In this document: one piece after another, positions 1-41,517 of the stretch | Layout of the letters: each line of letters begins with the position of its first letter | How positions within the stretch are numbered: the stretch's first letter is position 1 | Assembly (NCBI GenBank): GCA_026989405.1 | Contig: JALSJL010000469.1 | Location: forward strand, 1-41,517 | DNA from: Marinosulfonomonas sp. | Lineage (GTDB): Bacteria > Pseudomonadota > Alphaproteobacteria > Rhodobacterales > Rhodobacteraceae | Length of the DNA: 41,517 bases | Reading direction: 5' to 3' | The notes under the pieces: model-generated | Seen by the model: the letters and a program-made list of their open reading frames with translations, nothing else | Database searches by the model: none | Told to the model about the DNA's origin: nothing | Translations under genes and position numbers: made by a program

Positions 1-444
<444 letters not shown>

Positions 445-470
445 GCCCGGCGCACCTTGCATTCTCTTTG

Positions 471-505
471 ACAGCATCCCACAAGCGGGATGCTGTTTCA
501 GTTTT
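471..505 (+). terminator. rho-independent terminator after mdh
   Basis: Perfect 10-bp inverted repeat ACAGCATCCC (471-480) / GGGATGCTGT (487-496) with a 6-nt loop, followed by TTCAGTTTT. It starts 27 nt after the mdh stop. Confidence 0.75.
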
Positions 506-516
506 GCGAGGTCTGC

Positions 517-1722
517 ATGCGTATTCCATCCCTGATCATCCTGGCCACCACGGCCGCCTGGACCACCACGGCCACCGCCGGATCATCCGAAATGATCGCC
601 GAACTCGGGCTCGAGGCAACCCAGGCGCGCCTGGCCAGCCAGCCCGCCACCACGGCCAGCGACCAGTTGGCCCTTGGCGCCGTCCGTTTCCTGCGCGGCA
701 TTGAAAAAACGCTGCAGACCCGTTGGCAGCACAACGCCAGCATCGACGATTTCGGGCTGCCCGTCCTGCGGCTGCCGTTTTCACCCAATCCCGACCCGAA
801 ACCGTTCGAAGCCAGCCTGATCGCCGGCCTGTTCGAAGAACTGGACCGTGACATGCAGGCCAGCCGCGACGCGCTTTCCCTGGTCGGCGACGACATGGGC
901 GCCGCACTCGAACTGGATTTGCGCGACATCTGGTTCGATGTGAACATGAACGGCAACCGCGACGAAGGCGAAGACCTCATGGTCATCGGGGCCAACATGC
1001 TTCTGCCCGGGCGCGGTCTTGCCAATGACGCCGGCTTGCCCGTGTCGCTTGCGGTCCGCTTCGACCGGGCCGACGTCGATTGGCTCGTCGCCTATACCCG
1101 GCTCCTGTCCGGGTTTTCGGAACTTGTCCTGGCTTTCGACCCGACCGAACCGATTGAAACCGTCCTGTCGGCGCATGAAAGAATGGCCGCGATCATGGGC
1201 GACACGCAGCCCGGCAATGCCATGAACTTCCAGTTCGGCAACTGGGTCGACATTTTCGCGATGGTCTACGGCTCGCTGAACAAGACGCCGGATGTCACGC
1301 ACCTGGCCGCAGCGCGCGATCACTGGCTTGCCATGATCGATGCCAACCGCCGGTTCTGGACGCTGGTCGCCCTTGAAACCGACAATGACCGCGAATGGAT
1401 CCCGAATGACAGCCAGGACGCCGCGCTCGGGTTCGAACTGCTGCCGGGCACCGGCGCAAGCTGGCTTTCGGTTCTTGAAGACGGTGAAAAGGTGCTGAAC
1501 GGCGAACTTCTGGTCTCGTTCTGGCGAATTTCCCCGGCGGGCGGCGTCAACGTGAAACGGCTGTTCGATGACCCGCCGGCCGTCGATATTGTCGGCTGGG
1601 TCCAGGGCTGGGGGCTGGTGGACTACATGGAACGCGGCCCGACCATTTCAGCCGACAATCTGCGCCAGTTTGATGCTCTGGTCTCGGGCAATACCGGACT
1701 CATGGCTTTTCTGTTGAACTGA
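517..1722 (+). CDS. hypothetical secreted protein (about 401 aa)
   Basis: Tracked ORF 490..1722. I prefer the Met at 517 (MRIPSLIILATTAAWTTTATAGS...) because 490 lies inside the mdh terminator stem and 517 gives a classic signal peptide. Codon bias looks coding. No family recognised. Confidence 0.6.
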   Translation: MRIPSLIILATTAAWTTTATAGSSEMIAELGLEATQARLASQPATTASDQLALGAVRFLRGIEKTLQTRWQHNASIDDFGLPVLRLPFSPNPDPKPFEASLIAGLFEELDRDMQASRDALSLVGDDMGAALELDLRDIWFDVNMNGNRDEGEDLMVIGANMLLPGRGLANDAGLPVSLAVRFDRADVDWLVAYTRLLSGFSELVLAFDPTEPIETVLSAHERMAAIMGDTQPGNAMNFQFGNWVDIFAMVYGSLNKTPDVTHLAAARDHWLAMIDANRRFWTLVALETDNDREWIPNDSQDAALGFELLPGTGASWLSVLEDGEKVLNGELLVSFWRISPAGGVNVKRLFDDPPAVDIVGWVQGWGLVDYMERGPTISADNLRQFDALVSGNTGLMAFLLN

Positions 1723-1751
1723 TCGGGGCGCCAATCGCAAGTTCGGCATTA

Positions 1752-1782
1752 TGTGATCACACTATTTGAAGGTGTGATCACA
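1752..1782. promoter_or_regulatory. pair of identical 10-bp palindromic operator-like sites upstream of sucC
   Basis: TGTGATCACA at 1752-1761 and again at 1773-1782 (11-bp spacer, 21 bp centre to centre), in the 168-bp gap before the sucC start at 1891. A third perfect copy is at 12361-12370. Confidence 0.55.
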
Positions 1783-1890
1783 AATCGTCTTTTTCCGGGC
1801 CAGTTTGTCTTTCGGGCCATGAAAACCATTCCTTCATGCCTTTCGTGTGTGCAATGGGGGTTCCAGACGCACCAGCATGAAGGCGATTCC

Positions 1891-3090
1891 ATGAATATCC
1901 ATGAGTATCAGGCAAAGGCCCTGTTGCGCGACTACGGCGCACCGGTTCTGGACGGGCGCGTGGTTCTGCGCGCCGAGGAAGCCAAGACCGCAGCCGGCCA
2001 GCTTGACGGGCCGGTCTGGGTGGTCAAGGCCCAGATCCACGCAGGCGGGCGTGGCAAGGGCCACTTCAAAGAGGCCGACGCCGGCGAAAAGGGTGGCGTG
2101 CGCATTGCCCGTTCGGTCGAGGAAGCCGCCGAAGAAGCAGCCCGCATGCTGGGTCGCACGCTTGTCACCAAGCAGACCGGCCCGAAAGGCAAACAGGTCA
2201 ACCGCGTCTACATCGAAGACGGCGCCAACATCGCGCGCGAATTCTACCTGGCCCTGCTGGTCGACCGGCAGACCAGCCGGGTGTCGTTTGTGTCCTCGAC
2301 CGAGGGCGGCATGGACATCGAAGAGGTCGCCGCCGCAACCCCCGAGAAAATCCTGAGCTTCAGCGTCGATCCGGCCACGGGCTACCAGGGTTTCCACGGC
2401 CGTCGCATCGCCTTCGCGCTCGGCCTCGAGGGCCGGCAGGTCAAACAATGCGTGGCGCTGATGGGCAAACTCTACCGGCTCTTTGTCGAGAAAGACGTCG
2501 AGATGCTGGAAATCAACCCGCTGGTGCTGACCGCCGAGGGCGACCTGCTCTGCCTCGACGCCAAGATGGGCTTTGACGACAACGCCATTTACCGCCACCC
2601 CGACATCGCCGCCCTGCGCGACGAAAGCGAAGAAGACCCGAAGGAACTGGCCGCCTCGAAATTTGACCTGAACTACATCTCGCTCGATGGCGAAATCGGC
2701 TGCATGGTCAACGGCGCCGGGCTTGCGATGGCGACCATGGACATCATCAAGCTCTACGGCTCGTCGCCCGCCAACTTTCTTGACGTGGGCGGCGGCGCCA
2801 CCAAGGAAAAAGTGACGGAGGCGTTCAAGATCATCACGTCGGACCCCAACGTCAAGGGCATCCTTGTCAACATCTTCGGCGGCATCATGCGCTGTGACGT
2901 GATCGCCGAGGGCGTCGTCGCGGCCGTCAAGGAGGTTGGCCTCAAGGTGCCGCTGGTCGTGCGCCTGGAAGGCACCAACGTCGAAAAGGGCAAGGAGATC
3001 ATTCGCAACTCGGGCCTCAACGTCATCGCGGCCGACGATCTGGCAGACGCCGCCAAAAAGATTGTCCAGGCCGTAAAGGCCGGCAAATGA
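1891..3090 (+). CDS. sucC: succinate--CoA ligase (ADP-forming) beta subunit
   Basis: Tracked ORF 1753..3090 trimmed to the Met at 1891. [19 protein letters not shown] is the canonical SucC N-terminus; ATP-grasp GGRGKG loop; 399 aa. Confidence 0.95.
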
Positions 3091-3124
3091 CCGGCACCGG
3101 CCAGACACACAAAAGAGGGCGCGC

Positions 3125-3658
3125 ATGTTTACACCGCTGAAACCGCTTGCCCTCGCCGCCCTCGCGCTGGTCCCGGCCGGCACCCGGGCGCAGGACATGT
3201 TCGCCAGCCCCGAGACCACGGCGATCTTTGCCGTGAACCTGTGCATGTTCCCGTCGACGCAAGACATTCCCGCGCAGTTGTCCGGGGCCAGGTCCAGGGT
3301 GGCCGCCACCGGCCTGCCGGTGCTGTCCCAGACTGACGAAGCCGGCATGTATGGCAACCCGGCCGGTGTTTTCGTGGTGGTGACCAGGACAATCGACAGC
3401 CTGACCTGCCTGGTGCAGATCAAGCCCCCGCGCGGCGATTTCACGGCCTACAAGATCGTCGAAGCCGGGTTTGATGCGCAGTTCCGCGGCGGCTTCCCGG
3501 GCTACAAGGACAGCATTGATGATGATCCCTCACCCCATGTCGAAGGCCATGACTGGATCGTGCGCACGCCCGAAAATGACTCTGTCATCATCACGATCGA
3601 CTGGGGGACAGAAGACGGGATCACCATCGCCGGAGTCCGAAAGAAAGAATATGACTAG
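3125..3658 (+). CDS. hypothetical secreted protein (177 aa) between sucC and sucD
   Basis: N-terminal signal peptide [24 protein letters not shown]; AGAGGG Shine-Dalgarno-like sequence just upstream. No family recognised. Confidence 0.55.
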
Positions 3659-3702
3659 CCCCAACCGGGCGACCCCGCCAAACAAATACGCAGGAGCCTG
3701 AC

Positions 3703-4584
3703 ATGGCCATTCTCATTGACGAAAATACCAAGGTGATCTGCCAGGGCTTCACCGGCAGCCAGGGCACGTTCCATTCGGAACAGGCCATCGAATACGGCAC
3801 CAGGATGGTTGGCGGCGTGACGCCGGGCAAGGGCGGGCAGGAGCACTTGGGCCTGCCGGTCTTCAATTCGGTCCACGAGGCCGTCGCGAAGACACGGGCC
3901 GACGCCTCGGTGATCTATGTGCCGCCGCCCTTTGCCGCCGACAGCATACTGGAAGCGATCGACGCCGAGGTGCCGCTGGTCGTGGCCATCACCGAAGGGA
4001 TTCCGGTGCTTGACATGATGCGCGTCAAACGTGCGCTGGAAGGGTCGAAGACCACGCTCATCGGCCCGAACTGCCCCGGCGTGATCACACCCGACGCCTG
4101 CAAGATCGGCATCATGCCGGGCCATATCCACAAGCGCGGCAGCGTCGGCGTGGTCAGCCGCTCGGGCACGCTGACCTACGAGGCGGTGAAACAGACCACC
4201 GATGTCGGACTGGGCCAGTCGACCTGCGTCGGCATCGGCGGCGACCCGATCAAGGGGACCGAGTTCATCGACGTGCTGGAATGGTTCCTTGGAGACGACG
4301 AAACCGAGAGCATCATCATGATCGGAGAAATCGGCGGCACCGCCGAGGAAGAGGCGGCGCAGTTTCTGATTGATGAGGCGAAGAAGGGCCGCAAGAAGCC
4401 GGTCGCGGGCTTCATTGCCGGTCTGACGGCCCCGCCGGGGCGGCGCATGGGCCATGCCGGTGCCATCGTCGCCGGCGGCAAGGGCGATGCCAAAAGCAAG
4501 ATCGAGGCGATGAAATCCGCCGGCATCGTGGTTGCCGAAAGCCCGGCAGCACTGGGGCAGGCGGTGCTAGAGGCGATCGGATAG
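3703..4584 (+). CDS. sucD: succinate--CoA ligase alpha subunit
   Basis: [33 protein letters not shown] canonical N-terminus; phosphohistidine loop MGHAGAIV; AGGAG RBS upstream; 293 aa. Confidence 0.95.
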
Positions 4585-4596
4585 CGGAGGCGCAGG

Positions 4597-5379
4597 GTGC
4601 CCATCTTTCGACATGACCGCGCGTTGCACTATTTCGCGCATGTGCCCAAGGCAGGGGGCCGGTCCGTCGAGGACTACCTGCGCCGCCGCTTTGGCAGGCT
4701 TTCGATGATCGATGACGGCCACCACGACCGCAACCGCCGCAGCAACTGGCTGCGCACCACCCCGCAGCACGCAGCGGTGGCCGACATCGAAGTGCTGTTT
4801 CCCACGGAATGGTTCGCCTCGATATTTGCCGTCGTGCGCCACCCGATCGCCCGGCTGGTGTCCGCCTTCAACTTCCAATCCACGGTCTGGCGCCAGATTC
4901 CGGTCGGAATGAGCTTTGCCGAATGGTTCGACGAATACCGCGCGCTGTCGCGGGTCTACCCCTATTACTACGACAACCATCTGCGCCCGCAGGTCGATTT
5001 CGTCCCCGAAGGGGCGCGAATATTCCGCCTCGAAGACGGCATGGACGGGCTGACAGAATGGCTTGACGAGGTGACGGGTTCGACGGCACCCGACGTGAAG
5101 ATCCCCCATGTCAACGCCTCGCGCCCGGTGCAAAGCGCCTATTATGAAACCGAACAACTGCCGCGGGATGCGCTCGGTGCCATAGCCGAATTCTACGCCG
5201 CGGATTTCGAACGCTTCGGCTACGCCCCCGATCCCGGGCGCGCATTCACCCTTTACATGCCCACCGGCCGTTACCCCACCGCCGAGGAACGTCGCCGCCT
5301 GCGCGGCCGCTCGCTCTGGGGCCGGCGGTTGTGGCGCCAGCTGGTGCAGCGCACCGGCCGACCGGTATTCATGTTCTGA
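4597..5379 (+). CDS. sulfotransferase family 2 protein (PAPS-dependent type)
   Basis: 5'-PSB-like HVPKAGGRSV near the N-terminus and 3'-PB-like VVRHPIARLVSAF motif. Starts 12 nt after the sucD stop, so probably co-transcribed. Confidence 0.7.
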   Translation: MPIFRHDRALHYFAHVPKAGGRSVEDYLRRRFGRLSMIDDGHHDRNRRSNWLRTTPQHAAVADIEVLFPTEWFASIFAVVRHPIARLVSAFNFQSTVWRQIPVGMSFAEWFDEYRALSRVYPYYYDNHLRPQVDFVPEGARIFRLEDGMDGLTEWLDEVTGSTAPDVKIPHVNASRPVQSAYYETEQLPRDALGAIAEFYAADFERFGYAPDPGRAFTLYMPTGRYPTAEERRRLRGRSLWGRRLWRQLVQRTGRPVFMF

Positions 5380-5466
5380 TGGCGGGAAAGATGATGACAA
5401 ATGAGACTCACCGGGCCAGCTTCGCACCGGAAGCACCCGACGCAGCCAGCACCCGGAGGTGACACG

Positions 5467-8430
5467 ATGACCGAACACTCCTCGAATAACCAGTTTCGCG
5501 CATCATCCTTCCTGCAAGGACAGAATGCCGCGTATATCGAGCAGCTCTACGCCCGTTACGCGAGCGACCCGTCGGCGGTGGACGAAAGCTGGCGCGCATA
5601 TTTCCGCGAGCTTGGCGACAACCCGGTCGACGCCAGACGCGAGGCCGCCGGCGCTTCCTGGGCCCGCACCGACTGGCCCCCTGCCCCGGCCGATGACCTC
5701 ACGGCCGCGCTCGATGGTCAATGGCCGCCCGAGCCGCACAAGGAGACCGAAGCGGCCGAACGGAAAATTCGCGCCAAGGCCGCCGAGCAAGGGGTCGAGC
5801 TGAACGACGAAGCGGTGCGTCGCGCGGTTCTCGACAGCATCCGCGCCCTGATGCTGATCCGGGCCTACCGTATCCGGGGCCATCTGGCCGCCGATCTCGA
5901 TCCACTGGGCATGCGCAAGGCCAGCGACCACCCCGAGCTTGACCCGGCGAACTACGGCTTCACCGAGGCCGACATGGACCGGCCGATCTTCATCGACAAC
6001 GTGCTGGGGCTGGAAATTGCCACCATGCGTCAGATCGTCGAGATCGTGAAACGCACCTATTGTGGCACCTTCGCGCTGCAGTACATGCATATTTCGGACC
6101 CCGAGCAGTCGGCCTGGCTGAAAGAACGGATCGAGGGCTACGGCAAGGAAATCCAGTTTACCCGCGAGGGCCGCAAGGCCATCCTGAAGAAACTGGTGGA
6201 AGCCGAGGGGTTCGAAAAATTCCTGCATGTCAAGTATATGGGCACCAAGCGGTTCGGCCTTGACGGTGCCGAAAGCCTGATCCCGGCGATGGAGCAGATC
6301 ATCAAGCGCGGTGGCGCGCTGGGGGTGAAGGACATCATCATCGGCATGCCGCACCGCGGCCGGCTTTCGGTGCTGGCCAATGTGATGGGCAAGCCGTATC
6401 GCGCCATTTTCAATGAATTTCAGGGCGGCAGCTTCAAACCCGAAGACGTTGATGGCTCGGGCGATGTGAAATACCATCTTGGCGCGTCGTCCGATCGCGA
6501 GTTTGACGGCAACAAGGTGCACCTGTCGCTGACGGCCAATCCCAGCCACCTCGAAGCAGTCAACCCGGTCGTTCTGGGCAAGGCGCGCGCCAAGCAGGAA
6601 CAGCAGAACGACACCGACCGCCATCACGTGCTGCCCCTGTTGCTGCATGGCGATGCGGCCTTTGCCGGGCAGGGCGTGGTTGCCGAATGCTTCGGCCTGT
6701 CGGGCCTGTCGGGCCACCGCACCGGCGGCACGATGCATATCGTCGTGAACAACCAGATCGGTTTCACCACGGCGCCGCATTTTTCACGCTCGTCGCCCTA
6801 CCCCACCGACATTGCGCTGATGGTCGAAGCGCCCATCTTCCATGTCAATGGCGACGATCCCGAGGCCGTGGTGCATGCCGCCAAGGTCGCCACCGAGTTT
6901 CGCCAGAAGTTCCACAAGGACGTGGTGATCGACATTTTCTGCTACCGCCGCTTCGGCCACAACGAGGGCGACGAGCCGATGTTCACCAATCCGCTGATGT
7001 ACAAGCGGATCAAGAAACACAAGACAACCCTGCAGATCTACACCGAGCGCCTGGTCAAGGACGGCCTGATCCCGGAAGGCGAGATCGAGGACATGAAGGC
7101 CGCGTTTCAGGCCTTCCTGAACGAGGAATTCGAGGCCGGGAAGGACTACAAGCCCAACAAGGCCGACTGGCTTGACGGGCGCTGGTCGCATCTCGACAAA
7201 CATGGCGAGGAATACCAACGCGGCCAGACCGCCGTCCCGGCCGAAACGCTCGAGGAAATCGGTCGCGCGCTCACAACCCTGCCCGACGGCTTTCCCGTCC
7301 ACAAGACAGTGGCCCGGATGCTCGCGACCAAGGCCCGCATGTTCGAAACCGGCCAAGGTTTTGACTGGGCCACCGCCGAGGCCATCGCCTTCGGGTCGCT
7401 CTTGCTGGAAAATTACCCGGTTCGCCTTTCCGGCCAGGACAGCACCCGCGGCACTTTCAGTCACCGCCACTCGGCGATCATCAACCAGGACACCGAGGAA
7501 CGCTATTACCCGCTCAATCACATCCGCGACGGCCAGGCCCGCTATGAGGTGATCGACTCGATGCTCTCGGAATATGCCGTTCTCGGCTTCGAATATGGCT
7601 ACAGCCTTGCCGAGCCCAATGCGCTGGTCCTCTGGGAAGCCCAGTTCGGTGATTTCGCCAACGGCGCCCAGATCATGTTCGATCAGTTCATCAGTTCGGG
7701 CGAACGCAAGTGGCTGCGCATGTCGGGCCTGGTGTGCCTGCTGCCGCACGGCTATGAGGGACAGGGGCCGGAACACTCGTCGGCCCGCCTCGAACGGTTT
7801 CTCATGATGAGCGCCGAGGACAACTGGATCGTCGCCAACTGCACCACCCCGGCCAACTATTTTCACATCCTGCGCCGGCAGATGCACCGCAGCTATCGCA
7901 AGCCGCTGATCATGATGACCCCGAAATCGCTGCTGCGCCACAAGATGGCGGTGTCGGCGGCCGAAGACTTCGTGACCGGCTCCAGCTTTCACCGGGTGCT
8001 CTGGGATGATGCGCAAAAGGGCAATTCCGACACCGCCCTGGTGGCGGACGACAAGATCAGGCGCGTCGTCATGTGTTCGGGCAAGGTCTACTATGACCTG
8101 CTGGCCGAACGCGACAAGCGTGAACTGGATGACGTCTACATCCTGCGTGTCGAACAGTTCTATCCATTCCCGGCGCTGTCCATGGTGAAAGAACTCGACC
8201 GCTTCAAGCAGGCCGAAATGGTCTGGTGCCAGGAAGAACCCAAGAACCAGGGCGCCTGGGCCTTCATGGAGCCCAACATCGAATGGGTTCTCAGCCGGAT
8301 CGAGGCCACGCACACCCGCCCGGTATATGCCGGACGCCCCGCCGCAGCTTCGCCCGCCACCGGGCTGGGGTCGCAGCACAAAGCCCAACAAGAAGCGCTG
8401 GTCGACGCCGCGCTGACCATTGAAGGATAA
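5467..8430 (+). CDS. sucA: 2-oxoglutarate dehydrogenase E1 component
   Basis: Tracked ORF 5401..8430 trimmed to the Met at 5467 (GGAGGTGA RBS 5-12 nt upstream). MTEHSSNNQFRASSFLQGQNAAYIEQLYARYA is a typical SucA N-terminus; length about 988 aa; HGDAAFAGQG ThDP-region motif. Confidence 0.95.
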   Translation: MTEHSSNNQFRASSFLQGQNAAYIEQLYARYASDPSAVDESWRAYFRELGDNPVDARREAAGASWARTDWPPAPADDLTAALDGQWPPEPHKETEAAERKIRAKAAEQGVELNDEAVRRAVLDSIRALMLIRAYRIRGHLAADLDPLGMRKASDHPELDPANYGFTEADMDRPIFIDNVLGLEIATMRQIVEIVKRTYCGTFALQYMHISDPEQSAWLKERIEGYGKEIQFTREGRKAILKKLVEAEGFEKFLHVKYMGTKRFGLDGAESLIPAMEQIIKRGGALGVKDIIIGMPHRGRLSVLANVMGKPYRAIFNEFQGGSFKPEDVDGSGDVKYHLGASSDREFDGNKVHLSLTANPSHLEAVNPVVLGKARAKQEQQNDTDRHHVLPLLLHGDAAFAGQGVVAECFGLSGLSGHRTGGTMHIVVNNQIGFTTAPHFSRSSPYPTDIALMVEAPIFHVNGDDPEAVVHAAKVATEFRQKFHKDVVIDIFCYRRFGHNEGDEPMFTNPLMYKRIKKHKTTLQIYTERLVKDGLIPEGEIEDMKAAFQAFLNEEFEAGKDYKPNKADWLDGRWSHLDKHGEEYQRGQTAVPAETLEEIGRALTTLPDGFPVHKTVARMLATKARMFETGQGFDWATAEAIAFGSLLLENYPVRLSGQDSTRGTFSHRHSAIINQDTEERYYPLNHIRDGQARYEVIDSMLSEYAVLGFEYGYSLAEPNALVLWEAQFGDFANGAQIMFDQFISSGERKWLRMSGLVCLLPHGYEGQGPEHSSARLERFLMMSAEDNWIVANCTTPANYFHILRRQMHRSYRKPLIMMTPKSLLRHKMAVSAAEDFVTGSSFHRVLWDDAQKGNSDTALVADDKIRRVVMCSGKVYYDLLAERDKRELDDVYILRVEQFYPFPALSMVKELDRFKQAEMVWCQEEPKNQGAWAFMEPNIEWVLSRIEATHTRPVYAGRPAAASPATGLGSQHKAQQEALVDAALTIEG

Positions 8431-8436
8431 GCCGCC

Positions 8437-9654
8437 ATGCCAACTGAAGTCCGCGTGCCCACCCTGGGCGAAAGCGTTACCGAGGCCACCGTCGCCACCT
8501 GGTTCAAAAAACCGGGCGACGCAGTGGCCGTGGATGAAATGCTGTGTGAGCTGGAAACAGACAAGGTCACCGTCGAGGTGCCGTCACCGGTGGCCGGCAA
8601 GCTCAGCGAAATCGTGGCGCCCGAAGGCGAAACCGTCGGCGTCGACGCGCTGCTGGCCGTGATCGAAGAGGGCGAAGGCGCAGCGGCGGCCCCGGCGGCA
8701 GAAAAGCCGGCGCAGGCCCCCGTGCCCGACCAGCGGGAACCGGCGGCCCGCGATATCGAACATGCCCCGGCTGCGAAAAAGGCGATGGCCGAAGCGGGCC
8801 TCACACCCGATCAGGTGCAGGGCACGGGCAAGGATGGCCGCATCATGAAGGAAGACGTGGCCCGCGCGACGCAAGGCCCCTCTCACAGCCCGGCCCCGGC
8901 CCCGGCCGCCGCGCCGGCTGCCGGCGTGGCTGCTCCGGTGGCTGCAGACGATGCCGGGCGCGAAGAGCGGGTCAAGATGACCCGCCTGCGCCAGACAATC
9001 GCCCGCCGCCTGAAAGAAGCTCAGAACACCGCCGCGATCCTGACCACCTACAACGAAGTCGACATGTCGGCGATCATGGACCTGCGCAACACCTACAAGG
9101 AACAGTTTCTCAAGAAGCACGGCGTCAAGCTCGGCTTCATGTCCTTTTTCACCAAGGCCTGCGTGCATGCGCTTCAGGAAGTGCCCGAGGTCAATGCCGA
9201 AATTGACGGCAATGATGTGGTCTACAAGAAATACGTCCATATGGGCATTGCGGTCGGCACCCCCAACGGGCTGGTTGTGCCGGTCATCCGCAACGCCGAT
9301 GCCATGTCATTTGCCGAAATCGAAAAGGCGATCAATGAAAAGGGCCGGCGCGCCCGGGACGGCAAGCTGTCGATGGAAGAGATGATGGGCGGCACCTTCA
9401 CCATTTCCAACGGCGGGGTCTACGGCTCGCTGATGTCGTCGCCCATCCTGAACCCGCCGCAGTCGGGCATTCTGGGCATGCACAAGATCCAGGACCGCCC
9501 GGTCGCCGTGAACGGCGAAGTGGTGATCCGCCCGATGATGTATCTTGCGCTCAGCTACGACCACCGTATCGTTGACGGCAAGGGCGCCGTGACCTTCCTT
9601 GTGCGCGTCAAGGAGGCGCTGGAAGACCCCCGGCGCCTGCTGATGGACCTTTGA
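8437..9654 (+). CDS. sucB: dihydrolipoyllysine-residue succinyltransferase (OGDH E2)
   Basis: Lipoyl domain with ELETDKV lipoyl-lysine motif, Ala/Pro-rich linkers, E3-binding segment, and C-terminal catalytic DHRIVDG. Confidence 0.95.
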
Positions 9655-9675
9655 ACACGCCAGAAAGGATACGCC

Positions 9676-10065
9676 ATGTTTTTCGATGAGCTTTCTCTTC
9701 TTGCCCTCTATGGCCTTGTCGTGGCCTTCACGATCCTGCTGCAGACCACCGGCGTCGTGGGCCAGTTGGGCATGGGATACCTGTTGTCGGCGCGCGATGA
9801 GCCGCGCACTCTCACCGGCATCACCGCGCGCCTTGAACGGGCGCTGTCAAACTCGATCGTGGCCATGGCCCTGTTCGCCCCGGCGGTGCTGATCCTTGCC
9901 GCGGGTGACAAGTTCACGCCGTCCACCCTGCAAGCGGCCCAAGTGTTCGTGGTTGCCCGGCTGATCTACATCCCGGCCTACGCTTTCGCCATCACCGGGT
10001 TGCGCACCCTGGCCTGGCTGGTCGGCTTCGCGGCCACCATCACGCTCTACTTCCTGGGCCTGTGA
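9676..10065 (+). CDS. MAPEG family membrane protein
   Basis: 129 aa with about four hydrophobic helices. Its size and position between sucB and lpdA match the MAPEG gene commonly found there in alphaproteobacteria. Confidence 0.65.
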   Translation: MFFDELSLLALYGLVVAFTILLQTTGVVGQLGMGYLLSARDEPRTLTGITARLERALSNSIVAMALFAPAVLILAAGDKFTPSTLQAAQVFVVARLIYIPAYAFAITGLRTLAWLVGFAATITLYFLGL

Positions 10066-10094
10066 TGGCGACGGCAAGACGACATACGACTTGC

Positions 10095-10133
10095 CATATG
10101 CAGTTCACATGGGACTCATATGGAATGCACATG
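10095..10133. repeat. tandem 17-bp CATATG-N5-CACATG units upstream of lpdA
   Basis: CATATGcagttCACATG (10095-10111) and CATATGgaatgCACATG (10117-10133): 14/17 identical, 22-bp period, ending 25 nt before the lpdA ATG. Confidence 0.45.
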
Positions 10134-10158
10134 CCCATTTTCACCTTTGGAGAGCCCC

Positions 10159-11547
10159 ATGGCAAACTATGACGTGATCATCATCGGGGCCGGTCCGGGC
10201 GGCTATGTCTGCGCCATCCGGTGCGCCCAACTGGGCCTGAAGACCGCCGTGATCGAAGGGCGCGAAACGCTCGGCGGCACCTGCCTGAACGTCGGCTGCA
10301 TCCCCTCCAAGGCCCTGCTGCATGCAACCCATTGCCTGCATGATGCCGAAACCAATTTTGCCAGGATGGGCCTCAAGGGGAAATCGCCCTCGGTCGACTG
10401 GAAACAGATGCAGGTCTACAAGGATGACGTTGTCGGACAGAACACCAAGGGCATCGAATTCCTGTTCAAAAAGAACAAGATAGACTGGATTAAGGGCTGG
10501 GGGTCGATCCCTGCGCCTGGCAAGGTCAAGGTGGGCGAAGAGCTGCACGAAGCCCGCCATATCGTGATCGCCACCGGGTCTCAAAGCGCCACGATCCCCG
10601 GTGTCGAGATTGATGAAGACCGCGTGATCTCATCGACAGGCGCACTGTCTCTGGCCAAGCCCCCCAAGTCTCTTCTGGTCATCGGTGCGGGCGTCATCGG
10701 GCTGGAAATGGGCTCGGTCTATGCCCGTCTCGGCGCCCGTGTGACAGTTGTCGAATATCTCGATGCCATCACGCCGGGCATGGACAGGGACGTGCAGAAA
10801 ACCCTGCAAAGAATATTGAAAAAACAAGGGCTTGAGTTCATTCTGGGGGCGGCTGTCCAAGGGGTGACAAGCACAAGGACCAAGACCAGAACCACCTATC
10901 GGCTGAAAAAGGACGGCTCGGAACATGTGCTGGACGCCGATGTCGTCCTGGTTTCGACCGGGCGCCGCCCCTTTACCGACGGGCTTGGTCTCGACGGGAT
11001 CGGCGTTCAGCTGACAGAACGCGGCCAGATAGCCACCGACAGCACCTGGGCGACCACGGTTCCGGGCATTTACGCAATCGGCGACGCGATCGAGGGCCCG
11101 ATGCTCGCCCACAAGGCCGAAGATGAAGGCATGGCCGTGGCCGAGGTGCTGGCCGGCAAAAAAGGCCATGTAAATTATGGGGTTATCCCAAGCGTCATCT
11201 ATACGACCCCGGAAGTTGCCAGCGTCGGCGAAACCGAACAGAGCCTCAAGGAGGCGGGCCGTCCCTACAAGGTCGGCAAGTTTTCCTACATGGGCAACGC
11301 CCGCGCCAAGGCCGTGTTCCAGGGCGAGGGCTTCGTGAAGATCATCGCCGACAAGCAAACCGACCGCATCCTGGGCGCCCACCTCATCGGCCCCGCCGCA
11401 GGGGAGCTCATCCACGAAATCTGCGTGGCCATGGAATTCGGCGCTTCGGCCGAAGACATCGCCCTCACCTGCCACGCCCACCCCACCTGGTCCGAAGCCG
11501 TCCGCGAGGCCGCCCTGGCCTGCGGCGATGGCGCCATTCATGCGTGA
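10159..11547 (+). CDS. lpdA: dihydrolipoyl dehydrogenase (E3)
   Basis: Tracked ORF 10120..11547 trimmed to the Met at 10159 (GGAGAG RBS). [19 protein letters not shown] fold; redox-active [13 protein letters not shown] disulfide; C-terminal HAHPTWSEA. Confidence 0.95.
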
Positions 11548-11650
11548 TCTCAACATGTTGAGCACATGATACCAGATGGACATCTGATCGCGTGACTGCT
11601 TCTTCTTTGCAAAAATATCCTCGGGGGTGAATGGGCGCCATCGGCGCACA

Positions 11651-11696
11651 GAGGGGGCTGACAGCCCCCTCACCCGGTCGGACCCTCAAGGGTCCG
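11651..11696. terminator. two GC-rich hairpins in the convergent lpdA / GntR spacer (possible bidirectional terminators)
   Basis: GAGGGGGC-tgaca-GCCCCCTC (11651-11671) and CGGACCCT-ca-AGGGTCCG (11679-11696). There is no clear U-tract on either strand, so confidence is modest. Confidence 0.4.
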
Positions 11697-11702
11697 ATCA
11701 GA

Positions 11703-12353
11703 TCAGACCACCAGCATCCGCAACCCTTGGGTCACATCCGTGCGGACCGCCAGCCGCAACCCCGGCTCATCCCCGGCCCTGAGCGCGGCGACAATCGCCC
11801 TGTGGTGCTGCGGGACTTCAGTGCGCTGCAGACGCCCGTACAGGTGGCGCATGGTCGGACCCAACTGCAGCCAGACGGTCTCTGCAATGGCCAGCATCGC
11901 CGGCGCCTGAGCGCGCAGGTAAAGTGTGCGGTGAAATTCCAGGTTGGTGCGGATATAGCCGATTGCATCGCCCTTTGCGATCACCTGGGCCAGCACGCCA
12001 TTGATGGCCTGCAGACGATCAATCAATGCAATATGCGCCCTGGGAAGCGCGCGGCTTGCCAGTTCCGGCTCCAGCAACGCACGGACAGCGGCCAGCTCCT
12101 CGATCCGCTCGTTGCTCAGCTCCGGCGTTGCCACACGCCCCGAAGCGGTCATGGTCAGCGCCCCTTCGGCAACCAGGCGGCGCATGGCCTCGCGCGCCGG
12201 TGTCATCGAAACGTCAAATTGCCTGGCCACCCCGCGCAGCGTCAAGGCGTGTCCCGGCGGCAATTCGCCATGCATGATGCGCAACCGCAACTTTCGGTAA
12301 ATCCGGTCATGGGCAACACTTGTGGGTTCGGCAGGGCGCGGCTGGATCAACAT
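11703..12353 (-). CDS. GntR family transcriptional regulator (FadR/FCD-type C-terminal domain)
   Basis: N-terminal winged HTH (LTLRGVARQFDVSMTPAREAMRRLVAEGAL) and an all-helical C-terminal domain with His residues typical of FCD; 216 aa. Confidence 0.85.
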   Translation of the reverse strand: MLIQPRPAEPTSVAHDRIYRKLRLRIMHGELPPGHALTLRGVARQFDVSMTPAREAMRRLVAEGALTMTASGRVATPELSNERIEELAAVRALLEPELASRALPRAHIALIDRLQAINGVLAQVIAKGDAIGYIRTNLEFHRTLYLRAQAPAMLAIAETVWLQLGPTMRHLYGRLQRTEVPQHHRAIVAALRAGDEPGLRLAVRTDVTQGLRMLVV

Positions 12354-12360
12354 GCGCCAT

Positions 12361-12370
12361 TGTGATCACA
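12361..12370. promoter_or_regulatory. third copy of the TGTGATCACA palindrome, 7 nt upstream of the GntR start codon
   Basis: Exact match to the two sites upstream of sucC. It lies in the 31-bp gap between the M48 peptidase stop (12385) and the GntR ATG (12353) and fits the generic GntR-family GT-Nx-AC operator form. Confidence 0.5.
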
Positions 12371-12384
12371 GCAGGACGTTCCAG

Positions 12385-13080
12385 TCAAATGGCGAAACGA
12401 TAGGCATGCAGCAAGGCACCATTTTCGCGCAGCCATTTTCGCGGTGCGCGGTAATCCGGGCAGAGGCCTTCGACCAGATCCCAGAATGCGGGTGAATGAT
12501 TCATCTCGCACAAATGCGCGACCTCATGTGCCGCAACATAGTCAAGAACCTCCGGCGGGGCCATGATCAGTCGCCAGGAAAACATCAGGTTCCCGTCGGA
12601 CGAACAGGACCCCCAGCGCGATCTGGTGTCGCGCAAGGTCAACTTCGCATGACGGCGCCCCAGACGCGCGCCATGCAGGTCACTGGCCTCGGCAAGCTGT
12701 TGGCGCGCCCGGGTCTTCATGAACGCGGCCACTTTCGCCCCGGCCCGCTCCGATGCGCCGGGCACCAGGATCGAGCCGCCCTCAAACCGCGCCACACGCC
12801 CGTCTGCCGCAATGATTGGCACGACTTCACCGCGAAAATGGATCATGCCCCCGATCTCGACCGCAATCCTTTCATGTTGCCTGTCCAGTTGTCGCCTGAT
12901 CCAGTCTTCTTTTTCCTGGGCAAATTTCAGGGCCTCGCGGCTGCGGGTCCAGCGCGGCATCGATATCGTGACACCGCCATCCAGCCGTGACACGCGCAAC
13001 GACAGCCGGCGCGAACCTGCGTTGCGTCTGAGCTTGATAATGATCGGAGGGTCACCCTCCAGTCGCAACTGCCCCATCAC
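12385..13080 (-). CDS. M48-like / DUF45 (YgjP-like) zinc metallopeptidase-fold protein
   Basis: HEVAHLCEMNHS (HExxH plus downstream His) near the C-terminus; 231 aa, the typical size of the YgjP/DUF45 family. Confidence 0.8.
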   Translation of the reverse strand: MMGQLRLEGDPPIIIKLRRNAGSRRLSLRVSRLDGGVTISMPRWTRSREALKFAQEKEDWIRRQLDRQHERIAVEIGGMIHFRGEVVPIIAADGRVARFEGGSILVPGASERAGAKVAAFMKTRARQQLAEASDLHGARLGRRHAKLTLRDTRSRWGSCSSDGNLMFSWRLIMAPPEVLDYVAAHEVAHLCEMNHSPAFWDLVEGLCPDYRAPRKWLRENGALLHAYRFAI

Positions 13081-13250
13081 TGCTCTCTGTGTGTGTTCCG
13101 GGTCGCCCGGATTTGCGGGTCTGGGCCAGTTTGGCCAGCCCCGTGCCCACTGTCAAACACGATCCCGGCCCAAAAGCCTTTGACACCTGTGGCACGTTGT
13201 GGCAGAGGGCATCAAATCTCGTGAAATGATGAATGACGAAAGGGGTTCAC

Positions 13251-13568
13251 ATGCCCAAGGAAGAATGGGGCGTAAAACGCATTTGCCCGACCACCGGCAA
13301 GCGGTTTTACGACCTCAACAAAAAGCCGATCATCAGCCCCTACACTGGCGAAACGGTGGAAGTGGACGCAAATACCAAGACACGTGTCGCGGTCGAAAAG
13401 GTTGCGAAGAAGGCCGATGAGCCGGAAACCGTGGAAGACGACGTCCTGCTGGATGATGCAGACGTGGCCGACCCCGATGTCGCAGACGATATTCTGGAAG
13501 ACGACGACGATGACACCGTCCCGCTTGAAGAAATCGCCGACGTTGCAAAGGAAGACGACGATACCTGA
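13251..13568 (+). CDS. TIGR02300 (FYDLN_acid) family protein
   Basis: Contains the KRFYDLN signature followed by a long D/E-rich tail (…EDDVLLDDADVADPDVADDILEDDDDD…). Start chosen at the Met at 13251 (AAAGGGG RBS); the in-frame alternative is 13233. Confidence 0.75.
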   Translation: MPKEEWGVKRICPTTGKRFYDLNKKPIISPYTGETVEVDANTKTRVAVEKVAKKADEPETVEDDVLLDDADVADPDVADDILEDDDDDTVPLEEIADVAKEDDDT

Positions 13569-13649
13569 TCTGGCCGGTTTTTTTCACTTGATCTGATCCG
13601 GGCCATTCCATAGATACACCGGGCGACAGACATGCCCGTCTTCGCCTAA

Positions 13650-13725
<76 letters not shown>

Positions 13726-13746
13726 AATCACCGATCGTTTCCGCCG

Positions 13747-15066
13747 TCAGAAGACGCCCTGAAACGCGGTCGCCAGTTTTCCGGCAATCTCATCCACATG
13801 GCGATCTTCCATGATGAAGGGTGGCGCGAGCAATATGTGGTCGCCCCTCTTTCCATCGATCGTTCCACCCATCGGATAGCAAATCAGACCCGCATCGAAT
13901 GCCGCGCGTTTGAGCAGCTTGTGGGTGCCCCGTTCGGCCGGGAACGGCGCCTTGCTGTCGCGGTCTTCGACGATTTCTATTCCGAGAAACAGCCCGCGCC
14001 CCCGGATATCGCCCACATGCGGGTGTTGGCCAAAGGCATCCTGCAGCGCATCGCGCAACTGCTCTCCCCTTGAGCGGACCTGTTGCATCATCGCCGGCTC
14101 GGTAACTTTCTTCAGCACCGCCAATGCTGCGGCACAGGCTGTCGGATGGCCGACATAGGTGTGACCATGCTGAAAAAAACCTGATCCCTCTGCAATGGCC
14201 CGGTAGATCCTGCCCGAACACATCATGGCGCCAATGGGTTGATAGCCCGCGCCCAGCCCCTTTGCGACAACTGCAATGTCCGGATCGATGCCGTCCTGTT
14301 CACTGGCAAAAACCGTCCCGGTCCGGCCCATGCCGCACATGACCTCATCAAGGATCAGCAATACCCCATGACGGCTGCAGATATCGCGAATTCTCTCAAA
14401 ATATCCCGCGACCGGCGTGACCGCGCCCATGGTGGCACCCACGACCGGCTCGGCGACAAAGGCCATGACATTCTCGGCGCCAAGCCGCAGAATTTCACTT
14501 TCCAGCTCATCTGCAACACGCCGGCCGTAGTCCGCGGCGCTCTCGTCGGGGTGGCAATCACGATAGGCGTAACACGGCGAGATATGCGAGGTTTCGATCA
14601 TCATGGGCGAAAACGGCTCTCGGCGCCACATGTTGCCGCCGGTCGCAAGCGCACCAAGCGTGTTCCCATGGTAGCTTTGGCGCCGGGCAATCACCCGGTG
14701 TCTTTGCGGCTCTCCTGTTTCGAGGAAATACTGCCTTGCGAGTTTCAGGGCGGCCTCGACGGCTTCCGAGCCGCCGGATACGAAATAGACCCGGTCAAGT
14801 GAGGCTGGCGCGACGTCCACCAGCAGATCTGCAAGTTGCTCGGCCGCGTCCGAAGTGAAAAACCCGGTGTGGGCGAAGGCCACCTTGTCGATCTGCTCCT
14901 TTATGGCCGAAATGACATCCGGGTCGGAATGCCCAAGGCAAGACACGGCAGCACCGCCCGAGCCGTCGAAATACTGTTTGCCGTCGCGGTCATAAAGATA
15001 CACGCCATCGCCGCGCTCTGCGGTCGGGGGCGGCGGCCCGGCGTGTCTGGGAAATACATGGCTCAT
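13747..15066 (-). CDS. class III (omega-type) PLP aminotransferase
   Basis: 439 aa with LILDEVMCGMGRTG and GHTYVGHP motifs typical of the acetylornithine/GABA/omega-aminotransferase family. Confidence 0.85.
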   Translation of the reverse strand: MSHVFPRHAGPPPPTAERGDGVYLYDRDGKQYFDGSGGAAVSCLGHSDPDVISAIKEQIDKVAFAHTGFFTSDAAEQLADLLVDVAPASLDRVYFVSGGSEAVEAALKLARQYFLETGEPQRHRVIARRQSYHGNTLGALATGGNMWRREPFSPMMIETSHISPCYAYRDCHPDESAADYGRRVADELESEILRLGAENVMAFVAEPVVGATMGAVTPVAGYFERIRDICSRHGVLLILDEVMCGMGRTGTVFASEQDGIDPDIAVVAKGLGAGYQPIGAMMCSGRIYRAIAEGSGFFQHGHTYVGHPTACAAALAVLKKVTEPAMMQQVRSRGEQLRDALQDAFGQHPHVGDIRGRGLFLGIEIVEDRDSKAPFPAERGTHKLLKRAAFDAGLICYPMGGTIDGKRGDHILLAPPFIMEDRHVDEIAGKLATAFQGVF

Positions 15067-15185
15067 GTCAAGACCGATCCTGAATATTCATCCCTATGAA
15101 GCATGAAAGGAGCCTTCGGGCAAACTGTTGATGTGGCGGGGCCGGGCGCCCCTTGGCCGGCCGGCCGCGCTTGTCTCGACGCCCC

Positions 15186-15770
15186 TCAGCGCAGCCCGTC
15201 CCGGCCTTCTGCGTCTTCGGCCTTCAGCCCGCCGACGCGTGGCAACGGCCGGCCGCTGTCTGTGACAGCCACAGCGACAAGAATTTCGTTCGCGCGCGGC
15301 GCATCGTTCAGCCTGACCTCGATCCCGTCGAAATGGCTGCGCACATAGGCGGCGTCCTTGTGACCGAGCGGCACGTCGAGCGCTTGCCCCATGCCCCCCA
15401 TCTTTTTCGATGACGGCACCAGGGCCGCCCCTTTCCCGACCGCCTTTCGCAGCGGCGCGCCAAGTTTGGGGTGCAGGATCGCGGCGGCATGTTCCAGTTC
15501 CCCGTTTTCACCGACCATGGCCGCCTTGCCATAGCTTTGGGCGTTCTCGGCCGTGATCCCCAGGGCCGCCACGCATTTTTCGCCCAGAAGCCCGCCCAAC
15601 TCGGCGCCGATCTCGATCAGATCACTCAGGTCCTCGACGTATTTTCCGGCGCAAGGGTTGGCAATGACCGCAGCGGCCACGGCCTTGCGCGTCGGGGGCG
15701 ATATTGTCTGACCGGCTTCGCGGCATGTCTCTTCGACAAAAATGGCGATCTTCCTGATGTCGGCTTTCAT
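15186..15770 (-). CDS. 'amino acid synthesis' family protein (DUF1185 / PF06684-like), paralog 1
   Basis: 194 aa, colinear with the adjacent 195-aa paralog. Blocks NPxAGxYVE, YGKxAxVGExGELEH, VPSxKKxGG, LDVP...YVRSHFD, DAPxAxEIL; ends in DGLR. The family call is from memory of such proteins and needs an HMM check. Confidence 0.6.
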   Translation of the reverse strand: MKADIRKIAIFVEETCREAGQTISPPTRKAVAAAVIANPCAGKYVEDLSDLIEIGAELGGLLGEKCVAALGITAENAQSYGKAAMVGENGELEHAAAILHPKLGAPLRKAVGKGAALVPSSKKMGGMGQALDVPLGHKDAAYVRSHFDGIEVRLNDAPRANEILVAVAVTDSGRPLPRVGGLKAEDAEGRDGLR

Positions 15771-16354
15771 CGCAATCCATCCTCTCCCTTGATCTGCCAG
15801 GCTTCCAGCCCGCCGGACCGCGAGTGCACCCGCCCCCCGGTGCTCATGACCAGAACCAGCAGGATTTCATCGGCTTTCGGGGCATCCGCCAACCCGACCT
15901 CCATCGCATCGAAATGGCTGCGCACATATGAGGCATTGGTATGGGTAATGGGCACATCCAGCCTTGTTCCCGGGCCACCGACCTTTTTGGCCGACGGAAC
16001 GATTGCATTGCTGGAGCCGAGCAACTGGCGCATGGCATATCCTCCGGGCGCATGCCAGAGCGCGCCGTGTTCCAGCTCGCCCGCTTCCCCGACGATCGCG
16101 CCCTTGCCGTAGCCCTCGATCATGCCCGGCCCCCCGAGCATGTCGACCAGCCGTTGTGCCATTCTCAGGCCAAGCGGACGCAGGTCTTCGATGAACCCCT
16201 GGATAGTCTCGACATATCGCCCTGCGAACGGGTTTTCGACCACCGCCAGAGCAGCCGCCCGGCGTTGCGGGCTTTCGGGCGGGGGGCCGAACTCATGGAA
16301 GATATCTTCACAATGAGTGGCAAATTTCCTCAGGATCGGTTCAGGCATGTTCAA
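15767..16354 (-). CDS. 'amino acid synthesis' family protein (DUF1185 / PF06684-like), paralog 2
   Basis: 195 aa with the same conserved blocks as paralog 1. Its stop overlaps the paralog 1 start (ATGA at 15767-15770). Confidence 0.6.
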   Translation of the reverse strand: MNMPEPILRKFATHCEDIFHEFGPPPESPQRRAAALAVVENPFAGRYVETIQGFIEDLRPLGLRMAQRLVDMLGGPGMIEGYGKGAIVGEAGELEHGALWHAPGGYAMRQLLGSSNAIVPSAKKVGGPGTRLDVPITHTNASYVRSHFDAMEVGLADAPKADEILLVLVMSTGGRVHSRSGGLEAWQIKGEDGLR

Positions 16355-17225
16355 CCCTTCCAGAGCCGGGGGCGGTCATTGGCAGATGCCCCACCATACG
16401 GTGCGCGCCCCGCAGAAACAAAGCGGCGGCTTCGATCAGCCCGGCCCGATGAAATGCTTGCGCGCGCCTCTGTCCCCGGTCGAGCGCCCGGCGGATATCA
16501 CCACGAGACAGCTCTCCGACCGCGGTCACAACCGCGCGCGCGCCCAGATCGCTGTCGGGCTGAAGCGCGTTCGCCGGCGCACGGGAAATGGCCGGGTGCC
16601 GCGGCAGGTCGACGTCGTTGGCGATCAGCGTGGCCGCAACATCGGCCGCGGCGGCAGACCGGGCCAGAACGGTCACGCTGTCGGCGATACCCATGGACAG
16701 CGAACGCCCGCCAAGGCCGCTGGTCGCAAGACCGCGCACCTTCGTCTCGGCGTCCACCGAGACCACCCCAAGCCGGTGGCCTTGCGGCCCTGCAATCGCC
16801 ACCTCGAAACCGGGGCGGGGCGTGCAGTTCGGCGAAAGATGCAGCGCAATGTCTCCGCCGTTGTTCACATAGGCCCGCCGCAAGGGGGCGGCCGCCTGCA
16901 TGGCCGCCAGCACCTCTTCGGCAACGGCGCCGGCAACGGCCGCCATGGGCGTCACGAAAACCCCGTCGAGCCCGCGAACCGCGGCGCCCATGCGGGCTGC
17001 GACGGCGCCCTCGAACCGGGTGTCGACCCCCACGGGACGGCGCAGAAGCGCAAGCTCCGACACCAGTTCTTCAAGGATCGAGGCAAACCGCCCCTGTGCC
17101 GCCGAAAAGGCGTCCGGGTGCGCAGCTTCGGCCCCGATGATCAGATCGATCGGACCGTGCTGCAGATGCAACCGCTTGCCGGAAAGCCAGGTAGAACGTG
17201 GCCCCATCATGGTTTGCCGTCCCAT
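16341..17225 (-). CDS. UPF0280 family protein (ApbE-like fold suspected)
   Basis: About 290-aa ORF overlapping both neighbours. The alternative start at 17210 would give an ATGA overlap with the upstream stop. The family call rests on memory of this conserved neighbourhood (hnr - UPF0280 - DUF1185) and on size; needs an HMM check. Confidence 0.5.
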   Translation of the reverse strand: MGRQTMMGPRSTWLSGKRLHLQHGPIDLIIGAEAAHPDAFSAAQGRFASILEELVSELALLRRPVGVDTRFEGAVAARMGAAVRGLDGVFVTPMAAVAGAVAEEVLAAMQAAAPLRRAYVNNGGDIALHLSPNCTPRPGFEVAIAGPQGHRLGVVSVDAETKVRGLATSGLGGRSLSMGIADSVTVLARSAAAADVAATLIANDVDLPRHPAISRAPANALQPDSDLGARAVVTAVGELSRGDIRRALDRGQRRAQAFHRAGLIEAAALFLRGAHRMVGHLPMTAPGSGRVEHA

Positions 17226-18694
17226 TTGTAACGCCCTGGATCATGCGGATCCGGCCCGAAACCCCTGACCCGCCGCACTTGTCCTTCCTGGATCGTGTCC
17301 AGCGGCCGGACGTCCTCCATATGTCCGCCCAGGTCCCGATAGTCGGCCAGCCGCATGGTAAACTCGATCGGCGCGACAAGGGCCGGTGTCGGCACATACC
17401 CGAACGCGTTGGTGGGCATTTCGGTAACATCAGCCATGACCGTGATACCGCCCCCCGGCCAGACATAGGCCTGCGCCCCGCCACAGGAAACATAGGTCAG
17501 CGCATCGCGCACCGAACGGGTCAGCCGCACCGGGTTTTCCGTGACCCCGGCCCGCAACGAGCCGCCGGCGCCGCCCATGAACAAGACCGAGCAAAACGAA
17601 GGTTCGCAGTTTTCGGCAATGCGCTCGACTGACGCCTTCAAGGCCGTCGGTATCGGGGCCGGCTGCGGAACCAGATCGGCGTCGAGTTCGAAATAGGCAA
17701 ATTGCTCGCCGGTTGTCGAAACCATCAGCAAACGAAGCCCGGGCCATGCGTATTCGGGGTCTGCGTCCTTGAGGACGGCCAACGGATCCTGCACATTCGT
17801 GCCGCCCCAGCCGGTGCCCGGCTCTGCCACCTGAAAATAGCGGCCCGGTGTTGACCGGCGCCCGTTCACCCGGATGCCCGTGCGTTTCACGCCAAGCAGC
17901 TTGCCCGCCTGATGTTCAGACAGAACGCCGGTAATGTGATCATCGACGACGATGACCTCATCCGCATGATCAACCCATTGGGCCGCAAACATGCCGATGG
18001 CGGCCGACCCGCAGCCCACGCGCATCAGTTTTTCCGCGGTCCCTTCGATTATCGGCGCCTTTCCGGCCTGCACCACGACCTGCGCGCCTTCGTCGATGTC
18101 CATCGTCACCGCGTCCCGGTTGCACAGCCGCAGCACGGCATCACAGGTCACCCGCCCCTCTCGCTTGGAGCCGCCGGTCAGATGCTCGACCCCACCCAGA
18201 GACAGCATGCGCGATCCGTATTCGCTGGTCATGACATGACCGATTGCTTCCCCGTCCACGCGCACCACGGCGCGTTCCTGTCCGATATGGCGGTCGGTGT
18301 CGATCTTCACCTTGACGCCGCAGTAGGAAAATATCCCCTCGGTTACGACGGTCACCATGTCGATGCCGTCGATTTCCTGACTGACGATGAAAGGTGCCGG
18401 TTTGTAGTCAGGGTAGGTTGTGCCCGCGCCAATGGCGGTCACGAACTGGCGACGGCTGTGCAAAAGGTCGCCATCCCAGTCGGCATCGCCGTTTTCGCCC
18501 AGAAACGGCACGGACCTGACACCTTTCCCGGCGCTGGTTTCCAGGATCGTGAGGGGGTCCAGGCGGACCAGCCGGCCTTCCTGGTTTGCATAGCGGTCGC
18601 ACGCCCCGGCCCGACCTTCGGCGATGAAGCACAGAACGGGGCACGCATCGCAACGGATCTTGTCTGCGGAAGCTGTGCGGGATTTCCCGGTCAT
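17207..18694 (-). CDS. 6-hydroxynicotinate reductase-like iron-sulfur flavoprotein
   Basis: Tracked ORF 17207..18769 trimmed to the Met at 18694 (ATGA overlap with the upstream hydroxylase stop). N-terminal Cys cluster CDACPVLCFIAEGRAGAC (CxxCxxxCx9C). Flanked by an XDH-family hydroxylase and an enamidase-like amidohydrolase, as in nicotinate clusters. Confidence 0.6.
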   Translation of the reverse strand: MTGKSRTASADKIRCDACPVLCFIAEGRAGACDRYANQEGRLVRLDPLTILETSAGKGVRSVPFLGENGDADWDGDLLHSRRQFVTAIGAGTTYPDYKPAPFIVSQEIDGIDMVTVVTEGIFSYCGVKVKIDTDRHIGQERAVVRVDGEAIGHVMTSEYGSRMLSLGGVEHLTGGSKREGRVTCDAVLRLCNRDAVTMDIDEGAQVVVQAGKAPIIEGTAEKLMRVGCGSAAIGMFAAQWVDHADEVIVVDDHITGVLSEHQAGKLLGVKRTGIRVNGRRSTPGRYFQVAEPGTGWGGTNVQDPLAVLKDADPEYAWPGLRLLMVSTTGEQFAYFELDADLVPQPAPIPTALKASVERIAENCEPSFCSVLFMGGAGGSLRAGVTENPVRLTRSVRDALTYVSCGGAQAYVWPGGGITVMADVTEMPTNAFGYVPTPALVAPIEFTMRLADYRDLGGHMEDVRPLDTIQEGQVRRVRGFGPDPHDPGRYKWDGKP

Positions 18695-21426
18695 GTTGCG
18701 CCCCCGCGATCGATGGCCGCCTTCAGCCGCGCCGGCGTGACTGGCAGCCGGGTGACACGCACACCGCATGCGGCCCTGATTGCATTCAAGATCGCCGGAG
18801 CCGTGGGCACCAGGGCATGTTCGCCCAGCCCCTTGGCCCCGTATGGCCCATGCGGGTCCGGCTCTTCCACAATCAGCGTTTCAATCGGAGGAATATCGCC
18901 GATTGTCGGGATCAGGTAGTCATGCAGGTTTTCGGTCTTGCCGGGAACATATTCTTCCATCAGAGCCATGCCCAGGCCTTGCGCAATCCCGCCCTGGATC
19001 TGGCCTTCGACCAACAGGGGGTTGATGGCACGGCCGACATCATGGGCCGCCACCATGCGCAGGACGCGGGTCGTGCCCAGCGCCATGTCCACCTCGACGA
19101 CGGCCAACTGCGCGGCGTAGCCAAACTGGGCGTAGGGCTCGCCCTGCCCGTTTTCATCCAGCGGTCTTGTGGGCGGGTCGTAGGTTTCTGCGGCCCGGAA
19201 GACATAGCCTTCGCGGTCGGCATCAAGGCGGGCCAGGTCAATTCGATGGCTCTTGCCGTCGTCGCGCACATGGATGCTTCCGGCGCGCAGGTCAATCACA
19301 CTGTCCGGCGCTGCATTCACCTTGCCAAGTATGTCACGCCGCAGCGCCTCGCCGGTCAGGCGCGCTGCATTTCCGCTGACAAATGTCTGACGTGATGCCG
19401 ATGTCTTGCCGGCATCCGGCGTGATGTCGGTATCGGCCCCCAGGATCCTCATCCTGGAAATCGGCACGCCAAGCGCTTCAGAGAAAATCTGCGCAATAAC
19501 GGTGTTGGAGCCTTGCCCGATATCGACCGCTCCCTGATGGAGCACCAGCGAACCATCGGCGAGGATGCCGGCCTTGATCGTCGAGGGGTTGGGAAGTGAC
19601 GTGTTTCCGCAACCATACCAGCCACAGGCCAGGCCGACTCCCCGTCGCACCCCAGGCGTCGCGCCGCCGGCGTTGACAGCTTTCGCCGCCGCCCGTTCGC
19701 GCTGCCAGAACGGGCGCAGAGCCCTGAGGCAGGCGCCGATACCGACGCCGCGCTCAAACACCTGTCCGCAGACCGTGGGCATGCCATTTTCCAGGGCGTT
19801 TTTCAGCCGGAACTCCAGCGGGTCCAGGCCCAGTTTTTCGGCCAGGTCATCAAACAGGCTTTCTTGCGCCACGGCCGCCTGTGGCACCCCGAAGCCACGA
19901 AACGCACCCGATGGCGGCGCGTTGGTGTGCACGGCCTTCGCCGATGCCCGGTAAGCGCCAACCCGATAGGGGCCCGACGCATGAACCGGCACACGGTTGG
20001 CAACCGTCGGGCCCCATGATGCGTAGGCCCCGGTATTGAATTCCGCTTTGAAATCAAAAGCCTGGATGGCTCCGTCGGCGTTTGCTCCGATCGTCAGACG
20101 CATGATCGCCGGATGCCGTTTGGTTGTCGATTTCATCGACTCCGACCGCGTATAGGCCAGCCTTGCCGGGCGGCCTGTCGCCAGCGCTGCCAGCGCCAGA
20201 TACGGTTGAACCGACAGATCGAGCTTGGCTCCGAACCCCCCGCCAACAGCGGTCGGCACGATGCGGATCCGGTCTGGCTCCATTGCCAGAATACCGGCCA
20301 GGGCTTCCTGGTCCATGGCGGGGGCTTGCGTGCAGGCGTGCAGCTCCAGCCGGCCATCAACCATCTGCGCAAACCCGGCTTCGGGCTCGATATAGGCATG
20401 CTCCACGAATGACGTCTGAAATTCACCGGACACAGTCACGTCCGCCTCGCGCAGGGCGGCTTTCGGATCACCCTGCAAGACAAAACCCTCGCACATCAGG
20501 TTGCCGGGGCGGTCGGCGTGAAGGGGTGTTGCATCGCGCGCCTGTGCCGACGCCAGGTCTTCGACACCCGGCAAGCGGGAAAAGCGGATCGGCAGGTCAT
20601 CAAGATCGAGCGCCCGCAAGGCCGGCGGCTCGCCAATGACCGACGCAACGGCCTCGCCTCTGAACCGGCAGAGTTTTTCTGCAAAAACCGGCTGGTCAAG
20701 AAAGCCCGGAATGACGCCGAACCGATTGCACCCCGGCACGTCCGCAGCCGTCTGGACGGCAACGATCCCCGGATGCGCTGCCAGAAAGGCGGTCGTATCG
20801 CCGATCTCGAAGCTCGCCGCGGCATGGGGAGACCGGACCACCCGAATTTCCAGAGTGCCCGGCGGCGCGATGTCGTCACCGAATTTCTCGCGGCCCTCGA
20901 CTTTTGCCAGACCATCGGTTTTTCGGATCGCCGCCCCGACGCCCCCCTCGCGCAGGCGTTCTTCAGGCGCGCGCACCGCCAGCACGGCCGCAATGATCTT
21001 GCGGTATCCCGTGCACCTGCACAAGACACCGCCAAGCGCATCCATCACCGCTTTTTCGTCGGGCTCCGGGCACTCGCGCAACAGCGCCGTCGCGCAGACC
21101 AGCATGCCCGGCGTGCACACCCCACATTGAGCGGCGCCAAAATCCTGAAAGCTCTCGCAGAGCCCGGCGGCAATCGGGTCACCTCCGGCAAGCCCCGACA
21201 CGGTTTCAACCAGGCGACCGGCCGCCTGGTGGACCGGCATGAGGCAGGCGCAAATCGGTTTGCCATCCACCAGAACGGTGCAGGCGCCACAGTCTCCGGC
21301 ATCGCATCCGACCTTCACATCGCGGCCATCAAGCCGTTCGCGCAGCGCATGAGACAGCCGTTCGCCGGGATCGGCCGTCACAGTGACCGGCCGGCCGTTC
21401 AGGTTGAACGCCACCATATCAGTCAT
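18691..21426 (-). CDS. xanthine dehydrogenase-family molybdenum hydroxylase, fused 2x[2Fe-2S] + MoCo subunits (candidate nicotinate/N-heterocycle hydroxylase)
   Basis: N-terminus has CDAGDCGACTV, CGVCTPGM and CRCTGY ferredoxin motifs. The C-terminal ~750 aa is an aldehyde oxidase/XDH a/b-hammerhead plus MoCo-binding region (VGGGFGAKL). 911 aa. Confidence 0.85.
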   Translation of the reverse strand: MTDMVAFNLNGRPVTVTADPGERLSHALRERLDGRDVKVGCDAGDCGACTVLVDGKPICACLMPVHQAAGRLVETVSGLAGGDPIAAGLCESFQDFGAAQCGVCTPGMLVCATALLRECPEPDEKAVMDALGGVLCRCTGYRKIIAAVLAVRAPEERLREGGVGAAIRKTDGLAKVEGREKFGDDIAPPGTLEIRVVRSPHAAASFEIGDTTAFLAAHPGIVAVQTAADVPGCNRFGVIPGFLDQPVFAEKLCRFRGEAVASVIGEPPALRALDLDDLPIRFSRLPGVEDLASAQARDATPLHADRPGNLMCEGFVLQGDPKAALREADVTVSGEFQTSFVEHAYIEPEAGFAQMVDGRLELHACTQAPAMDQEALAGILAMEPDRIRIVPTAVGGGFGAKLDLSVQPYLALAALATGRPARLAYTRSESMKSTTKRHPAIMRLTIGANADGAIQAFDFKAEFNTGAYASWGPTVANRVPVHASGPYRVGAYRASAKAVHTNAPPSGAFRGFGVPQAAVAQESLFDDLAEKLGLDPLEFRLKNALENGMPTVCGQVFERGVGIGACLRALRPFWQRERAAAKAVNAGGATPGVRRGVGLACGWYGCGNTSLPNPSTIKAGILADGSLVLHQGAVDIGQGSNTVIAQIFSEALGVPISRMRILGADTDITPDAGKTSASRQTFVSGNAARLTGEALRRDILGKVNAAPDSVIDLRAGSIHVRDDGKSHRIDLARLDADREGYVFRAAETYDPPTRPLDENGQGEPYAQFGYAAQLAVVEVDMALGTTRVLRMVAAHDVGRAINPLLVEGQIQGGIAQGLGMALMEEYVPGKTENLHDYLIPTIGDIPPIETLIVEEPDPHGPYGAKGLGEHALVPTAPAILNAIRAACGVRVTRLPVTPARLKAAIDRGGAT

Positions 21427-22309
21427 GGCGCACCGCCAGCCCGGCTGCCGACGTCATGGCCCGGCGGATCAGTTCGGCGGCGGCGTCCAGCCGATAGCCA
21501 GCCGTGGCGCGGACATCATCGATGGCGGCAAGGGCCGACAGGTCCTGCGGTCTCACCAATGCCGGGTCGGCCAGGCCGGATACCGGCGTGCCCTGCAAAC
21601 GCTGCTCCAGCGCGCCCAACCTGGTGGCCACGGGCGAACAGGCCCCCACGGCCACCCGAAGATCGTCCAGGCACCCCGCCTTCAGCCGAACCGCCACCGC
21701 GACCATCGCAATCGAGATCACAAGATATTGCCGCGCGCCCAGTTTTTCGAAGGCGCTGGCAAGGCCCCTTGCCGGCGGGATACGCACGCCGATCAGGATT
21801 TCGTCCTTGTGTCGCGCGGTCTTGCGGACCCCCCGCAAGAATTGCGACAGGGCAATGACGCGCTTTCCGCTGACAGAAGCAAGATGCACTTCGGCATCCA
21901 GAACCAGCAGCGGCGGTATTCCATCAGCCGCCGGCGATGCGTTGCAGATATTGCCGCCAAGGGTTGCCGCGTTCTGAATCTGTCGGGCGCCAACCTCGCG
22001 CGCCGCCTGTTGCAGTCCGCAAAAGGCCGGCGGCAGATCGGCATCCCGGATTTCGGCCCAGGTGGTCGCGCCACCGATCCACCAACCGCCCCCCTGGTCC
22101 TTGCCCTCAGGCCAGATACCCCGCAACGTCTCGATGCGCGTGATGTCCAGCAGGTCGCGATCAGGCACCGATTGACCGGCGGCCGGAAAATGGTCCGTTC
22201 CGCCAGCCACAATCTGCGCCCCCGCCGCAAGAACGTCCAATGCGTCATCCAGAGAATTGGGAGCGAAATAGGTCACGGCTTTCCCTGCGCGGTTTTGTTT
22301 GCATGCCAA
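21419..22309 (-). CDS. FAD-binding subunit of the molybdenum hydroxylase (CoxM/XdhB-like)
   Basis: 296 aa with the AGGTD motif (IVAGGTDHFPA). It overlaps the downstream hydroxylase start by 8 nt. A GTG at 22276 is an alternative start. Confidence 0.8.
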   Translation of the reverse strand: MACKQNRAGKAVTYFAPNSLDDALDVLAAGAQIVAGGTDHFPAAGQSVPDRDLLDITRIETLRGIWPEGKDQGGGWWIGGATTWAEIRDADLPPAFCGLQQAAREVGARQIQNAATLGGNICNASPAADGIPPLLVLDAEVHLASVSGKRVIALSQFLRGVRKTARHKDEILIGVRIPPARGLASAFEKLGARQYLVISIAMVAVAVRLKAGCLDDLRVAVGACSPVATRLGALEQRLQGTPVSGLADPALVRPQDLSALAAIDDVRATAGYRLDAAAELIRRAMTSAAGLAVRHD

Positions 22310-22428
22310 CGATACGTCCCCAGGCCGATCGCTGTCAATTTCCCAGTCAGCAAGGGCCCTGGTTTCCCCGGCTTGATCGCCTCTGCAAACATGTTAGCAT
22401 ACGAATGAAATCATGCTGGGGGGTGCCC

Positions 22429-23607
22429 ATGGACAGACACTCACAAAAACTGGTGGTGCGCAACATCGGCTTGATGCTGTCAGGCATGCTGGAACACCCC
22501 ATTCTTGACGCCGACTGCATTGTCGCCGTTGACGGGAAGATCGCGGCCATCGGATTTGAAAAAGACCTGGACACCGACGGCGCAACGACGACTGTCGATG
22601 CACATGGCGTCACGCTTGCCCCGGGTCTGATCGACAGCCACGTTCACCCTGTCATCGGAGACTATACGCCGCGCCAGCAACAGCTGCACTGGATCGACAG
22701 CACGTTGCATGGCGGCGTGACAACCATGATTTCGGCAGGTGAAGTTCATTTGCCGGGTCGGCCCAAGGATGTGGTCGGCCTCAAGGCGATGGCCATCGCG
22801 TCGCAGAGATGGTACGAAAATTTCCGCCCGTCGGGCGTCAAGGTTCATGCCGGCGCGCCCATTCTTGAAGAAGGCATGGTCGAACAGGACTTCAAGGACC
22901 TGGCCGACGCCGGCGTCAAGCTGTTGGGCGAAGTCGGCCTTGGAACCGTCAAGGACGGCAAGACGGCAAGACAAATGGTCGGCTGGGCAAGAAAATACGG
23001 CATTCAAAGCACCATCCATACCGGGGGCCCCTCAATCCCGGGATCGGGACTGATCGACGCCGACATGGTTCTGGAAACCGGCGCCGACGTCATTGGCCAC
23101 ATCAACGGCGGCCACTCTGCCTTGCCCGATGATCAGATCATCTGCCTTTGTGAAAACTGCTCCAAGGGGCTGGAAATCGTGCACAACGGCAATGAGCGCG
23201 CCGCTGTCCTGACGCTGAATACCGCGCGCGAGCTGAAACAACTGAACCGGGTCATTCTCGGAACTGACGGGCCGGCGGGATCGGGGGTGCAGCCGCTTGG
23301 CATCTTGCGGATGGTGTCGATGTTGTCAGCCTTTGGCAATGTTCCGGCCGAGCAGGCGTTTTGTTTTGCAACCGGCAACACGGCGCGCGAACGCGGGCTG
23401 GATTGCGGCATTCTCGCTCACGGTCGCTCGGCGGATTTCGTTCTCATGGACCAGGCCCAGCACGCCCCGGGAAAGAACATTCTCGAAAGCGTGCAGCTTG
23501 GCAACCTGCCGGGTATCGGCATGACGATCATTGATGGTGTCATTTGCAGCCATCGCAGCCGCAACACGCCGCCGGCACAGCGCTTGCCCCAGGAGGTGAC
23601 CGCCTGA
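22429..23607 (+). CDS. enamidase-like metal-dependent amidohydrolase
   Basis: Tracked ORF 22240..23607 trimmed to the Met at 22429 (GGGGGG RBS-like sequence). About 392 aa with the HxH metal motif IDSHVHP. Divergent from the hydroxylase/hnr operon, matching the ena position in nicotinate clusters. Confidence 0.65.
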   Translation: MDRHSQKLVVRNIGLMLSGMLEHPILDADCIVAVDGKIAAIGFEKDLDTDGATTTVDAHGVTLAPGLIDSHVHPVIGDYTPRQQQLHWIDSTLHGGVTTMISAGEVHLPGRPKDVVGLKAMAIASQRWYENFRPSGVKVHAGAPILEEGMVEQDFKDLADAGVKLLGEVGLGTVKDGKTARQMVGWARKYGIQSTIHTGGPSIPGSGLIDADMVLETGADVIGHINGGHSALPDDQIICLCENCSKGLEIVHNGNERAAVLTLNTARELKQLNRVILGTDGPAGSGVQPLGILRMVSMLSAFGNVPAEQAFCFATGNTARERGLDCGILAHGRSADFVLMDQAQHAPGKNILESVQLGNLPGIGMTIIDGVICSHRSRNTPPAQRLPQEVTA

Positions 23608-23763
23608 CCAGATCGGCACCCGACACCAAGCGCCCCTGTTGTGCGGCCGACCTGCCCCGAACCTTCCGGGACTTCGAATTTTCTGGACAATAATTTTGCT
23701 GGCACTCAATCTAGTGGAAAACGACCGGGAGCTGGTCGACACTCAATACCAGGGAGACGAAAC

Positions 23764-25050
23764 ATGGCTCAACAGAAAACCGATGGCCTGATCGCACCGA
23801 CCCGCCGGGCGGTGCTCAAGGGCGTGGCGGCGACAGGCCTGGCAACGGCCATGCCCGGCCACCTGTATGGCGCAACCGACGAGCCGATCCGCGTCGGATT
23901 TCAGGTGCACCGCACCGGCATCGGCGCATCCTACGGCCGCTGGTATGACCGCACGACCACCGCCGCGGCCCGCGTCATCAACGAAGCCGGCGGGATCAAC
24001 GGCAGACCCCTCGAGATCATTGCCGAAGACGACGGCACCGACCCGAAACGCGGGGCGGAAGTCCTTGAGAAATTCGCAAACCAGCACAATTGCGATATTG
24101 CCTACGGCACATTGTTCAGCCATGTGGTCATCGGATCGGCCCCGCGCGCGGCCGAGTTGAAACTGCCCTATTTCGTGGTCTCTGAAGGCCACCATGTCGC
24201 GTCCGGCATGCTCAACCGCTACACGCTGCAACCGGGTATCACCGACGTCAAGAGCCAGGTCCAGGCCATGGCCCCGTTTGTCGCGGCCAACCTTGGCAAG
24301 AAGGTCACGATGATCTACCCGGATTTCGCTTTCGGCCACAACCACCGGGATTTCTTCGGTGACGCGATCGAAAAGGAAGGCGGCCAGGTTGTCGCGAAAA
24401 TCGCCATTCCGCCAACCGAAACATCTTTCACCCGGTATTTCCCGCAGATCCCGCGCGAGACCGAGGTGATCTATCATGTGATGGTCGGTCCGGCCGTTCT
24501 GACCTTTGTGAAGGAGATGGGCGAATTTTTCGGCCCGTCGAGCCCGGAAATTTTCGGGTTCATCGATTCACTCGAGGCCGTCGACCTGGCAACGCCGGGG
24601 CTGGAATTTCTGGACGGGTCCTTCTTCTGGGAAGGCCACCCGCGCTATGCACAGCCGGACCAGACCGAATATGACAAATTCTACCGTGAGCAGGTCGGCG
24701 TCGATGAAAATGGCGCCTCGGTCGATGACCCCAGGGACGTTTCCACCTACTCGCACATGTTCGCGTGCTGGGAAACGCTGCATGTGATCAAGGATGGCAT
24801 GGAAGCGGCGGGCTACAAGGGGCCGCAGGACCGGGCGGCGCTGATCGAAGCGGTCGAGGCGATGACCGACATGCCGGAAAGCCGGGCCCATCCACAGGGC
24901 CCCAAGATATTCAACGGCAAGACCCACCAGGTTTTCGGCGTGCAGTATATCAGCCAGGTCAACGGCGGCCGGCTTGACGTGAAACATGTCACGTCGATCG
25001 AAGACGGGCTGTATCCGGACGAAGTGGACTACACCACCCAGCCGCTCTGA
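23764..25050 (+). CDS. ABC transporter periplasmic substrate-binding protein (Leu/Ile/Val-binding, HAAT family) with Tat-type signal
   Basis: Tracked ORF 23641..25050 trimmed to the Met at 23764 (AGGGAGA RBS). N-terminal PTRRAVLKGVAATGLATAMPG fits the S/T-R-R-x-F-L-K twin-arginine motif. Followed by LivHMGF-type genes. Confidence 0.75.
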   Translation: MAQQKTDGLIAPTRRAVLKGVAATGLATAMPGHLYGATDEPIRVGFQVHRTGIGASYGRWYDRTTTAAARVINEAGGINGRPLEIIAEDDGTDPKRGAEVLEKFANQHNCDIAYGTLFSHVVIGSAPRAAELKLPYFVVSEGHHVASGMLNRYTLQPGITDVKSQVQAMAPFVAANLGKKVTMIYPDFAFGHNHRDFFGDAIEKEGGQVVAKIAIPPTETSFTRYFPQIPRETEVIYHVMVGPAVLTFVKEMGEFFGPSSPEIFGFIDSLEAVDLATPGLEFLDGSFFWEGHPRYAQPDQTEYDKFYREQVGVDENGASVDDPRDVSTYSHMFACWETLHVIKDGMEAAGYKGPQDRAALIEAVEAMTDMPESRAHPQGPKIFNGKTHQVFGVQYISQVNGGRLDVKHVTSIEDGLYPDEVDYTTQPL

Positions 25051-25060
25051 GACCCGAGTC

Positions 25061-25090
25061 GCATGCCCTGCCCGCTGGGGTCGGGCATGC
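25061..25090 (+). other. intercistronic stem-loop between the binding-protein and permease genes
   Basis: GCATGCCC (25061-25068) / GGGCATGC (25083-25090), an 8-bp stem with a 14-nt loop, 10 nt after the SBP stop. Such hairpins often set SBP:permease stoichiometry. Confidence 0.4.
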
Positions 25091-25124
25091 ATCGCAGCCA
25101 CCGTTCCAACCACATCAGGACGCT

Positions 25125-26051
25125 ATGGATTTCGGCCCGCACCTACTCCTTGCCATGCTCGAAGGGCTTGTGCAGGCCTCGGTCCTGACGCTGACGGCGC
25201 TGGGGCTGTCACTGGTTTTCGGTGTGATGCGGGTCGTGAATGTCGCCCATGGCGAATTTTTCATGCTGGGTGCGGTGCTGGCATGGTGGATCACCTTTCT
25301 GGTTGGCGGCCCGCCGGCGCTGGCCTTCATCGTGGCACTTCTGGTTGCGCCACTTCTGGTGGGAACAATTGCCGCTGCCGCCGACTGGCTGGTCTTGCGC
25401 CGGATCGACTATGATCCCGAGCGCACGATCGTTGCCACGATCGGGCTCTTGTATATTATCCAACAGCTCACGCTGATGTCCTATGGGCCGGATGCGCGCC
25501 CGGTTGCGCCGCCGTTCAACACGCGTCTGGCTCTGCCCTGGTTCGAATTCGGCAGCGGGGGGGTGCAGATCTACTGGCCCTGGGGCCTTTCGATCACAAG
25601 TTACAAGCTGTTCGTCATATTCGCAGCCCTTCTGACCGGGCTTGCTCTCTGGGCGGTCATGGCGCGGTCCCGCCTCGGGCTGATCTTGCGGGCAACCCAG
25701 CAAGACCGGGAAACCGCGCAGGCATTCGGCGTGCCGGTCGAGCGTGTCTATGCCCTGGTTTTCGGCCTTGGCGCGGCCCTTGCGGCCCTGGGCGCGACAC
25801 TGGTCGTGCCCATTCAGCAGGCGCATTACCTGATGGGAGGCGATCCGCTGCTGCTCAGCTTCATCGTGGTGATTATCGGCGGGCTGGGCTCGTTGCGCGG
25901 CACTGTTGTCGCGGCCATTCTCATCGGCATGAGCGACGGCATCATCTCGGTTTTCTTTTCCCCCACGCTGGCCAAGATGCTGGCCACGCTTCTTGTGGCC
26001 ATGGTGCTGGTCTTTCGCCCGCAGGGTCTGTTCGGAAGCAAGCCGGCATGA
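25125..26051 (+). CDS. branched-chain amino acid-type ABC transporter permease (LivH-like)
   Basis: 308-aa polytopic membrane protein typical of LivH-type permeases. ATGA overlap with the next permease gene. Confidence 0.85.
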   Translation: MDFGPHLLLAMLEGLVQASVLTLTALGLSLVFGVMRVVNVAHGEFFMLGAVLAWWITFLVGGPPALAFIVALLVAPLLVGTIAAAADWLVLRRIDYDPERTIVATIGLLYIIQQLTLMSYGPDARPVAPPFNTRLALPWFEFGSGGVQIYWPWGLSITSYKLFVIFAALLTGLALWAVMARSRLGLILRATQQDRETAQAFGVPVERVYALVFGLGAALAALGATLVVPIQQAHYLMGGDPLLLSFIVVIIGGLGSLRGTVVAAILIGMSDGIISVFFSPTLAKMLATLLVAMVLVFRPQGLFGSKPA

Positions 26052-26983
26052 GCCGCGCCGTGGGCCTGCACCTGGGGGTGATCGCCGCGCTGTTGGCGTT
26101 GCAGTTCGTGTTGCCGGCCTATCACCATGGCGTCCTTGCGCGGGTGATGGTGATGGCGGTCTTTGCCATGGGCTACAACGTGATGTTCGGCTACACGGGT
26201 TTGCTGAGCCTTGGGCACGCGATGTTCTTTGCCGCCGGCATGTATGGCATGGGGCTTGCCATGAAACAGTGGGACGTGCCGCTTGTGCCGGCGTTCCTGC
26301 TGGGCATCGCGGCGGCGTTCCTTCTGGCGCTTGTCGTCGGCGTGCTGGCACTGCGCACGGCGGGCGTGGCCTTCATGATCGTGACGCTGATGTTTTCACA
26401 GTCCCTTTTCCTGGCCATTCTCCATTTCGGGGCGATCACCCGCGGGGATGAGGGCTTTGCCCTGGCCCGGTCCCTGCGCCAGGTTGCCGGGCTGGACCTG
26501 GCGGCGCCGGCAACACGCTATTTCGCGGCATGGGGCCTGTTTTCCGTTGTCTTGCTTGGCACGCTCGCCCTGGTGCGCTCGCGCCGTGGTCGCGTCCTGG
26601 TGGCCATCCGGGAAAACGAAGAGCGCACCCGGATGCTGGGCTACGATGTCTGGCGCCACAAGCTGATGGCGGTTGTGGTCTCGGGCACGATCTGCGGTGC
26701 CGCGGGGGCGGCCTACGGGGTGTTGTTTGGCTATGTCGGCGCCAGCTTTTCGCAGGTGCCCTATTCGATCTTTCCGCTGTTGTGGGTGTTGCTTGGTGGC
26801 GCCGGCACGGTGATCGGGCCGTTCGTGGGAACGCTGTTCATGTTCTACCTGATCGACCTGTCCAGCGGGCTGACCGACGCATACATGCTGGTTGTTGGCG
26901 TTGCGCTCGTGCTGCTGACGCTGTTCCTGCCCAGGGGGCTGATGGGAAGCCTGCGCGACCGGGGGATGAAATGGCTGCCGTGA
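26048..26983 (+). CDS. branched-chain amino acid-type ABC transporter permease (LivM-like)
   Basis: 311-aa polytopic membrane protein with the YTGLLSLGHAMFF motif typical of LivM. Confidence 0.85.
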   Translation: MSRAVGLHLGVIAALLALQFVLPAYHHGVLARVMVMAVFAMGYNVMFGYTGLLSLGHAMFFAAGMYGMGLAMKQWDVPLVPAFLLGIAAAFLLALVVGVLALRTAGVAFMIVTLMFSQSLFLAILHFGAITRGDEGFALARSLRQVAGLDLAAPATRYFAAWGLFSVVLLGTLALVRSRRGRVLVAIRENEERTRMLGYDVWRHKLMAVVVSGTICGAAGAAYGVLFGYVGASFSQVPYSIFPLLWVLLGGAGTVIGPFVGTLFMFYLIDLSSGLTDAYMLVVGVALVLLTLFLPRGLMGSLRDRGMKWLP

Positions 26984-27687
26984 GCTTGTTGAGCACCCAT
27001 GCCCTGAGCCGCAACTATGGCGGGTTGCAGGCCGTGAAAAACGTCAGCCTTGACATATCGCAGGGCGAGGTCCGCGCGCTGATCGGGCCAAATGGCGCCG
27101 GAAAGACCACCCTGGTTTCAATGCTGTGCGGACGCATCCCGGCGACCTCTGGCCAGGTGGTGTTCGAGGGCCGCGACGTGACAACCCTGCCCGCTCACCG
27201 ACGCATAGCACTGGGCATGGCCTATACGTTCCAGATCACGTCCGTTTTTGCCGAACTGAGCGTGAGTGAAAACGTGGAACTGGCCGTTCAGCGGCATATC
27301 GCCGAGCGCCAGAAGATCACGGCACAGGTTGACCGGACGCTGGAACGGGTCGGGCTGGGCCGGATGGCAGACAGGACCGCAGGCGACCTTGCCTATGGCC
27401 ACCAGAGGTTGCTGGAAATTGCGATGGGTCTGGGACAGACTCCAAAACTGTTGATCCTCGATGAGCCGACGCAGGGACTGTCCGACAGCGAGATCGAAGA
27501 CTTTGTTGCGCTCATCCGCTCGGTTTCGGAAAAATCAACTGTCCTGCTCATCGAGCACAACATCAATGTTGTCATGGCGCTTGCCGACAAGATCACCGTT
27601 CTGAATTTCGGAGAGATCATCGCCGAGGGCACACCCGGGGAAATCCGTGCAAACGAGGCGGTGCAGACCGCCTATCTGGGGGGCTGA
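26971..27687 (+). CDS. ABC transporter ATP-binding protein (LivG-like)
   Basis: Tracked ORF 26530..27687 trimmed to the Met at 26971 (a GTG at 26980 is also possible). Walker A GPNGAGKTT, signature-like LAYGHQRLLEIA, Walker B LLILDEP. Confidence 0.9.
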   Translation: MAAVSLLSTHALSRNYGGLQAVKNVSLDISQGEVRALIGPNGAGKTTLVSMLCGRIPATSGQVVFEGRDVTTLPAHRRIALGMAYTFQITSVFAELSVSENVELAVQRHIAERQKITAQVDRTLERVGLGRMADRTAGDLAYGHQRLLEIAMGLGQTPKLLILDEPTQGLSDSEIEDFVALIRSVSEKSTVLLIEHNINVVMALADKITVLNFGEIIAEGTPGEIRANEAVQTAYLGG

Positions 27688-28382
27688 TGCTGGAACTGCG
27701 CAACCTTGATGCGGGCTATGGCAAGGTGCAGGTGCTGCGCGACCTTTCACTGCACGCCAGGCCCGGTGAAATCCTGTGCCTGCTCGGGCGCAACGGGGCC
27801 GGCAAGTCGACATTGATGAAATCCATCATGGGGCTGGTCCGGGCGCAGGCCGGCAGCATCTGGCTTGACGGGCAGCGGATTGACCAGCTGCCGGCCTGGC
27901 AGGTGCCCAGGCTGGGCATCGGATATATCCCTCAGGGGCGCCGGCTGTTCAACGAGATGACCGTCGCCGAGAACCTTCAGATCGGACTGATGGCGCGACG
28001 CAAGGGCGCGGATGTGCGCGAAAACGTGCTGAACATGTTTCCGCGCCTGCGTGACCGGCTGAACCAGCGGGCCGACACGCTGTCGGGTGGTGAACAGCAG
28101 ATGCTGGCCACCGCCCGCGCGTTGTGCCTTGAACCAGGTGTCTTGTTGCTTGATGAGCCGACAGAGGGTTTGCAGCCCTCGATGATATCGCTGATCCGCG
28201 CGGCGGTTGTCGCGCTCAGGAAACAGGGGGTTGCCATCGTTCTGGTCGAACAGCGGGTGGAAGCCGTCCTGCAGGTCGCCGATCGGGTGACATTTGTGGA
28301 AAACGGTCAATGCGTGCTGACGGTCACGCCCAGCGAACTGCACGCCGACGAAAGCCTGCTGCATCGCTACGTCGGGGTTTAG
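27687..28382 (+). CDS. ABC transporter ATP-binding protein (LivF-like)
   Basis: Walker A GRNGAGKST, signature LSGGEQQML, Walker B LLLDEP. TGATG 1-nt overlap with the upstream ATPase gene. Confidence 0.9.
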   Translation: MLELRNLDAGYGKVQVLRDLSLHARPGEILCLLGRNGAGKSTLMKSIMGLVRAQAGSIWLDGQRIDQLPAWQVPRLGIGYIPQGRRLFNEMTVAENLQIGLMARRKGADVRENVLNMFPRLRDRLNQRADTLSGGEQQMLATARALCLEPGVLLLDEPTEGLQPSMISLIRAAVVALRKQGVAIVLVEQRVEAVLQVADRVTFVENGQCVLTVTPSELHADESLLHRYVGV

Positions 28383-28406
28383 GGTCAGGACCCGTTCATC
28401 CTGCCC

Positions 28407-28850
28407 CTAGGTCAGTTTGCGCAGCAGGTGAAGAAACAGCGCCTGCTCGCTTTGCGACAACGGAACCAGTGTTTCTTCGGTGACGCGCCGGGCCTTTGGC
28501 TCGAGCTCCTGGAACAAGGCGCGTCCGGCATCTGTCAGTGAAACGATGGTGCGGCGGCGGTCGGTCTTGTCGTTTTCCGTCCTGACCAGATCGCGCTTCC
28601 CAAGCCTGTCGACGACACCCTTGATCGTGGCGGCATCCATCGCCGTCAGACGTCCGAGCGCGTTTTGCGACAGTGCGCCGGCTTCGTTCAGCTTGGCAAG
28701 CGTGGCAAACTGCATCGAGGTCAACTCGGGTATCGTCGCCGTAAACAGCGAAAGATGGCGTTGCGATGCCCGGCGCAGCAAAAACCCGACCTGATCGTCA
28801 AGACGATAGGGTATCGTGGCAGGGTCGTCGGTCGGGTCTGGCGCGCTCAT
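28407..28850 (-). CDS. MarR family transcriptional regulator
   Basis: wHTH region LTSMQFATLAKLNEAGALSQNALGRLTAMDAATIKGVVDRLGKRDLV...DKTDRRR. Start set at the Met at 28850 because the longer ORF (28922) would run into the upstream terminator hairpin. Confidence 0.85.
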   Translation of the reverse strand: MSAPDPTDDPATIPYRLDDQVGFLLRRASQRHLSLFTATIPELTSMQFATLAKLNEAGALSQNALGRLTAMDAATIKGVVDRLGKRDLVRTENDKTDRRRTIVSLTDAGRALFQELEPKARRVTEETLVPLSQSEQALFLHLLRKLT

Positions 28851-28912
28851 GGGGTCCAAGCTGACGCAAAAGGGGCGATCAGTAAAGCGCCGCGGTGTTT
28901 TTTCACGGGAAA

Positions 28913-28937
28913 GGCCGGGCAAGTCTTGCGCCCGGCC
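28913..28937 (-). terminator. hairpin terminator after the coxM-like gene
   Basis: GGCCGGGC (28913-28920) / GCCCGGCC (28930-28937), an 8-bp GC stem with a 9-nt loop. On the minus strand it is followed by TTTCCCGTGAAAAAA, and it lies 28 nt after the coxM-like stop. Confidence 0.45.
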
Positions 28938-28964
28938 AGTTCCAGATGAGGCGGTCAGTTTGCT

Positions 28965-29747
28965 CTAACAGGTCGCAACCGCCCGTTTGGTCAGCACTTT
29001 CACCAGATGCGCCCGGTATTCCCCGGTGCCGTGCAGATCGGAAATCATGTTGAGCGGGTTTATGTCCAGGTCCATCAGCGCATCGGTGCGGAAGTCCTTG
29101 GTCAGGGCCGTTTCGGCCTCTTTCCAGCGGAACACCCCGTTTTCGGAGGCCCCGGTAACTGCAACCCGGACCCCATCAGGGTATTTTGCCACCATCACGC
29201 CAACTAGCGCAAAACGCGACGCCGGCTGTTTGAACTTCTGATAATTCGCGGCCTCCGGGATCGGAAAGTCGACGGCGGTGATGATCTCGCCGTCTTCCAG
29301 CGCGGTCTCGAACATGCCCTGAAAGAAGTCATCGGCCGCAATCTCGCGCCGATCCGTCCTGATCGTCGCCCCCGAGGCCAGGGCCGCCGCCGGATAGTCG
29401 GCGGATGGATCATTGTTGGCGACAGAGCCGCCAATGGTGCCGCGATTGCGCACCGCCGGGTCGCCGATGTCACCGGCAAGAGCCGCCAGCGCCGGGTAGG
29501 CCCCGGCCTCGGCGGCCACGGTTGCATGGGTGGTGGCGCCACCGACCGACACCGATCCGCCGCCGGTTGTCACACCCTGCAGATCCGCGATCCCGGCCAG
29601 CGAGACCAGTTTCGACGGGCTTGCCAGGCGCTGTTTCATGGTCGGGATCAGGGTCTGACCACCGCCCAATGCCATTGCGTCTTCGTCTGCCAATGCGGCA
29701 ACCGCGTCGGCAACAGTTGATGGTTTTACGAACTCGAAGTCATACAT
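28965..29747 (-). CDS. coxM: CODH-family FAD-binding medium subunit (form II cluster)
   Basis: 260 aa with MALGGGQTLIPTMK (GGGQ[ST]L FAD motif). Last gene of the S-L-M set. Confidence 0.85.
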   Translation of the reverse strand: MYDFEFVKPSTVADAVAALADEDAMALGGGQTLIPTMKQRLASPSKLVSLAGIADLQGVTTGGGSVSVGGATTHATVAAEAGAYPALAALAGDIGDPAVRNRGTIGGSVANNDPSADYPAAALASGATIRTDRREIAADDFFQGMFETALEDGEIITAVDFPIPEAANYQKFKQPASRFALVGVMVAKYPDGVRVAVTGASENGVFRWKEAETALTKDFRTDALMDLDINPLNMISDLHGTGEYRAHLVKVLTKRAVATC

Positions 29748-29759
29748 TTTTCCGGCTCC

Positions 29760-32129
29760 TCACCTTGCGGCCTGAATGGCCGACCACACCCGCGAGGGCG
29801 ACAGCGGCATATCGATATGGGTAACACCTGCTTCGGACAGGGCGTCGACAACGGCATTGACCAGCGATGGCGGCGACCCGATCGCCCCGGCCTCGCCGCA
29901 CCCTTTCACCCCAAGCGGGTTGTGGGTGCACGGGGTCTGGCAGGAATGATCGACGGTGAACGATGGCAGATCGTCGGCCCGCGGCATGGCGTAGTCCATG
30001 TAAGAGCCGCTGAGCAGCTGGCCGTCGTCATCGTAGACGCAGGCTTCAAGCAACGCCTGCCCGATGCCCTGCGCCAGACCGCCATGCACCTGCCCGTCAA
30101 CGATCATCGGGTTGATCACGTTGCCGAAATCGTCGACCGCGGTCATCGACATGACATCGACCTTGCCGGTTTCCGGGTCGACCTCGACCTCGCAGGCATA
30201 GGCGCCCGCCGGGTAGGTGAAGTTCGCCGGGTCGTAAAACGCGGTTTCCTCCAGGCCCGGCTCCAGGTCTTCCAGCGGGTAGTTGTGCGGGACATAGGCG
30301 GCCAGGGTCACATCGCCCCAGGCCACCGACTTGTCGGTGCCGGCCACCGTGAACGTGCCATCGGCAAACTCCACGTCCTCTTCGCCCGCCTCCATCAGAT
30401 GCGCTGCGATCTTCTTGGCTTTCGCGATGATCTTTTCCGTTGCCCGCACCATGGCCGAACCGCCGACCGCGATCGAACGCGAGCCATAGGTGCCCATCCC
30501 CATCGGAATTTTCGAGGTGTCGCCATGCACGATATCGACCTGGCTTTCGTCGATGCCCAGCATCTCGGCCACCACCTGCGGAAAGGTCGTTTCGTGCCCC
30601 TGCCCGTGGCTGTGGCTGCCGGTAAAGACCGAAATCGACCCGGTGGCGTTGACCCGCACGGTCGCGCTTTCATAAAGCCCGGCGCGCGCGCCCAGCTGAC
30701 CAACGAGGTTTGACGGCGCGATCCCGCAGGCCTCGATATAGCAGTTGATGCCGAGGCCGCGCAGCTTGCCGCGTTCGGCACTTTCCGCCTTGCGTTTGCC
30801 AAAGCCCCTGATGTCGGCAATCTCGACCAGCTTGTCCATCGTGGCATCGTAGTTGCCGGTATCGTATTCCAGCGCGACCGGGGTCGCATAGGGAAACTGG
30901 TCCGGCTTGATGAAATTGCGCCGGCGCAGCTCGATCGGGTCGATCCCCAACTCGCGCGCCGCCTTGTCGATGACGCGCTCCAGCTGGAACGTCGCTTCGG
31001 GCCGGCCCGCGCCCCTGTAGGCGTCCACCGGCACCGTGTTGGTAAACACCGCCTTCACGTTCACATAGACCAGCGGCGTCGTGTAGTTGCCCGCCATCAG
31101 CGTGCCATGCAGCCAGGTCGGCACCGACGGCGCGAAGGTCGAAAGATAGGCGCCCATGTTCGCATAAGTGTCGGTGCGCACCGCCAGAAACTTGCCGTCC
31201 TTGTCGAGCGCCAGTTCGATCCGGGTCACATGGTCGCGACCGTGGGCGTCAGAGATGAAGGCCTCGGCGCGGGTCGATGTCCATTTCACCGGGCGGTTCA
31301 CCGCCTTGGCGGCAAAGGTGCAAAAGGCTTCTTCGGCATAGTGGAAGATCTTGGTGCCAAAACCGCCGCCCACATCCGGGGCCACGACGCGCAGCTTGTG
31401 CTCGGGAATGCCCAGAACGAAAGCCCCCATCAAAAGCCGGATCACATGCGGGTTCTGGCTGGTGGTGTAAAGCGTGTGCTCTTCGTTCGAGGCGTTGTAG
31501 TCGCCGATGGCCACGCGCGGCTCCATCGGGTTGGCGATCAGCCGGTTGTTGCGCAGCTCGAGCGTGGTGACATGCGCCGCCCCCTTGATCGCGGCGTCCA
31601 CCGCGTCGCGGTTTTCCTCGACAAAGCCCCAGTCGAAACACAGGTTGCCGGGCAGGTCGTCATGCACCTTGGTCGCGCCGTCTTCCAGCGCAGCCTTCAT
31701 GTCGATCACCGCCGGCAACTCGTCGATATCGACCACGACCGCTTCGGCCGCGTCGCGCGCCTGCTCCAGTGTCTCGGCCACGACCGCCACGATGATCTCG
31801 CCCACGTAGCGCACCTTGCCTTCGGCCAGGATCGGGTGTTTTGGCTCTTGCATCGGCTCACCGAAACGGTCGGTCACCTGCCAGCCGCAGGGCACGCCGC
31901 CCACGCCTTCGAAGTCGGCGCTGGTGAATATGCGGATCACGCCGGGCATCGCCTCGGCGGCGCTGGTGTCGATCGACCTGATCGTGCCATGCGCAACATC
32001 CGAGCGGAGAAAGTGGACATGGCTTTGGCCATGAATATTGATGTCGTCGGTATACTGGCCGTTTCCGGTCAGAAACCGCACGTCTTCGCGCCGCTTCGGG
32101 CTGGCGCCTATTCCGTGGTCTTTCGGCAT
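29760..32129 (-). CDS. coxL: CODH-family molybdopterin large subunit, form II type (AYRGAGR active-site loop)
   Basis: 789 aa with VGGGFGTK MoCo motif. The active-site loop reads [11 protein letters not shown], the form II/BMS signature, not the AYxCSFR of true Cu-Mo CO dehydrogenases. Confidence 0.85.
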
Positions 32130-32179
32130 TGTTGATCTCCCTGTTTATCCGTTCCGCCCGGCATGGACGGGGCGCGTGC

Positions 32180-32647
<468 letters not shown>

Positions 32648-32698
32648 CTTGTCCTCCCTTGTTGTCCTTGTCCGGTCGTCTGTTGGCGGCGCCCGGTT

Positions 32699-33223
32699 TC
32701 AGCTGAACATTTTCTTGATGAGTCCCTTTTTCTTTTCCGGTTCACGACCGGTGTCATCGTCATCCGGCGCCTCGTCATCTGACCGGGGCGCAACTGCGTT
32801 CTGAAAATTCTCGAAAAACTGGTCGGCCAGCTTTTTCGCGACCCCATCAATCAGCCGCGCGCCCAGGCTGGCAAGCTTGCCACCGACCTTTGCGTCGACC
32901 TCGTAGCTCAGCGTGGTCACCCCATCGGTTTCGTCCAGCCGTACGTTCGCGCCGCCCCTGGCATAGCCGGCCGGCCCCCCCTTGCCTTCGCCCGATATGC
33001 GGTAGCTTTCGCCTTCGATCACATCGCTCAGCGTCACGACGCCCTTGAAGGTTGCCTTCACGGGGCCGATTTTCTGGGTCACGGTGGCCTCGAACCCATC
33101 GTCGGCATTGCCGGTCATTTCCTTGCAACCGGGGATCGCGGCCTTGAGTATCTCGGCATCATTCAGCGCGCGCCAGACGGTCATGCGATCGGCAGCAATC
33201 GTTCTGCTTCCCTTCAGATCCAC
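32699..33223 (-). CDS. coxG: SRPBCC-fold CoxG family protein
   Basis: N-terminus [33 protein letters not shown] matches the usual CoxG opening; 174 aa with a charged C-terminal tail; cox context. Confidence 0.75.
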
Positions 33224-33313
33224 TGAGCAGCCATCCCTGAATTCACCCCCTGCGACAAGCTGTCATCCTAGGACAGGTGCCGCTCAAATCAACCACAAAA
33301 TGCGCCGGGCCGC

Positions 33314-34579
33314 TCACGTCTTCGTTCCGGACGCAATGGCTTGCACCATTCGCGCCTTTTCGCCGATGTCGTCGGGCCGCGACAGCGCCTGGGCCAGGGC
33401 TTCCAGTGACGCGATGTTGTGGCCCGCGCGAAAACTGTCGACCCGCGGCAGCATTTCGCGGATGCCCCGGGCCTTCGGCGCAAAGCCATCCCAGCGCAAC
33501 AGCGGGTTCAGCCAGATCACCTTGCGCGCCGAAAGCTGCAACCGCTCCATTTCACGCGCCAGCAGATCGGGGTCGTCACGGTCCAGCCCGTCGGAAATCA
33601 GCAGCACCACGCTGCCCTGCCCCAACACCCGGCGCGACCAGTCACGGTTGAACGCATGCAGACAGCTGCCGATCCGCGTGCCGCCTTCCCAGTCCTGCGC
33701 TTCGCTGCCGGCAAGGGTCAGAGCGGCATCGACATCGCGTTGGCGCAGGTGGCGCGTGATGTTCGTCAGGCGCGTGCCAAAGGTAAAGCTGTGCACCCGC
33801 GCCCAGCCCGCGCCCCTGGCGTTGCTTGCCGCATGCAGGAAATGCAGCACCGCACGCGAATAGGACGCCATGGAACCGGAGATGTCGCACAGCGCCACAA
33901 GATTGGGCCAGCGAACACGGTTCTTGCGCCACGCGACATGGCGTATCTCGCCGCCATTGCGCATCGACCGGCGGATTGTGGCCGGCCAGTCGGGCCGATG
34001 ACCCTGCGCCGAGGGCTTGGCCCGACGCGAGGCCAGCGGGCGCACCGGCAGCGCGATTTGCGCGATCATCCGTTTGGCGGCGGCCATCTCTTCGGTGGTC
34101 ATCTGCTCGAAATCGAGCGTGCGCAGCGCTTCACGCGCCGAACTGGTCAACGAGGCGTCGATCTCGATTTCCGTGCCCTCTTCGACGGGCTGCTCGGGAA
34201 CTTCGGCGGTTGCGCCATCCAGCAGGGCTTCGGCGGCCCGGCGCTCGCCCGGATCGGCGCGCCGCTCTTGCTGGACACCGCGCACGGCGGGCAGCAGCAT
34301 GGCCATCATGTGTTCCAGAAACTGCGGATCGCGCCAGTAAAGGCGGAAAATCTGCGCAAATACCGCGCGCTGCTCGGGGCGCGAGACGAAACAGGCGTGC
34401 AGCGTCCAGTAGAAATCGGCCTTGTTGGAAAACCCCGCCGCTTCCACCGCGCGGATCGCATCGGTTACACGGCCCGGCCCGGCCGGCAGACCGGCCTTGC
34501 GCAACGCGCGCGCGAAATGGGTTATGTTGGCGGCAAAACTGCCATTTTCGGGCACCGGCAGATCACCGATGCCCGCCAT
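33314..34579 (-). CDS. coxE: VWA domain-containing CoxE-like protein
   Basis: 421 aa. C-terminal VWA domain with MIDAS DxSxS (LCDISGSM). Its start overlaps the stop of the upstream MoxR ATPase gene by 1 nt (TGATG). Confidence 0.8.
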   Translation of the reverse strand: MAGIGDLPVPENGSFAANITHFARALRKAGLPAGPGRVTDAIRAVEAAGFSNKADFYWTLHACFVSRPEQRAVFAQIFRLYWRDPQFLEHMMAMLLPAVRGVQQERRADPGERRAAEALLDGATAEVPEQPVEEGTEIEIDASLTSSAREALRTLDFEQMTTEEMAAAKRMIAQIALPVRPLASRRAKPSAQGHRPDWPATIRRSMRNGGEIRHVAWRKNRVRWPNLVALCDISGSMASYSRAVLHFLHAASNARGAGWARVHSFTFGTRLTNITRHLRQRDVDAALTLAGSEAQDWEGGTRIGSCLHAFNRDWSRRVLGQGSVVLLISDGLDRDDPDLLAREMERLQLSARKVIWLNPLLRWDGFAPKARGIREMLPRVDSFRAGHNIASLEALAQALSRPDDIGEKARMVQAIASGTKT

Positions 34580-35493
34580 CAGCCCGCCATCTCCGCGCTG
34601 GCCCTGGCCTCTTCCAGAATGCGCGCGGCTTCAGAGCCGGATATTTTCGCGATGTCATCCTGATATTTCAGGATCGCCCCCAGGGTGTCGGCAATGACCT
34701 GCGGCGACACCTCGACCGCATCCAGCGCCAGCAGGCACCTGGCCCAGTCGATTGTTTCGGCAACCCCGGGCTTCTTGAACAGGTCTTCGGTGCGCAGGGT
34801 CTGGACAAAGGCCGTGATCTGCCGGCTGAGCGCGTCACTCGCTTCCGGGACGCGGGCGCGCAGGATGTCCAGCTCGCGCTCGAAATCGGGATAATCGAGC
34901 CAGTGATACAGACACCGCCGCTTCAGCGCATCATGCACTTCGCGGGTGCGGTTCGAGGTCAGGATGACAATCGGCGGCTGCTCTGCCGATATCGTGCCAA
35001 GCTCGGGGATCGTCACCTGAAAATCGCTGAGAATTTCCAGCAGGAACGCCTCGAACGGTTCATCCGTGCGATCAAGCTCATCGATCAGCAGCACCGGTGC
35101 ACCGCCAGGTTGCGGGCTGAGCGCCTCAAGCAGCGGGCGGCGGATCAGGTAGTCTTCGCTGAACAGTTCGCTGTTGAGCGTTTCGCGGTCCACGTCCCCC
35201 ATCGCTTCGGCCGTTCTGATCGCCACCATCTGTGCCGGGAAATTCCATTCGTAGACCGCGCTCGAGGCATCAAGCCCCTCATAGCACTGCAGCCGGATCA
35301 GGCGGCGGCCAAGGCCGGCGGCGATGGCCTTGGCGATCTCGGTCTTGCCGACGCCGGCCTCGCCTTCCAGAAACAGCGGGCGCCCGAGCGTCAGCGCCAG
35401 AAACACCACCGTCGCCAGCGCCCGGTTGCTGATATAGCCCTGCCCCGCCAGCATCGCCTCGACATCGTCGATCGAGGCGATCTTGCCGCTCAT
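34579..35493 (-). CDS. coxD: MoxR-type AAA+ ATPase (CoxD-like)
   Basis: Tracked ORF 34579..35517 trimmed to the Met at 35493 (ATGA overlap with the upstream gene). Walker A GEAGVGKTE; Walker B VLLIDELDR. Confidence 0.85.
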   Translation of the reverse strand: MSGKIASIDDVEAMLAGQGYISNRALATVVFLALTLGRPLFLEGEAGVGKTEIAKAIAAGLGRRLIRLQCYEGLDASSAVYEWNFPAQMVAIRTAEAMGDVDRETLNSELFSEDYLIRRPLLEALSPQPGGAPVLLIDELDRTDEPFEAFLLEILSDFQVTIPELGTISAEQPPIVILTSNRTREVHDALKRRCLYHWLDYPDFERELDILRARVPEASDALSRQITAFVQTLRTEDLFKKPGVAETIDWARCLLALDAVEVSPQVIADTLGAILKYQDDIAKISGSEAARILEEARASAEMAG

Positions 35494-36353
35494 GCCGCGG
35501 CTCCGGCCCAGTCCCAATACAGCTCGCGCGCCAGGCGCGTGACCGGACCGATCTCGTATTCGCGGTCTTCAAACCGGGTAATCGGCGTGACCTTGGAAAT
35601 GTTGCCGGTCAGAAAGACTTCATCGGCGGCCTCGAAATCTTCGAAGCTCAGCGTTTCCTCGCGCACGTCCCGGCCGGCGTCGCGCAAAAGGCCGATGATG
35701 CGCTGGCGCGTGACCCCGTTCAGGAAGGTGCCGTTGGGGACCGGTGTGCGCACGATGCCGTCCTTGACCATGAACACGTTGGCGGTGGCCGTTTCCGCCA
35801 CGTTGCCAAGCGCGTCGGCCACAAGGGCATTGTCGAACCCCCGAGAGCGCACATCGCGCAGCATCCGGCCGTTGTTGGGGTAAAGACAGGCCGCTTTTGC
35901 ATCGACAGGTGCCATCGTGATCATCGGGCGGATGAAGCGGGTGCGCCCCAGTGTCTGCGCCGCGTCGGGCGCGGCCATCGGGATCTGTTCGAGGCAAAGG
36001 CTGAAAACCGTCGACTCCGGGTCCGGCATCACGACGCCCGGGCCCCCTTCCGTCGACCAGCACATCGGGCGGATGTAGACGGCGGCATCGGCGTCGAATT
36101 TCGCAACGCCTTCCTCGACCAGCGCCGCCATTTGCGCAACCTCCATCACGGGTCTGAGCCCCATCGCCCCGGCCGACCGGTTGAACCGTTCCAGGTGCGG
36201 CACCAGGTCGGGCATCACGCCATCAAAGGCGCGCGCGCCGTCAAACACCAGAGAGCCAAGCCACGTCCCGTGGTCGGCCGCGTTCATGACCGGCAAGTCG
36301 CCCTGGTGCCATGCGCCCTTGAACCACGTCCAGATCACTTCTCCGACCGCCAT
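35490..36353 (-). CDS. class IV (branched-chain amino acid / D-amino acid type) aminotransferase
   Basis: 287 aa. Blocks typical of fold-type IV enzymes: GSLVFDGARAF, YIRPM, ETATANVFMVKDG, LNGVTR, EVFLTGN. Confidence 0.8.
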   Translation of the reverse strand: MAVGEVIWTWFKGAWHQGDLPVMNAADHGTWLGSLVFDGARAFDGVMPDLVPHLERFNRSAGAMGLRPVMEVAQMAALVEEGVAKFDADAAVYIRPMCWSTEGGPGVVMPDPESTVFSLCLEQIPMAAPDAAQTLGRTRFIRPMITMAPVDAKAACLYPNNGRMLRDVRSRGFDNALVADALGNVAETATANVFMVKDGIVRTPVPNGTFLNGVTRQRIIGLLRDAGRDVREETLSFEDFEAADEVFLTGNISKVTPITRFEDREYEIGPVTRLARELYWDWAGAAA

Positions 36354-36431
36354 ATTCCATTCCTCCGCTTCGTCCGGCCCCAGACTCGGAGCCGGTCATG
36401 CACCGACGATAACGCCAATCCGCCCCGGGCT

Positions 36432-38057
36432 TCAACCAGCGGAGATCAGGTGTTCCGCGAACTGTTCGCGCAGTTTGTTCTTGAGAACCTTGCCGGTCGC
36501 GCCGATCGGCAGTTCCTCGACGAAAATCACATCGTCCGGCACCTGCCACGACGCGATCTTGCCGTCATAGAAATCGAGCAGCTCCTGCCCGGTGACATCC
36601 GCGCCCTCGGCCTTCACGACGATCAGCAACGGGCGTTCATCCCACTTTTCATGCCGCGCCGCGATGGCCGCGGCATTGGCAACACCGGGGTGCGCGATGG
36701 CGATGTTTTCCAGTTCCACCGTCGAAATCCACTCGCCGCCCGACTTGATGATATCCTTCGAGCGGTCGCGGATCACCAGGTAGCCATCGCCATCAAGGGT
36801 CGCCACATCGCCGGTGTCGAACCATCCATCGTCGGTCAGCGCGCTTTCATCGGCGCCGAAATAGCTTTCGACAACCCAATGGCCGCGGATTTGCAGATCG
36901 CCCTGCGTTTCGCCATCGTTGGGCAACACCTTGCCCTCGGCATCGACGATGCGCAGTTCAACCCCCCAGGGCGGGCGGCCCTGGCCAAGGCGAACCTTTG
37001 CCATGTCCTCGGCGTCAAGACCGACATGTTTTTGCAGAATCTGGTTCATCGAGCCCAGCGGACTGGTTTCGGTCATGCCCCAGGCGTGGATCAGTTCCAC
37101 ATCGTATTTCTCGCGGAATGTCGCGATCATCGAGGGCGCAAGGGCCGAGCCACCCACGACGGTGCGCTCCAGGCTTGCCGCCCTGGACCCGGTCGCTTCC
37201 AGCGCCCCCAGCAGGCCCAGCCAGATCGTCGGGACGCCCAGCGCCAGCGTGACCTTTTCCCCGTCGATCAGCCTGACCAGGCTCTCGCCATCCAGCCCCG
37301 GCCCCGGCAGCACCAGCTTGCAGCCCACCGCCGCGGCGATATAGGGCACGGCCCAGGCGTTGACATGAAACATCGGCACGACCGGCAGAACGGTGTCACG
37401 CGCGGCAATCGCCAGCCCGTCGGGCTGGTTGCCGCCGATGGCGTGCAAGACCGTCGAACGATGGGTGTATTGAACGCCTTTCGGGTGGCCCGTGGTGCCC
37501 GACGTATAGCACAGCGACGAAGGAGAGTTCTCGTCAAGTTCGGGCCACCGGTAGTCCTGATCGCCGGTTTCCAGCAACTCGTCGTAGAATATCAGCCCCG
37601 GCACCATCGCCGCGGCCTCTTCATCGCGCGGGCCCAGCAGCACCACATGCTCGACCGTTTTCAGATGCTCGCCCAGTTTTGCGGCCACCGGCAGGAACGT
37701 CTTGTCAAGAAACAGCACCTTGTCCTGAGCATGGTTGATGATGTAGATCAACTGTTCCGGAAACAGCCGCGGATTGATCGTGTGGCACACCAGCCCGGCG
37801 CCGGCGACGCCGAAGTAGACCTCCAGATGCCGGCGGTTGTTCCAGGCGATGGTTGCGCAGCGATCCCCCTGTTCCAGCCCCAGCTTGCCCAGCGCTGAAG
37901 CCAGGCGGCGCGCATTCGCTTCGACCTCGCCCCAGCTTGTGCGGCTGACCTCGCCGGTGGTTTCCACCGAGACGACCTCGCCGCCGGCATGGTAACGTGC
38001 CGCGTGTTCGATCAGCGAACTGATCGTCAGCGGCTGGTGCATCATTGTGCCTGACAT
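36432..38057 (-). CDS. AMP-dependent acyl-CoA synthetase (medium/long-chain fatty-acid--CoA ligase family; resembles roseobacter DmdB-type ligases)
   Basis: 541 aa. AMP-binding signature YTSGTTGHPKGV. The N-terminus MMHQPLTISSLIEHAARYH resembles my memory of 3-(methylthio)propionyl-CoA ligases, but the substrate cannot be called from sequence. Confidence 0.85.
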   Translation of the reverse strand: MSGTMMHQPLTISSLIEHAARYHAGGEVVSVETTGEVSRTSWGEVEANARRLASALGKLGLEQGDRCATIAWNNRRHLEVYFGVAGAGLVCHTINPRLFPEQLIYIINHAQDKVLFLDKTFLPVAAKLGEHLKTVEHVVLLGPRDEEAAAMVPGLIFYDELLETGDQDYRWPELDENSPSSLCYTSGTTGHPKGVQYTHRSTVLHAIGGNQPDGLAIAARDTVLPVVPMFHVNAWAVPYIAAAVGCKLVLPGPGLDGESLVRLIDGEKVTLALGVPTIWLGLLGALEATGSRAASLERTVVGGSALAPSMIATFREKYDVELIHAWGMTETSPLGSMNQILQKHVGLDAEDMAKVRLGQGRPPWGVELRIVDAEGKVLPNDGETQGDLQIRGHWVVESYFGADESALTDDGWFDTGDVATLDGDGYLVIRDRSKDIIKSGGEWISTVELENIAIAHPGVANAAAIAARHEKWDERPLLIVVKAEGADVTGQELLDFYDGKIASWQVPDDVIFVEELPIGATGKVLKNKLREQFAEHLISAG

Positions 38058-38299
38058 GGTTTTCGGGCCTCCCTTTTGTGGGCGAAAGCTAGAGCAAATT
38101 TTCGGTTCTGGTAAGACGATTCTTTCATTTCAGCCGCGCCTTCACGCGGCCACTACCGAACCGCGCGACCTGGCTTCAGGTTGATTTCGCCCGTGGCAAG
38201 GCGTCCCGGCAAAGGCCGGTCTCGTTCGCCTGCCGGTAAAGTTTCGCAGATACGATTTCCGACTTGCCGCCAATCGCGGCTGCCATTAAACGGGTCGGC

Positions 38300-38389
38300 G
38301 GAGACGTGGCCGAGTGGTCGAAGGCGCTCCCCTGCTAAGGGAGTAGGCGGGAAACCGTCTCGAGGGTTCGAATCCCTTCGTCTCCGCCA
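38300..38389 (+). tRNA. tRNA-Ser (anticodon GCU)
   Basis: 90-nt class II tRNA GGAGACGTGGCCGAGTGGTCGAAGGCGCTCCCCTGCTAAGGGAGTAGGCGGGAAACCGTCTCGAGGGTTCGAATCCCTTCGTCTCCGCCA. Anticodon loop C-T-GCT-A-A; long variable arm; GGTTCGAATCC T-arm; encoded CCA. Confidence 0.95.
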
Positions 38390-38845
38390 CTGCCCTGCGA
38401 GAACCCGTTCTCCGCTTGTGGCCAACCCCTGATTTTCTTGCCGTTTTCAAAGGCCTTGGCCGACGGGCCGTTCACCTTCGTCCGCACAGATTCTCCAGAA
38501 TCCGTCTCTCCGGGCCGTTTTCCTCTGAACCTCACGACTGCGGTAACCTGGTGAACCATCTGCAAGACACTGGAATCACACCATTAATTTGCAACGCAAC
38601 CTGAACACTTCGATGCCGGTGGCGTTTGCCGGCAATCGGCCGGGATCGGGCGTTCGCCAGCATGAGAACATTGCCTGCCACGCGTCCTCCCGGGTCCGGG
38701 GCCGGTCGCCGGCCGGACGGGCGCGTCGTTTCCTGGTCTTGAACAGGGCTCCCTCCGGGGGGAAACCCCAGCCTGCCCGCCAGCTGTCACGCAGCCCAGG
38801 CCCGCCGCGCGGCCTCAAATGCAAGTCATACCGCCATTTTCGGCG

Positions 38846-39297
38846 TCAACCCGTGCGCCCCAGCACCCGCCCCAGCAGGCCGGGTCTTGCGGGTTCAGGC
38901 ACCGGCAGCGCGTCCGGCGCAACCCGGCTCAGCGCCCATTTCGGCAAGACCGGCGCGCCCCCTATCGAGCAGCTCGACCCCATGTTCACCGGGTCGAACA
39001 TCTTGACGAAACCGGGGGCGTTCAGGTCATCGGCATAGATCACCCCGCAAAGGCCCGACCGGCGCCGCGCTTCCAGCAACGGGCGGGCCTGAGCGAGAAA
39101 CTCCGCAAAGGTCTCGGCACTGGCCACGGCGGTCGGGGGGGCGCCTTGCGGATCGAACACGAACCAGCCCTCGGGCGCCGCCGCCAGCCGCTCCCAGAAC
39201 GCATCGAACGCGTCCCAGTCGAGGATGCCCGAGAACTTGCCGCGAAACGCCCGCCAGTAGGGCGTATCCGGGTAGAACGCATCGTTTTTCCGAGCCA
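38846..39297 (-). CDS. hypothetical protein (about 150 aa)
   Basis: Tracked ORF 38846..39535 trimmed to MARKNDAFYPDTPYWRAF... at 39297 (alternative 39318). The upstream part of the ORF is R/G/P-rich junk that overlaps the IclR gene's 3' end. Coding-like bias; no family recognised. Confidence 0.5.
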
Positions 39298-39360
39298 TGT
39301 CAGTGCCTTTCGCTGTCATGCCGCGCCACGATAGCGGCCTGCGCCGGGGATGTCGAACCC

Positions 39361-40191
39361 TCAGCCCGCGGCCGGAACGCGCCCGCCGACAAGGCGGGTG
39401 ACAGTCTGTGCCGCCTCGACCACGGCCTCGCCGATCGGGGCCAGATCGCCGTCGCCGAAACGCGCCAGCGGGCCAGAGACCGACAGCCCGGCAAACGCCT
39501 CGCCAAACGCGTTGTAGATCGGCGCGGCCACGCAACGCATCCCGGCGTAATGTTCCTCGTCATCCAGCGCCCAGCCCCGCGCCGCGCTGCGCTCGAGGTC
39601 GGCAAACAGCGCCTCGGGCGTGGTCAGCGACTTTTCGGTGAACCCCGGCAGACCGGTCGCGCGCAGGATCTTTTCCACGTCCGGCCGCGCCATCGCCGCC
39701 ATCAGCGCCTTGCCGATCCCCGACACATGCATCTGGCTGCGGGTGCCGGGCCGAAAGAACGCCCGGATCGGATTTTGCGTTTCGACCTGCGAAACATAGA
39801 CGATATGGGCATTTTCCAGGATCGCCAGGTTCGCCGTTTCGCCGGTCTTTGCCATCAGGTCCCGCAGCGTCCGGCGCGAGCCATCCACGAGGTTCGTGCG
39901 CACCAGATAGGCGCTGCCGATCCGAAACGCCCCCACCCCGACCGACCATTCCTGCACGCTGTCGTCAAAGCCGACCATCCCGTGCCCATGCAGCGTGGCC
40001 AGCAGCCGGTGCGTGGTCGATGCCGGCAGGCCGACCTGTTCGGACAAGGCGCTGAGCGTCGCCCCACCCAGCCGCGCCAGCGCCTCCAGCACTAGCAACC
40101 CGCGCTCCAGCGCCTGCACGGTCTGCGGCTCGGTCGGGCGCGACAGGCGCGGGCGTCCGCGCTTTCTTTTCGGGGCCGCTTCATTCGCCAT
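39361..40191 (-). CDS. IclR family transcriptional regulator
   Basis: Tracked ORF 39361..40317 trimmed to the Met at 40191 (MANEAAPKRKRGRPR...). N-terminal wHTH LSALSEQVGLPASTTHRLLATLHGHGMV and a C-terminal IclR effector domain. Confidence 0.85.
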   Translation of the reverse strand: MANEAAPKRKRGRPRLSRPTEPQTVQALERGLLVLEALARLGGATLSALSEQVGLPASTTHRLLATLHGHGMVGFDDSVQEWSVGVGAFRIGSAYLVRTNLVDGSRRTLRDLMAKTGETANLAILENAHIVYVSQVETQNPIRAFFRPGTRSQMHVSGIGKALMAAMARPDVEKILRATGLPGFTEKSLTTPEALFADLERSAARGWALDDEEHYAGMRCVAAPIYNAFGEAFAGLSVSGPLARFGDGDLAPIGEAVVEAAQTVTRLVGGRVPAAG

Positions 40192-40277
40192 TTTTCGGTC
40201 CTTTCGTTTCTGAAATCGCCAGCCAGCCGGGCCAGGGCAATTTTCATGCCCTGCTCTGCCGGCAGGAATGAAAAAGG

Positions 40278-40337
40278 TTTTCAGCATTGTTTTCAGAACT
40301 ATAGGTATTTTTTCCAAAAAACAGAACTATTTTTCAG
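40278..40337. promoter_or_regulatory. AT-rich divergent control region with repeated TTTTCAG / CAGAACTAT motifs
   Basis: In the 212-bp gap between iclR (-) and the aminotransferase (+): TTTTCAG at 40278, 40290 and 40331; CAGAACTAT at 40294-40302 and 40322-40330. Strikingly AT-rich against the GC-rich background. Confidence 0.4.
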
Positions 40338-40403
40338 AAAAATTGTAAATTCGGAGCGCTCCTGTATTCTGGCATCCACAGATTCCCGAATGAAGGACTT
40401 TCC

Positions 40404-41517
40404 ATGTTTGGCCTCAACCCGGTCTTCATCCCCGGCCCGACCAACATCCCCGACCGGCTGCGCGCCGCCATGAACGTGCAGACGCTCGACCACCGCGCGC
40501 CGGACTTCGTGCAGGTCTTCGCCCCGGTTCTGGCCGACCTGAAAAAGGTGTTTCGCACCGAAAACGCCGAGACATTCGTCTTTCCGGCCAGCGGAACCGG
40601 CGGCTGGGAGGCGGCGCTCACCAACACGCTTGGCCCAGGCGACAAGGTGCTGGTGGCGCGCTACGGCATGTTCAGCCACCGCTGGATCGACATGTGCCAG
40701 CGCCACGGGCTGGACGTGCAGGTGCTCGAATGCGAATGGGGCACCGGCGCGCCGGCCGACCGTTTCGCCGAGACGCTTGCCGCCGACAGCGCGCAGGACA
40801 TCAGGGCCGTGCTGGTCACCCATAACGAAACCGCAACCGGCGTGGTTTCCGATGTGGCTGCCGTGCGCGCCGCCATCGACAGCGCCGACCACCCGGCGAT
40901 GCTGTTTGTCGATTGCGTCTCGTCGCTCGGCTCGATGGATTTCCGCATGGACGACTGGGGCGTCGACATTGCCATTGCCGGCTCGCAGAAGGGGTTCATG
41001 CTGGCTGCCGGCGCGGCCATTCTCGCCGCATCCCCCAAGGCTCTGGCGGCGATGGACGGCGCGCGGGCGCATCGCTGCTATTTCGATTTCCGCGACATGC
41101 GCGCGGCCAATGCCTCGGGCGGGTTTCCCTACACCCCGCCGCTCAACCTGATCTTCGGGTTGCGTGAAAGCCTCGACATGCTGTTCGAGGAAGGGCTCGA
41201 CAACGTCTTTGCCCGCCACCACCGCCTTGCAACAGGCGTGCGCAAGGCGGTTGACGCCTGGGGGCTCAGGCTGGTGGCGAAGTCGCCAAAGCTCCAGTCC
41301 GACAGCGTCAGCGCCATCTATGTGCCCGAGGGTTTCGATTCCAACGCGCTCACCGATCACGCCTATGCCACCTACGACGTCTCCTTCGGCGTCGGGTTGG
41401 GCGAGATGAACGGCAAGGCCTTCCGCATCGGCCATCTCGGGGCGCTGAGCGACGTGATGGTGCTTTCCGGGCTGGCCACCGCGGAAATGGCGATGAAAGA
41501 CATGGATTTCCCGATCG
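40404..41517 (+). CDS. class V aminotransferase (serine--glyoxylate / alanine--glyoxylate type), 3' end outside the window
   Basis: Not in the supplied track because no stop is reached. My translation from the ATG at 40404 (GAAGGA RBS) is open to the window end: MFGLNPVFIPGPTNIPDRLRAAMN...VTHNETATGV...AGSQKGFML (PLP-Lys)...KAFRIGHLGALSD. Confidence 0.85.
   Translation, partial: MFGLNPVFIPGPTNIPDRLRAAMNVQTLDHRAPDFVQVFAPVLADLKKVFRTENAETFVFPASGTGGWEAALTNTLGPGDKVLVARYGMFSHRWIDMCQRHGLDVQVLECEWGTGAPADRFAETLAADSAQDIRAVLVTHNETATGVVSDVAAVRAAIDSADHPAMLFVDCVSSLGSMDFRMDDWGVDIAIAGSQKGFMLAAGAAILAASPKALAAMDGARAHRCYFDFRDMRAANASGGFPYTPPLNLIFGLRESLDMLFEEGLDNVFARHHRLATGVRKAVDAWGLRLVAKSPKLQSDSVSAIYVPEGFDSNALTDHAYATYDVSFGVGLGEMNGKAFRIGHLGALSDVMVLSGLATAEMAMKDMDFPI

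Follow-up and report, generated by a model that had tools for sequence, protein, structure and literature searches.

Among GntR-family regulators, PdhR of Escherichia coli (FadR subfamily) represses the pdhR-aceEF-lpd operon until it is released by pyruvate, and recognizes operators of the ATTGGT-N3-ACCAAT type. The GntR-family factor AkgR of Rhodobacter sphaeroides (RSP_0981) was studied by Imam, Noguera, and Donohue (mBio 2015, 6:e02461-14; PMC4323418), whose ChIP-seq experiments found it bound upstream of sucCDAB at GTGATCACGGGCTCGAAGGGTGTGATCAC (57.8-fold enrichment) and upstream of sdh at GTGATCACAGGCCCGCATCTTGTGATCAC (84.4-fold enrichment), the sole operons of that species that were both AkgR-bound and AkgR-dependent. 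AkgR is an activator of both operons in R. sphaeroides, its effect being strongest during growth on alpha-ketoglutarate, a condition under which its deletion lowered the sucA and sucC transcripts approximately twofold (PMC4323418). The functional motif was proposed to be GTGATCAC-N13-GTGATCAC, with a lone GTGATCAC constituting a half-site, and a comparison of 12 species predicted the motif before sucCDAB and/or sdh in other Rhodobacterales (PMC4323418). The akgR gene itself is among the predicted targets in some species (Fig. S5 legend), none of the R. sphaeroides ChIP-seq sites of Table 2 is assigned to akgR, and in the R. sphaeroides genome akgR is found two locus tags beyond sdhB, with lpdA followed by other genes (PMC4323418).

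The present study examined a stretch of 41,517 nt, hereafter the window, whose host is an uncultured bacterium of the Paracoccaceae (Rhodobacterales) and in which a pair of identical palindromes precedes sucC and a third copy precedes a GntR-family gene. We consider it highly probable (roughly 0.9) that the pair is an AkgR site, that the regulator acting on it is most likely the product of the GntR-family gene at 11703-12353, and that the third box belongs to that gene's own promoter.

Paired boxes and the suc operon

The 10-mer TGTGATCACA occurs in the window as three exact copies, at 1752-1761, 1773-1782, and 12361-12370. The first two, to which no strand is assigned, are AkgR-type boxes: box 1 (1752..1761), the promoter-distal one, holds the core GTGATCAC at 1753-1760, and box 2 (1773..1782), the promoter-proximal one, holds it at 1774-1781. 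The 10-mers are separated by CTATTTGAAGG; in 8-mer terms, the pair reads GTGATCAC-N13-GTGATCAC, with the spacer at 1761-1773 and a centre-to-centre distance of 21 bp. The pair sits in a 168-nt gap (1723-1890) between a gene for a 410-aa protein (490-1722) and sucC, and 109 nt lead from the end of box 2 to the sucC ATG (1891). A sequence-only reading made earlier had reported the perfect copies, the separator, and the sucC start, all of which were recovered by exact matching or read directly in the sequence. Its remark that the surroundings are locally AT-richer is borne out by a GC fraction of 0.44-0.46 around the boxes vs 0.62-0.68 in the flanking genes, and all three copies are intergenic as it had described, lying in the 1723-1890 gap and in a 31-nt gap before the GntR gene. 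It had also estimated that a specific 10-mer should appear far less than once, and the expectation came to 0.04 copies against the three observed, with three or more present in none of 100 dinucleotide-preserving shuffles.

The 3′ end of mdh opens the window on the + strand, before the 490-1722 gene. The latter, also on the + strand, has no match in Pfam or NCBIfam; five relatives have a homologue of its product (36-55% identity) at the corresponding place, and most others lack one. Downstream of the boxes, the presumptive target operon runs from sucC to lpdA (1891..11547, +; Pfam assignments), and comprises sucC (1891-3090), a 177-aa ORF without a family (3125-3658), sucD (3703-4584), a sulfotransferase-family gene (4597-5379), sucA (5401-8430), sucB (8437-9654), a MAPEG gene (9676-10065), and lpdA (10120-11547), all on the + strand and in a gene order that is the same in relatives. 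The gaps of the suc operon hold other inserts in relatives, including DUF805 and cupin genes and small ORFs.

Compared with the AkgR site before R. sphaeroides sucCDAB, the window has the identical GTGATCAC in two copies, the same 13-bp spacer length, and the same placement between mdh and sucC; the spacer letters differ, being ACTATTTGAAGGT in the window vs GGGCTCGAAGGGT in R. sphaeroides. Since the pair agrees with the published motif in core, copy number, spacer, and position, the finding is already known: judged by their sequence, the paired boxes before sucC are the published AkgR binding-site motif, and this identification is correct without being new. Each 8-10 bp palindrome would be expected to take one dimer, and the 21-bp spacing would set two dimers on the same helix face, where they may bind cooperatively. 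By extension from R. sphaeroides, the bound regulator would raise transcription of sucCDAB-lpdA and of sdh. The sequence-only reading had taken the pair for a phased operator of a dimeric regulator controlling sucCDAB-lpdA, which fits the AkgR motif as to phasing and target; the notion of a classical repressor operator does not carry over, as AkgR is an activator of suc and sdh in R. sphaeroides. For a box-mutant design, we propose GTCATGAC as the altered core standing in for GTGATCAC.

No second double site was found in the window when two mismatches and spacers of 9-17 nt were allowed and when one-mismatch boxes were also searched. A fourth exact GTGATCAC lies within sucD at 4081-4088, where it coincides with the in-frame codons GTG-ATC-ACA, the V-I-T of the conserved NCPGVITP. 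This copy is kept in only 18 of 42 relatives, the others having synonymous variants, and is therefore a by-product of coding. Its presence within coding sequence could be held to favor a reading of all the boxes as chance occurrences or dispersed-repeat copies without a regulatory role, to which we assign a negligible probability: the V-I-T codons explain the coding copy, the number of 10-mers far exceeds that in the shuffles, and the position and spacing of the pair are conserved in approximately 100 Rhodobacterales genomes (see below), conservation data by which such a reading is already refuted.

Two other kinds of binding sites were considered and rejected. CRP-type sites read TGTGA-N6-TCACA, and their half-site letters TGTGA and TCACA are shared by the window boxes; the half-sites in the window, however, abut without a spacer, a geometry that is consequently unfit for a CRP/FNR dimer, and the regulator shown to bind is of the GntR family. 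The CceR site, (T/C)GTT-N6-AAC(A/T), is absent near sucC, and its two matches elsewhere in the window are at chance level.

The pair could also act at the RNA level, with a 12-bp hairpin between box 1 and box 2 terminating or attenuating transcription that enters sucC from mdh and the 490-1722 gene. A terminator-like scan does flag 1752-1782, and a folding energy of −21.1 kcal/mol was obtained for the predicted hairpin (z-score −4.2). Two copies of the same palindrome are bound to pair, though, whatever their function, so that a hairpin is expected here in any case. The stem itself does not resemble an intrinsic terminator, with G-C in only 5 of its 12 pairs and an 8-nt gap between the stem and the T-run, which would adjoin in a terminator, and no Rfam family matched at 1752-1782. 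Further against an RNA-level role, the same pair precedes sdhC; in at least eight relatives, a pair stands in a divergent intergenic region beside a GT2-like gene, where there is nothing to terminate; the single box conserved at the GntR promoter is unable to form a hairpin; and protein binding to the motif was shown by ChIP-seq in R. sphaeroides (PMC4323418). We hence regard termination or attenuation as very unlikely and retain the AkgR site as the preferred reading.

The promoter that an AkgR-type activator would serve is less distinct. A consensus scan of 1650-1950 detected no sigma-70 promoter, and hexamers resembling −10 and −35 elements gave no clear signal of enrichment after box 2 across 55 sucC leaders and 47 sdhC leaders. 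At 1821..1830 (+), 40 nt after box 2, the window holds AAAACCATTC, a possible UP/−35 region of the sucC promoter whose role is uncertain, and 16 of the 55 sucC leaders have an AAAACC(G/C)TTT-like element at this fixed offset, 39-40 nt past box 2. This element may be part of the sucC promoter, or it may be the site of another factor. Were it the promoter, the boxes would be situated well upstream of the −35 region, as is the case with an upstream-bound activator, although this is speculation.

The double site across the Rhodobacterales

The motif was surveyed with a 29-bp pattern in one genome per species, yielding at least 120 loci with at least 128 double sites. Among the matches listed, at least 48 double sites are located within 260 nt upstream of sucC and at least 49 within 260 nt upstream of sdhC, all of them in Rhodobacterales, the sdhC of the motif loci being a 127-aa protein with the Pfam domain Sdh_cyt. 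One further listed double site falls at a locus end beside mdh, and the other approximately 30 come mostly from Streptomyces, Planctomycetota, and further unrelated taxa; these look like chance matches, resembling V-I-T coding runs and being without the T and A flanks. No Cereibacter locus is among the motif matches listed. The Rhodobacterales consensus, which is the same for sucC and sdhC, is ttTGTGATCACa-N(about 11)-tGTGATCACAAA, box 1 being ttTGTGATCACa and box 2 tGTGATCACAAA. In most of the 55 sucC leaders, 105-114 nt separate the motif from the ATG; the mode, 109 nt, is the value of the window.

Given that the survey loci were chosen by the motif itself, loci found through the GntR protein were examined too. 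Seven of the loci retrieved in this manner include 150 nt or more of sequence upstream of sucC, and each of them has an exact pair 105-110 nt ahead of the ATG. The closest relatives of the GntR protein (75-88% identity) are all Paracoccaceae (Rhodobacterales), with names including Rhodovulum and Tranquillimonas, and the motif stands before sucC or sdhC only in Rhodobacterales among the matches listed; the protein and the motif thus have the same taxonomic range.

This survey widens the published 12-species comparison to approximately 100 genomes of Rhodobacterales plus 80 metagenome contigs; in these, the double box is essentially confined to sucC and sdhC among the matches listed. Conservation upstream of sucC orthologues, which the sequence-only reading had named as a check on its interpretation, is evident both in the listed survey sites and in the seven loci that were retrieved independently of the motif, and the random scatter that it had named as counter-evidence is not the pattern seen among the listed Rhodobacterales sites.

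The GntR/FCD gene and its promoter

The GntR-family gene (11703..12353, −) is convergent with lpdA, from which it is separated by 155 nt, and is preceded by a YgjP-like gene (12385-13080, −). Its product, a FadR-subfamily protein, combines a Pfam GntR domain (residues 16-68) with an FCD domain (residues 86-205), the winged helix plus C-terminal effector domain that characterizes the group to which AkgR belongs. Many metagenome contigs, as well as Rhodovulum and Tranquillimonas, share this arrangement of the GntR gene and lpdA. A block composed of a FYDLN_acid gene, the YgjP-like gene, and the GntR gene is kept in relatives.

The nearest solved structure is that of McbR/YncC of E. coli (PDB 4p9f; residues 21-211 aligned, E 2e-21), which shares the architecture of a GntR HTH plus FCD. 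The window protein scores 89 bits against NCBIfam PRK11414, as compared with an equivalog cut-off of 225, and McbR/YncC governs an unrelated regulon (biofilm and colanic acid genes). PdhR is alike in its FadR-subfamily membership and, given the role predicted for the window protein, in its regulation of 2-oxoacid dehydrogenase genes, its autoregulation, and its GT-N-AC-type palindrome, but is a pyruvate-released repressor with an operator other than the GTGATCAC boxes of the window. Membership of the window protein in the PdhR family was rejected, as only the HTH domain shows similarity (E 3.5e-6), at a level far below the family cut-off.

The third box (12361..12370, exact TGTGATCACA, no strand assigned) is a single AkgR-type box that is presumably autoregulatory, and it lies in a 31-nt gap between the stop of the YgjP-like gene (12385) and the start of the GntR gene (12353). 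A promoter scan identified a sigma-70-like −35/−10 pair around it (12388-12359), consisting of a −35-like hexamer TTGACT at 12383..12388 (−), which includes the TGA stop of the YgjP-like gene, and a −10-like hexamer CACAAT at 12359..12364 (−), which shares the final four bases of the box. Read on the − strand, the layout is TTGACT-18 nt-CACAAT-GGCGC-ATG, with the ATG of the GntR gene beginning 6 nt downstream of CACAAT.

The promoters of GntR orthologues were compared at 82 loci, drawn from three NCBI genomes, metagenome contigs, and the window itself, and amounted to 79 distinct sequences. One exact GTGATCAC box is present in 64 of the 79 (81%), our proxy for recognition of this 8-mer by the GntR protein, and it keeps its place between the −35 element and the ATG. 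Most often, the promoter is arranged as TTGACN-12 nt-GTGATCAC-8 or 9 nt-ATG: 46 of the 64 boxed promoters have 8-9 nt from box to ATG, and relatives keep TTGAC 12-13 nt ahead of the box, including those whose GntR gene has no adjoining YgjP-like gene. A Shine-Dalgarno-like (SD-like) tetramer precedes the ATG in only 4 of the 64 boxed GntR promoters vs 48 of 55 for sucC.

Most orthologues of the GntR gene have GTGATCAC in the promoter, which in comparative genomics is the customary ground for taking a factor to recognize a motif, and AkgR is a GntR protein that binds this 8-mer; the window gene is accordingly a likely akgR orthologue, and we strongly infer from sequence that it corresponds to RSP_0981. 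It shares with the R. sphaeroides system the order Rhodobacterales and the location of a GntR-family gene in a TCA-gene neighborhood, close to a target operon. The regulator gene nevertheless adjoins lpdA and has its own box in the window, whereas it is just beyond sdhB in R. sphaeroides. None of sdhA, sdhB, or sdhC was found within 10 kb of the GntR gene at any of 83 orthologue loci, and no GntR/FCD ORF was detected by profile search and tblastn in the motif loci listed (at least 120); the gene layout hence differs from that of R. sphaeroides.

It is with this difference in mind, akgR being near sdh and not beside lpdA in R. sphaeroides, that one might suppose the boxes to be bound by another regulator, with AkgR a GntR paralogue encoded elsewhere and the box in the neighboring gene's promoter incidental; that we infer the orthology with RSP_0981 from sequence leaves this reading some room. 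We consider it unlikely. In 81% of the orthologues, the promoter holds the exact 8-mer at a constant position, which argues against an incidental box, and the protein and the motif match in taxonomic range. Moreover, AkgR, itself of the GntR family, binds the same 8-mer, and akgR figures among the predicted targets in some species (PMC4323418). The preferred reading, in which the GntR/FCD protein of 11703-12353 is most likely the AkgR-type regulator of the paired boxes, is the one retained here.

In the window, the ATG follows the −10-like hexamer so closely that a leaderless mRNA is predicted, and the GntR gene is probably transcribed as such. As the third box lies over the −10 hexamer, a dimer bound there should block the −10 region, and the GntR protein would be expected to repress its own, probably leaderless, transcript; the conserved geometry points to negative autoregulation. 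The third copy, which the sequence-only reading had noted as intergenic, is no further member of the regulon but a site within the regulator gene's own promoter. In other respects, the interpretation given there is supported in substance by the sequence comparisons, with the neighboring GntR protein as the regulator.

We lean, by a small degree, toward a dual mode of action in which two phased upstream dimers activate suc and sdh and a lone dimer over the −10 region represses the regulator's own leaderless gene, an arrangement that would hold in approximately 80% of Paracoccaceae and apparently not in R. sphaeroides. About a fifth of the GntR orthologue promoters are without the box, and two loci of this kind, among those reaching sucC, still carry the double site at sucC; autoregulation therefore seems dispensable, as is apparently the case in R. 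sphaeroides. The geometry of the akgR promoter is undescribed in the published work, in which akgR is only a predicted target in some species (PMC4323418). The added value of the present analysis is a conserved autoregulatory and apparently leaderless promoter of the regulator, which is a small refinement and no discovery. For annotation of the contig, sucCDAB-lpdA can be entered as under predicted AkgR-type control, with the neighboring GntR gene as the likely regulator.

Other features of the window

The remainder of the window holds two tRNA genes on the + strand, at 13650-13722 and 38300-38386 (Rfam RF00005; 63.6 and 59.8 bits, respectively). It also contains two sets of molybdopterin-dependent dehydrogenase genes of the xanthine/CO-dehydrogenase type, accompanied by genes for CoxE-like VWA proteins and AAA ATPases (18691-21426, 28965-32129, and 33314-35517, all on the − strand), and a branched-chain amino-acid-type ABC transporter (23641-28382) is located between these sets.

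Follow-up and report, generated by a model that had tools for sequence, protein, structure and literature searches.

A probable nicotinate uptake and ring-opening gene cluster of the reductive type in a Rhodobacterales-like alphaproteobacterium

Organization of the locus

The closest relatives of the window, i.e., the whole 41.5-kb stretch of DNA analyzed here, are Rhodobacterales, and the host replicon would be the chromosome of a Rhodobacterales-like alphaproteobacterium. Positions 15186-28922 hold two divergent, translationally coupled operons and a MarR gene. The six minus-strand genes from the hydroxylase FAD subunit through the second DUF1185 gene are considered to be translationally coupled because they are joined by overlaps of 4-19 nt. 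The block recurs in more than 90 loci from several phyla, and so the arrangement is far from chance. Domains were called with Pfam and NCBIfam profiles, and every gene listed in an earlier note on this DNA was found where that note had placed it or within a few codons. As judged by sequence comparison, each of the seven genes in the upper nicotinate block of Eubacterium barkeri has an ortholog in these coupled operons.

Predicted enzymes of ring hydroxylation, reduction and opening

Two minus-strand genes encode an XDH-family hydroxylase. The FAD-binding subunit (21419-22309; PF00941 and PF03450) is the ortholog of E. barkeri NdhF, with 32% identity. Translation probably begins a few codons 3' of the listed TTG, a codon that is overlapped by a sigma70-like promoter (22338..22309). 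The second subunit (18691-21426) is a 911-aa fusion of a 2x[2Fe-2S] part and a molybdopterin (MoCo) part, with Fer2, Fer2_2, Ald_Xan_dh_C, MoCoBD_1 and MoCoBD_2 domains. It is collinear with E. barkeri NdhS (44% identity), NdhL (38%) and NdhM (40%), and by this alignment it is the equivalent of all three in a single chain. The hydroxylase did not reach any NCBIfam equivalog cutoff in the profile search, and therefore its substrate assignment rests on synteny and on identities of 32-44%.

The adjacent gene (17207-18694, minus strand) encodes a 495-aa 6-hydroxynicotinate reductase (Hnr) of the aerobe type. Over 451 aa it shares 41% identity (E 7e-103; residues 13-463 aligned with 66-493) with HNR_EUBBA, the characterised E. 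barkeri enzyme, which was identified by a cluster look-up; this is a match between orthologs and not merely between members of a superfamily. The protein retains a Cx2Cx3Cx9C motif (C15, C18, C22 and C32), and the alignment reveals an additional insertion of about 20 aa. Neither Pfam nor NCBIfam profiles match it, and a search for fold relatives in the PDB found none. Plasmid homologs that are 64-74% identical are named "6-hydroxynicotinate reductase" in RefSeq.

The window Hnr is without the N-terminal 2x[4Fe-4S] domain, and its clade shares this trait. The ferredoxin domain is present in all 53 complete anaerobe-type Hnr proteins and in none of the 16 aerobe-type ones (the Acetobacterium bakii gene of locus L001, cut at the start of the locus, was not scored). 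Without a built-in domain, Hnr would need a separate electron donor. A ferredoxin-NADP reductase (FNR) gene adjoins the cluster in six of the 16 aerobe-type loci, two of which also keep a 7Fe ferredoxin beside it, and in 0 of the 53 anaerobe-type loci; neither a ferredoxin nor an FNR was found within the window. We regard the missing domain of the aerobe-type Hnr proteins as a new lead.

The first gene of the plus-strand operon (22429-23607) encodes an enamidase (1,4,5,6-tetrahydro-6-oxonicotinate amidohydrolase/deaminase). Its product aligns gap-free over 379 aa with the crystallised E. barkeri enamidase (PDB 2VUN) at 46% identity (E 4e-109 / 1e-123), again the level of an ortholog and not merely of the amidohydrolase superfamily. 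In this two-sequence alignment, the 2VUN residues H65, H67, E162, H191, H218 and D274, which from the amidohydrolase family pattern we take to be the metal ligands, are all unchanged.

UPF0280 and the two DUF1185 proteins

Directly behind hnr lies the gene for a UPF0280 protein (16341-17225, minus strand; precomputed family assignment PF27030, AbpE_bact), which scores 346 bits with NCBIfam PRK04334.1-2 (cutoff 290). The protein is predicted to be cytoplasmic because it has no signal peptide or lipobox. Its structure model (pLDDT 92.4) has an ApbE fold: Foldseek ranks 1-41 comprise DVU1097 and then, from rank 3 to rank 41, solely flavin transferases of the ApbE/Ftp/FmnB type (FAD:protein FMN transferases). 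A profile search also matches ApbE 6NXJ, and in that match the GGD and A-D-x-x-x-T motifs line up. However, the TM-scores to ApbE structures are just 0.35-0.5 with 12-16% identity, the signal peptide or lipobox is missing, and the canonical flavinylation motif D-x-x-[ST]-G-A-[ST] is absent from all 80 Hnr sequences, Hnr being the presumed client.

The UPF0280 gene is immediately 3' of hnr in 49 of the 53 loci that carry both. Among the hnr loci where it was not seen, six are on contigs that end before the position and one is truly without it, and no locus with UPF0280 and without hnr occurs among the related loci surveyed. E. barkeri Hnr reportedly has a covalently bound flavin. From the synteny and the fold, UPF0280 is most likely a maturation factor for Hnr, in which it may install such a flavin. 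An ApbE-fold protein almost always right behind hnr is a second new lead.

The operon ends with two DUF1185 (PF06684) genes. Paralog a (15767-16354, minus strand; E 7e-70 to PF06684 and 6e-54 to PDB 3BYQ) is a diverged copy, 47% identical to the single E. barkeri protein and 46% to paralog b. Paralog b (15186-15770, minus strand; E 8e-73 to PF06684) is 51% identical to the E. barkeri DUF1185 encoded after ena, and by these identities it is nearer than paralog a to the single DUF1185 of the anaerobes. Ena and DUF1185 co-occur in 72 of 83 loci; two DUF1185 copies are present in six of the 83, all in the aerobe-type clade. Pfam's name for the family, "amino acid synthesis", is probably wrong, and this doubtful name, together with the duplication in the aerobe clade, is a third lead. 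In a tentative reading, the DUF1185 proteins most likely act on the ring-opening intermediates, at the step from enamine/imine to 2-formylglutarate. Against this role, the purified E. barkeri enamidase is described as bifunctional without DUF1185 (PMC9304392).

Importer and regulator

The rest of the plus-strand operon (23641-28382) encodes a binding protein and a LivHMGF-type ABC importer, putatively for nicotinate or 6-hydroxynicotinate. The periplasmic binding protein (23641-25050; Peripla_BP_6, E 2e-47) is followed by LivH-, LivM-, LivG- and LivF-type genes at 25125-26051, 26048-26983, 26980-27687 and 27687-28382 (BPD_transp_2 twice, ABC_tran twice). A Liv-type importer also belongs to the published proteobacterial cluster (PMC3511419).

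The MarR-family regulator (28407-28922, minus strand; PF01047) is a conserved cluster member. Homologs that are 40-54% identical lie beside the cluster in loci L074, L076 and L079, others adjoin it in L082 and L084-L090 (48% identity in L086), and some Prokka-annotated relatives label the gene nicR. Palindromes were found in the divergent promoter region (22310-22428). A candidate operator, TCGTATGCTAACATG, is at 22390-22404 on the minus strand with a weaker copy at 22301-22313; its exact core is unique in the window, and similar motifs adjoin the start of ena or of the hydroxylase in L081, L082, L084 and L085. The MarR/NicR-like repressor probably controls both divergent operons through this TATGCTAAC-type candidate operator.

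Comparison with known nicotinate systems

The E. barkeri nicotinate fermentation cluster (locus L083 here), said to have been described by Alhapel et al. in 2006, has the order hnr-ApbE-like-hgd-ndhFSLM-transporter-ena-DUF1185-mgm. The window resembles it in its orthologs of NdhF/S/L/M, Hnr, UPF0280, enamidase and DUF1185 (32-51% identity), in the adjacency of hnr and UPF0280 and in the predicted chemistry. It differs in lacking Hgd, Hmd, Mgm, Mii, Dmd and Dml, in the fusion of NdhS, L and M, in the shorter N-terminus of Hnr and in the second DUF1185, and it has a Liv-type importer and a MarR regulator where E. barkeri has a PTS_EIIC_2-type transporter and a LysR regulator.

The nic cluster of Pseudomonas putida (NicAB, NicC, NicX, NicD, NicF, NicE and NicR) shares the first step, nicotinate to 6-hydroxynicotinate, and a MarR-family regulator, and some relatives of the window cluster use NicAB. 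However, NicAB is a cytochrome-type hydroxylase and the window enzyme is of the FAD/FeS/MoCo XDH type; neither a NicC monooxygenase nor a NicX dioxygenase is encoded in the window, and the ring is predicted to be reduced and hydrolysed rather than oxidatively cleaved.

Kitts is said to have dealt further with nicotinate degradation by Azorhizobium caulinodans in 1989 and 1992. Clusters of the reductive type had already been reported from Proteobacteria in 2006 and 2012 (PMC3511419, citing Alhapel 2006). They include A. caulinodans AZC_2790-2804, B. japonicum blr3818-3830, R. palustris HaA2 and Bradyrhizobiaceae strain SG-6C, for which both nicotinate and 6-hydroxynicotinate are growth substrates (PMC3511419, Fig. 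4). The likeness is drawn from the published description, and those hosts are Hyphomicrobiales, whereas the closest relatives of the window are Rhodobacterales. The earlier note rightly mentioned both such clusters and the use of the route by Azorhizobium, but it overstated the novelty by presenting the cluster as unusual: clusters of this kind are in the literature (PMC3511419, citing Alhapel 2006) and routinely annotated in RefSeq, and the reductive route is already known in aerobic Proteobacteria, so that the pathway is not new.

Predicted pathway and alternative explanations

The hydroxylase, ring reductase and enamidase logic proposed earlier holds, with real, specific matches at the ortholog level. 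From this orthology and the conserved synteny we infer that the region is, with good probability, a module for the uptake and ring opening of nicotinate (vitamin B3) of the reductive "THON" type. Nicotinate or 6-hydroxynicotinate would be imported by the Liv-type system, the two-subunit Mo-hydroxylase would yield 6-hydroxynicotinate, Hnr, matured by UPF0280, would reduce the C4=C5 bond and so form 1,4,5,6-tetrahydro-6-oxonicotinate (THON), and enamide hydrolysis by the enamidase would release 2-formylglutarate and ammonium. The metabolism of 2-formylglutarate would be encoded outside the window. Further published work bears on the nicotinate substrate (PMC9304392).

The same hydroxylate-reduce-hydrolyse chemistry might instead serve another N-heterocycle, such as a different pyridine carboxylate or a related lactam, which we consider unlikely. 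Sequence does not reveal the specificity of a Mo-hydroxylase, this one falls below every NCBIfam equivalog cutoff, the binding protein is a generic Peripla_BP_6, and the related loci are modular: those of Chloroflexia and Acidimicrobiia combine Ena and DUF1185 with a fused hydroxylase but are without Hnr, and others have hydantoinase/oxoprolinase-type enzymes in place of Ena. Yet the complete seven-gene set is here in coupled operons, the published clusters come from nicotinate-degrading strains, and relatives pair hnr-UPF0280-DUF1185 with bona fide Pseudomonas-type nicAB and nicR, which ties Hnr to 6-hydroxynicotinate. Slightly less probable is a redox-neutral couple in which the hydroxylation electrons pass from the hydroxylase FeS/FAD chain straight to Hnr and no ferredoxin is needed. 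Hydroxylation and ring reduction balance at two electrons by our own reasoning, the three genes overlap and are translationally coupled, this Hnr is without its own 2x[4Fe-4S] entry domain, and neither a ferredoxin nor an FNR is encoded in the window. However, the FNR and 7Fe ferredoxin genes of clade members point to NADPH-derived electrons, relatives use the same Hnr with cytochrome-linked NicAB-type hydroxylases, and the Azorhizobium hydroxylase reportedly feeds the respiratory chain.

The earlier note was right that no known lower pathway is present in the 41.5-kb window: tblastn (E<=1e-3) found no match to the E. barkeri lower-pathway genes, and Pfam scans of the large ORFs found no NicC/NicX-like domains. 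Its suggestion that UPF0280, the DUF1185 pair and a class III aminotransferase (13747-15066, minus strand; PRK07483) replace the E. barkeri B12 route is the least probable of these alternatives. In one version of this reading, 2-formylglutarate would be decarboxylated by a DUF1185 paralog and the semialdehyde would fall to the aminotransferase. The genes do follow hnr on the same strand, and the DUF1185 duplication is confined to the aerobe-type clade. Azorhizobium is said to decarboxylate 2-formylglutarate and oxidize the product to glutarate, then glutaryl-CoA, with no gene assigned to the decarboxylation. However, UPF0280 and DUF1185 go with hnr and ena across phyla, and they are present in E. 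barkeri (hnr-UPF0280, ena-DUF1185) and in A. bakii, whose locus has the E. barkeri-locus genes plus a complete B12-dependent lower pathway, where decarboxylation would be counter-productive. This places both in the upper module, and as a lower-pathway replacement they are refuted; the ApbE fold is also unlike that of a catabolic enzyme. The sole version left is a neofunctionalised role for DUF1185 paralog a. As for the aminotransferase, a homolog is present in 0 of 92 related loci, and between it and the operon lie a GC-rich hairpin (15136-15170) and a gap of 119 bp; it is thus most likely a mere neighbour outside the system rather than the lower-pathway part it was taken for. A tRNA-Ala gene lies directly 3' of it.

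A probable upper nicotinate pathway

The hydroxylase, reductase and enamidase encoded in the window form a specific set. The amidohydrolase is 46% identical, over 379 aa and with 0 gaps (BLASTP), to the crystallised Eubacterium barkeri enamidase (Ena, EC 3.5.2.18; 2VUN). The reductase-like protein is 41% identical over 451 aa (E 7e-103) to E. barkeri 6-hydroxynicotinate reductase (Hnr, EC 1.3.7.1; HNR_EUBBA), and the hydroxylase is 32-44% identical to the subunits of E. barkeri nicotinate dehydrogenase (Ndh). This is similarity at the level of orthologs, so the resemblance is not confined to the superfamily. The cluster that the earlier note had read from the sequence is therefore correct and specific, but the new element in that note's reading, namely that UPF0280, DUF1185 and a class III aminotransferase stand in the place of the lower pathway, is refuted. 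Both UPF0280 and DUF1185 are present in the cluster of E. barkeri itself and in that of Acetobacterium bakii, which has the full lower pathway, and so they are not substitutes for it. The class III aminotransferase has a homolog in none of the 92 related loci.

These 92 loci consist of 80 that were obtained by scanning species-representative genomes with an enamidase alignment, plus Hnr-homolog and plasmid loci. E. barkeri was absent from the 80 scanned loci, and its nicotinate locus (L083) was added through a second protein search and a cluster look-up. The gene order in L083 is LysR, hnr, ApbE-like/UPF0280, hgd, ndhFSLM, transporter, ena, DUF1185 and mgm. A. bakii has the same genes together with those for Mgm, Mii, a MutL-like protein, Dml, Hmd and DmdAB.

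A reductive breakdown of nicotinate by aerobic Proteobacteria is not new: Azorhizobium has been shown biochemically to use it, and reports from 2006 and 2012 had already pointed out the gene cluster. In 2006, Alhapel and coworkers reportedly listed nine Proteobacteria with genes for the first three enzymes. A "nicotinate degradation cluster", recognised using the E. barkeri genes, is common to Azorhizobium caulinodans ORS571, Bradyrhizobium japonicum USDA110, Rhodopseudomonas palustris HaA2 and strain SG-6C, and SG-6C grows on both nicotinate and 6-hydroxynicotinate (PMC3511419, 2012). The route through 1,4,5,6-tetrahydro-6-oxonicotinate (THON) and enamidase is common to E. barkeri and A. caulinodans (PMC9304392). 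In addition, plasmid homologs that are 64-74% identical to the window proteins already carry the RefSeq names "6-hydroxynicotinate reductase", "UPF0280 family protein" and "amino acid synthesis family protein".

The main value of the comparison is thus a cleaner parts list of the upper nicotinate pathway rather than a new route. The remaining interest lies in the roles of UPF0280 and DUF1185 and in the loss of a ferredoxin domain from the Hnr of aerobes. Across phyla, UPF0280 can be tied to Hnr and DUF1185 to the ring-opening step, which makes both directly testable. One could picture the upper pathway as a five-function module that extends from Clostridia to roseobacters, with UPF0280 as a flavin transferase, DUF1185 as the ring-opening protein and a rewired electron supply for the aerobe Hnr. 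Taken jointly, these assignments are tentative, and we consider it rather doubtful that all of them will hold.

Organization of the cluster

The gene map is based on an ORF listing and on Pfam and NCBIfam scans. On the minus strand are the FAD subunit of the hydroxylase (21419-22309; Pfam), a 911-aa fusion with 2x[2Fe-2S] and MoCo domains (18691-21426; Pfam), the 495-aa Hnr-like protein (17207-18694), UPF0280 (16341-17225; NCBIfam) and a pair of PF06684/DUF1185 genes recognised by Pfam, the diverged copy a (15767-16354) and copy b (15186-15770). From the FAD subunit through DUF1185b, each gene overlaps the next by 4-19 nt. The enamidase gene (22429-23607, plus strand) diverges from this operon across a 120-bp intergenic region. 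It is followed on the same strand by a Peripla_BP_6 binding protein (23641-25050) and by the components of a LivHMGF-type importer (25125-28382), both identified with Pfam. A MarR gene (28407-28922) is convergent with the importer genes.

Enamidase and hydroxylase

With phmmer, residues 70-449 of the amidohydrolase align to residues 3-382 of the 2VUN chain at E 4e-109; the remaining PDB amidohydrolases match only at E>=2e-6. A two-sequence alignment indicates that H65, H67, E162, H191, H218 and D274, in the numbering of the 2VUN query sequence, are all kept in the window protein. We take these residues to be the binuclear-metal ligands (HxH, Glu, His, His, Asp) from the general amidohydrolase pattern.

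The window hydroxylase has all of the expected domains (FAD, 2x[2Fe-2S] and MoCo; Pfam). Its identity to the L083 subunits is 32% for NdhF, 44% for NdhS, 38% for NdhL and 40% for NdhM. The last three are collinear matches inside the single 911-aa chain; that is, the S, L and M subunits are fused in the window, whereas E. barkeri Ndh has four separate subunits (F, S, L and M). The hydroxylase falls under every NCBIfam equivalog cutoff. It is an XDH-family enzyme of the E. barkeri Ndh type, and its putative substrate is nicotinate.

The window encodes a second XDH/CODH-family enzyme. Its coxM-, coxL- and coxS-like genes (28965-32647) directly adjoin the MarR gene and are accompanied by coxG (32699-33223), coxE-VWA (33314-34579) and a coxD-like AAA gene (34579-35517), all on the minus strand; a class IV aminotransferase, an AMP-binding ligase and an IclR regulator follow. 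We considered this cluster as the nicotinate hydroxylase and rejected it, as its FAD and MoCo subunits are 27-30% identical to Ndh versus 32-40% for those of the nicotinate cluster. The FeS subunits are similar in this respect (40% for the coxS-like protein and 44% for the cluster's own hydroxylase).

6-Hydroxynicotinate reductase and its electron supply

A Firmicute ortholog served as the query of a protein search that, followed by a cluster look-up, led to the E. barkeri Hnr sequence (P0244, that is, HNR_EUBBA). The window protein has no match in the local Pfam or NCBIfam, and no Pfam family covers its catalytic body. An alignment of 80 sequences has 90 invariant columns, including those of a Cx2Cx3Cx9C site (C15, C18, C22 and C32). 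The AlphaFold model has a pLDDT of 83.5, with a core (residues ~100-470) above 90, and a Foldseek search of the PDB with this model returned nothing at E<=1e-3 (best TM 0.11). Despite its homologs, of which there are at least 8000, Hnr seems to represent an enzyme family that is structurally uncharted, with a fold that lacks a solved relative.

The Hnr proteins divide into two types. All 53 complete anaerobe-type proteins have an N-terminal 2x[4Fe-4S] domain (two Cx2Cx2Cx3C motifs); A. bakii Hnr, which is cut at the start of its locus, was left out of this scoring. The domain is found in none of the 16 aerobe-type proteins, including that of the window, in which the N terminus consists of the invariant Cx2Cx3Cx9C motif followed by an insertion of ~20 residues. 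The aerobe-type clade comprises the window protein and 15 others that are 64-79% identical to it, from Alphaproteobacteria and one Acidobacteriota MAG.

A ferredoxin-NADP reductase (FNR) gene adjoins the cluster in 6 of the 16 aerobe-type loci versus 0 of the 53 anaerobe-type loci, and two of these six also have a 7Fe ferredoxin. We suggest that the aerobic clade would have dropped the 2x[4Fe-4S] domain of Hnr and rerouted the electrons either through FNR/ferredoxin or straight from the hydroxylase. In two of the relatives (L082, 18334-19509; L084, 13671-14853), a 7Fe-type ferredoxin (Fer4 + DUF3470) and an FNR-like gene lie directly after the DUF1185 pair, and this pair of proteins is likely to be an electron-supply module for the aerobe-type Hnr. 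Searches of the window with the relatives' proteins found neither a ferredoxin nor an FNR.

UPF0280 as a possible flavin transferase

UPF0280 accompanies Hnr very closely. It is present in 53 of the 60 loci that contain hnr, and in 49 of these it is the next gene downstream, in the same orientation. Of the other seven, six are on contigs that end too early, which leaves one locus without it. In none of the loci does UPF0280 occur in the absence of hnr, and both genes are missing from 23 loci. An apparent Hnr-UPF0280 fusion in two loci (L029 and L037) was dismissed as an ORF-extension artefact, as an in-frame stop separates the two genes.

UPF0280 has no match in the local Pfam; precomputed family matches are to PF27030 and, weakly, PF02424. 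No signal peptide was found in the protein. The motifs TPMAAVAG, NNGGDIA, ATSGxxGRS and ADAxAT are invariant among 31 aligned orthologs, which come from at least six phyla. The profile built from this alignment matches the family structure 2O34 at 1e-17 and Vibrio cholerae ApbE (6NXJ) at E 0.007, with NGGDIA aligned to IGGEI and ADaaAT to ADGLAT. The GGD/GGE and ADxxAT motifs bind Mg2+/FAD in ApbE/Ftp. The AlphaFold model of UPF0280 (pLDDT 92.4) gave 2O34 as its first Foldseek match and then only ApbE, Ftp and FmnB (ranks 3-41, probability about 1).

Presumably the most economical role for UPF0280, going by its predicted fold, would be that of a dedicated flavin transferase for Hnr, because E. 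barkeri Hnr is said to contain a covalently bound flavin (Alhapel and coworkers, 2006). However, the TM-scores of these Foldseek matches are modest, and Hnr does not have the canonical target. The motif of ApbE clients is D-x-x-[ST]-G-A-[ST] (PMC12052999), which occurs in 0 of the 80 Hnr sequences, the closest element being a conserved V-G-A-G-T loop. As a flavin transferase, UPF0280 would be a cytoplasmic ApbE-type protein that attaches the covalently bound flavin to Hnr at a site other than the canonical one. If this is true, an ApbE-like maturase would serve a cytoplasmic Fe-S flavoenzyme that lacks the canonical motif, and the scope of protein flavinylation would be wider.

DUF1185 and a possible role in ring opening

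Both copies of DUF1185 match PF06684 over its full length (E 7e-70 and 8e-73), and paralog a matches the solved members 3BYQ (E 6e-54) and 2QTP (E 5e-45). These two proteins, BB2672 and SPO0826, respectively, were placed in "amino-acid metabolism" largely on the strength of ABC genes nearby that were read as "branched-chain amino acid" genes. The Liv-type importer genes of the window and its relatives, which are of that kind, are members of the nicotinate cluster. This observation would suggest that the "amino acid synthesis" label of PF06684 arose from reading the cluster's importer as an amino-acid transporter and that the name is unreliable.

Ena and DUF1185 occur together in 72 of 83 loci. 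Tandem copies are restricted to the aerobe clade, and copy b is nearer to the single copy of the anaerobes. DUF1185 is kept in three cluster variants, namely those with Hnr and Ena, those with Hnr and HyuAB along with NicAB, and those with Ena and no Hnr (Chloroflexia and Acidimicrobiia). Because of this retention, we infer a role for DUF1185 around the ring-opened intermediate. For example, DUF1185 could be the THON ring-opening enzyme that converts the enamine/imine to 2-formylglutarate, and one of the two paralogs of the aerobes might perform the decarboxylation of the 2-formylglutarate route.

Cluster variants

In four of the relatives (L087, Neorhizobium; L088, Sagittula stellata E-37; L089, Pleomorphomonas; L090, Paracoccaceae La 6), hnr-UPF0280-DUF1185 lies beside genes for hydantoinase/oxoprolinase-type HyuA/HyuB. 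No enamidase gene was found near hnr in these four loci. Clusters of this kind often also have nicAB of the Pseudomonas type, along with a MarR gene annotated as nicR. The variant suggests an ATP-dependent lactam opening of THON in the enamidase's stead.

Another pattern occurs in Chloroflexia and Acidimicrobiia (L059-L064 and L066-L072), where enamidase and DUF1185 adjoin a fused FeS/MoCo hydroxylase. This hydroxylase is 53-58% identical to that of the window in the Chloroflexia loci and L066, and 29-33% in L069-L071. Neither hnr nor UPF0280 was found within 10 kb in any of these loci. They may act on another substrate or use another reductase.

The lower pathway

Two absences described in the earlier note were borne out. 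A tblastn search of the window with eight A. bakii orthologs of the E. barkeri-type lower pathway (among them Hgd, Hmd, the B12 enzyme Mgm, Mii, DmdAB and Dml) gave 0 matches at E<=1e-3. For the aerobic Pseudomonas-type nic pathway, with its 6-HNA monooxygenase NicC and 2,5-dihydroxypyridine dioxygenase NicX, Pfam scans of the large ORFs of the 41.5-kb window found no flavin-monooxygenase or NicX-like domain. The Azorhizobium route reportedly proceeds by decarboxylation and oxidation to glutarate and then to glutaryl-CoA (Kitts, 1992).

The candidate genes that would act after enamidase come from one plasmid, NZ_CP081117.1 of Sulfitobacter pontiacus (L086, 1-5794, and L091). Here, ena is followed on the same strand by genes for an AMP-binding ligase, a 3-hydroxyacyl-CoA dehydrogenase, an enoyl-CoA hydratase and an acyl-CoA dehydrogenase, as well as for two SDRs and a VOC protein. 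These genes are candidates for a glutarate/glutaryl-CoA lower pathway. The sole match to these beta-oxidation-like genes in the window is an AMP-binding protein (36432-38057), which is 28% identical and not an ortholog. The module is absent from Sulfitobacter mediterraneus (L092) as well, and it is therefore not a conserved lower pathway.

The Sagittula stellata plasmid (L088, 2796-4821) has genes for a PrpB-like lyase and a PrpF-domain protein, the families of E. barkeri Dml and Mii. A transposase fragment separates them from the hydroxylase, which is ~7 kb away, and they are accompanied by genes for an FAH-family hydrolase, a cupin protein and a CoA transferase.

Regulation and flanking genes

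The divergent intergenic region contains TCGTATGCTAACATG (22390-22404), the core of which is unique in the window, and a weaker copy, GCATGCCAACGAT, is at 22301-22313. Four relatives (L081, L082, L084 and L085) have near-identical motifs close to where ena and the hydroxylase genes start, and the MarR gene is conserved beside the cluster in relatives. The motif is a candidate MarR/NicR operator.

The cluster is flanked on one side by the housekeeping genes sucC, sucA, sucB and lpd and on the other by the coxMLS-like cluster with coxG/E/D, the class IV aminotransferase, an acyl-CoA synthetase and the IclR regulator. The GC content across the region is unremarkable. No integrase gene is present beside the cluster in the window, and so there is no sign of a mobile island here. 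The clusters of the relatives are often plasmid-borne (26 plasmid matches).

The class III aminotransferase (13747-15066) begins 119 bp past DUF1185b and is adjoined by tRNA-Ala(GGC) (13650-13725, plus strand) and then a FYDLN_acid family gene (13233-13568, plus strand). A GC-rich 16-nt inverted repeat (15136-15170; 81% complementary, with a 3-nt loop and no T-run) lies between the stop of DUF1185b and the start of this gene; it could mark an operon boundary or belong to the REP-like elements.

Follow-up and report, generated by a model that had tools for sequence, protein, structure and literature searches.

The three small genes that close this minus-strand operon, one encoding a UPF0280 protein and two encoding DUF1185 paralogs, raise the question of what they contribute to the pathway whose genes they overlap. 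The observation behind the preliminary description is confirmed in the window, which is the whole 41,517-nucleotide stretch of Marinosulfonomonas sp. DNA analysed, and the gene upstream of the three belongs to a family that NCBI names 6-hydroxynicotinate reductase (Hnr). The best reading is that they form the conserved tail of an operon for the catabolism of nicotinate, or vitamin B3. This pathway converts nicotinate via 6-hydroxynicotinate and 1,4,5,6-tetrahydro-6-oxonicotinate to 2-formylglutarate and NH3. The window contains the known proteobacterial nicotinate cluster, in which the FAD subunit, molybdenum hydroxylase and Hnr are joined by a divergently oriented enamidase and ABC transporter (Table 1). 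As in the Ndh-Hnr-Ena clusters of Eubacterium barkeri, Azorhizobium caulinodans and Bradyrhizobiaceae, the Mo-hydroxylase, Hnr-family reductase and enamidase of the first three steps lie together. In contrast to those clusters, the FeS and MoCo parts of the hydroxylase are fused into one 911-aa protein, and the downstream B12-dependent branch of E. barkeri was not found in the window. In AZC_2790-2804 and other clusters, too, these genes are accompanied by an ABC transporter and by conserved proteins without known function, and a nicotinate cluster including 'conserved proteins of unknown function' was already described in 2012 (PMC3511419). The cluster itself is therefore known; what is new here is the synteny of the trio with hnr, the ApbE/Ftp fold of UPF0280, the status of DUF1185b as a lineage-specific duplicate and the slow evolution of DUF1185a.

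Table 1. Genes and gene junctions of the nicotinate cluster in the window
Feature	Position	Strand	Evidence or remark
DUF1185a (PF06684), counterpart of SPO0826 (PDB 2QTP)	15186..15770	-	PF06684 E 8e-73; 2QTP E 7e-99
DUF1185b / DUF1185a junction	15767-15770	-	ATGA; GGAGAGG just before
DUF1185b (PF06684), lineage-specific paralog	15767..16348	-	PF06684 E 7e-70
UPF0280 / DUF1185b junction	16341-16348	-	ATGCCTGA; GGAAGGG just before
UPF0280 / PF27030 protein, 289 aa	16341..17210	-	NF003322 346 bits; cytoplasmic, truncated ApbE-superfamily; candidate flavin (cofactor) maturation factor for Hnr
hnr / UPF0280 junction	17207-17210	-	ATGA
hnr, 6-hydroxynicotinate-reductase-family protein, 495 aa	17207..18694	-	NCBI naming of relatives, diverse alignment
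hydroxylase / hnr junction	18691-18694	-	ATGA
Fused [2Fe-2S] + molybdopterin-binding hydroxylase subunit (putative nicotinate 6-hydroxylase)	18691..21426	-	Fer2, Fer2_2, Ald_Xan_dh_C, MoCoBD_1, MoCoBD_2
FAD subunit / hydroxylase junction	21419-21426	-	ATGACTGA, overlap 8 nt
FAD-binding subunit, molybdenum hydroxylase (putative nicotinate dehydrogenase)	21419..22309	-	PF00941 E 5e-40, PF03450; exact start uncertain
Enamidase (1,4,5,6-tetrahydro-6-oxonicotinate amidohydrolase) homolog, divergent	22429..23607	+	PDB 2VUN E 4e-109
Branched-chain-amino-acid-type ABC transporter: binding protein, 2 permeases, 2 ATPases; putative substrate uptake	23641..28382	+	Peripla_BP_6, BPD_transp_2 x2, ABC_tran x2
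MarR-family regulator	28407..28922	-	PF01047, PF12802

That the operon instead degrades another N-heterocyclic carboxylate, with the trio serving that other pathway, is very unlikely. The hydroxylase does fall under every NCBIfam equivalog cut-off, and in the PDB its best matches are to aldehyde oxidoreductases and not to nicotinate dehydrogenase. Chains 3HRD_A, B and D of the E. barkeri nicotinate dehydrogenase are matched among other Mo hydroxylases. The transporter type and the neighbours of hnr in one distant locus (L174: a CoA ligase, a carboxyltransferase and an Amidohydro_2 protein) point the same way. Against this stand the very strong enamidase match, nicotinamidase-like genes in 7 genome and 7 metagenome loci, and the fact that in Azorhizobium and Bradyrhizobiaceae this cluster has been assigned to the breakdown of nicotinate or 6-chloronicotinate (PMC3511419). 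In 37 related genome loci a transporter of the window's family adjoins the cluster, and 18 related loci contain a MarR gene.

All five start/stop overlaps claimed for the minus strand are present. An upstream ATG at 17225 is an alternative start for UPF0280, but 17210 is favoured because the NCBIfam profile begins at residue 6 of the longer ORF; the mechanical ORF of DUF1185b starts at a TTG at 16354. The longest hnr ORF starts at 18769, whereas homologs are 493-499 aa long and their alignment begins at the Met at 18694, the start chosen previously and rightly. The enamidase start is the Met at 22429, preceded by a G-rich stretch; the mechanical ORF from 22240 is over-extended, and the alignment with 2VUN (ENAMIDASE) begins at query residue 70. 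The DUF1185b-to-a overlap measures 4 nt in 42 of 60 related loci and 1 nt in 5 more, and since it recurs in this way the arrangement is not due to chance; translational coupling of the paralogs is conserved.

The trio is also tightly and statistically linked to hnr elsewhere, as the proposed co-occurrence check had asked. In 72/75 genome loci and 58/60 metagenome loci the gene immediately after hnr is UPF0280, and at least one DUF1185 gene follows in 71/74 and 37/40, respectively, even though the Hnr of the metagenome loci shares only ~44% identity and has an additional 2x[4Fe-4S] domain. Hnr, UPF0280 and DUF1185 are thus shown to be a module kept together across deep divergence. The order can be shuffled to UPF0280-DUF1185-hnr (L171), and UPF0280 can stand behind a GltD::Fer4::Hnr fusion (L088). 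Rhizobium loci retain hnr-UPF0280-DUF1185b-DUF1185a and Bradyrhizobium loci hnr-UPF0280-DUF1185a, with neither hydroxylase nor enamidase found within 10 kb, so the module fits a role with the reductase equally well as a role after hydrolysis. The stoichiometric co-production with the reductase that had been deduced from the tight coupling does not hold universally. Four hnr loci (L084, L175, L176 and L174) have neither UPF0280 nor DUF1185 within 10 kb, and all of these except L174 contain enamidase-type amidohydrolases. Six others pair hnr with one of the two partners only (L075, L104, L145, L133, L140 and L149), L075 being hnr-DUF1185a alone.

Our leading reading of the module, put forward tentatively, is that UPF0280 matures the Hnr flavin and that a hexamer of both DUF1185 paralogs handles labile ring-opened products in the manner of TgnF. 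The 289-aa protein belongs to UPF0280 as supposed, exceeding the cut-off of 290 on NF003322 (UPF0280 / PRK04334.1-2); the three remaining UPF0280 models of NCBIfam give it ~60 bits, and its precomputed Pfam family is PF27030 'AbpE_bact'. The AF2 model (pLDDT 92) shows the predicted fold of the ApbE/Ftp FAD:protein FMN transferases. In Foldseek it retrieves 2O34 first (E 2e-10), followed by ApbE, Ftp and FmnB (PDB 4XGV, 6NXI, 7ESA; probability ~1.0, TM 0.33-0.48). Alignment to E. coli Ftp with hhalign pairs GLATSG with GISTSG and AADVAAT with EADAWDT, so that the ATSG and Asp…Thr (Mg2+ site; D190…T194) motifs are retained, and D190 and T194 are invariant among 33 UPF0280 sequences. The closest solved structure, DVU1097 (PDB 2O34, DUF375/UPF0280; TM 0.57-0.69, profile E 3e-10), is a structural-genomics target of unknown function that shares the GGD, SLSLG and AD..AT motifs. 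At ~23% identity, and with a His where the window subfamily has an invariant Arg169, it appears from sequence to represent a different UPF0280 subfamily.

The fold and motifs agree with the earlier suggestion of a maturation factor, and we propose that UPF0280 may be dedicated to installing or repairing a covalently bound Hnr flavin. Together with the FAD subunit (44-57% identity) it is one of the fastest-changing genes in the cluster (46-60%), a pattern typical of assembly factors. No signal peptide was found in the protein, in keeping with a cytoplasmic location, whereas E. coli Ftp has a lipoprotein signal. UPF0280 is only 11-18% identical to ApbE, Ftp and FmnB and ~60 residues shorter. Several features nevertheless count against this proposal. 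The ApbE catalytic His (in SH(V/I)IDP) is not conserved, its ~11-residue loop being deleted or replaced; the Pfam ApbE score of 18.9 is under the threshold of 25.6; and the four hnr loci named above lack UPF0280. The neighbouring candidate acceptor also differs, as neither an FMN_bind domain nor the canonical [ST]GA[ST] flavinylation motif was found in Hnr. The E. barkeri enzyme reportedly carries a covalently bound flavin; to our knowledge its cluster has neither UPF0280 nor DUF1185, so the flavin there may attach autocatalytically. The window Hnr gave no match in a Pfam scan, and its structure model (pLDDT 49) is unusable, so a flavin site cannot be proposed. Its Cys15/18/22/32 motif is invariant; the N-terminal 2x[4Fe-4S] domain seen in distant relatives, which include Fer4 or GltD-like fusions, is missing from it.

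This missing ferredoxin domain makes an extra electron-entry partner conceivable, and the trio could be permanent, stoichiometric subunits of an Hnr holoenzyme, with UPF0280 as flavin-binding electron entry and the DUF1185 hexamer as structural scaffold. Translational coupling at all junctions, the conserved DUF1185b/a overlap and FAD binding by ApbE-family proteins (title of PDB 3PND) would suit such an assembly, which we regard as unlikely. UPF0280 and DUF1185 also follow Fer4-bearing and GltD-fused Hnr proteins and are therefore no replacement for the missing domain, the divergence of UPF0280 greatly outpaces that of Hnr (46-60% against 66-76% identity), and hnr occurs with a single partner in the six loci named above. 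No Cys and no cofactor motif were found in UPF0280, DUF1185a or DUF1185b, which also speaks against the electron-transfer subunits proposed previously.

Both ~194-aa proteins match PF06684 end to end, as anticipated, and share 46% identity across 190 aa (E 3e-52); the shared motifs and DGLR ends quoted for them are all present, and both copies retain every conserved polar residue. No other gene in the cluster changes as slowly as DUF1185a: its identity is 65-86%, or 58-68% across the distant loci where Hnr is ~44% identical, as expected of an enzyme. DUF1185b is shown to be a recent lineage-specific duplicate translationally coupled to it: the b clade (n=63 sequences) is monophyletic and always accompanied by an a-type copy. 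Of the positions that discriminate a from b, about half (95-103, 169, 172) lie near elements that build the large dimer interface in the hexamer of BB2672 (PMC2954203). These features are consistent with the hetero-oligomer suggested initially, and the paralogs may form a mixed hexamer built as a trimer of a-b dimers, without redox cofactor. The pair is not a general feature, since a single a-type copy occurs in 12 genome loci and in 37/37 DUF1185-bearing long metagenome loci. The first DUF1185 structures, SPO0826 (PDB 2QTP) and BB2672 (PDB 3BYQ), were studied as homo-oligomers, in contrast to the mixed hexamer proposed here; the two window paralogs both keep their salt-bridge residues Glu/Glu/Arg/Arg. 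Involvement in 'amino-acid metabolism' was inferred for the family in 2010 from adjoining branched-chain-type ABC transporter genes (PMC2954203). A transporter of that kind belongs to the nicotinate cluster here, so this label is probably an artefact of context.

The statement that DUF1185 lacks an experimentally defined function is out of date, as one member, TgnF, has been characterised in part. According to PMC7913881, the homologs TgnF (Acinetobacter baylyi, trigonelline) and HcdD (Pseudomonas mandelii, 7-hydroxycoumarin) likewise belong to heterocycle-degradation operons, and TgnF stimulates succinate-semialdehyde oxidation by TgnE (citing Perchat 2018). Their pathways lack Hnr, UPF0280 and a second DUF1185 copy, and action of DUF1185 homologs in Hnr-free pathways (also BB2672; PMC2954203) is a further argument against obligate Hnr subunits. 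Succinate semialdehyde is the one-carbon-shorter analogue of glutarate semialdehyde. By parallel with the aid that TgnF gives in trigonelline catabolism, the DUF1185 hexamer could be a helper enzyme for labile ring-opened products, promoting enamine tautomerisation or hydrolysis and/or decarboxylating 2-formylglutarate to glutarate semialdehyde. We know of no enzyme assigned to this decarboxylation in the Azorhizobium pathway. A methylmalonate-semialdehyde-dehydrogenase-like ALDH in 20 Fer4-type clusters shows that an aldehyde intermediate is processed there. RidA, which like DUF1185 has a chorismate-mutase-like fold, occurs in only two of the hnr loci, both without DUF1185. The earlier placement of DUF1185 after ring hydrolysis thus survives as the best guess, by analogy with TgnF (PMC7913881), and is weakened by modules with no enamidase nearby and by failed attempts to demonstrate an effect of HcdD.

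Those same modules, in some Rhizobium loci followed instead by hydantoinase A/B-like genes (assigned by eye), and the lone hnr-DUF1185a pair would also suit a DUF1185 that acts with the reductase. It would then assist ene-type reduction of the pyridone ring as a tautomerase or protonation helper that needs no cofactor, and UPF0280 would remain the maturation factor. HcdD adjoins HcdE, which reduces the C=C bond in the unsaturated lactone 7-hydroxycoumarin, a reaction chemically analogous to 6-hydroxynicotinate reduction. We consider this distinctly unlikely: according to PMC7913881, attempts to demonstrate stimulation of HcdE by HcdD failed and TgnF works at an aldehyde-oxidation step that involves no reductase, and in L044 and L053 an a-type copy lies directly behind an amidohydrolase paralog, away from hnr.

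The hnr operon lies in one more member of a widely distributed and previously noticed cluster, and the family assignments of the preliminary description are right. Upstream, the operon encodes a hydroxylase with fused [2Fe-2S] and molybdopterin parts, together with its FAD subunit. The divergent enamidase, whose sole strong PDB match is the E. barkeri enamidase (2VUN, E 4e-109), is followed by genes for an ABC transporter of branched-chain type and for a MarR regulator. Hnr finds no domain match in Pfam and is part of a large family; relatives 73–76% identical to it are named '6-hydroxynicotinate reductase' by NCBI. The Mo-hydroxylase, enamidase match, transporter and Hnr-family naming together identify the region as a proteobacterial nicotinate cluster, in which hnr is encoded with nicotinate hydroxylase and enamidase, a linkage that holds in most of 160 related loci. 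Genes of this cluster were reportedly described in nine Proteobacteria by Alhapel et al. in 2006. Our search with window-type Hnr gives matches in at least 593 species, and the species with Hnr-family genes in the scanned collection include many marine Rhodobacterales, Rhizobiales and soil Acidobacteriota. For a Bradyrhizobiaceae protein from this cluster, an identity of 42% with the E. barkeri Hnr is reported (PMC3511419).

Start/stop overlaps had been described as linking all minus-strand genes from 15186 to 22309, and direct reading finds all five overlaps at the junctions described. Shine-Dalgarno-like sequences precede the starts of DUF1185b (GGAAGGG) and DUF1185a (GGAGAGG), and the 4-nt overlap between these two genes is kept in 42 of 60 loci. 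In a mechanical ORF list, hnr (from 18769), UPF0280 (from 17225) and DUF1185b (TTG at 16354) are longer; the lengths of homologs and the profile alignments back the shorter starts preferred at first reading. For the enamidase, the mechanical ORF is 63 codons too long and would overlap the FAD-subunit ORF; from alignment and sequence its real start is likely the ATG at 22429 rather than 22240. This leaves a divergent intergenic region of ~119 bp between enamidase and hydroxylase operon, where the scan has its best promoter-like match (TTGACA-18-TATCGT, 10/12), directed into the hydroxylase operon. Downstream of DUF1185a, the gap to a class-III aminotransferase gene was searched for an intrinsic terminator and none was found. 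As a candidate pathway member this aminotransferase was discarded, since such a gene recurs near hnr in just 1 of 80 genome loci, weakly (33% identity) and 9 kb away; in the distant metagenome locus L087 another Aminotran_3 gene lies ~5 kb from hnr. It is probably outside the conserved module. Elsewhere the window carries TCA-cycle genes and a second Mo hydroxylase cluster of CoxSML type, which adjoins the MarR gene and comprises an FAD subunit, a 789-aa MoCo subunit, a 2Fe-2S subunit, CoxG, a CoxE-like VWA protein and an AAA ATPase. Two long ORFs have no Pfam match; in this sequence of 63% GC they may be either genuine genes or shadow ORFs.

Coordinates of features in the window and, where a locus handle is given, in related hnr loci
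Feature	Position	Strand	Remarks
FAD subunit / hydroxylase junction	21419-21426	-	overlap ATGACTGA, read directly
Hydroxylase / hnr junction	18691-18694	-	overlap ATGA, read directly
hnr / UPF0280 junction	17207-17210	-	overlap ATGA, read directly
UPF0280 / DUF1185b junction	16341-16348	-	overlap ATGCCTGA, read directly
DUF1185b / DUF1185a junction	15767-15770	-	overlap ATGA, read directly
Class-III aminotransferase	13747-15066	-	NF005685, 758 bits; 119 nt downstream of DUF1185a, same strand
Stretch noted for the over-extended start of the mechanical enamidase ORF	22240-22431	+
Stretch noted with the mechanical enamidase ORF	22309-22338	-
CoxSML-type hydroxylase cluster	28965-35517	-
Long ORF without Pfam match	490-1722	+	410 aa
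Long ORF without Pfam match	40299-41435	-	378 aa
Hnr-family representatives P0246, P0251	L088:1606-4554		fused to GltD-like module
Examples for the extra genes (Fpr-type reductase, VanA-like oxygenase)	L005:14205-15509, L026:5246-6322
Aldehyde dehydrogenase	L097:3228-4775
Hydantoinase/oxoprolinase-like ORFs	L045:13860-16013, L055:15588-17480
Isochorismatase-family genes	L059:11848-12579, L145:4027-5097

Synteny was counted in 80 genome loci with window-type Hnr (66–76% identity; Rhodobacterales, Rhizobiales, Acidobacteriota and others) and in 80 metagenome loci of a distant lineage, in which Hnr has a 2x[4Fe-4S] domain at its N-terminus and shares ~44% identity with the window protein. Among the loci with enough flanking DNA, UPF0280 directly follows hnr in 72/75 genome and 58/60 metagenome loci, and at least one DUF1185 gene lies downstream in 71/74 and 37/40. 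The proposed co-occurrence with hnr holds for UPF0280 and at least one DUF1185 gene; the DUF1185 pair is confined to part of the loci, with two copies in 59/74 genome loci versus 0/40 metagenome loci. In a more distant lineage, with Hnr 37% identical, the order is UPF0280-DUF1185-hnr, so that adjacency survives rearrangement. A gene of PF27030 ('AbpE_bact'), the precomputed Pfam family of the UPF0280 protein and its relatives, also follows a GltD::Fer4::Hnr fusion. Rhizobium loci keep the block hnr-UPF0280-DUF1185b-DUF1185a, and two Bradyrhizobium loci hnr-UPF0280-DUF1185a, with no hydroxylase or enamidase within 10 kb. The link of the trio to hnr is strong but not absolute: three loci (L084, L175 and L176) combine hnr with enamidase-type amidohydrolases and lack UPF0280 and DUF1185 within 10 kb on each side, a handful have just one of the two families, and in L174 hnr stands among quite different neighbours. 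UPF0280 and DUF1185 accompany hnr almost everywhere. This quantitative, deep synteny is one addition of our analysis to the earlier knowledge of the cluster.

Both 194-aa proteins match PF06684 over its full length (profile positions 1–175 of 175; 244.1 and 234.5 bits, E 8e-73 and 7e-70, gathering score 27). They are colinear paralogs, as had been described, with 46% identity (E 3e-52) and every quoted motif in common. DUF1185a matches the structurally solved SPO0826 (2QTP) with E 7e-99 and is the slowest-evolving gene of the cluster, the a-type copy retaining 58–68% identity where Hnr retains only ~44%. In a tree of 189 sequences all b copies fall in one clade with no a-type member inside, so that b goes back to a single duplication, and b is never seen without a in the same locus. 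The single origin of b and its dependence on a are likewise additions of this analysis. The polar residues K82, E91, E93, H94, H100, R108, S120, K122, K123, D132, R144, H146, D148, R174 and R178 are kept in both paralogs, and b is therefore not a degenerate subunit. In BB2672, a DUF1185 protein of solved structure, Glu90/Glu92 form an interface salt bridge with Arg172/Arg176, His144 is strictly conserved, and a helix and the post-β7 segment form a large dimer interface (PMC2954203). The equivalents E91, E93, R174, R178 and H146 (window-a numbering) reach a conservation of at least 97% across 189 a- and b-type sequences, and roughly half of the positions at which a and b have different fixed residues (95–103, 169 and 172, with the numbering offset taken from the salt-bridge residues) lie near that helix and the post-β7 segment. 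From these sequence patterns we infer support for an a–b heteromer, which could take the form of a mixed a/b hexamer arranged as a trimer of dimers. The 'amino-acid synthesis' label of PF06684 derives from neighbouring branched-chain-type ABC transporter genes (PMC2954203); as a transporter of this type is part of the nicotinate cluster, the label is probably an artefact of context, and this likely source of a misleading Pfam name is another addition of the analysis.

The 289-aa protein is UPF0280, scoring 346.3 bits against NF003322 (PRK04334.1-2; curated equivalog cut-off 290). A literature search on UPF0280 found nothing. Its AlphaFold (AF2) model, built from 33 homologs (pLDDT 92), has as best Foldseek match the uncharacterised DVU1097 (2O34, E 2e-10), also the sole meaningful match in PDB sequence and profile searches with Hnr and the UPF0280 profile. 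All further Foldseek matches are ApbE/Ftp/FmnB flavin transferases (probability 0.9–1.0, TM 0.33–0.48, 11–18% identity), and the predicted fold is that of ApbE/Ftp. In an hhalign profile alignment with E. coli Ftp, RAYVNNGGD lies opposite RYLVSVGG, GLATSG opposite GISTSG, where it provides the ATSG motif, and SVTVLA…AAD190VAAT194 opposite SVTVIA…EADAWDT (A-D-x-x-x-T). In ApbE/Ftp enzymes the Asp…Thr pair is the Mg2+ site and ATSG the nucleotide site; both are invariant in 33 UPF0280 sequences. In contrast, the catalytic-His segment S-H-(V/I)-I-D-P of ApbE is replaced by LSMGIA and the next ~11 residues are deleted, the lipoprotein signal of E. coli Ftp is missing, and the match to Pfam ApbE (PF02424) is partial and, at 18.9 bits, below the gathering score of 25.6. 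UPF0280 is hence a sister family within the ApbE superfamily rather than a strict ApbE, and its placement as a His-less, cytoplasmic relative with the metal site intact is a further addition. Possible stand-ins for the catalytic His are R169, which is invariant, and the N-terminal H15/H18.

For E. barkeri Hnr (6-hydroxynicotinate reductase, EC 1.3.7.1), Alhapel et al. in 2006 reportedly described a covalently bound flavin, a 2x[4Fe-4S] ferredoxin domain at the N-terminus and an additional Cys cluster. Given this flavin, a dedicated flavin-installing factor is the most economical reading of UPF0280. Its rate of change (46–60% identity, comparable to 44–57% for the FAD subunit) places it among the fastest-evolving genes of the cluster, as is typical of assembly factors. 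Against a flavin-installing role, some hnr loci lack UPF0280, and Hnr has neither an FMN_bind domain nor the canonical ApbE acceptor D-x-x-(S/T)-G-A-(S/T); scans of Hnr for [ST]GA[ST] and [ST][GS]A[ST] gave no match. The AlphaFold model of Hnr (34 close homologs) is unusable at a mean pLDDT of 48.8, which limits any flavin-site proposal to pointing at Thr446 and Tyr159, the only invariant hydroxyl residues in the alignment. A literature search on Hnr and covalent flavin found nothing.

Electron-transfer subunits, as the trio had also been proposed to be, do not fit: all three proteins lack Cys and cofactor motifs, which for DUF1185a/b makes electron transfer unlikely. The window Hnr itself lacks the Fer4 domain of its distant relatives and keeps the invariant C15/C18/C22/C32 motif. 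Replacement of the missing ferredoxin domain by UPF0280 or DUF1185 was considered and rejected, as Fer4-bearing Hnr proteins are accompanied by both too. Two Hnr-family representatives, P0246 and P0251, form fusions with a GltD-like NAD(P)H-oxidoreductase module (Fer4 + Fer4_20 + Pyr_redox_2), and this points towards NAD(P)H as the donor of electrons in these lineages. The gene of an Fpr-type ferredoxin-NADP+ reductase is placed immediately upstream of the FAD subunit in 16 related genome loci, in most cases on the same strand; it is absent from the window and could serve as an electron source for Hnr proteins without a ferredoxin domain.

For DUF1185, functional data come only from the homologs TgnF and HcdD; literature searches on TgnF and TgnE gave unrelated papers only. 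In the Azorhizobium pathway the enamidase product reportedly undergoes decarboxylation and oxidation to glutarate (Kitts et al. in 1992), and we know of no enzyme assigned to the decarboxylation. The intermediate 2-formylglutarate is a one-carbon-longer analogue of the formylsuccinate/succinate-semialdehyde stage of trigonelline catabolism. In that pathway of N-methylnicotinate, TgnF stimulates TgnE-dependent succinate-semialdehyde oxidation (PMC7913881). Twenty Fer4-type clusters encode an aldehyde dehydrogenase whose nearest match is the CoA-acylating methylmalonate-semialdehyde dehydrogenase (400 bits, cut-off 448); in L097 and 19 other metagenome loci its gene lies a few kilobases upstream of hnr. 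An aldehyde of malonate-semialdehyde type is therefore processed there, and the enzyme could convert 2-formylglutarate directly to glutaryl-CoA and CO2. RidA, another chorismate-mutase-like fold, is encoded in only two hnr loci, both without DUF1185; with n=2 this is suggestive. The TgnF precedent, the decarboxylation step and the aldehyde handling favour DUF1185 as a helper enzyme for the labile ring-opened product, on which it would act by tautomerisation, enamine hydrolysis and/or decarboxylation. We keep alive a role alongside the reductase instead, as the module persists without a nearby enamidase and HcdD adjoins an ene-reductase acting on 7-hydroxycoumarin, although no effect of HcdD could be demonstrated (PMC7913881).

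Our tentative model, inferred in its mechanism, combines UPF0280 as a flavin maturation factor with the favoured post-hydrolysis helper, a DUF1185 hexamer; a specialist would find this reading plausible rather than surprising. A much more specific version, which we consider improbable, would make UPF0280 a new cytoplasmic, His-less ApbE branch that covalently flavinylates Hnr, a new kind of acceptor, at a non-canonical residue, for instance the invariant Thr446, and the DUF1185a/b hetero-hexamer the 2-formylglutarate decarboxylase/tautomerase missing from the aerobic nicotinate pathway. If true, PF06684, mislabelled 'amino acid synthesis', would gain its first defined reaction. Should UPF0280 mature Hnr, ApbE-type flavinylation would come to include an enzyme of the cytoplasm that has a new acceptor site. 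The DUF1185 reaction, once defined, would fill the decarboxylation/aldehyde-handling step of the Azorhizobium-type pathway, account for the way TgnF 'assists' and put right the misleading name in Pfam. With the synteny statistics, both questions can be tested directly in any genetically tractable roseobacter or rhizobium, which opens two long-standing unknown families.

Several related loci carry further genes around hnr. After DUF1185a, ORFs that look to the eye like hydantoinase/oxoprolinase A and B follow in five Rhizobium-type loci each; these loci have no enamidase within 10 kb, which hints at an ATP-dependent, lactam-opening alternative. A VanA-like Rieske oxygenase, absent from the window, directly follows DUF1185a in 13 related genome loci and, speculatively, might demethylate a nicotinate derivative such as trigonelline. 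Isochorismatase-family genes in seven genome and seven metagenome loci, one with a weak nicotinamidase/pyrazinamidase match, are consistent with nicotinamide feeding the pathway. In L174 (GCA_040960625.1) a 469-aa Hnr homolog, 40% identical and without Fer4, follows a Mo-hydroxylase and precedes genes for an ADP-forming CoA ligase, a cupin, a carboxyltransferase, RidA and an Amidohydro_2 protein; this locus may serve the breakdown of another heterocycle by way of an Hnr-like reductase.

Follow-up and report, generated by a model that had tools for sequence, protein, structure and literature searches.

The UPF0280 protein encoded at 16341..17225 of the window (the 41,517 nucleotides of Marinosulfonomonas sp. 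DNA analyzed as a whole) has, according to its predicted structure, the fold of the ApbE-like superfamily, and is very probably an accessory protein dedicated to the putative 6-hydroxynicotinate reductase (Hnr, EC 1.3.7.1) encoded directly upstream. Flavin transfer to Hnr is the leading mechanism for its action, and is proposed here tentatively. Within the reductive nicotinate pathway, which breaks vitamin B3 down by hydroxylation, ring reduction and enamidase hydrolysis, Hnr is the key enzyme for reduction of the ring. Alhapel and co-workers reportedly found in 2006 a covalently bound flavin in Eubacterium barkeri Hnr, said to be the only Hnr known to carry one.

Organization of the locus

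The UPF0280 and hnr genes sit side by side within a known type of proteobacterial nicotinate operon, made up as follows.

21419..22309, minus strand: first operon gene, encoding the Mo-hydroxylase FAD subunit (Pfam FAD_binding_5, CO_deh_flav_C)
18691..21426, minus strand: nicotinate-dehydrogenase-like Mo-hydroxylase, 2x[2Fe-2S] and MoCo subunits fused (Pfam Fer2, Fer2_2, Ald_Xan_dh_C, MoCoBD_1/2)
17207..18694, minus strand: Hnr homologue, 495 aa, named after the source names of relatives, without Pfam family
17207..17210, minus strand: ATGA junction, hnr stop TGA (17209-17207) over the probable UPF0280 ATG (17210-17208)
16341..17225, minus strand: UPF0280 / COG2122 / DUF375 gene, ApbE-fold, cytoplasmic product; 294 aa in the longest ORF, 289 aa from the probable ATG start at 17210
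15767..16354, minus strand: DUF1185 / AA_synth paralogue a (PF06684, E 7e-70), overlapping the UPF0280 stop by 14 nt
15186..15770, minus strand: DUF1185 / AA_synth paralogue b (PF06684, E 8e-73; uncharacterised protein PDB 2qtp, E 7e-99)
22240..23607, plus strand: enamidase-like amidohydrolase, divergent to the operon (Pfam Amidohydro_1/3)
23641-28382: HAAT-type ABC importer, after the enamidase-like gene (Pfam Peripla_BP_6, BPD_transp_2, ABC_tran)

Mo-hydroxylase, Hnr, enamidase and ABC transporter genes are likewise found in the nicotinate clusters of E. barkeri, Azorhizobium caulinodans (AZC_2790-2804) and Bradyrhizobium (blr3818-3830; PMC3511419). The assignment of the 17207-18694 product as Hnr is indirect, and relies on the operon context, on relatives at 73-82% identity which, among the matches listed, carry the source name 6-hydroxynicotinate reductase, and on a Bradyrhizobiaceae homologue for which an identity of 42% with E. 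barkeri Hnr is reported (PMC3511419).

The earlier note had read the UPF0280 ORF as overlapping the stop of the reductase-like gene, and both ORFs and overlap are as it described. The longest ORF, from 17225, overlaps the hnr stop by 19 nt. In-frame ATGs are found at 17210 and 17207, and a start at either is to be preferred, as Met6 is conserved in at least 90% of the sequences and the NCBIfam alignment begins at residue 6. A start at 17210 makes a classic 4-nt ATGA overlap with hnr; the hnr start overlaps the Mo-hydroxylase stop by ATGA as well (18691-18694). Across 80 reference loci, the candidate UPF0280 start lying closest to the hnr stop overlaps that stop by 4 nt in 41 cases and by 1 nt in 17 (together 58/75), and an arrangement so often repeated is not due to chance.

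Linkage of UPF0280 to hnr

Of 75 reference loci that could be tested, 72 have hnr directly upstream of UPF0280, as do all 8 testable metagenome loci, which range from 31 to 61% GC. Among 401 Pseudomonadota genomes, both genes were found, adjacent, in the same 21, and neither in 380. It is this position directly after hnr, together with co-inheritance in every genome sampled, that makes the UPF0280 protein very probably an Hnr helper. Canonical ApbE was not found in 9 of the 21 Pseudomonadota genomes holding hnr and UPF0280; the genomes without it include the MAG to which the window belongs (93% complete) and a further 8 Hnr holders with a listed completeness of 100%, which counts in favour of flavin transfer by UPF0280.

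Fold and putative active site of the UPF0280 protein

The protein matches NCBIfam NF003322 (PRK04334.1-2) with 346.3 bits (cut-off 290), residues 6-283 aligning to profile positions 1-281. Among PDB sequences, 2o34 (DVU1097) is matched with E 3e-4 by the single sequence and 3.4e-13 by the profile. It is the sole match of the profile, which did not retrieve ApbE, so that the relation to ApbE has to be sought by profile-profile or fold comparison. Pfam ApbE (PF02424) is matched at residues 97-176 only, with 18.9 bits, below the gathering threshold of 25.6 (E 0.0011).

The AF2 model (pLDDT 93.8) retrieves with Foldseek 2o34 (E 5e-10), then FmnB, ApbE and Ftp (E 5e-6 to 1e-3), unrelated folds appearing from E ~0.8. 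With VIA-align the model superposes on 2o34 with Z 20.1 (rmsd 3.3, 214 residues) and on 19 ApbE/Ftp/FmnB entries with Z 14.0-16.6 (rmsd ~3.5, ~215 residues). The two-T-fold ApbE architecture spans model residues 15-289, Ftp, FmnB, ApbE and TM1553 being matched, and the next fold, urate oxidase, follows at Z 7.4. Placement of UPF0280 in the ApbE-like superfamily, already stated in the earlier note, is borne out by this fold search.

Alignment by hhalign of 114 UPF0280 to 10 ApbE sequences (probability 96.5%, E 9e-10) pairs G99 with AKGY, GGD125 with GGE, ATS169G with ATSG, and D195 and T199 with AD..AT. Ser169 and Asp195 fall at Ser241 and Asp285 of Vibrio cholerae ApbE, two of only three conserved residues of the catalytic centre (PMC12052999), and T199 at the Thr of AD..AT. 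Positions S169, D195, T199, GGD125 and G99 are invariant in the 114 representatives, and also in seven loci found by the Hnr motif only, in which UPF0280 is 40-50% identical. The protein shares with the FAD:protein FMN transferases ApbE, Ftp and FmnB (PF02424) not only the two-T-fold, but the Ser/Asp/Thr/GGD-E residues of the pocket for Mg2+ and the FAD pyrophosphate/AMP, here Ser169, Asp195, Thr199 and Gly-Gly-Asp125, as judged from the alignment. Cytoplasmic, client-linked versions of ApbE, comparable in this to UPF0280, exist in Klebsiella pneumoniae, whose ApbE is signal-less, and in trypanosomatids, where an ApbE domain is fused to fumarate reductase (PMC12052999).

UPF0280 differs from ApbE in being ~40-50 residues shorter and in lacking the loop of the catalytic His. 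The loop with the general base His257 (H-x-x-D-P-x-T-G) aligns to gaps in UPF0280. Ser, His and Asp, located in the ApbE set by their 16/28 spacing, put Ser and Asp 44 residues apart, versus 26 in UPF0280; an 18-residue deletion takes out the Y-E-R...H-x-x-D-P-x-T-G stretch, and a conserved G-R/H-S-x-S-L-G-I-A-D loop stands in its place. Two other conserved histidines, His20 and His23, are located elsewhere.

Hnr as the presumed client

No match was obtained for Hnr with any Pfam model. Its predicted structure is of moderate quality (mean pLDDT 68.5, residues 1-100 below 50). Neither Foldseek nor VIA-align recognised a fold (best PDB Z 4.2), a result which, with such a model, proves neither a new fold nor the absence of a flavin domain. 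Eight cysteines, at 15, 18, 22, 32 and at 125, 228, 363, 404, are conserved in the alignment over alpha- and betaproteobacteria. Protein searches with Hnr listed close relatives only, and an AT-biased DNA pattern for YVWPGGGIT picked up only low-GC loci, 60-71% identical to the window's Hnr. Fer4-bearing clusters in Bacillota and Thermodesulfobacteriota are an Atlas lead for Hnr (scores 0.84-0.88).

The search of Hnr for a plausible flavinylation site, suggested in the earlier note, found none of the ApbE type: D-x-x-[ST]-G-A-[ST], the motif of ApbE clients, has no match in Hnr, relaxed forms included, the closest conserved stretch being T-[AG]-[IV]-G-[AS]-[GS]-T-T-Y-P-D-Y. Since the His loop is replaced and the acceptor motif is missing, the chemistry of UPF0280 cannot be a copy of that of ApbE. 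A complex prediction of Hnr with UPF0280 scored 0.00, and counts neither for nor against an interaction.

COG2122 proteins in homocysteine synthesis

UPF0280 had been regarded in the earlier note as an orphan family, a description which has to be abandoned. Genetic data show that sulfide assimilation and DUF39-dependent homocysteine formation require the COG2122 members MA1715 of Methanosarcina acetivorans and DvMF_0044 of Desulfovibrio vulgaris; DvMF_0044 fitness correlates with that of DUF39 at r = 0.98, and a persulfide or sulfur role has been proposed for COG2122 (PMC5764234). All members with genetic data belong to homocysteine synthesis, a pathway not known to contain a flavoprotein client, and this counts against flavin transfer.

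By analogy, UPF0280 might mature Hnr in another way, by building or repairing a sulfur-containing or Fe-S site, perhaps via nucleotide-dependent activation, a parallel to COG2122 in the DUF39/NIL-ferredoxin pathway that we consider rather unlikely. Besides the genetics, it is favoured by the motifs AAVAG, NGGD, S..G[RH]S.S.G..D and AD.AAT, common to the window's UPF0280 and DVU1097 (2o34), active-site motifs which make the same chemistry likely in both. The eight conserved cysteines of Hnr would fit as well, and in both systems COG2122 proteins of one family accompany, as accessory genes (DVU1097, DvMF_0044 and MA1715 in the DUF39, or HcyBio, pathway), Fe-S, ferredoxin-type reductases whose catalytic protein has no recognised fold. 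The window's protein departs, however, from those of the homocysteine pathway: it belongs to NF003322, while methanogen proteins match NF003321/3/4, is ~45 residues longer, and is linked to hnr, never to DUF39. DUF39 (PF01837) was found in 0/401 Pseudomonadota genomes, all 21 UPF0280 holders included, methanogen controls being positive, and Hnr is not matched by the PF01837 model. No alignment column of the window's subfamily reaches 20% Cys, and 6 of its 114 members are Cys-free; with no conserved Cys, this subfamily cannot itself carry a persulfide. The C-terminal Cys cluster of methanogen COG2122 (PMC9431491) has no counterpart in it.

Possible role as a subunit or with another client

UPF0280 might also be no maturation catalyst, but a stable subunit of proteobacterial Hnr, serving flavin or nucleotide binding or docking, an arrangement on the improbable side. 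The ATGA/TGATG overlaps, with translational coupling, suggest 1:1 synthesis, ApbE-fold proteins bind FAD tightly (title of PDB 3pnd), and Hnr has no recognisable flavin domain. At least 5 full-length fused Hnr-UPF0280 ORFs (742-792 aa, unnamed) are found in metagenome assemblies; each is a single-member cluster, the 80 reference loci contain none, and all may be frameshift artefacts. P0004 (654 aa) proved to be an internally duplicated Hnr rather than a further fusion. Against a subunit, UPF0280 diverges much faster than Hnr within the same loci (~54% vs ~70% identity), and E. barkeri Hnr is said to have been purified by Alhapel and co-workers in 2006 as a single flavin-carrying polypeptide. 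Moreover, three loci lack an hnr directly upstream; in two of them, L010 and L030, UPF0280 has kept its place between ndh and DUF1185, and hnr is found elsewhere in the genome, beside other genes.

The arrangement at L010 and L030 would suit, in turn, a protein whose target is not Hnr but a small molecule or a different product of the operon (DUF1185, Mo-hydroxylase), as would the almost equally tight adjacency of DUF1185, directly downstream of UPF0280 in 75/79 loci, and the co-inheritance of the entire operon, because of which profiles cannot single out Hnr as client; these three points weigh on flavin transfer too. The pocket, moreover, could also accept dinucleotides other than FAD, for example the hydroxylase's molybdopterin cytosine dinucleotide. 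Yet the hnr-UPF0280 pair persists without ndh nearby in Bradyrhizobium-type loci and without DUF1185 in L048, L054, L066 and L080, none of the known pathway steps is missing an enzyme for which an ApbE-like fold would be suited, and we hold such a client to be distinctly unlikely.

Proposed role and implications

In the reading we prefer, translational coupling would set a constant ratio of UPF0280 to Hnr synthesis. The UPF0280 protein would bind FAD-Mg2+ or a similar dinucleotide cofactor, and would then transfer or pass the flavin part to Hnr. The acceptor would be an Fe-S protein of unrecognised fold without a classical flavin-binding domain, and the delivery would give rise to a covalent flavin such as that reported for the E. 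barkeri enzyme. SdhE/SdhAF2, a small dedicated helper for covalent flavin in one client, offers a comparison in the way of working only; its fold is unrelated to UPF0280, and it is a chaperone of an autocatalytic 8-alpha-histidyl linkage, no nucleotide-binding enzyme. Of the earlier proposal of a dedicated flavin transferase or maturation factor, the ApbE-like fold, the retained Ser/Asp/Thr/GGD residues and the tight, specific linkage to hnr stand; the deleted His257 loop, the sub-threshold Pfam ApbE match and the missing flavinylation motif speak against a transferase of the known kind.

A broader view, which we put forward as improbable, is that UPF0280/COG2122 proteins form a second class of ApbE-fold cofactor transferases, cytoplasmic and devoid of the His, that moves flavin or another dinucleotide-derived group to ferredoxin-dependent Fe-S reductases of unrecognised fold. 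The client would be Hnr in the operon described here, and in anaerobes the homocysteine system of DUF39 and NIL-ferredoxin. Both the covalent flavin of Hnr and the genetic need of COG2122 in homocysteine synthesis would then follow from a single activity.

A dedicated partner of ApbE fold would bear on the origin of the covalent flavin of Hnr, and as a working maturation factor is likely to be required for active heterologous Hnr. If flavin transfer proves true, enzymatic flavinylation would be extended to a new type of active site and a new acceptor site, and a biochemical activity would be given to the widespread UPF0280/COG2122 family, whose members also take part in archaeal and bacterial homocysteine synthesis.

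The nicotinate operon and the hnr-UPF0280 junction

The window is one contig of an alphaproteobacterial MAG (93% complete), and its DNA finds its best match in a hydrothermal vent metagenome. A chain of minus-strand genes with overlapping junctions runs from the FAD subunit of a Mo-hydroxylase to a class III aminotransferase:

21419-22309, minus strand: xanthine-dehydrogenase-family hydroxylase, FAD subunit
18691-21426, minus strand: fused 2x[2Fe-2S] and molybdopterin subunit
17207-18694, minus strand: 495-aa protein (Hnr), without Pfam family
16341-17225, minus strand: UPF0280
15767-16354, minus strand: DUF1185/AA_synth paralogue
15186-15770, minus strand: DUF1185/AA_synth paralogue
13747-15066, minus strand: class III aminotransferase

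Genes for an enamidase-like amidohydrolase and a HAAT ABC importer lie divergent to the chain. The 495-aa protein shares 73-82% identity with proteins labelled 6-hydroxynicotinate reductase by NCBI and UniRef, and the gene set is the proteobacterial nicotinate cluster, known from Azorhizobium and Bradyrhizobium (PMC3511419). The DUF1185/AA_synth paralogues (15186-16354) are near-identical to the uncharacterised PDB entry 2qtp (E 7e-99; also 3byq); some lineages have a single paralogue only.

The longest UPF0280 ORF starts at 17225 and overlaps the hnr stop (TGA, 17209-17207), as the earlier note had read from the sequence. In-frame ATGs occur at 17210 and 17207. Because Met6 is at least 90% conserved among 114 relatives, and the NCBIfam alignment begins at residue 6, the start is probably 17210, which results in an ATGA overlap with the hnr stop. 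The distance of the nearest UPF0280 start from the hnr stop was monitored in 80 loci, 41 of which feature a 4-nt and 17 a 1-nt overlap. Five ORFs of 742-792 aa from metagenome assemblies (P0274, P0276, P0279, P0281, P0292) read as full-length Hnr joined in frame to full-length UPF0280; all are single-member clusters, and thus either genuine, rare fusions or products of frameshift errors at the ATGA overlap.

Linkage of UPF0280 to hnr

Scanning of 185,579 species genomes yielded 80 UPF0280 loci, nearly all labelled Alphaproteobacteria. The hnr gene is directly upstream in 72 of the 75 loci with sufficient upstream DNA, DUF1185 directly downstream in 75 of 79. In two of the three loci without hnr directly upstream (L010 and L030) the order is ndh-UPF0280-DUF1185, with no hnr between, and their genomes hold hnr at another site (69% identity). 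In the genome of L010 (G001), the region L083:629-3793 contains the relocated hnr, an SMP-30/gluconolactonase-like gene that follows it with a 4-nt overlap, and, upstream, a divergent gene for an FNR-like reductase (FAD_binding_6 and NAD_binding_1); in aerobes this reductase could supply Hnr with electrons from NAD(P)H.

Among 401 evenly sampled Pseudomonadota genomes (related ones not being independent), both genes reside in the same 21, always adjacent, and neither in the other 380, with zero discordant cases. Each of nine metagenome contigs (GC 31-61%) retrieved with an AT-biased Hnr pattern has both genes, adjacent in the eight that could be judged. Four metagenome contigs of 31-39% GC (L104, L105, L108, L110) hold hnr and UPF0280 as a pair within the nicotinate operon (Hnr identity 60-65%), and the nicotinate pathway therefore extends to AT-rich lineages. 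UPF0280 is also found on 27 plasmids, mostly beside genes annotated "6-hydroxynicotinate reductase". On Hydrogenophaga sp. BPS33 plasmid pBPS33-1 (locus L101, NZ_CP044550.1 164248-179087), a UPF0280 gene without hnr directly follows an IS1071 transposase, inside repeated IS1071-bounded modules, and looks like a cluster remnant carried by a composite transposon; this record has four UPF0280 matches. In one complete genome (G026:C1:2969820-2971210) hnr is split or frameshifted, Hnr residues 12-245 and 244-472 being encoded by adjacent pieces in different frames, with UPF0280 still downstream.

There is good support for UPF0280 as a dedicated accessory protein of the Hnr step, a role that is very probable.

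Fold and active site of UPF0280

A search of 1.84 billion proteins gave 2017 hits at E<=1e-3, of which 114 representatives were kept. The AlphaFold2 model built with these has a pLDDT of 93.8. By Foldseek its top match is DVU1097 (2o34, E 5e-10), followed by FmnB, ApbE and Ftp chains (E 5e-6 to 1e-3), unrelated folds being found at E ~0.8. By VIA-align, model residues 15-289 score Z 20.1 against 2o34 and 14.0-16.6 against 19 ApbE-type entries, Z falling to 7.4 for other T-fold proteins. The earlier note's placement of UPF0280 in the ApbE-like superfamily is right. Since the Pfam ApbE model scores the protein at 18.9 bits, below the 25.6 threshold, it is assigned to this superfamily and to UPF0280, outside the ApbE family proper.

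Profile-profile comparison with ApbE, represented by ten alphaproteobacterial genes (probability 96.5%, E 9e-10, residues 99-201), aligns the following positions:

G99: Gly of ApbE AKGY
GGD125: ApbE GGE
ATS169G: ApbE ATSG
D195 and T199: ApbE AD..AT

All are invariant in the 114 representatives, and in seven genes reached via the Hnr motif only, at UPF0280 identities down to 40-50%. Ser241, His257 and Asp285 of V. cholerae ApbE are the sole conserved catalytic-centre residues according to a 2025 review (PMC12052999), and the same spacing, 16 and 28 residues, is found in the ten ApbE genes. UPF0280 retains the Ser and the Asp, but the His-bearing loop is gone through an 18-residue deletion, its place being occupied by a conserved G-[RH]-S-x-S-L-G-I-A-D loop.

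Hnr and the role of UPF0280

Alhapel et al. are said to have described, in 2006, E. barkeri Hnr as carrying a covalently bound flavin, a [2Fe-2S] and two [4Fe-4S] clusters. No Pfam domain was found in the window Hnr. Its model is good for residues 100-370 only, and the best solved-fold match (Z 4.2) amounts to no match; no classical flavin-binding domain is visible, a model this weak being compatible with one. Eight cysteines, in two sets (15/18/22/32 and 125/228/363/404), are conserved in alpha- and betaproteobacterial homologues 59-82% identical to the window protein, and are enough for two clusters. In the same alignment, betaproteobacterial proteins lack Cys184 and Cys191; their N-terminus is extended by a conserved stretch of ~45 aa (MTEHTKTDGLPGMD...), and they carry an NPWPLG..P.LG tail at the C-terminus. 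A 654-aa Hnr (P0004) was set aside, its internal tandem duplication of residues ~156-330 being probably an assembly artefact.

Neither the MAG of the window nor eight more Hnr holders listed as 100% complete (genomes G331, G058, G298, G325, G262, G289, G259, G306) yielded a canonical ApbE. Ordinary ApbE is ruled out as the general agent if Hnr is enzymatically flavinylated.

The earlier note had proposed UPF0280 as the dedicated flavin transferase or maturation factor of Hnr. Dedication is very probable, with co-occurrence in 21 of 21 genomes. Transfer of flavin, suggested by the fold, the conserved Mg2+/pyrophosphate pocket and the covalent flavin reported for E. barkeri Hnr, is a tentative reading, and rather doubtful: the ApbE His loop is missing, and the acceptor motif D-x-x-[ST]-G-A-[ST] (PMC12052999), relaxed forms included, is absent from Hnr. 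The homocysteine-pathway literature also argues against it. UPF0280 is not the orphan family it was taken for: DvMF_0044, a COG2122 member of D. vulgaris Miyazaki F, is required for homocysteine synthesis along with DUF39 and NIL/ferredoxin proteins, its fitness correlating with that of DUF39 (r = 0.98), and M. acetivorans requires MA1715 when sulfide is low (PMC5764234, Price et al. 2018). As cited there, Rauch and co-workers suggested a role of COG2122 in persulfide formation, and ApbE homology seemingly stops short of the flavin-binding region.

A role in sulfur or Fe-S maturation ranks behind flavin transfer. Simple carry-over of the sulfur idea is opposed by the lack of conserved Cys in the window subfamily (among the 114 representatives Cys stays below 20% in every column, and is absent altogether from six members) and by the finding of DUF39 in 0 of the 401 Pseudomonadota genomes. 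UPF0280 as a stable subunit, or as acting on a target other than Hnr, also ranks behind flavin transfer.

Other NCBIfam UPF0280 subfamilies match in M. jannaschii and M. acetivorans. DVU1097 has motifs in common with the window UPF0280 protein, and the chemistry is therefore probably the same, only the client differing.
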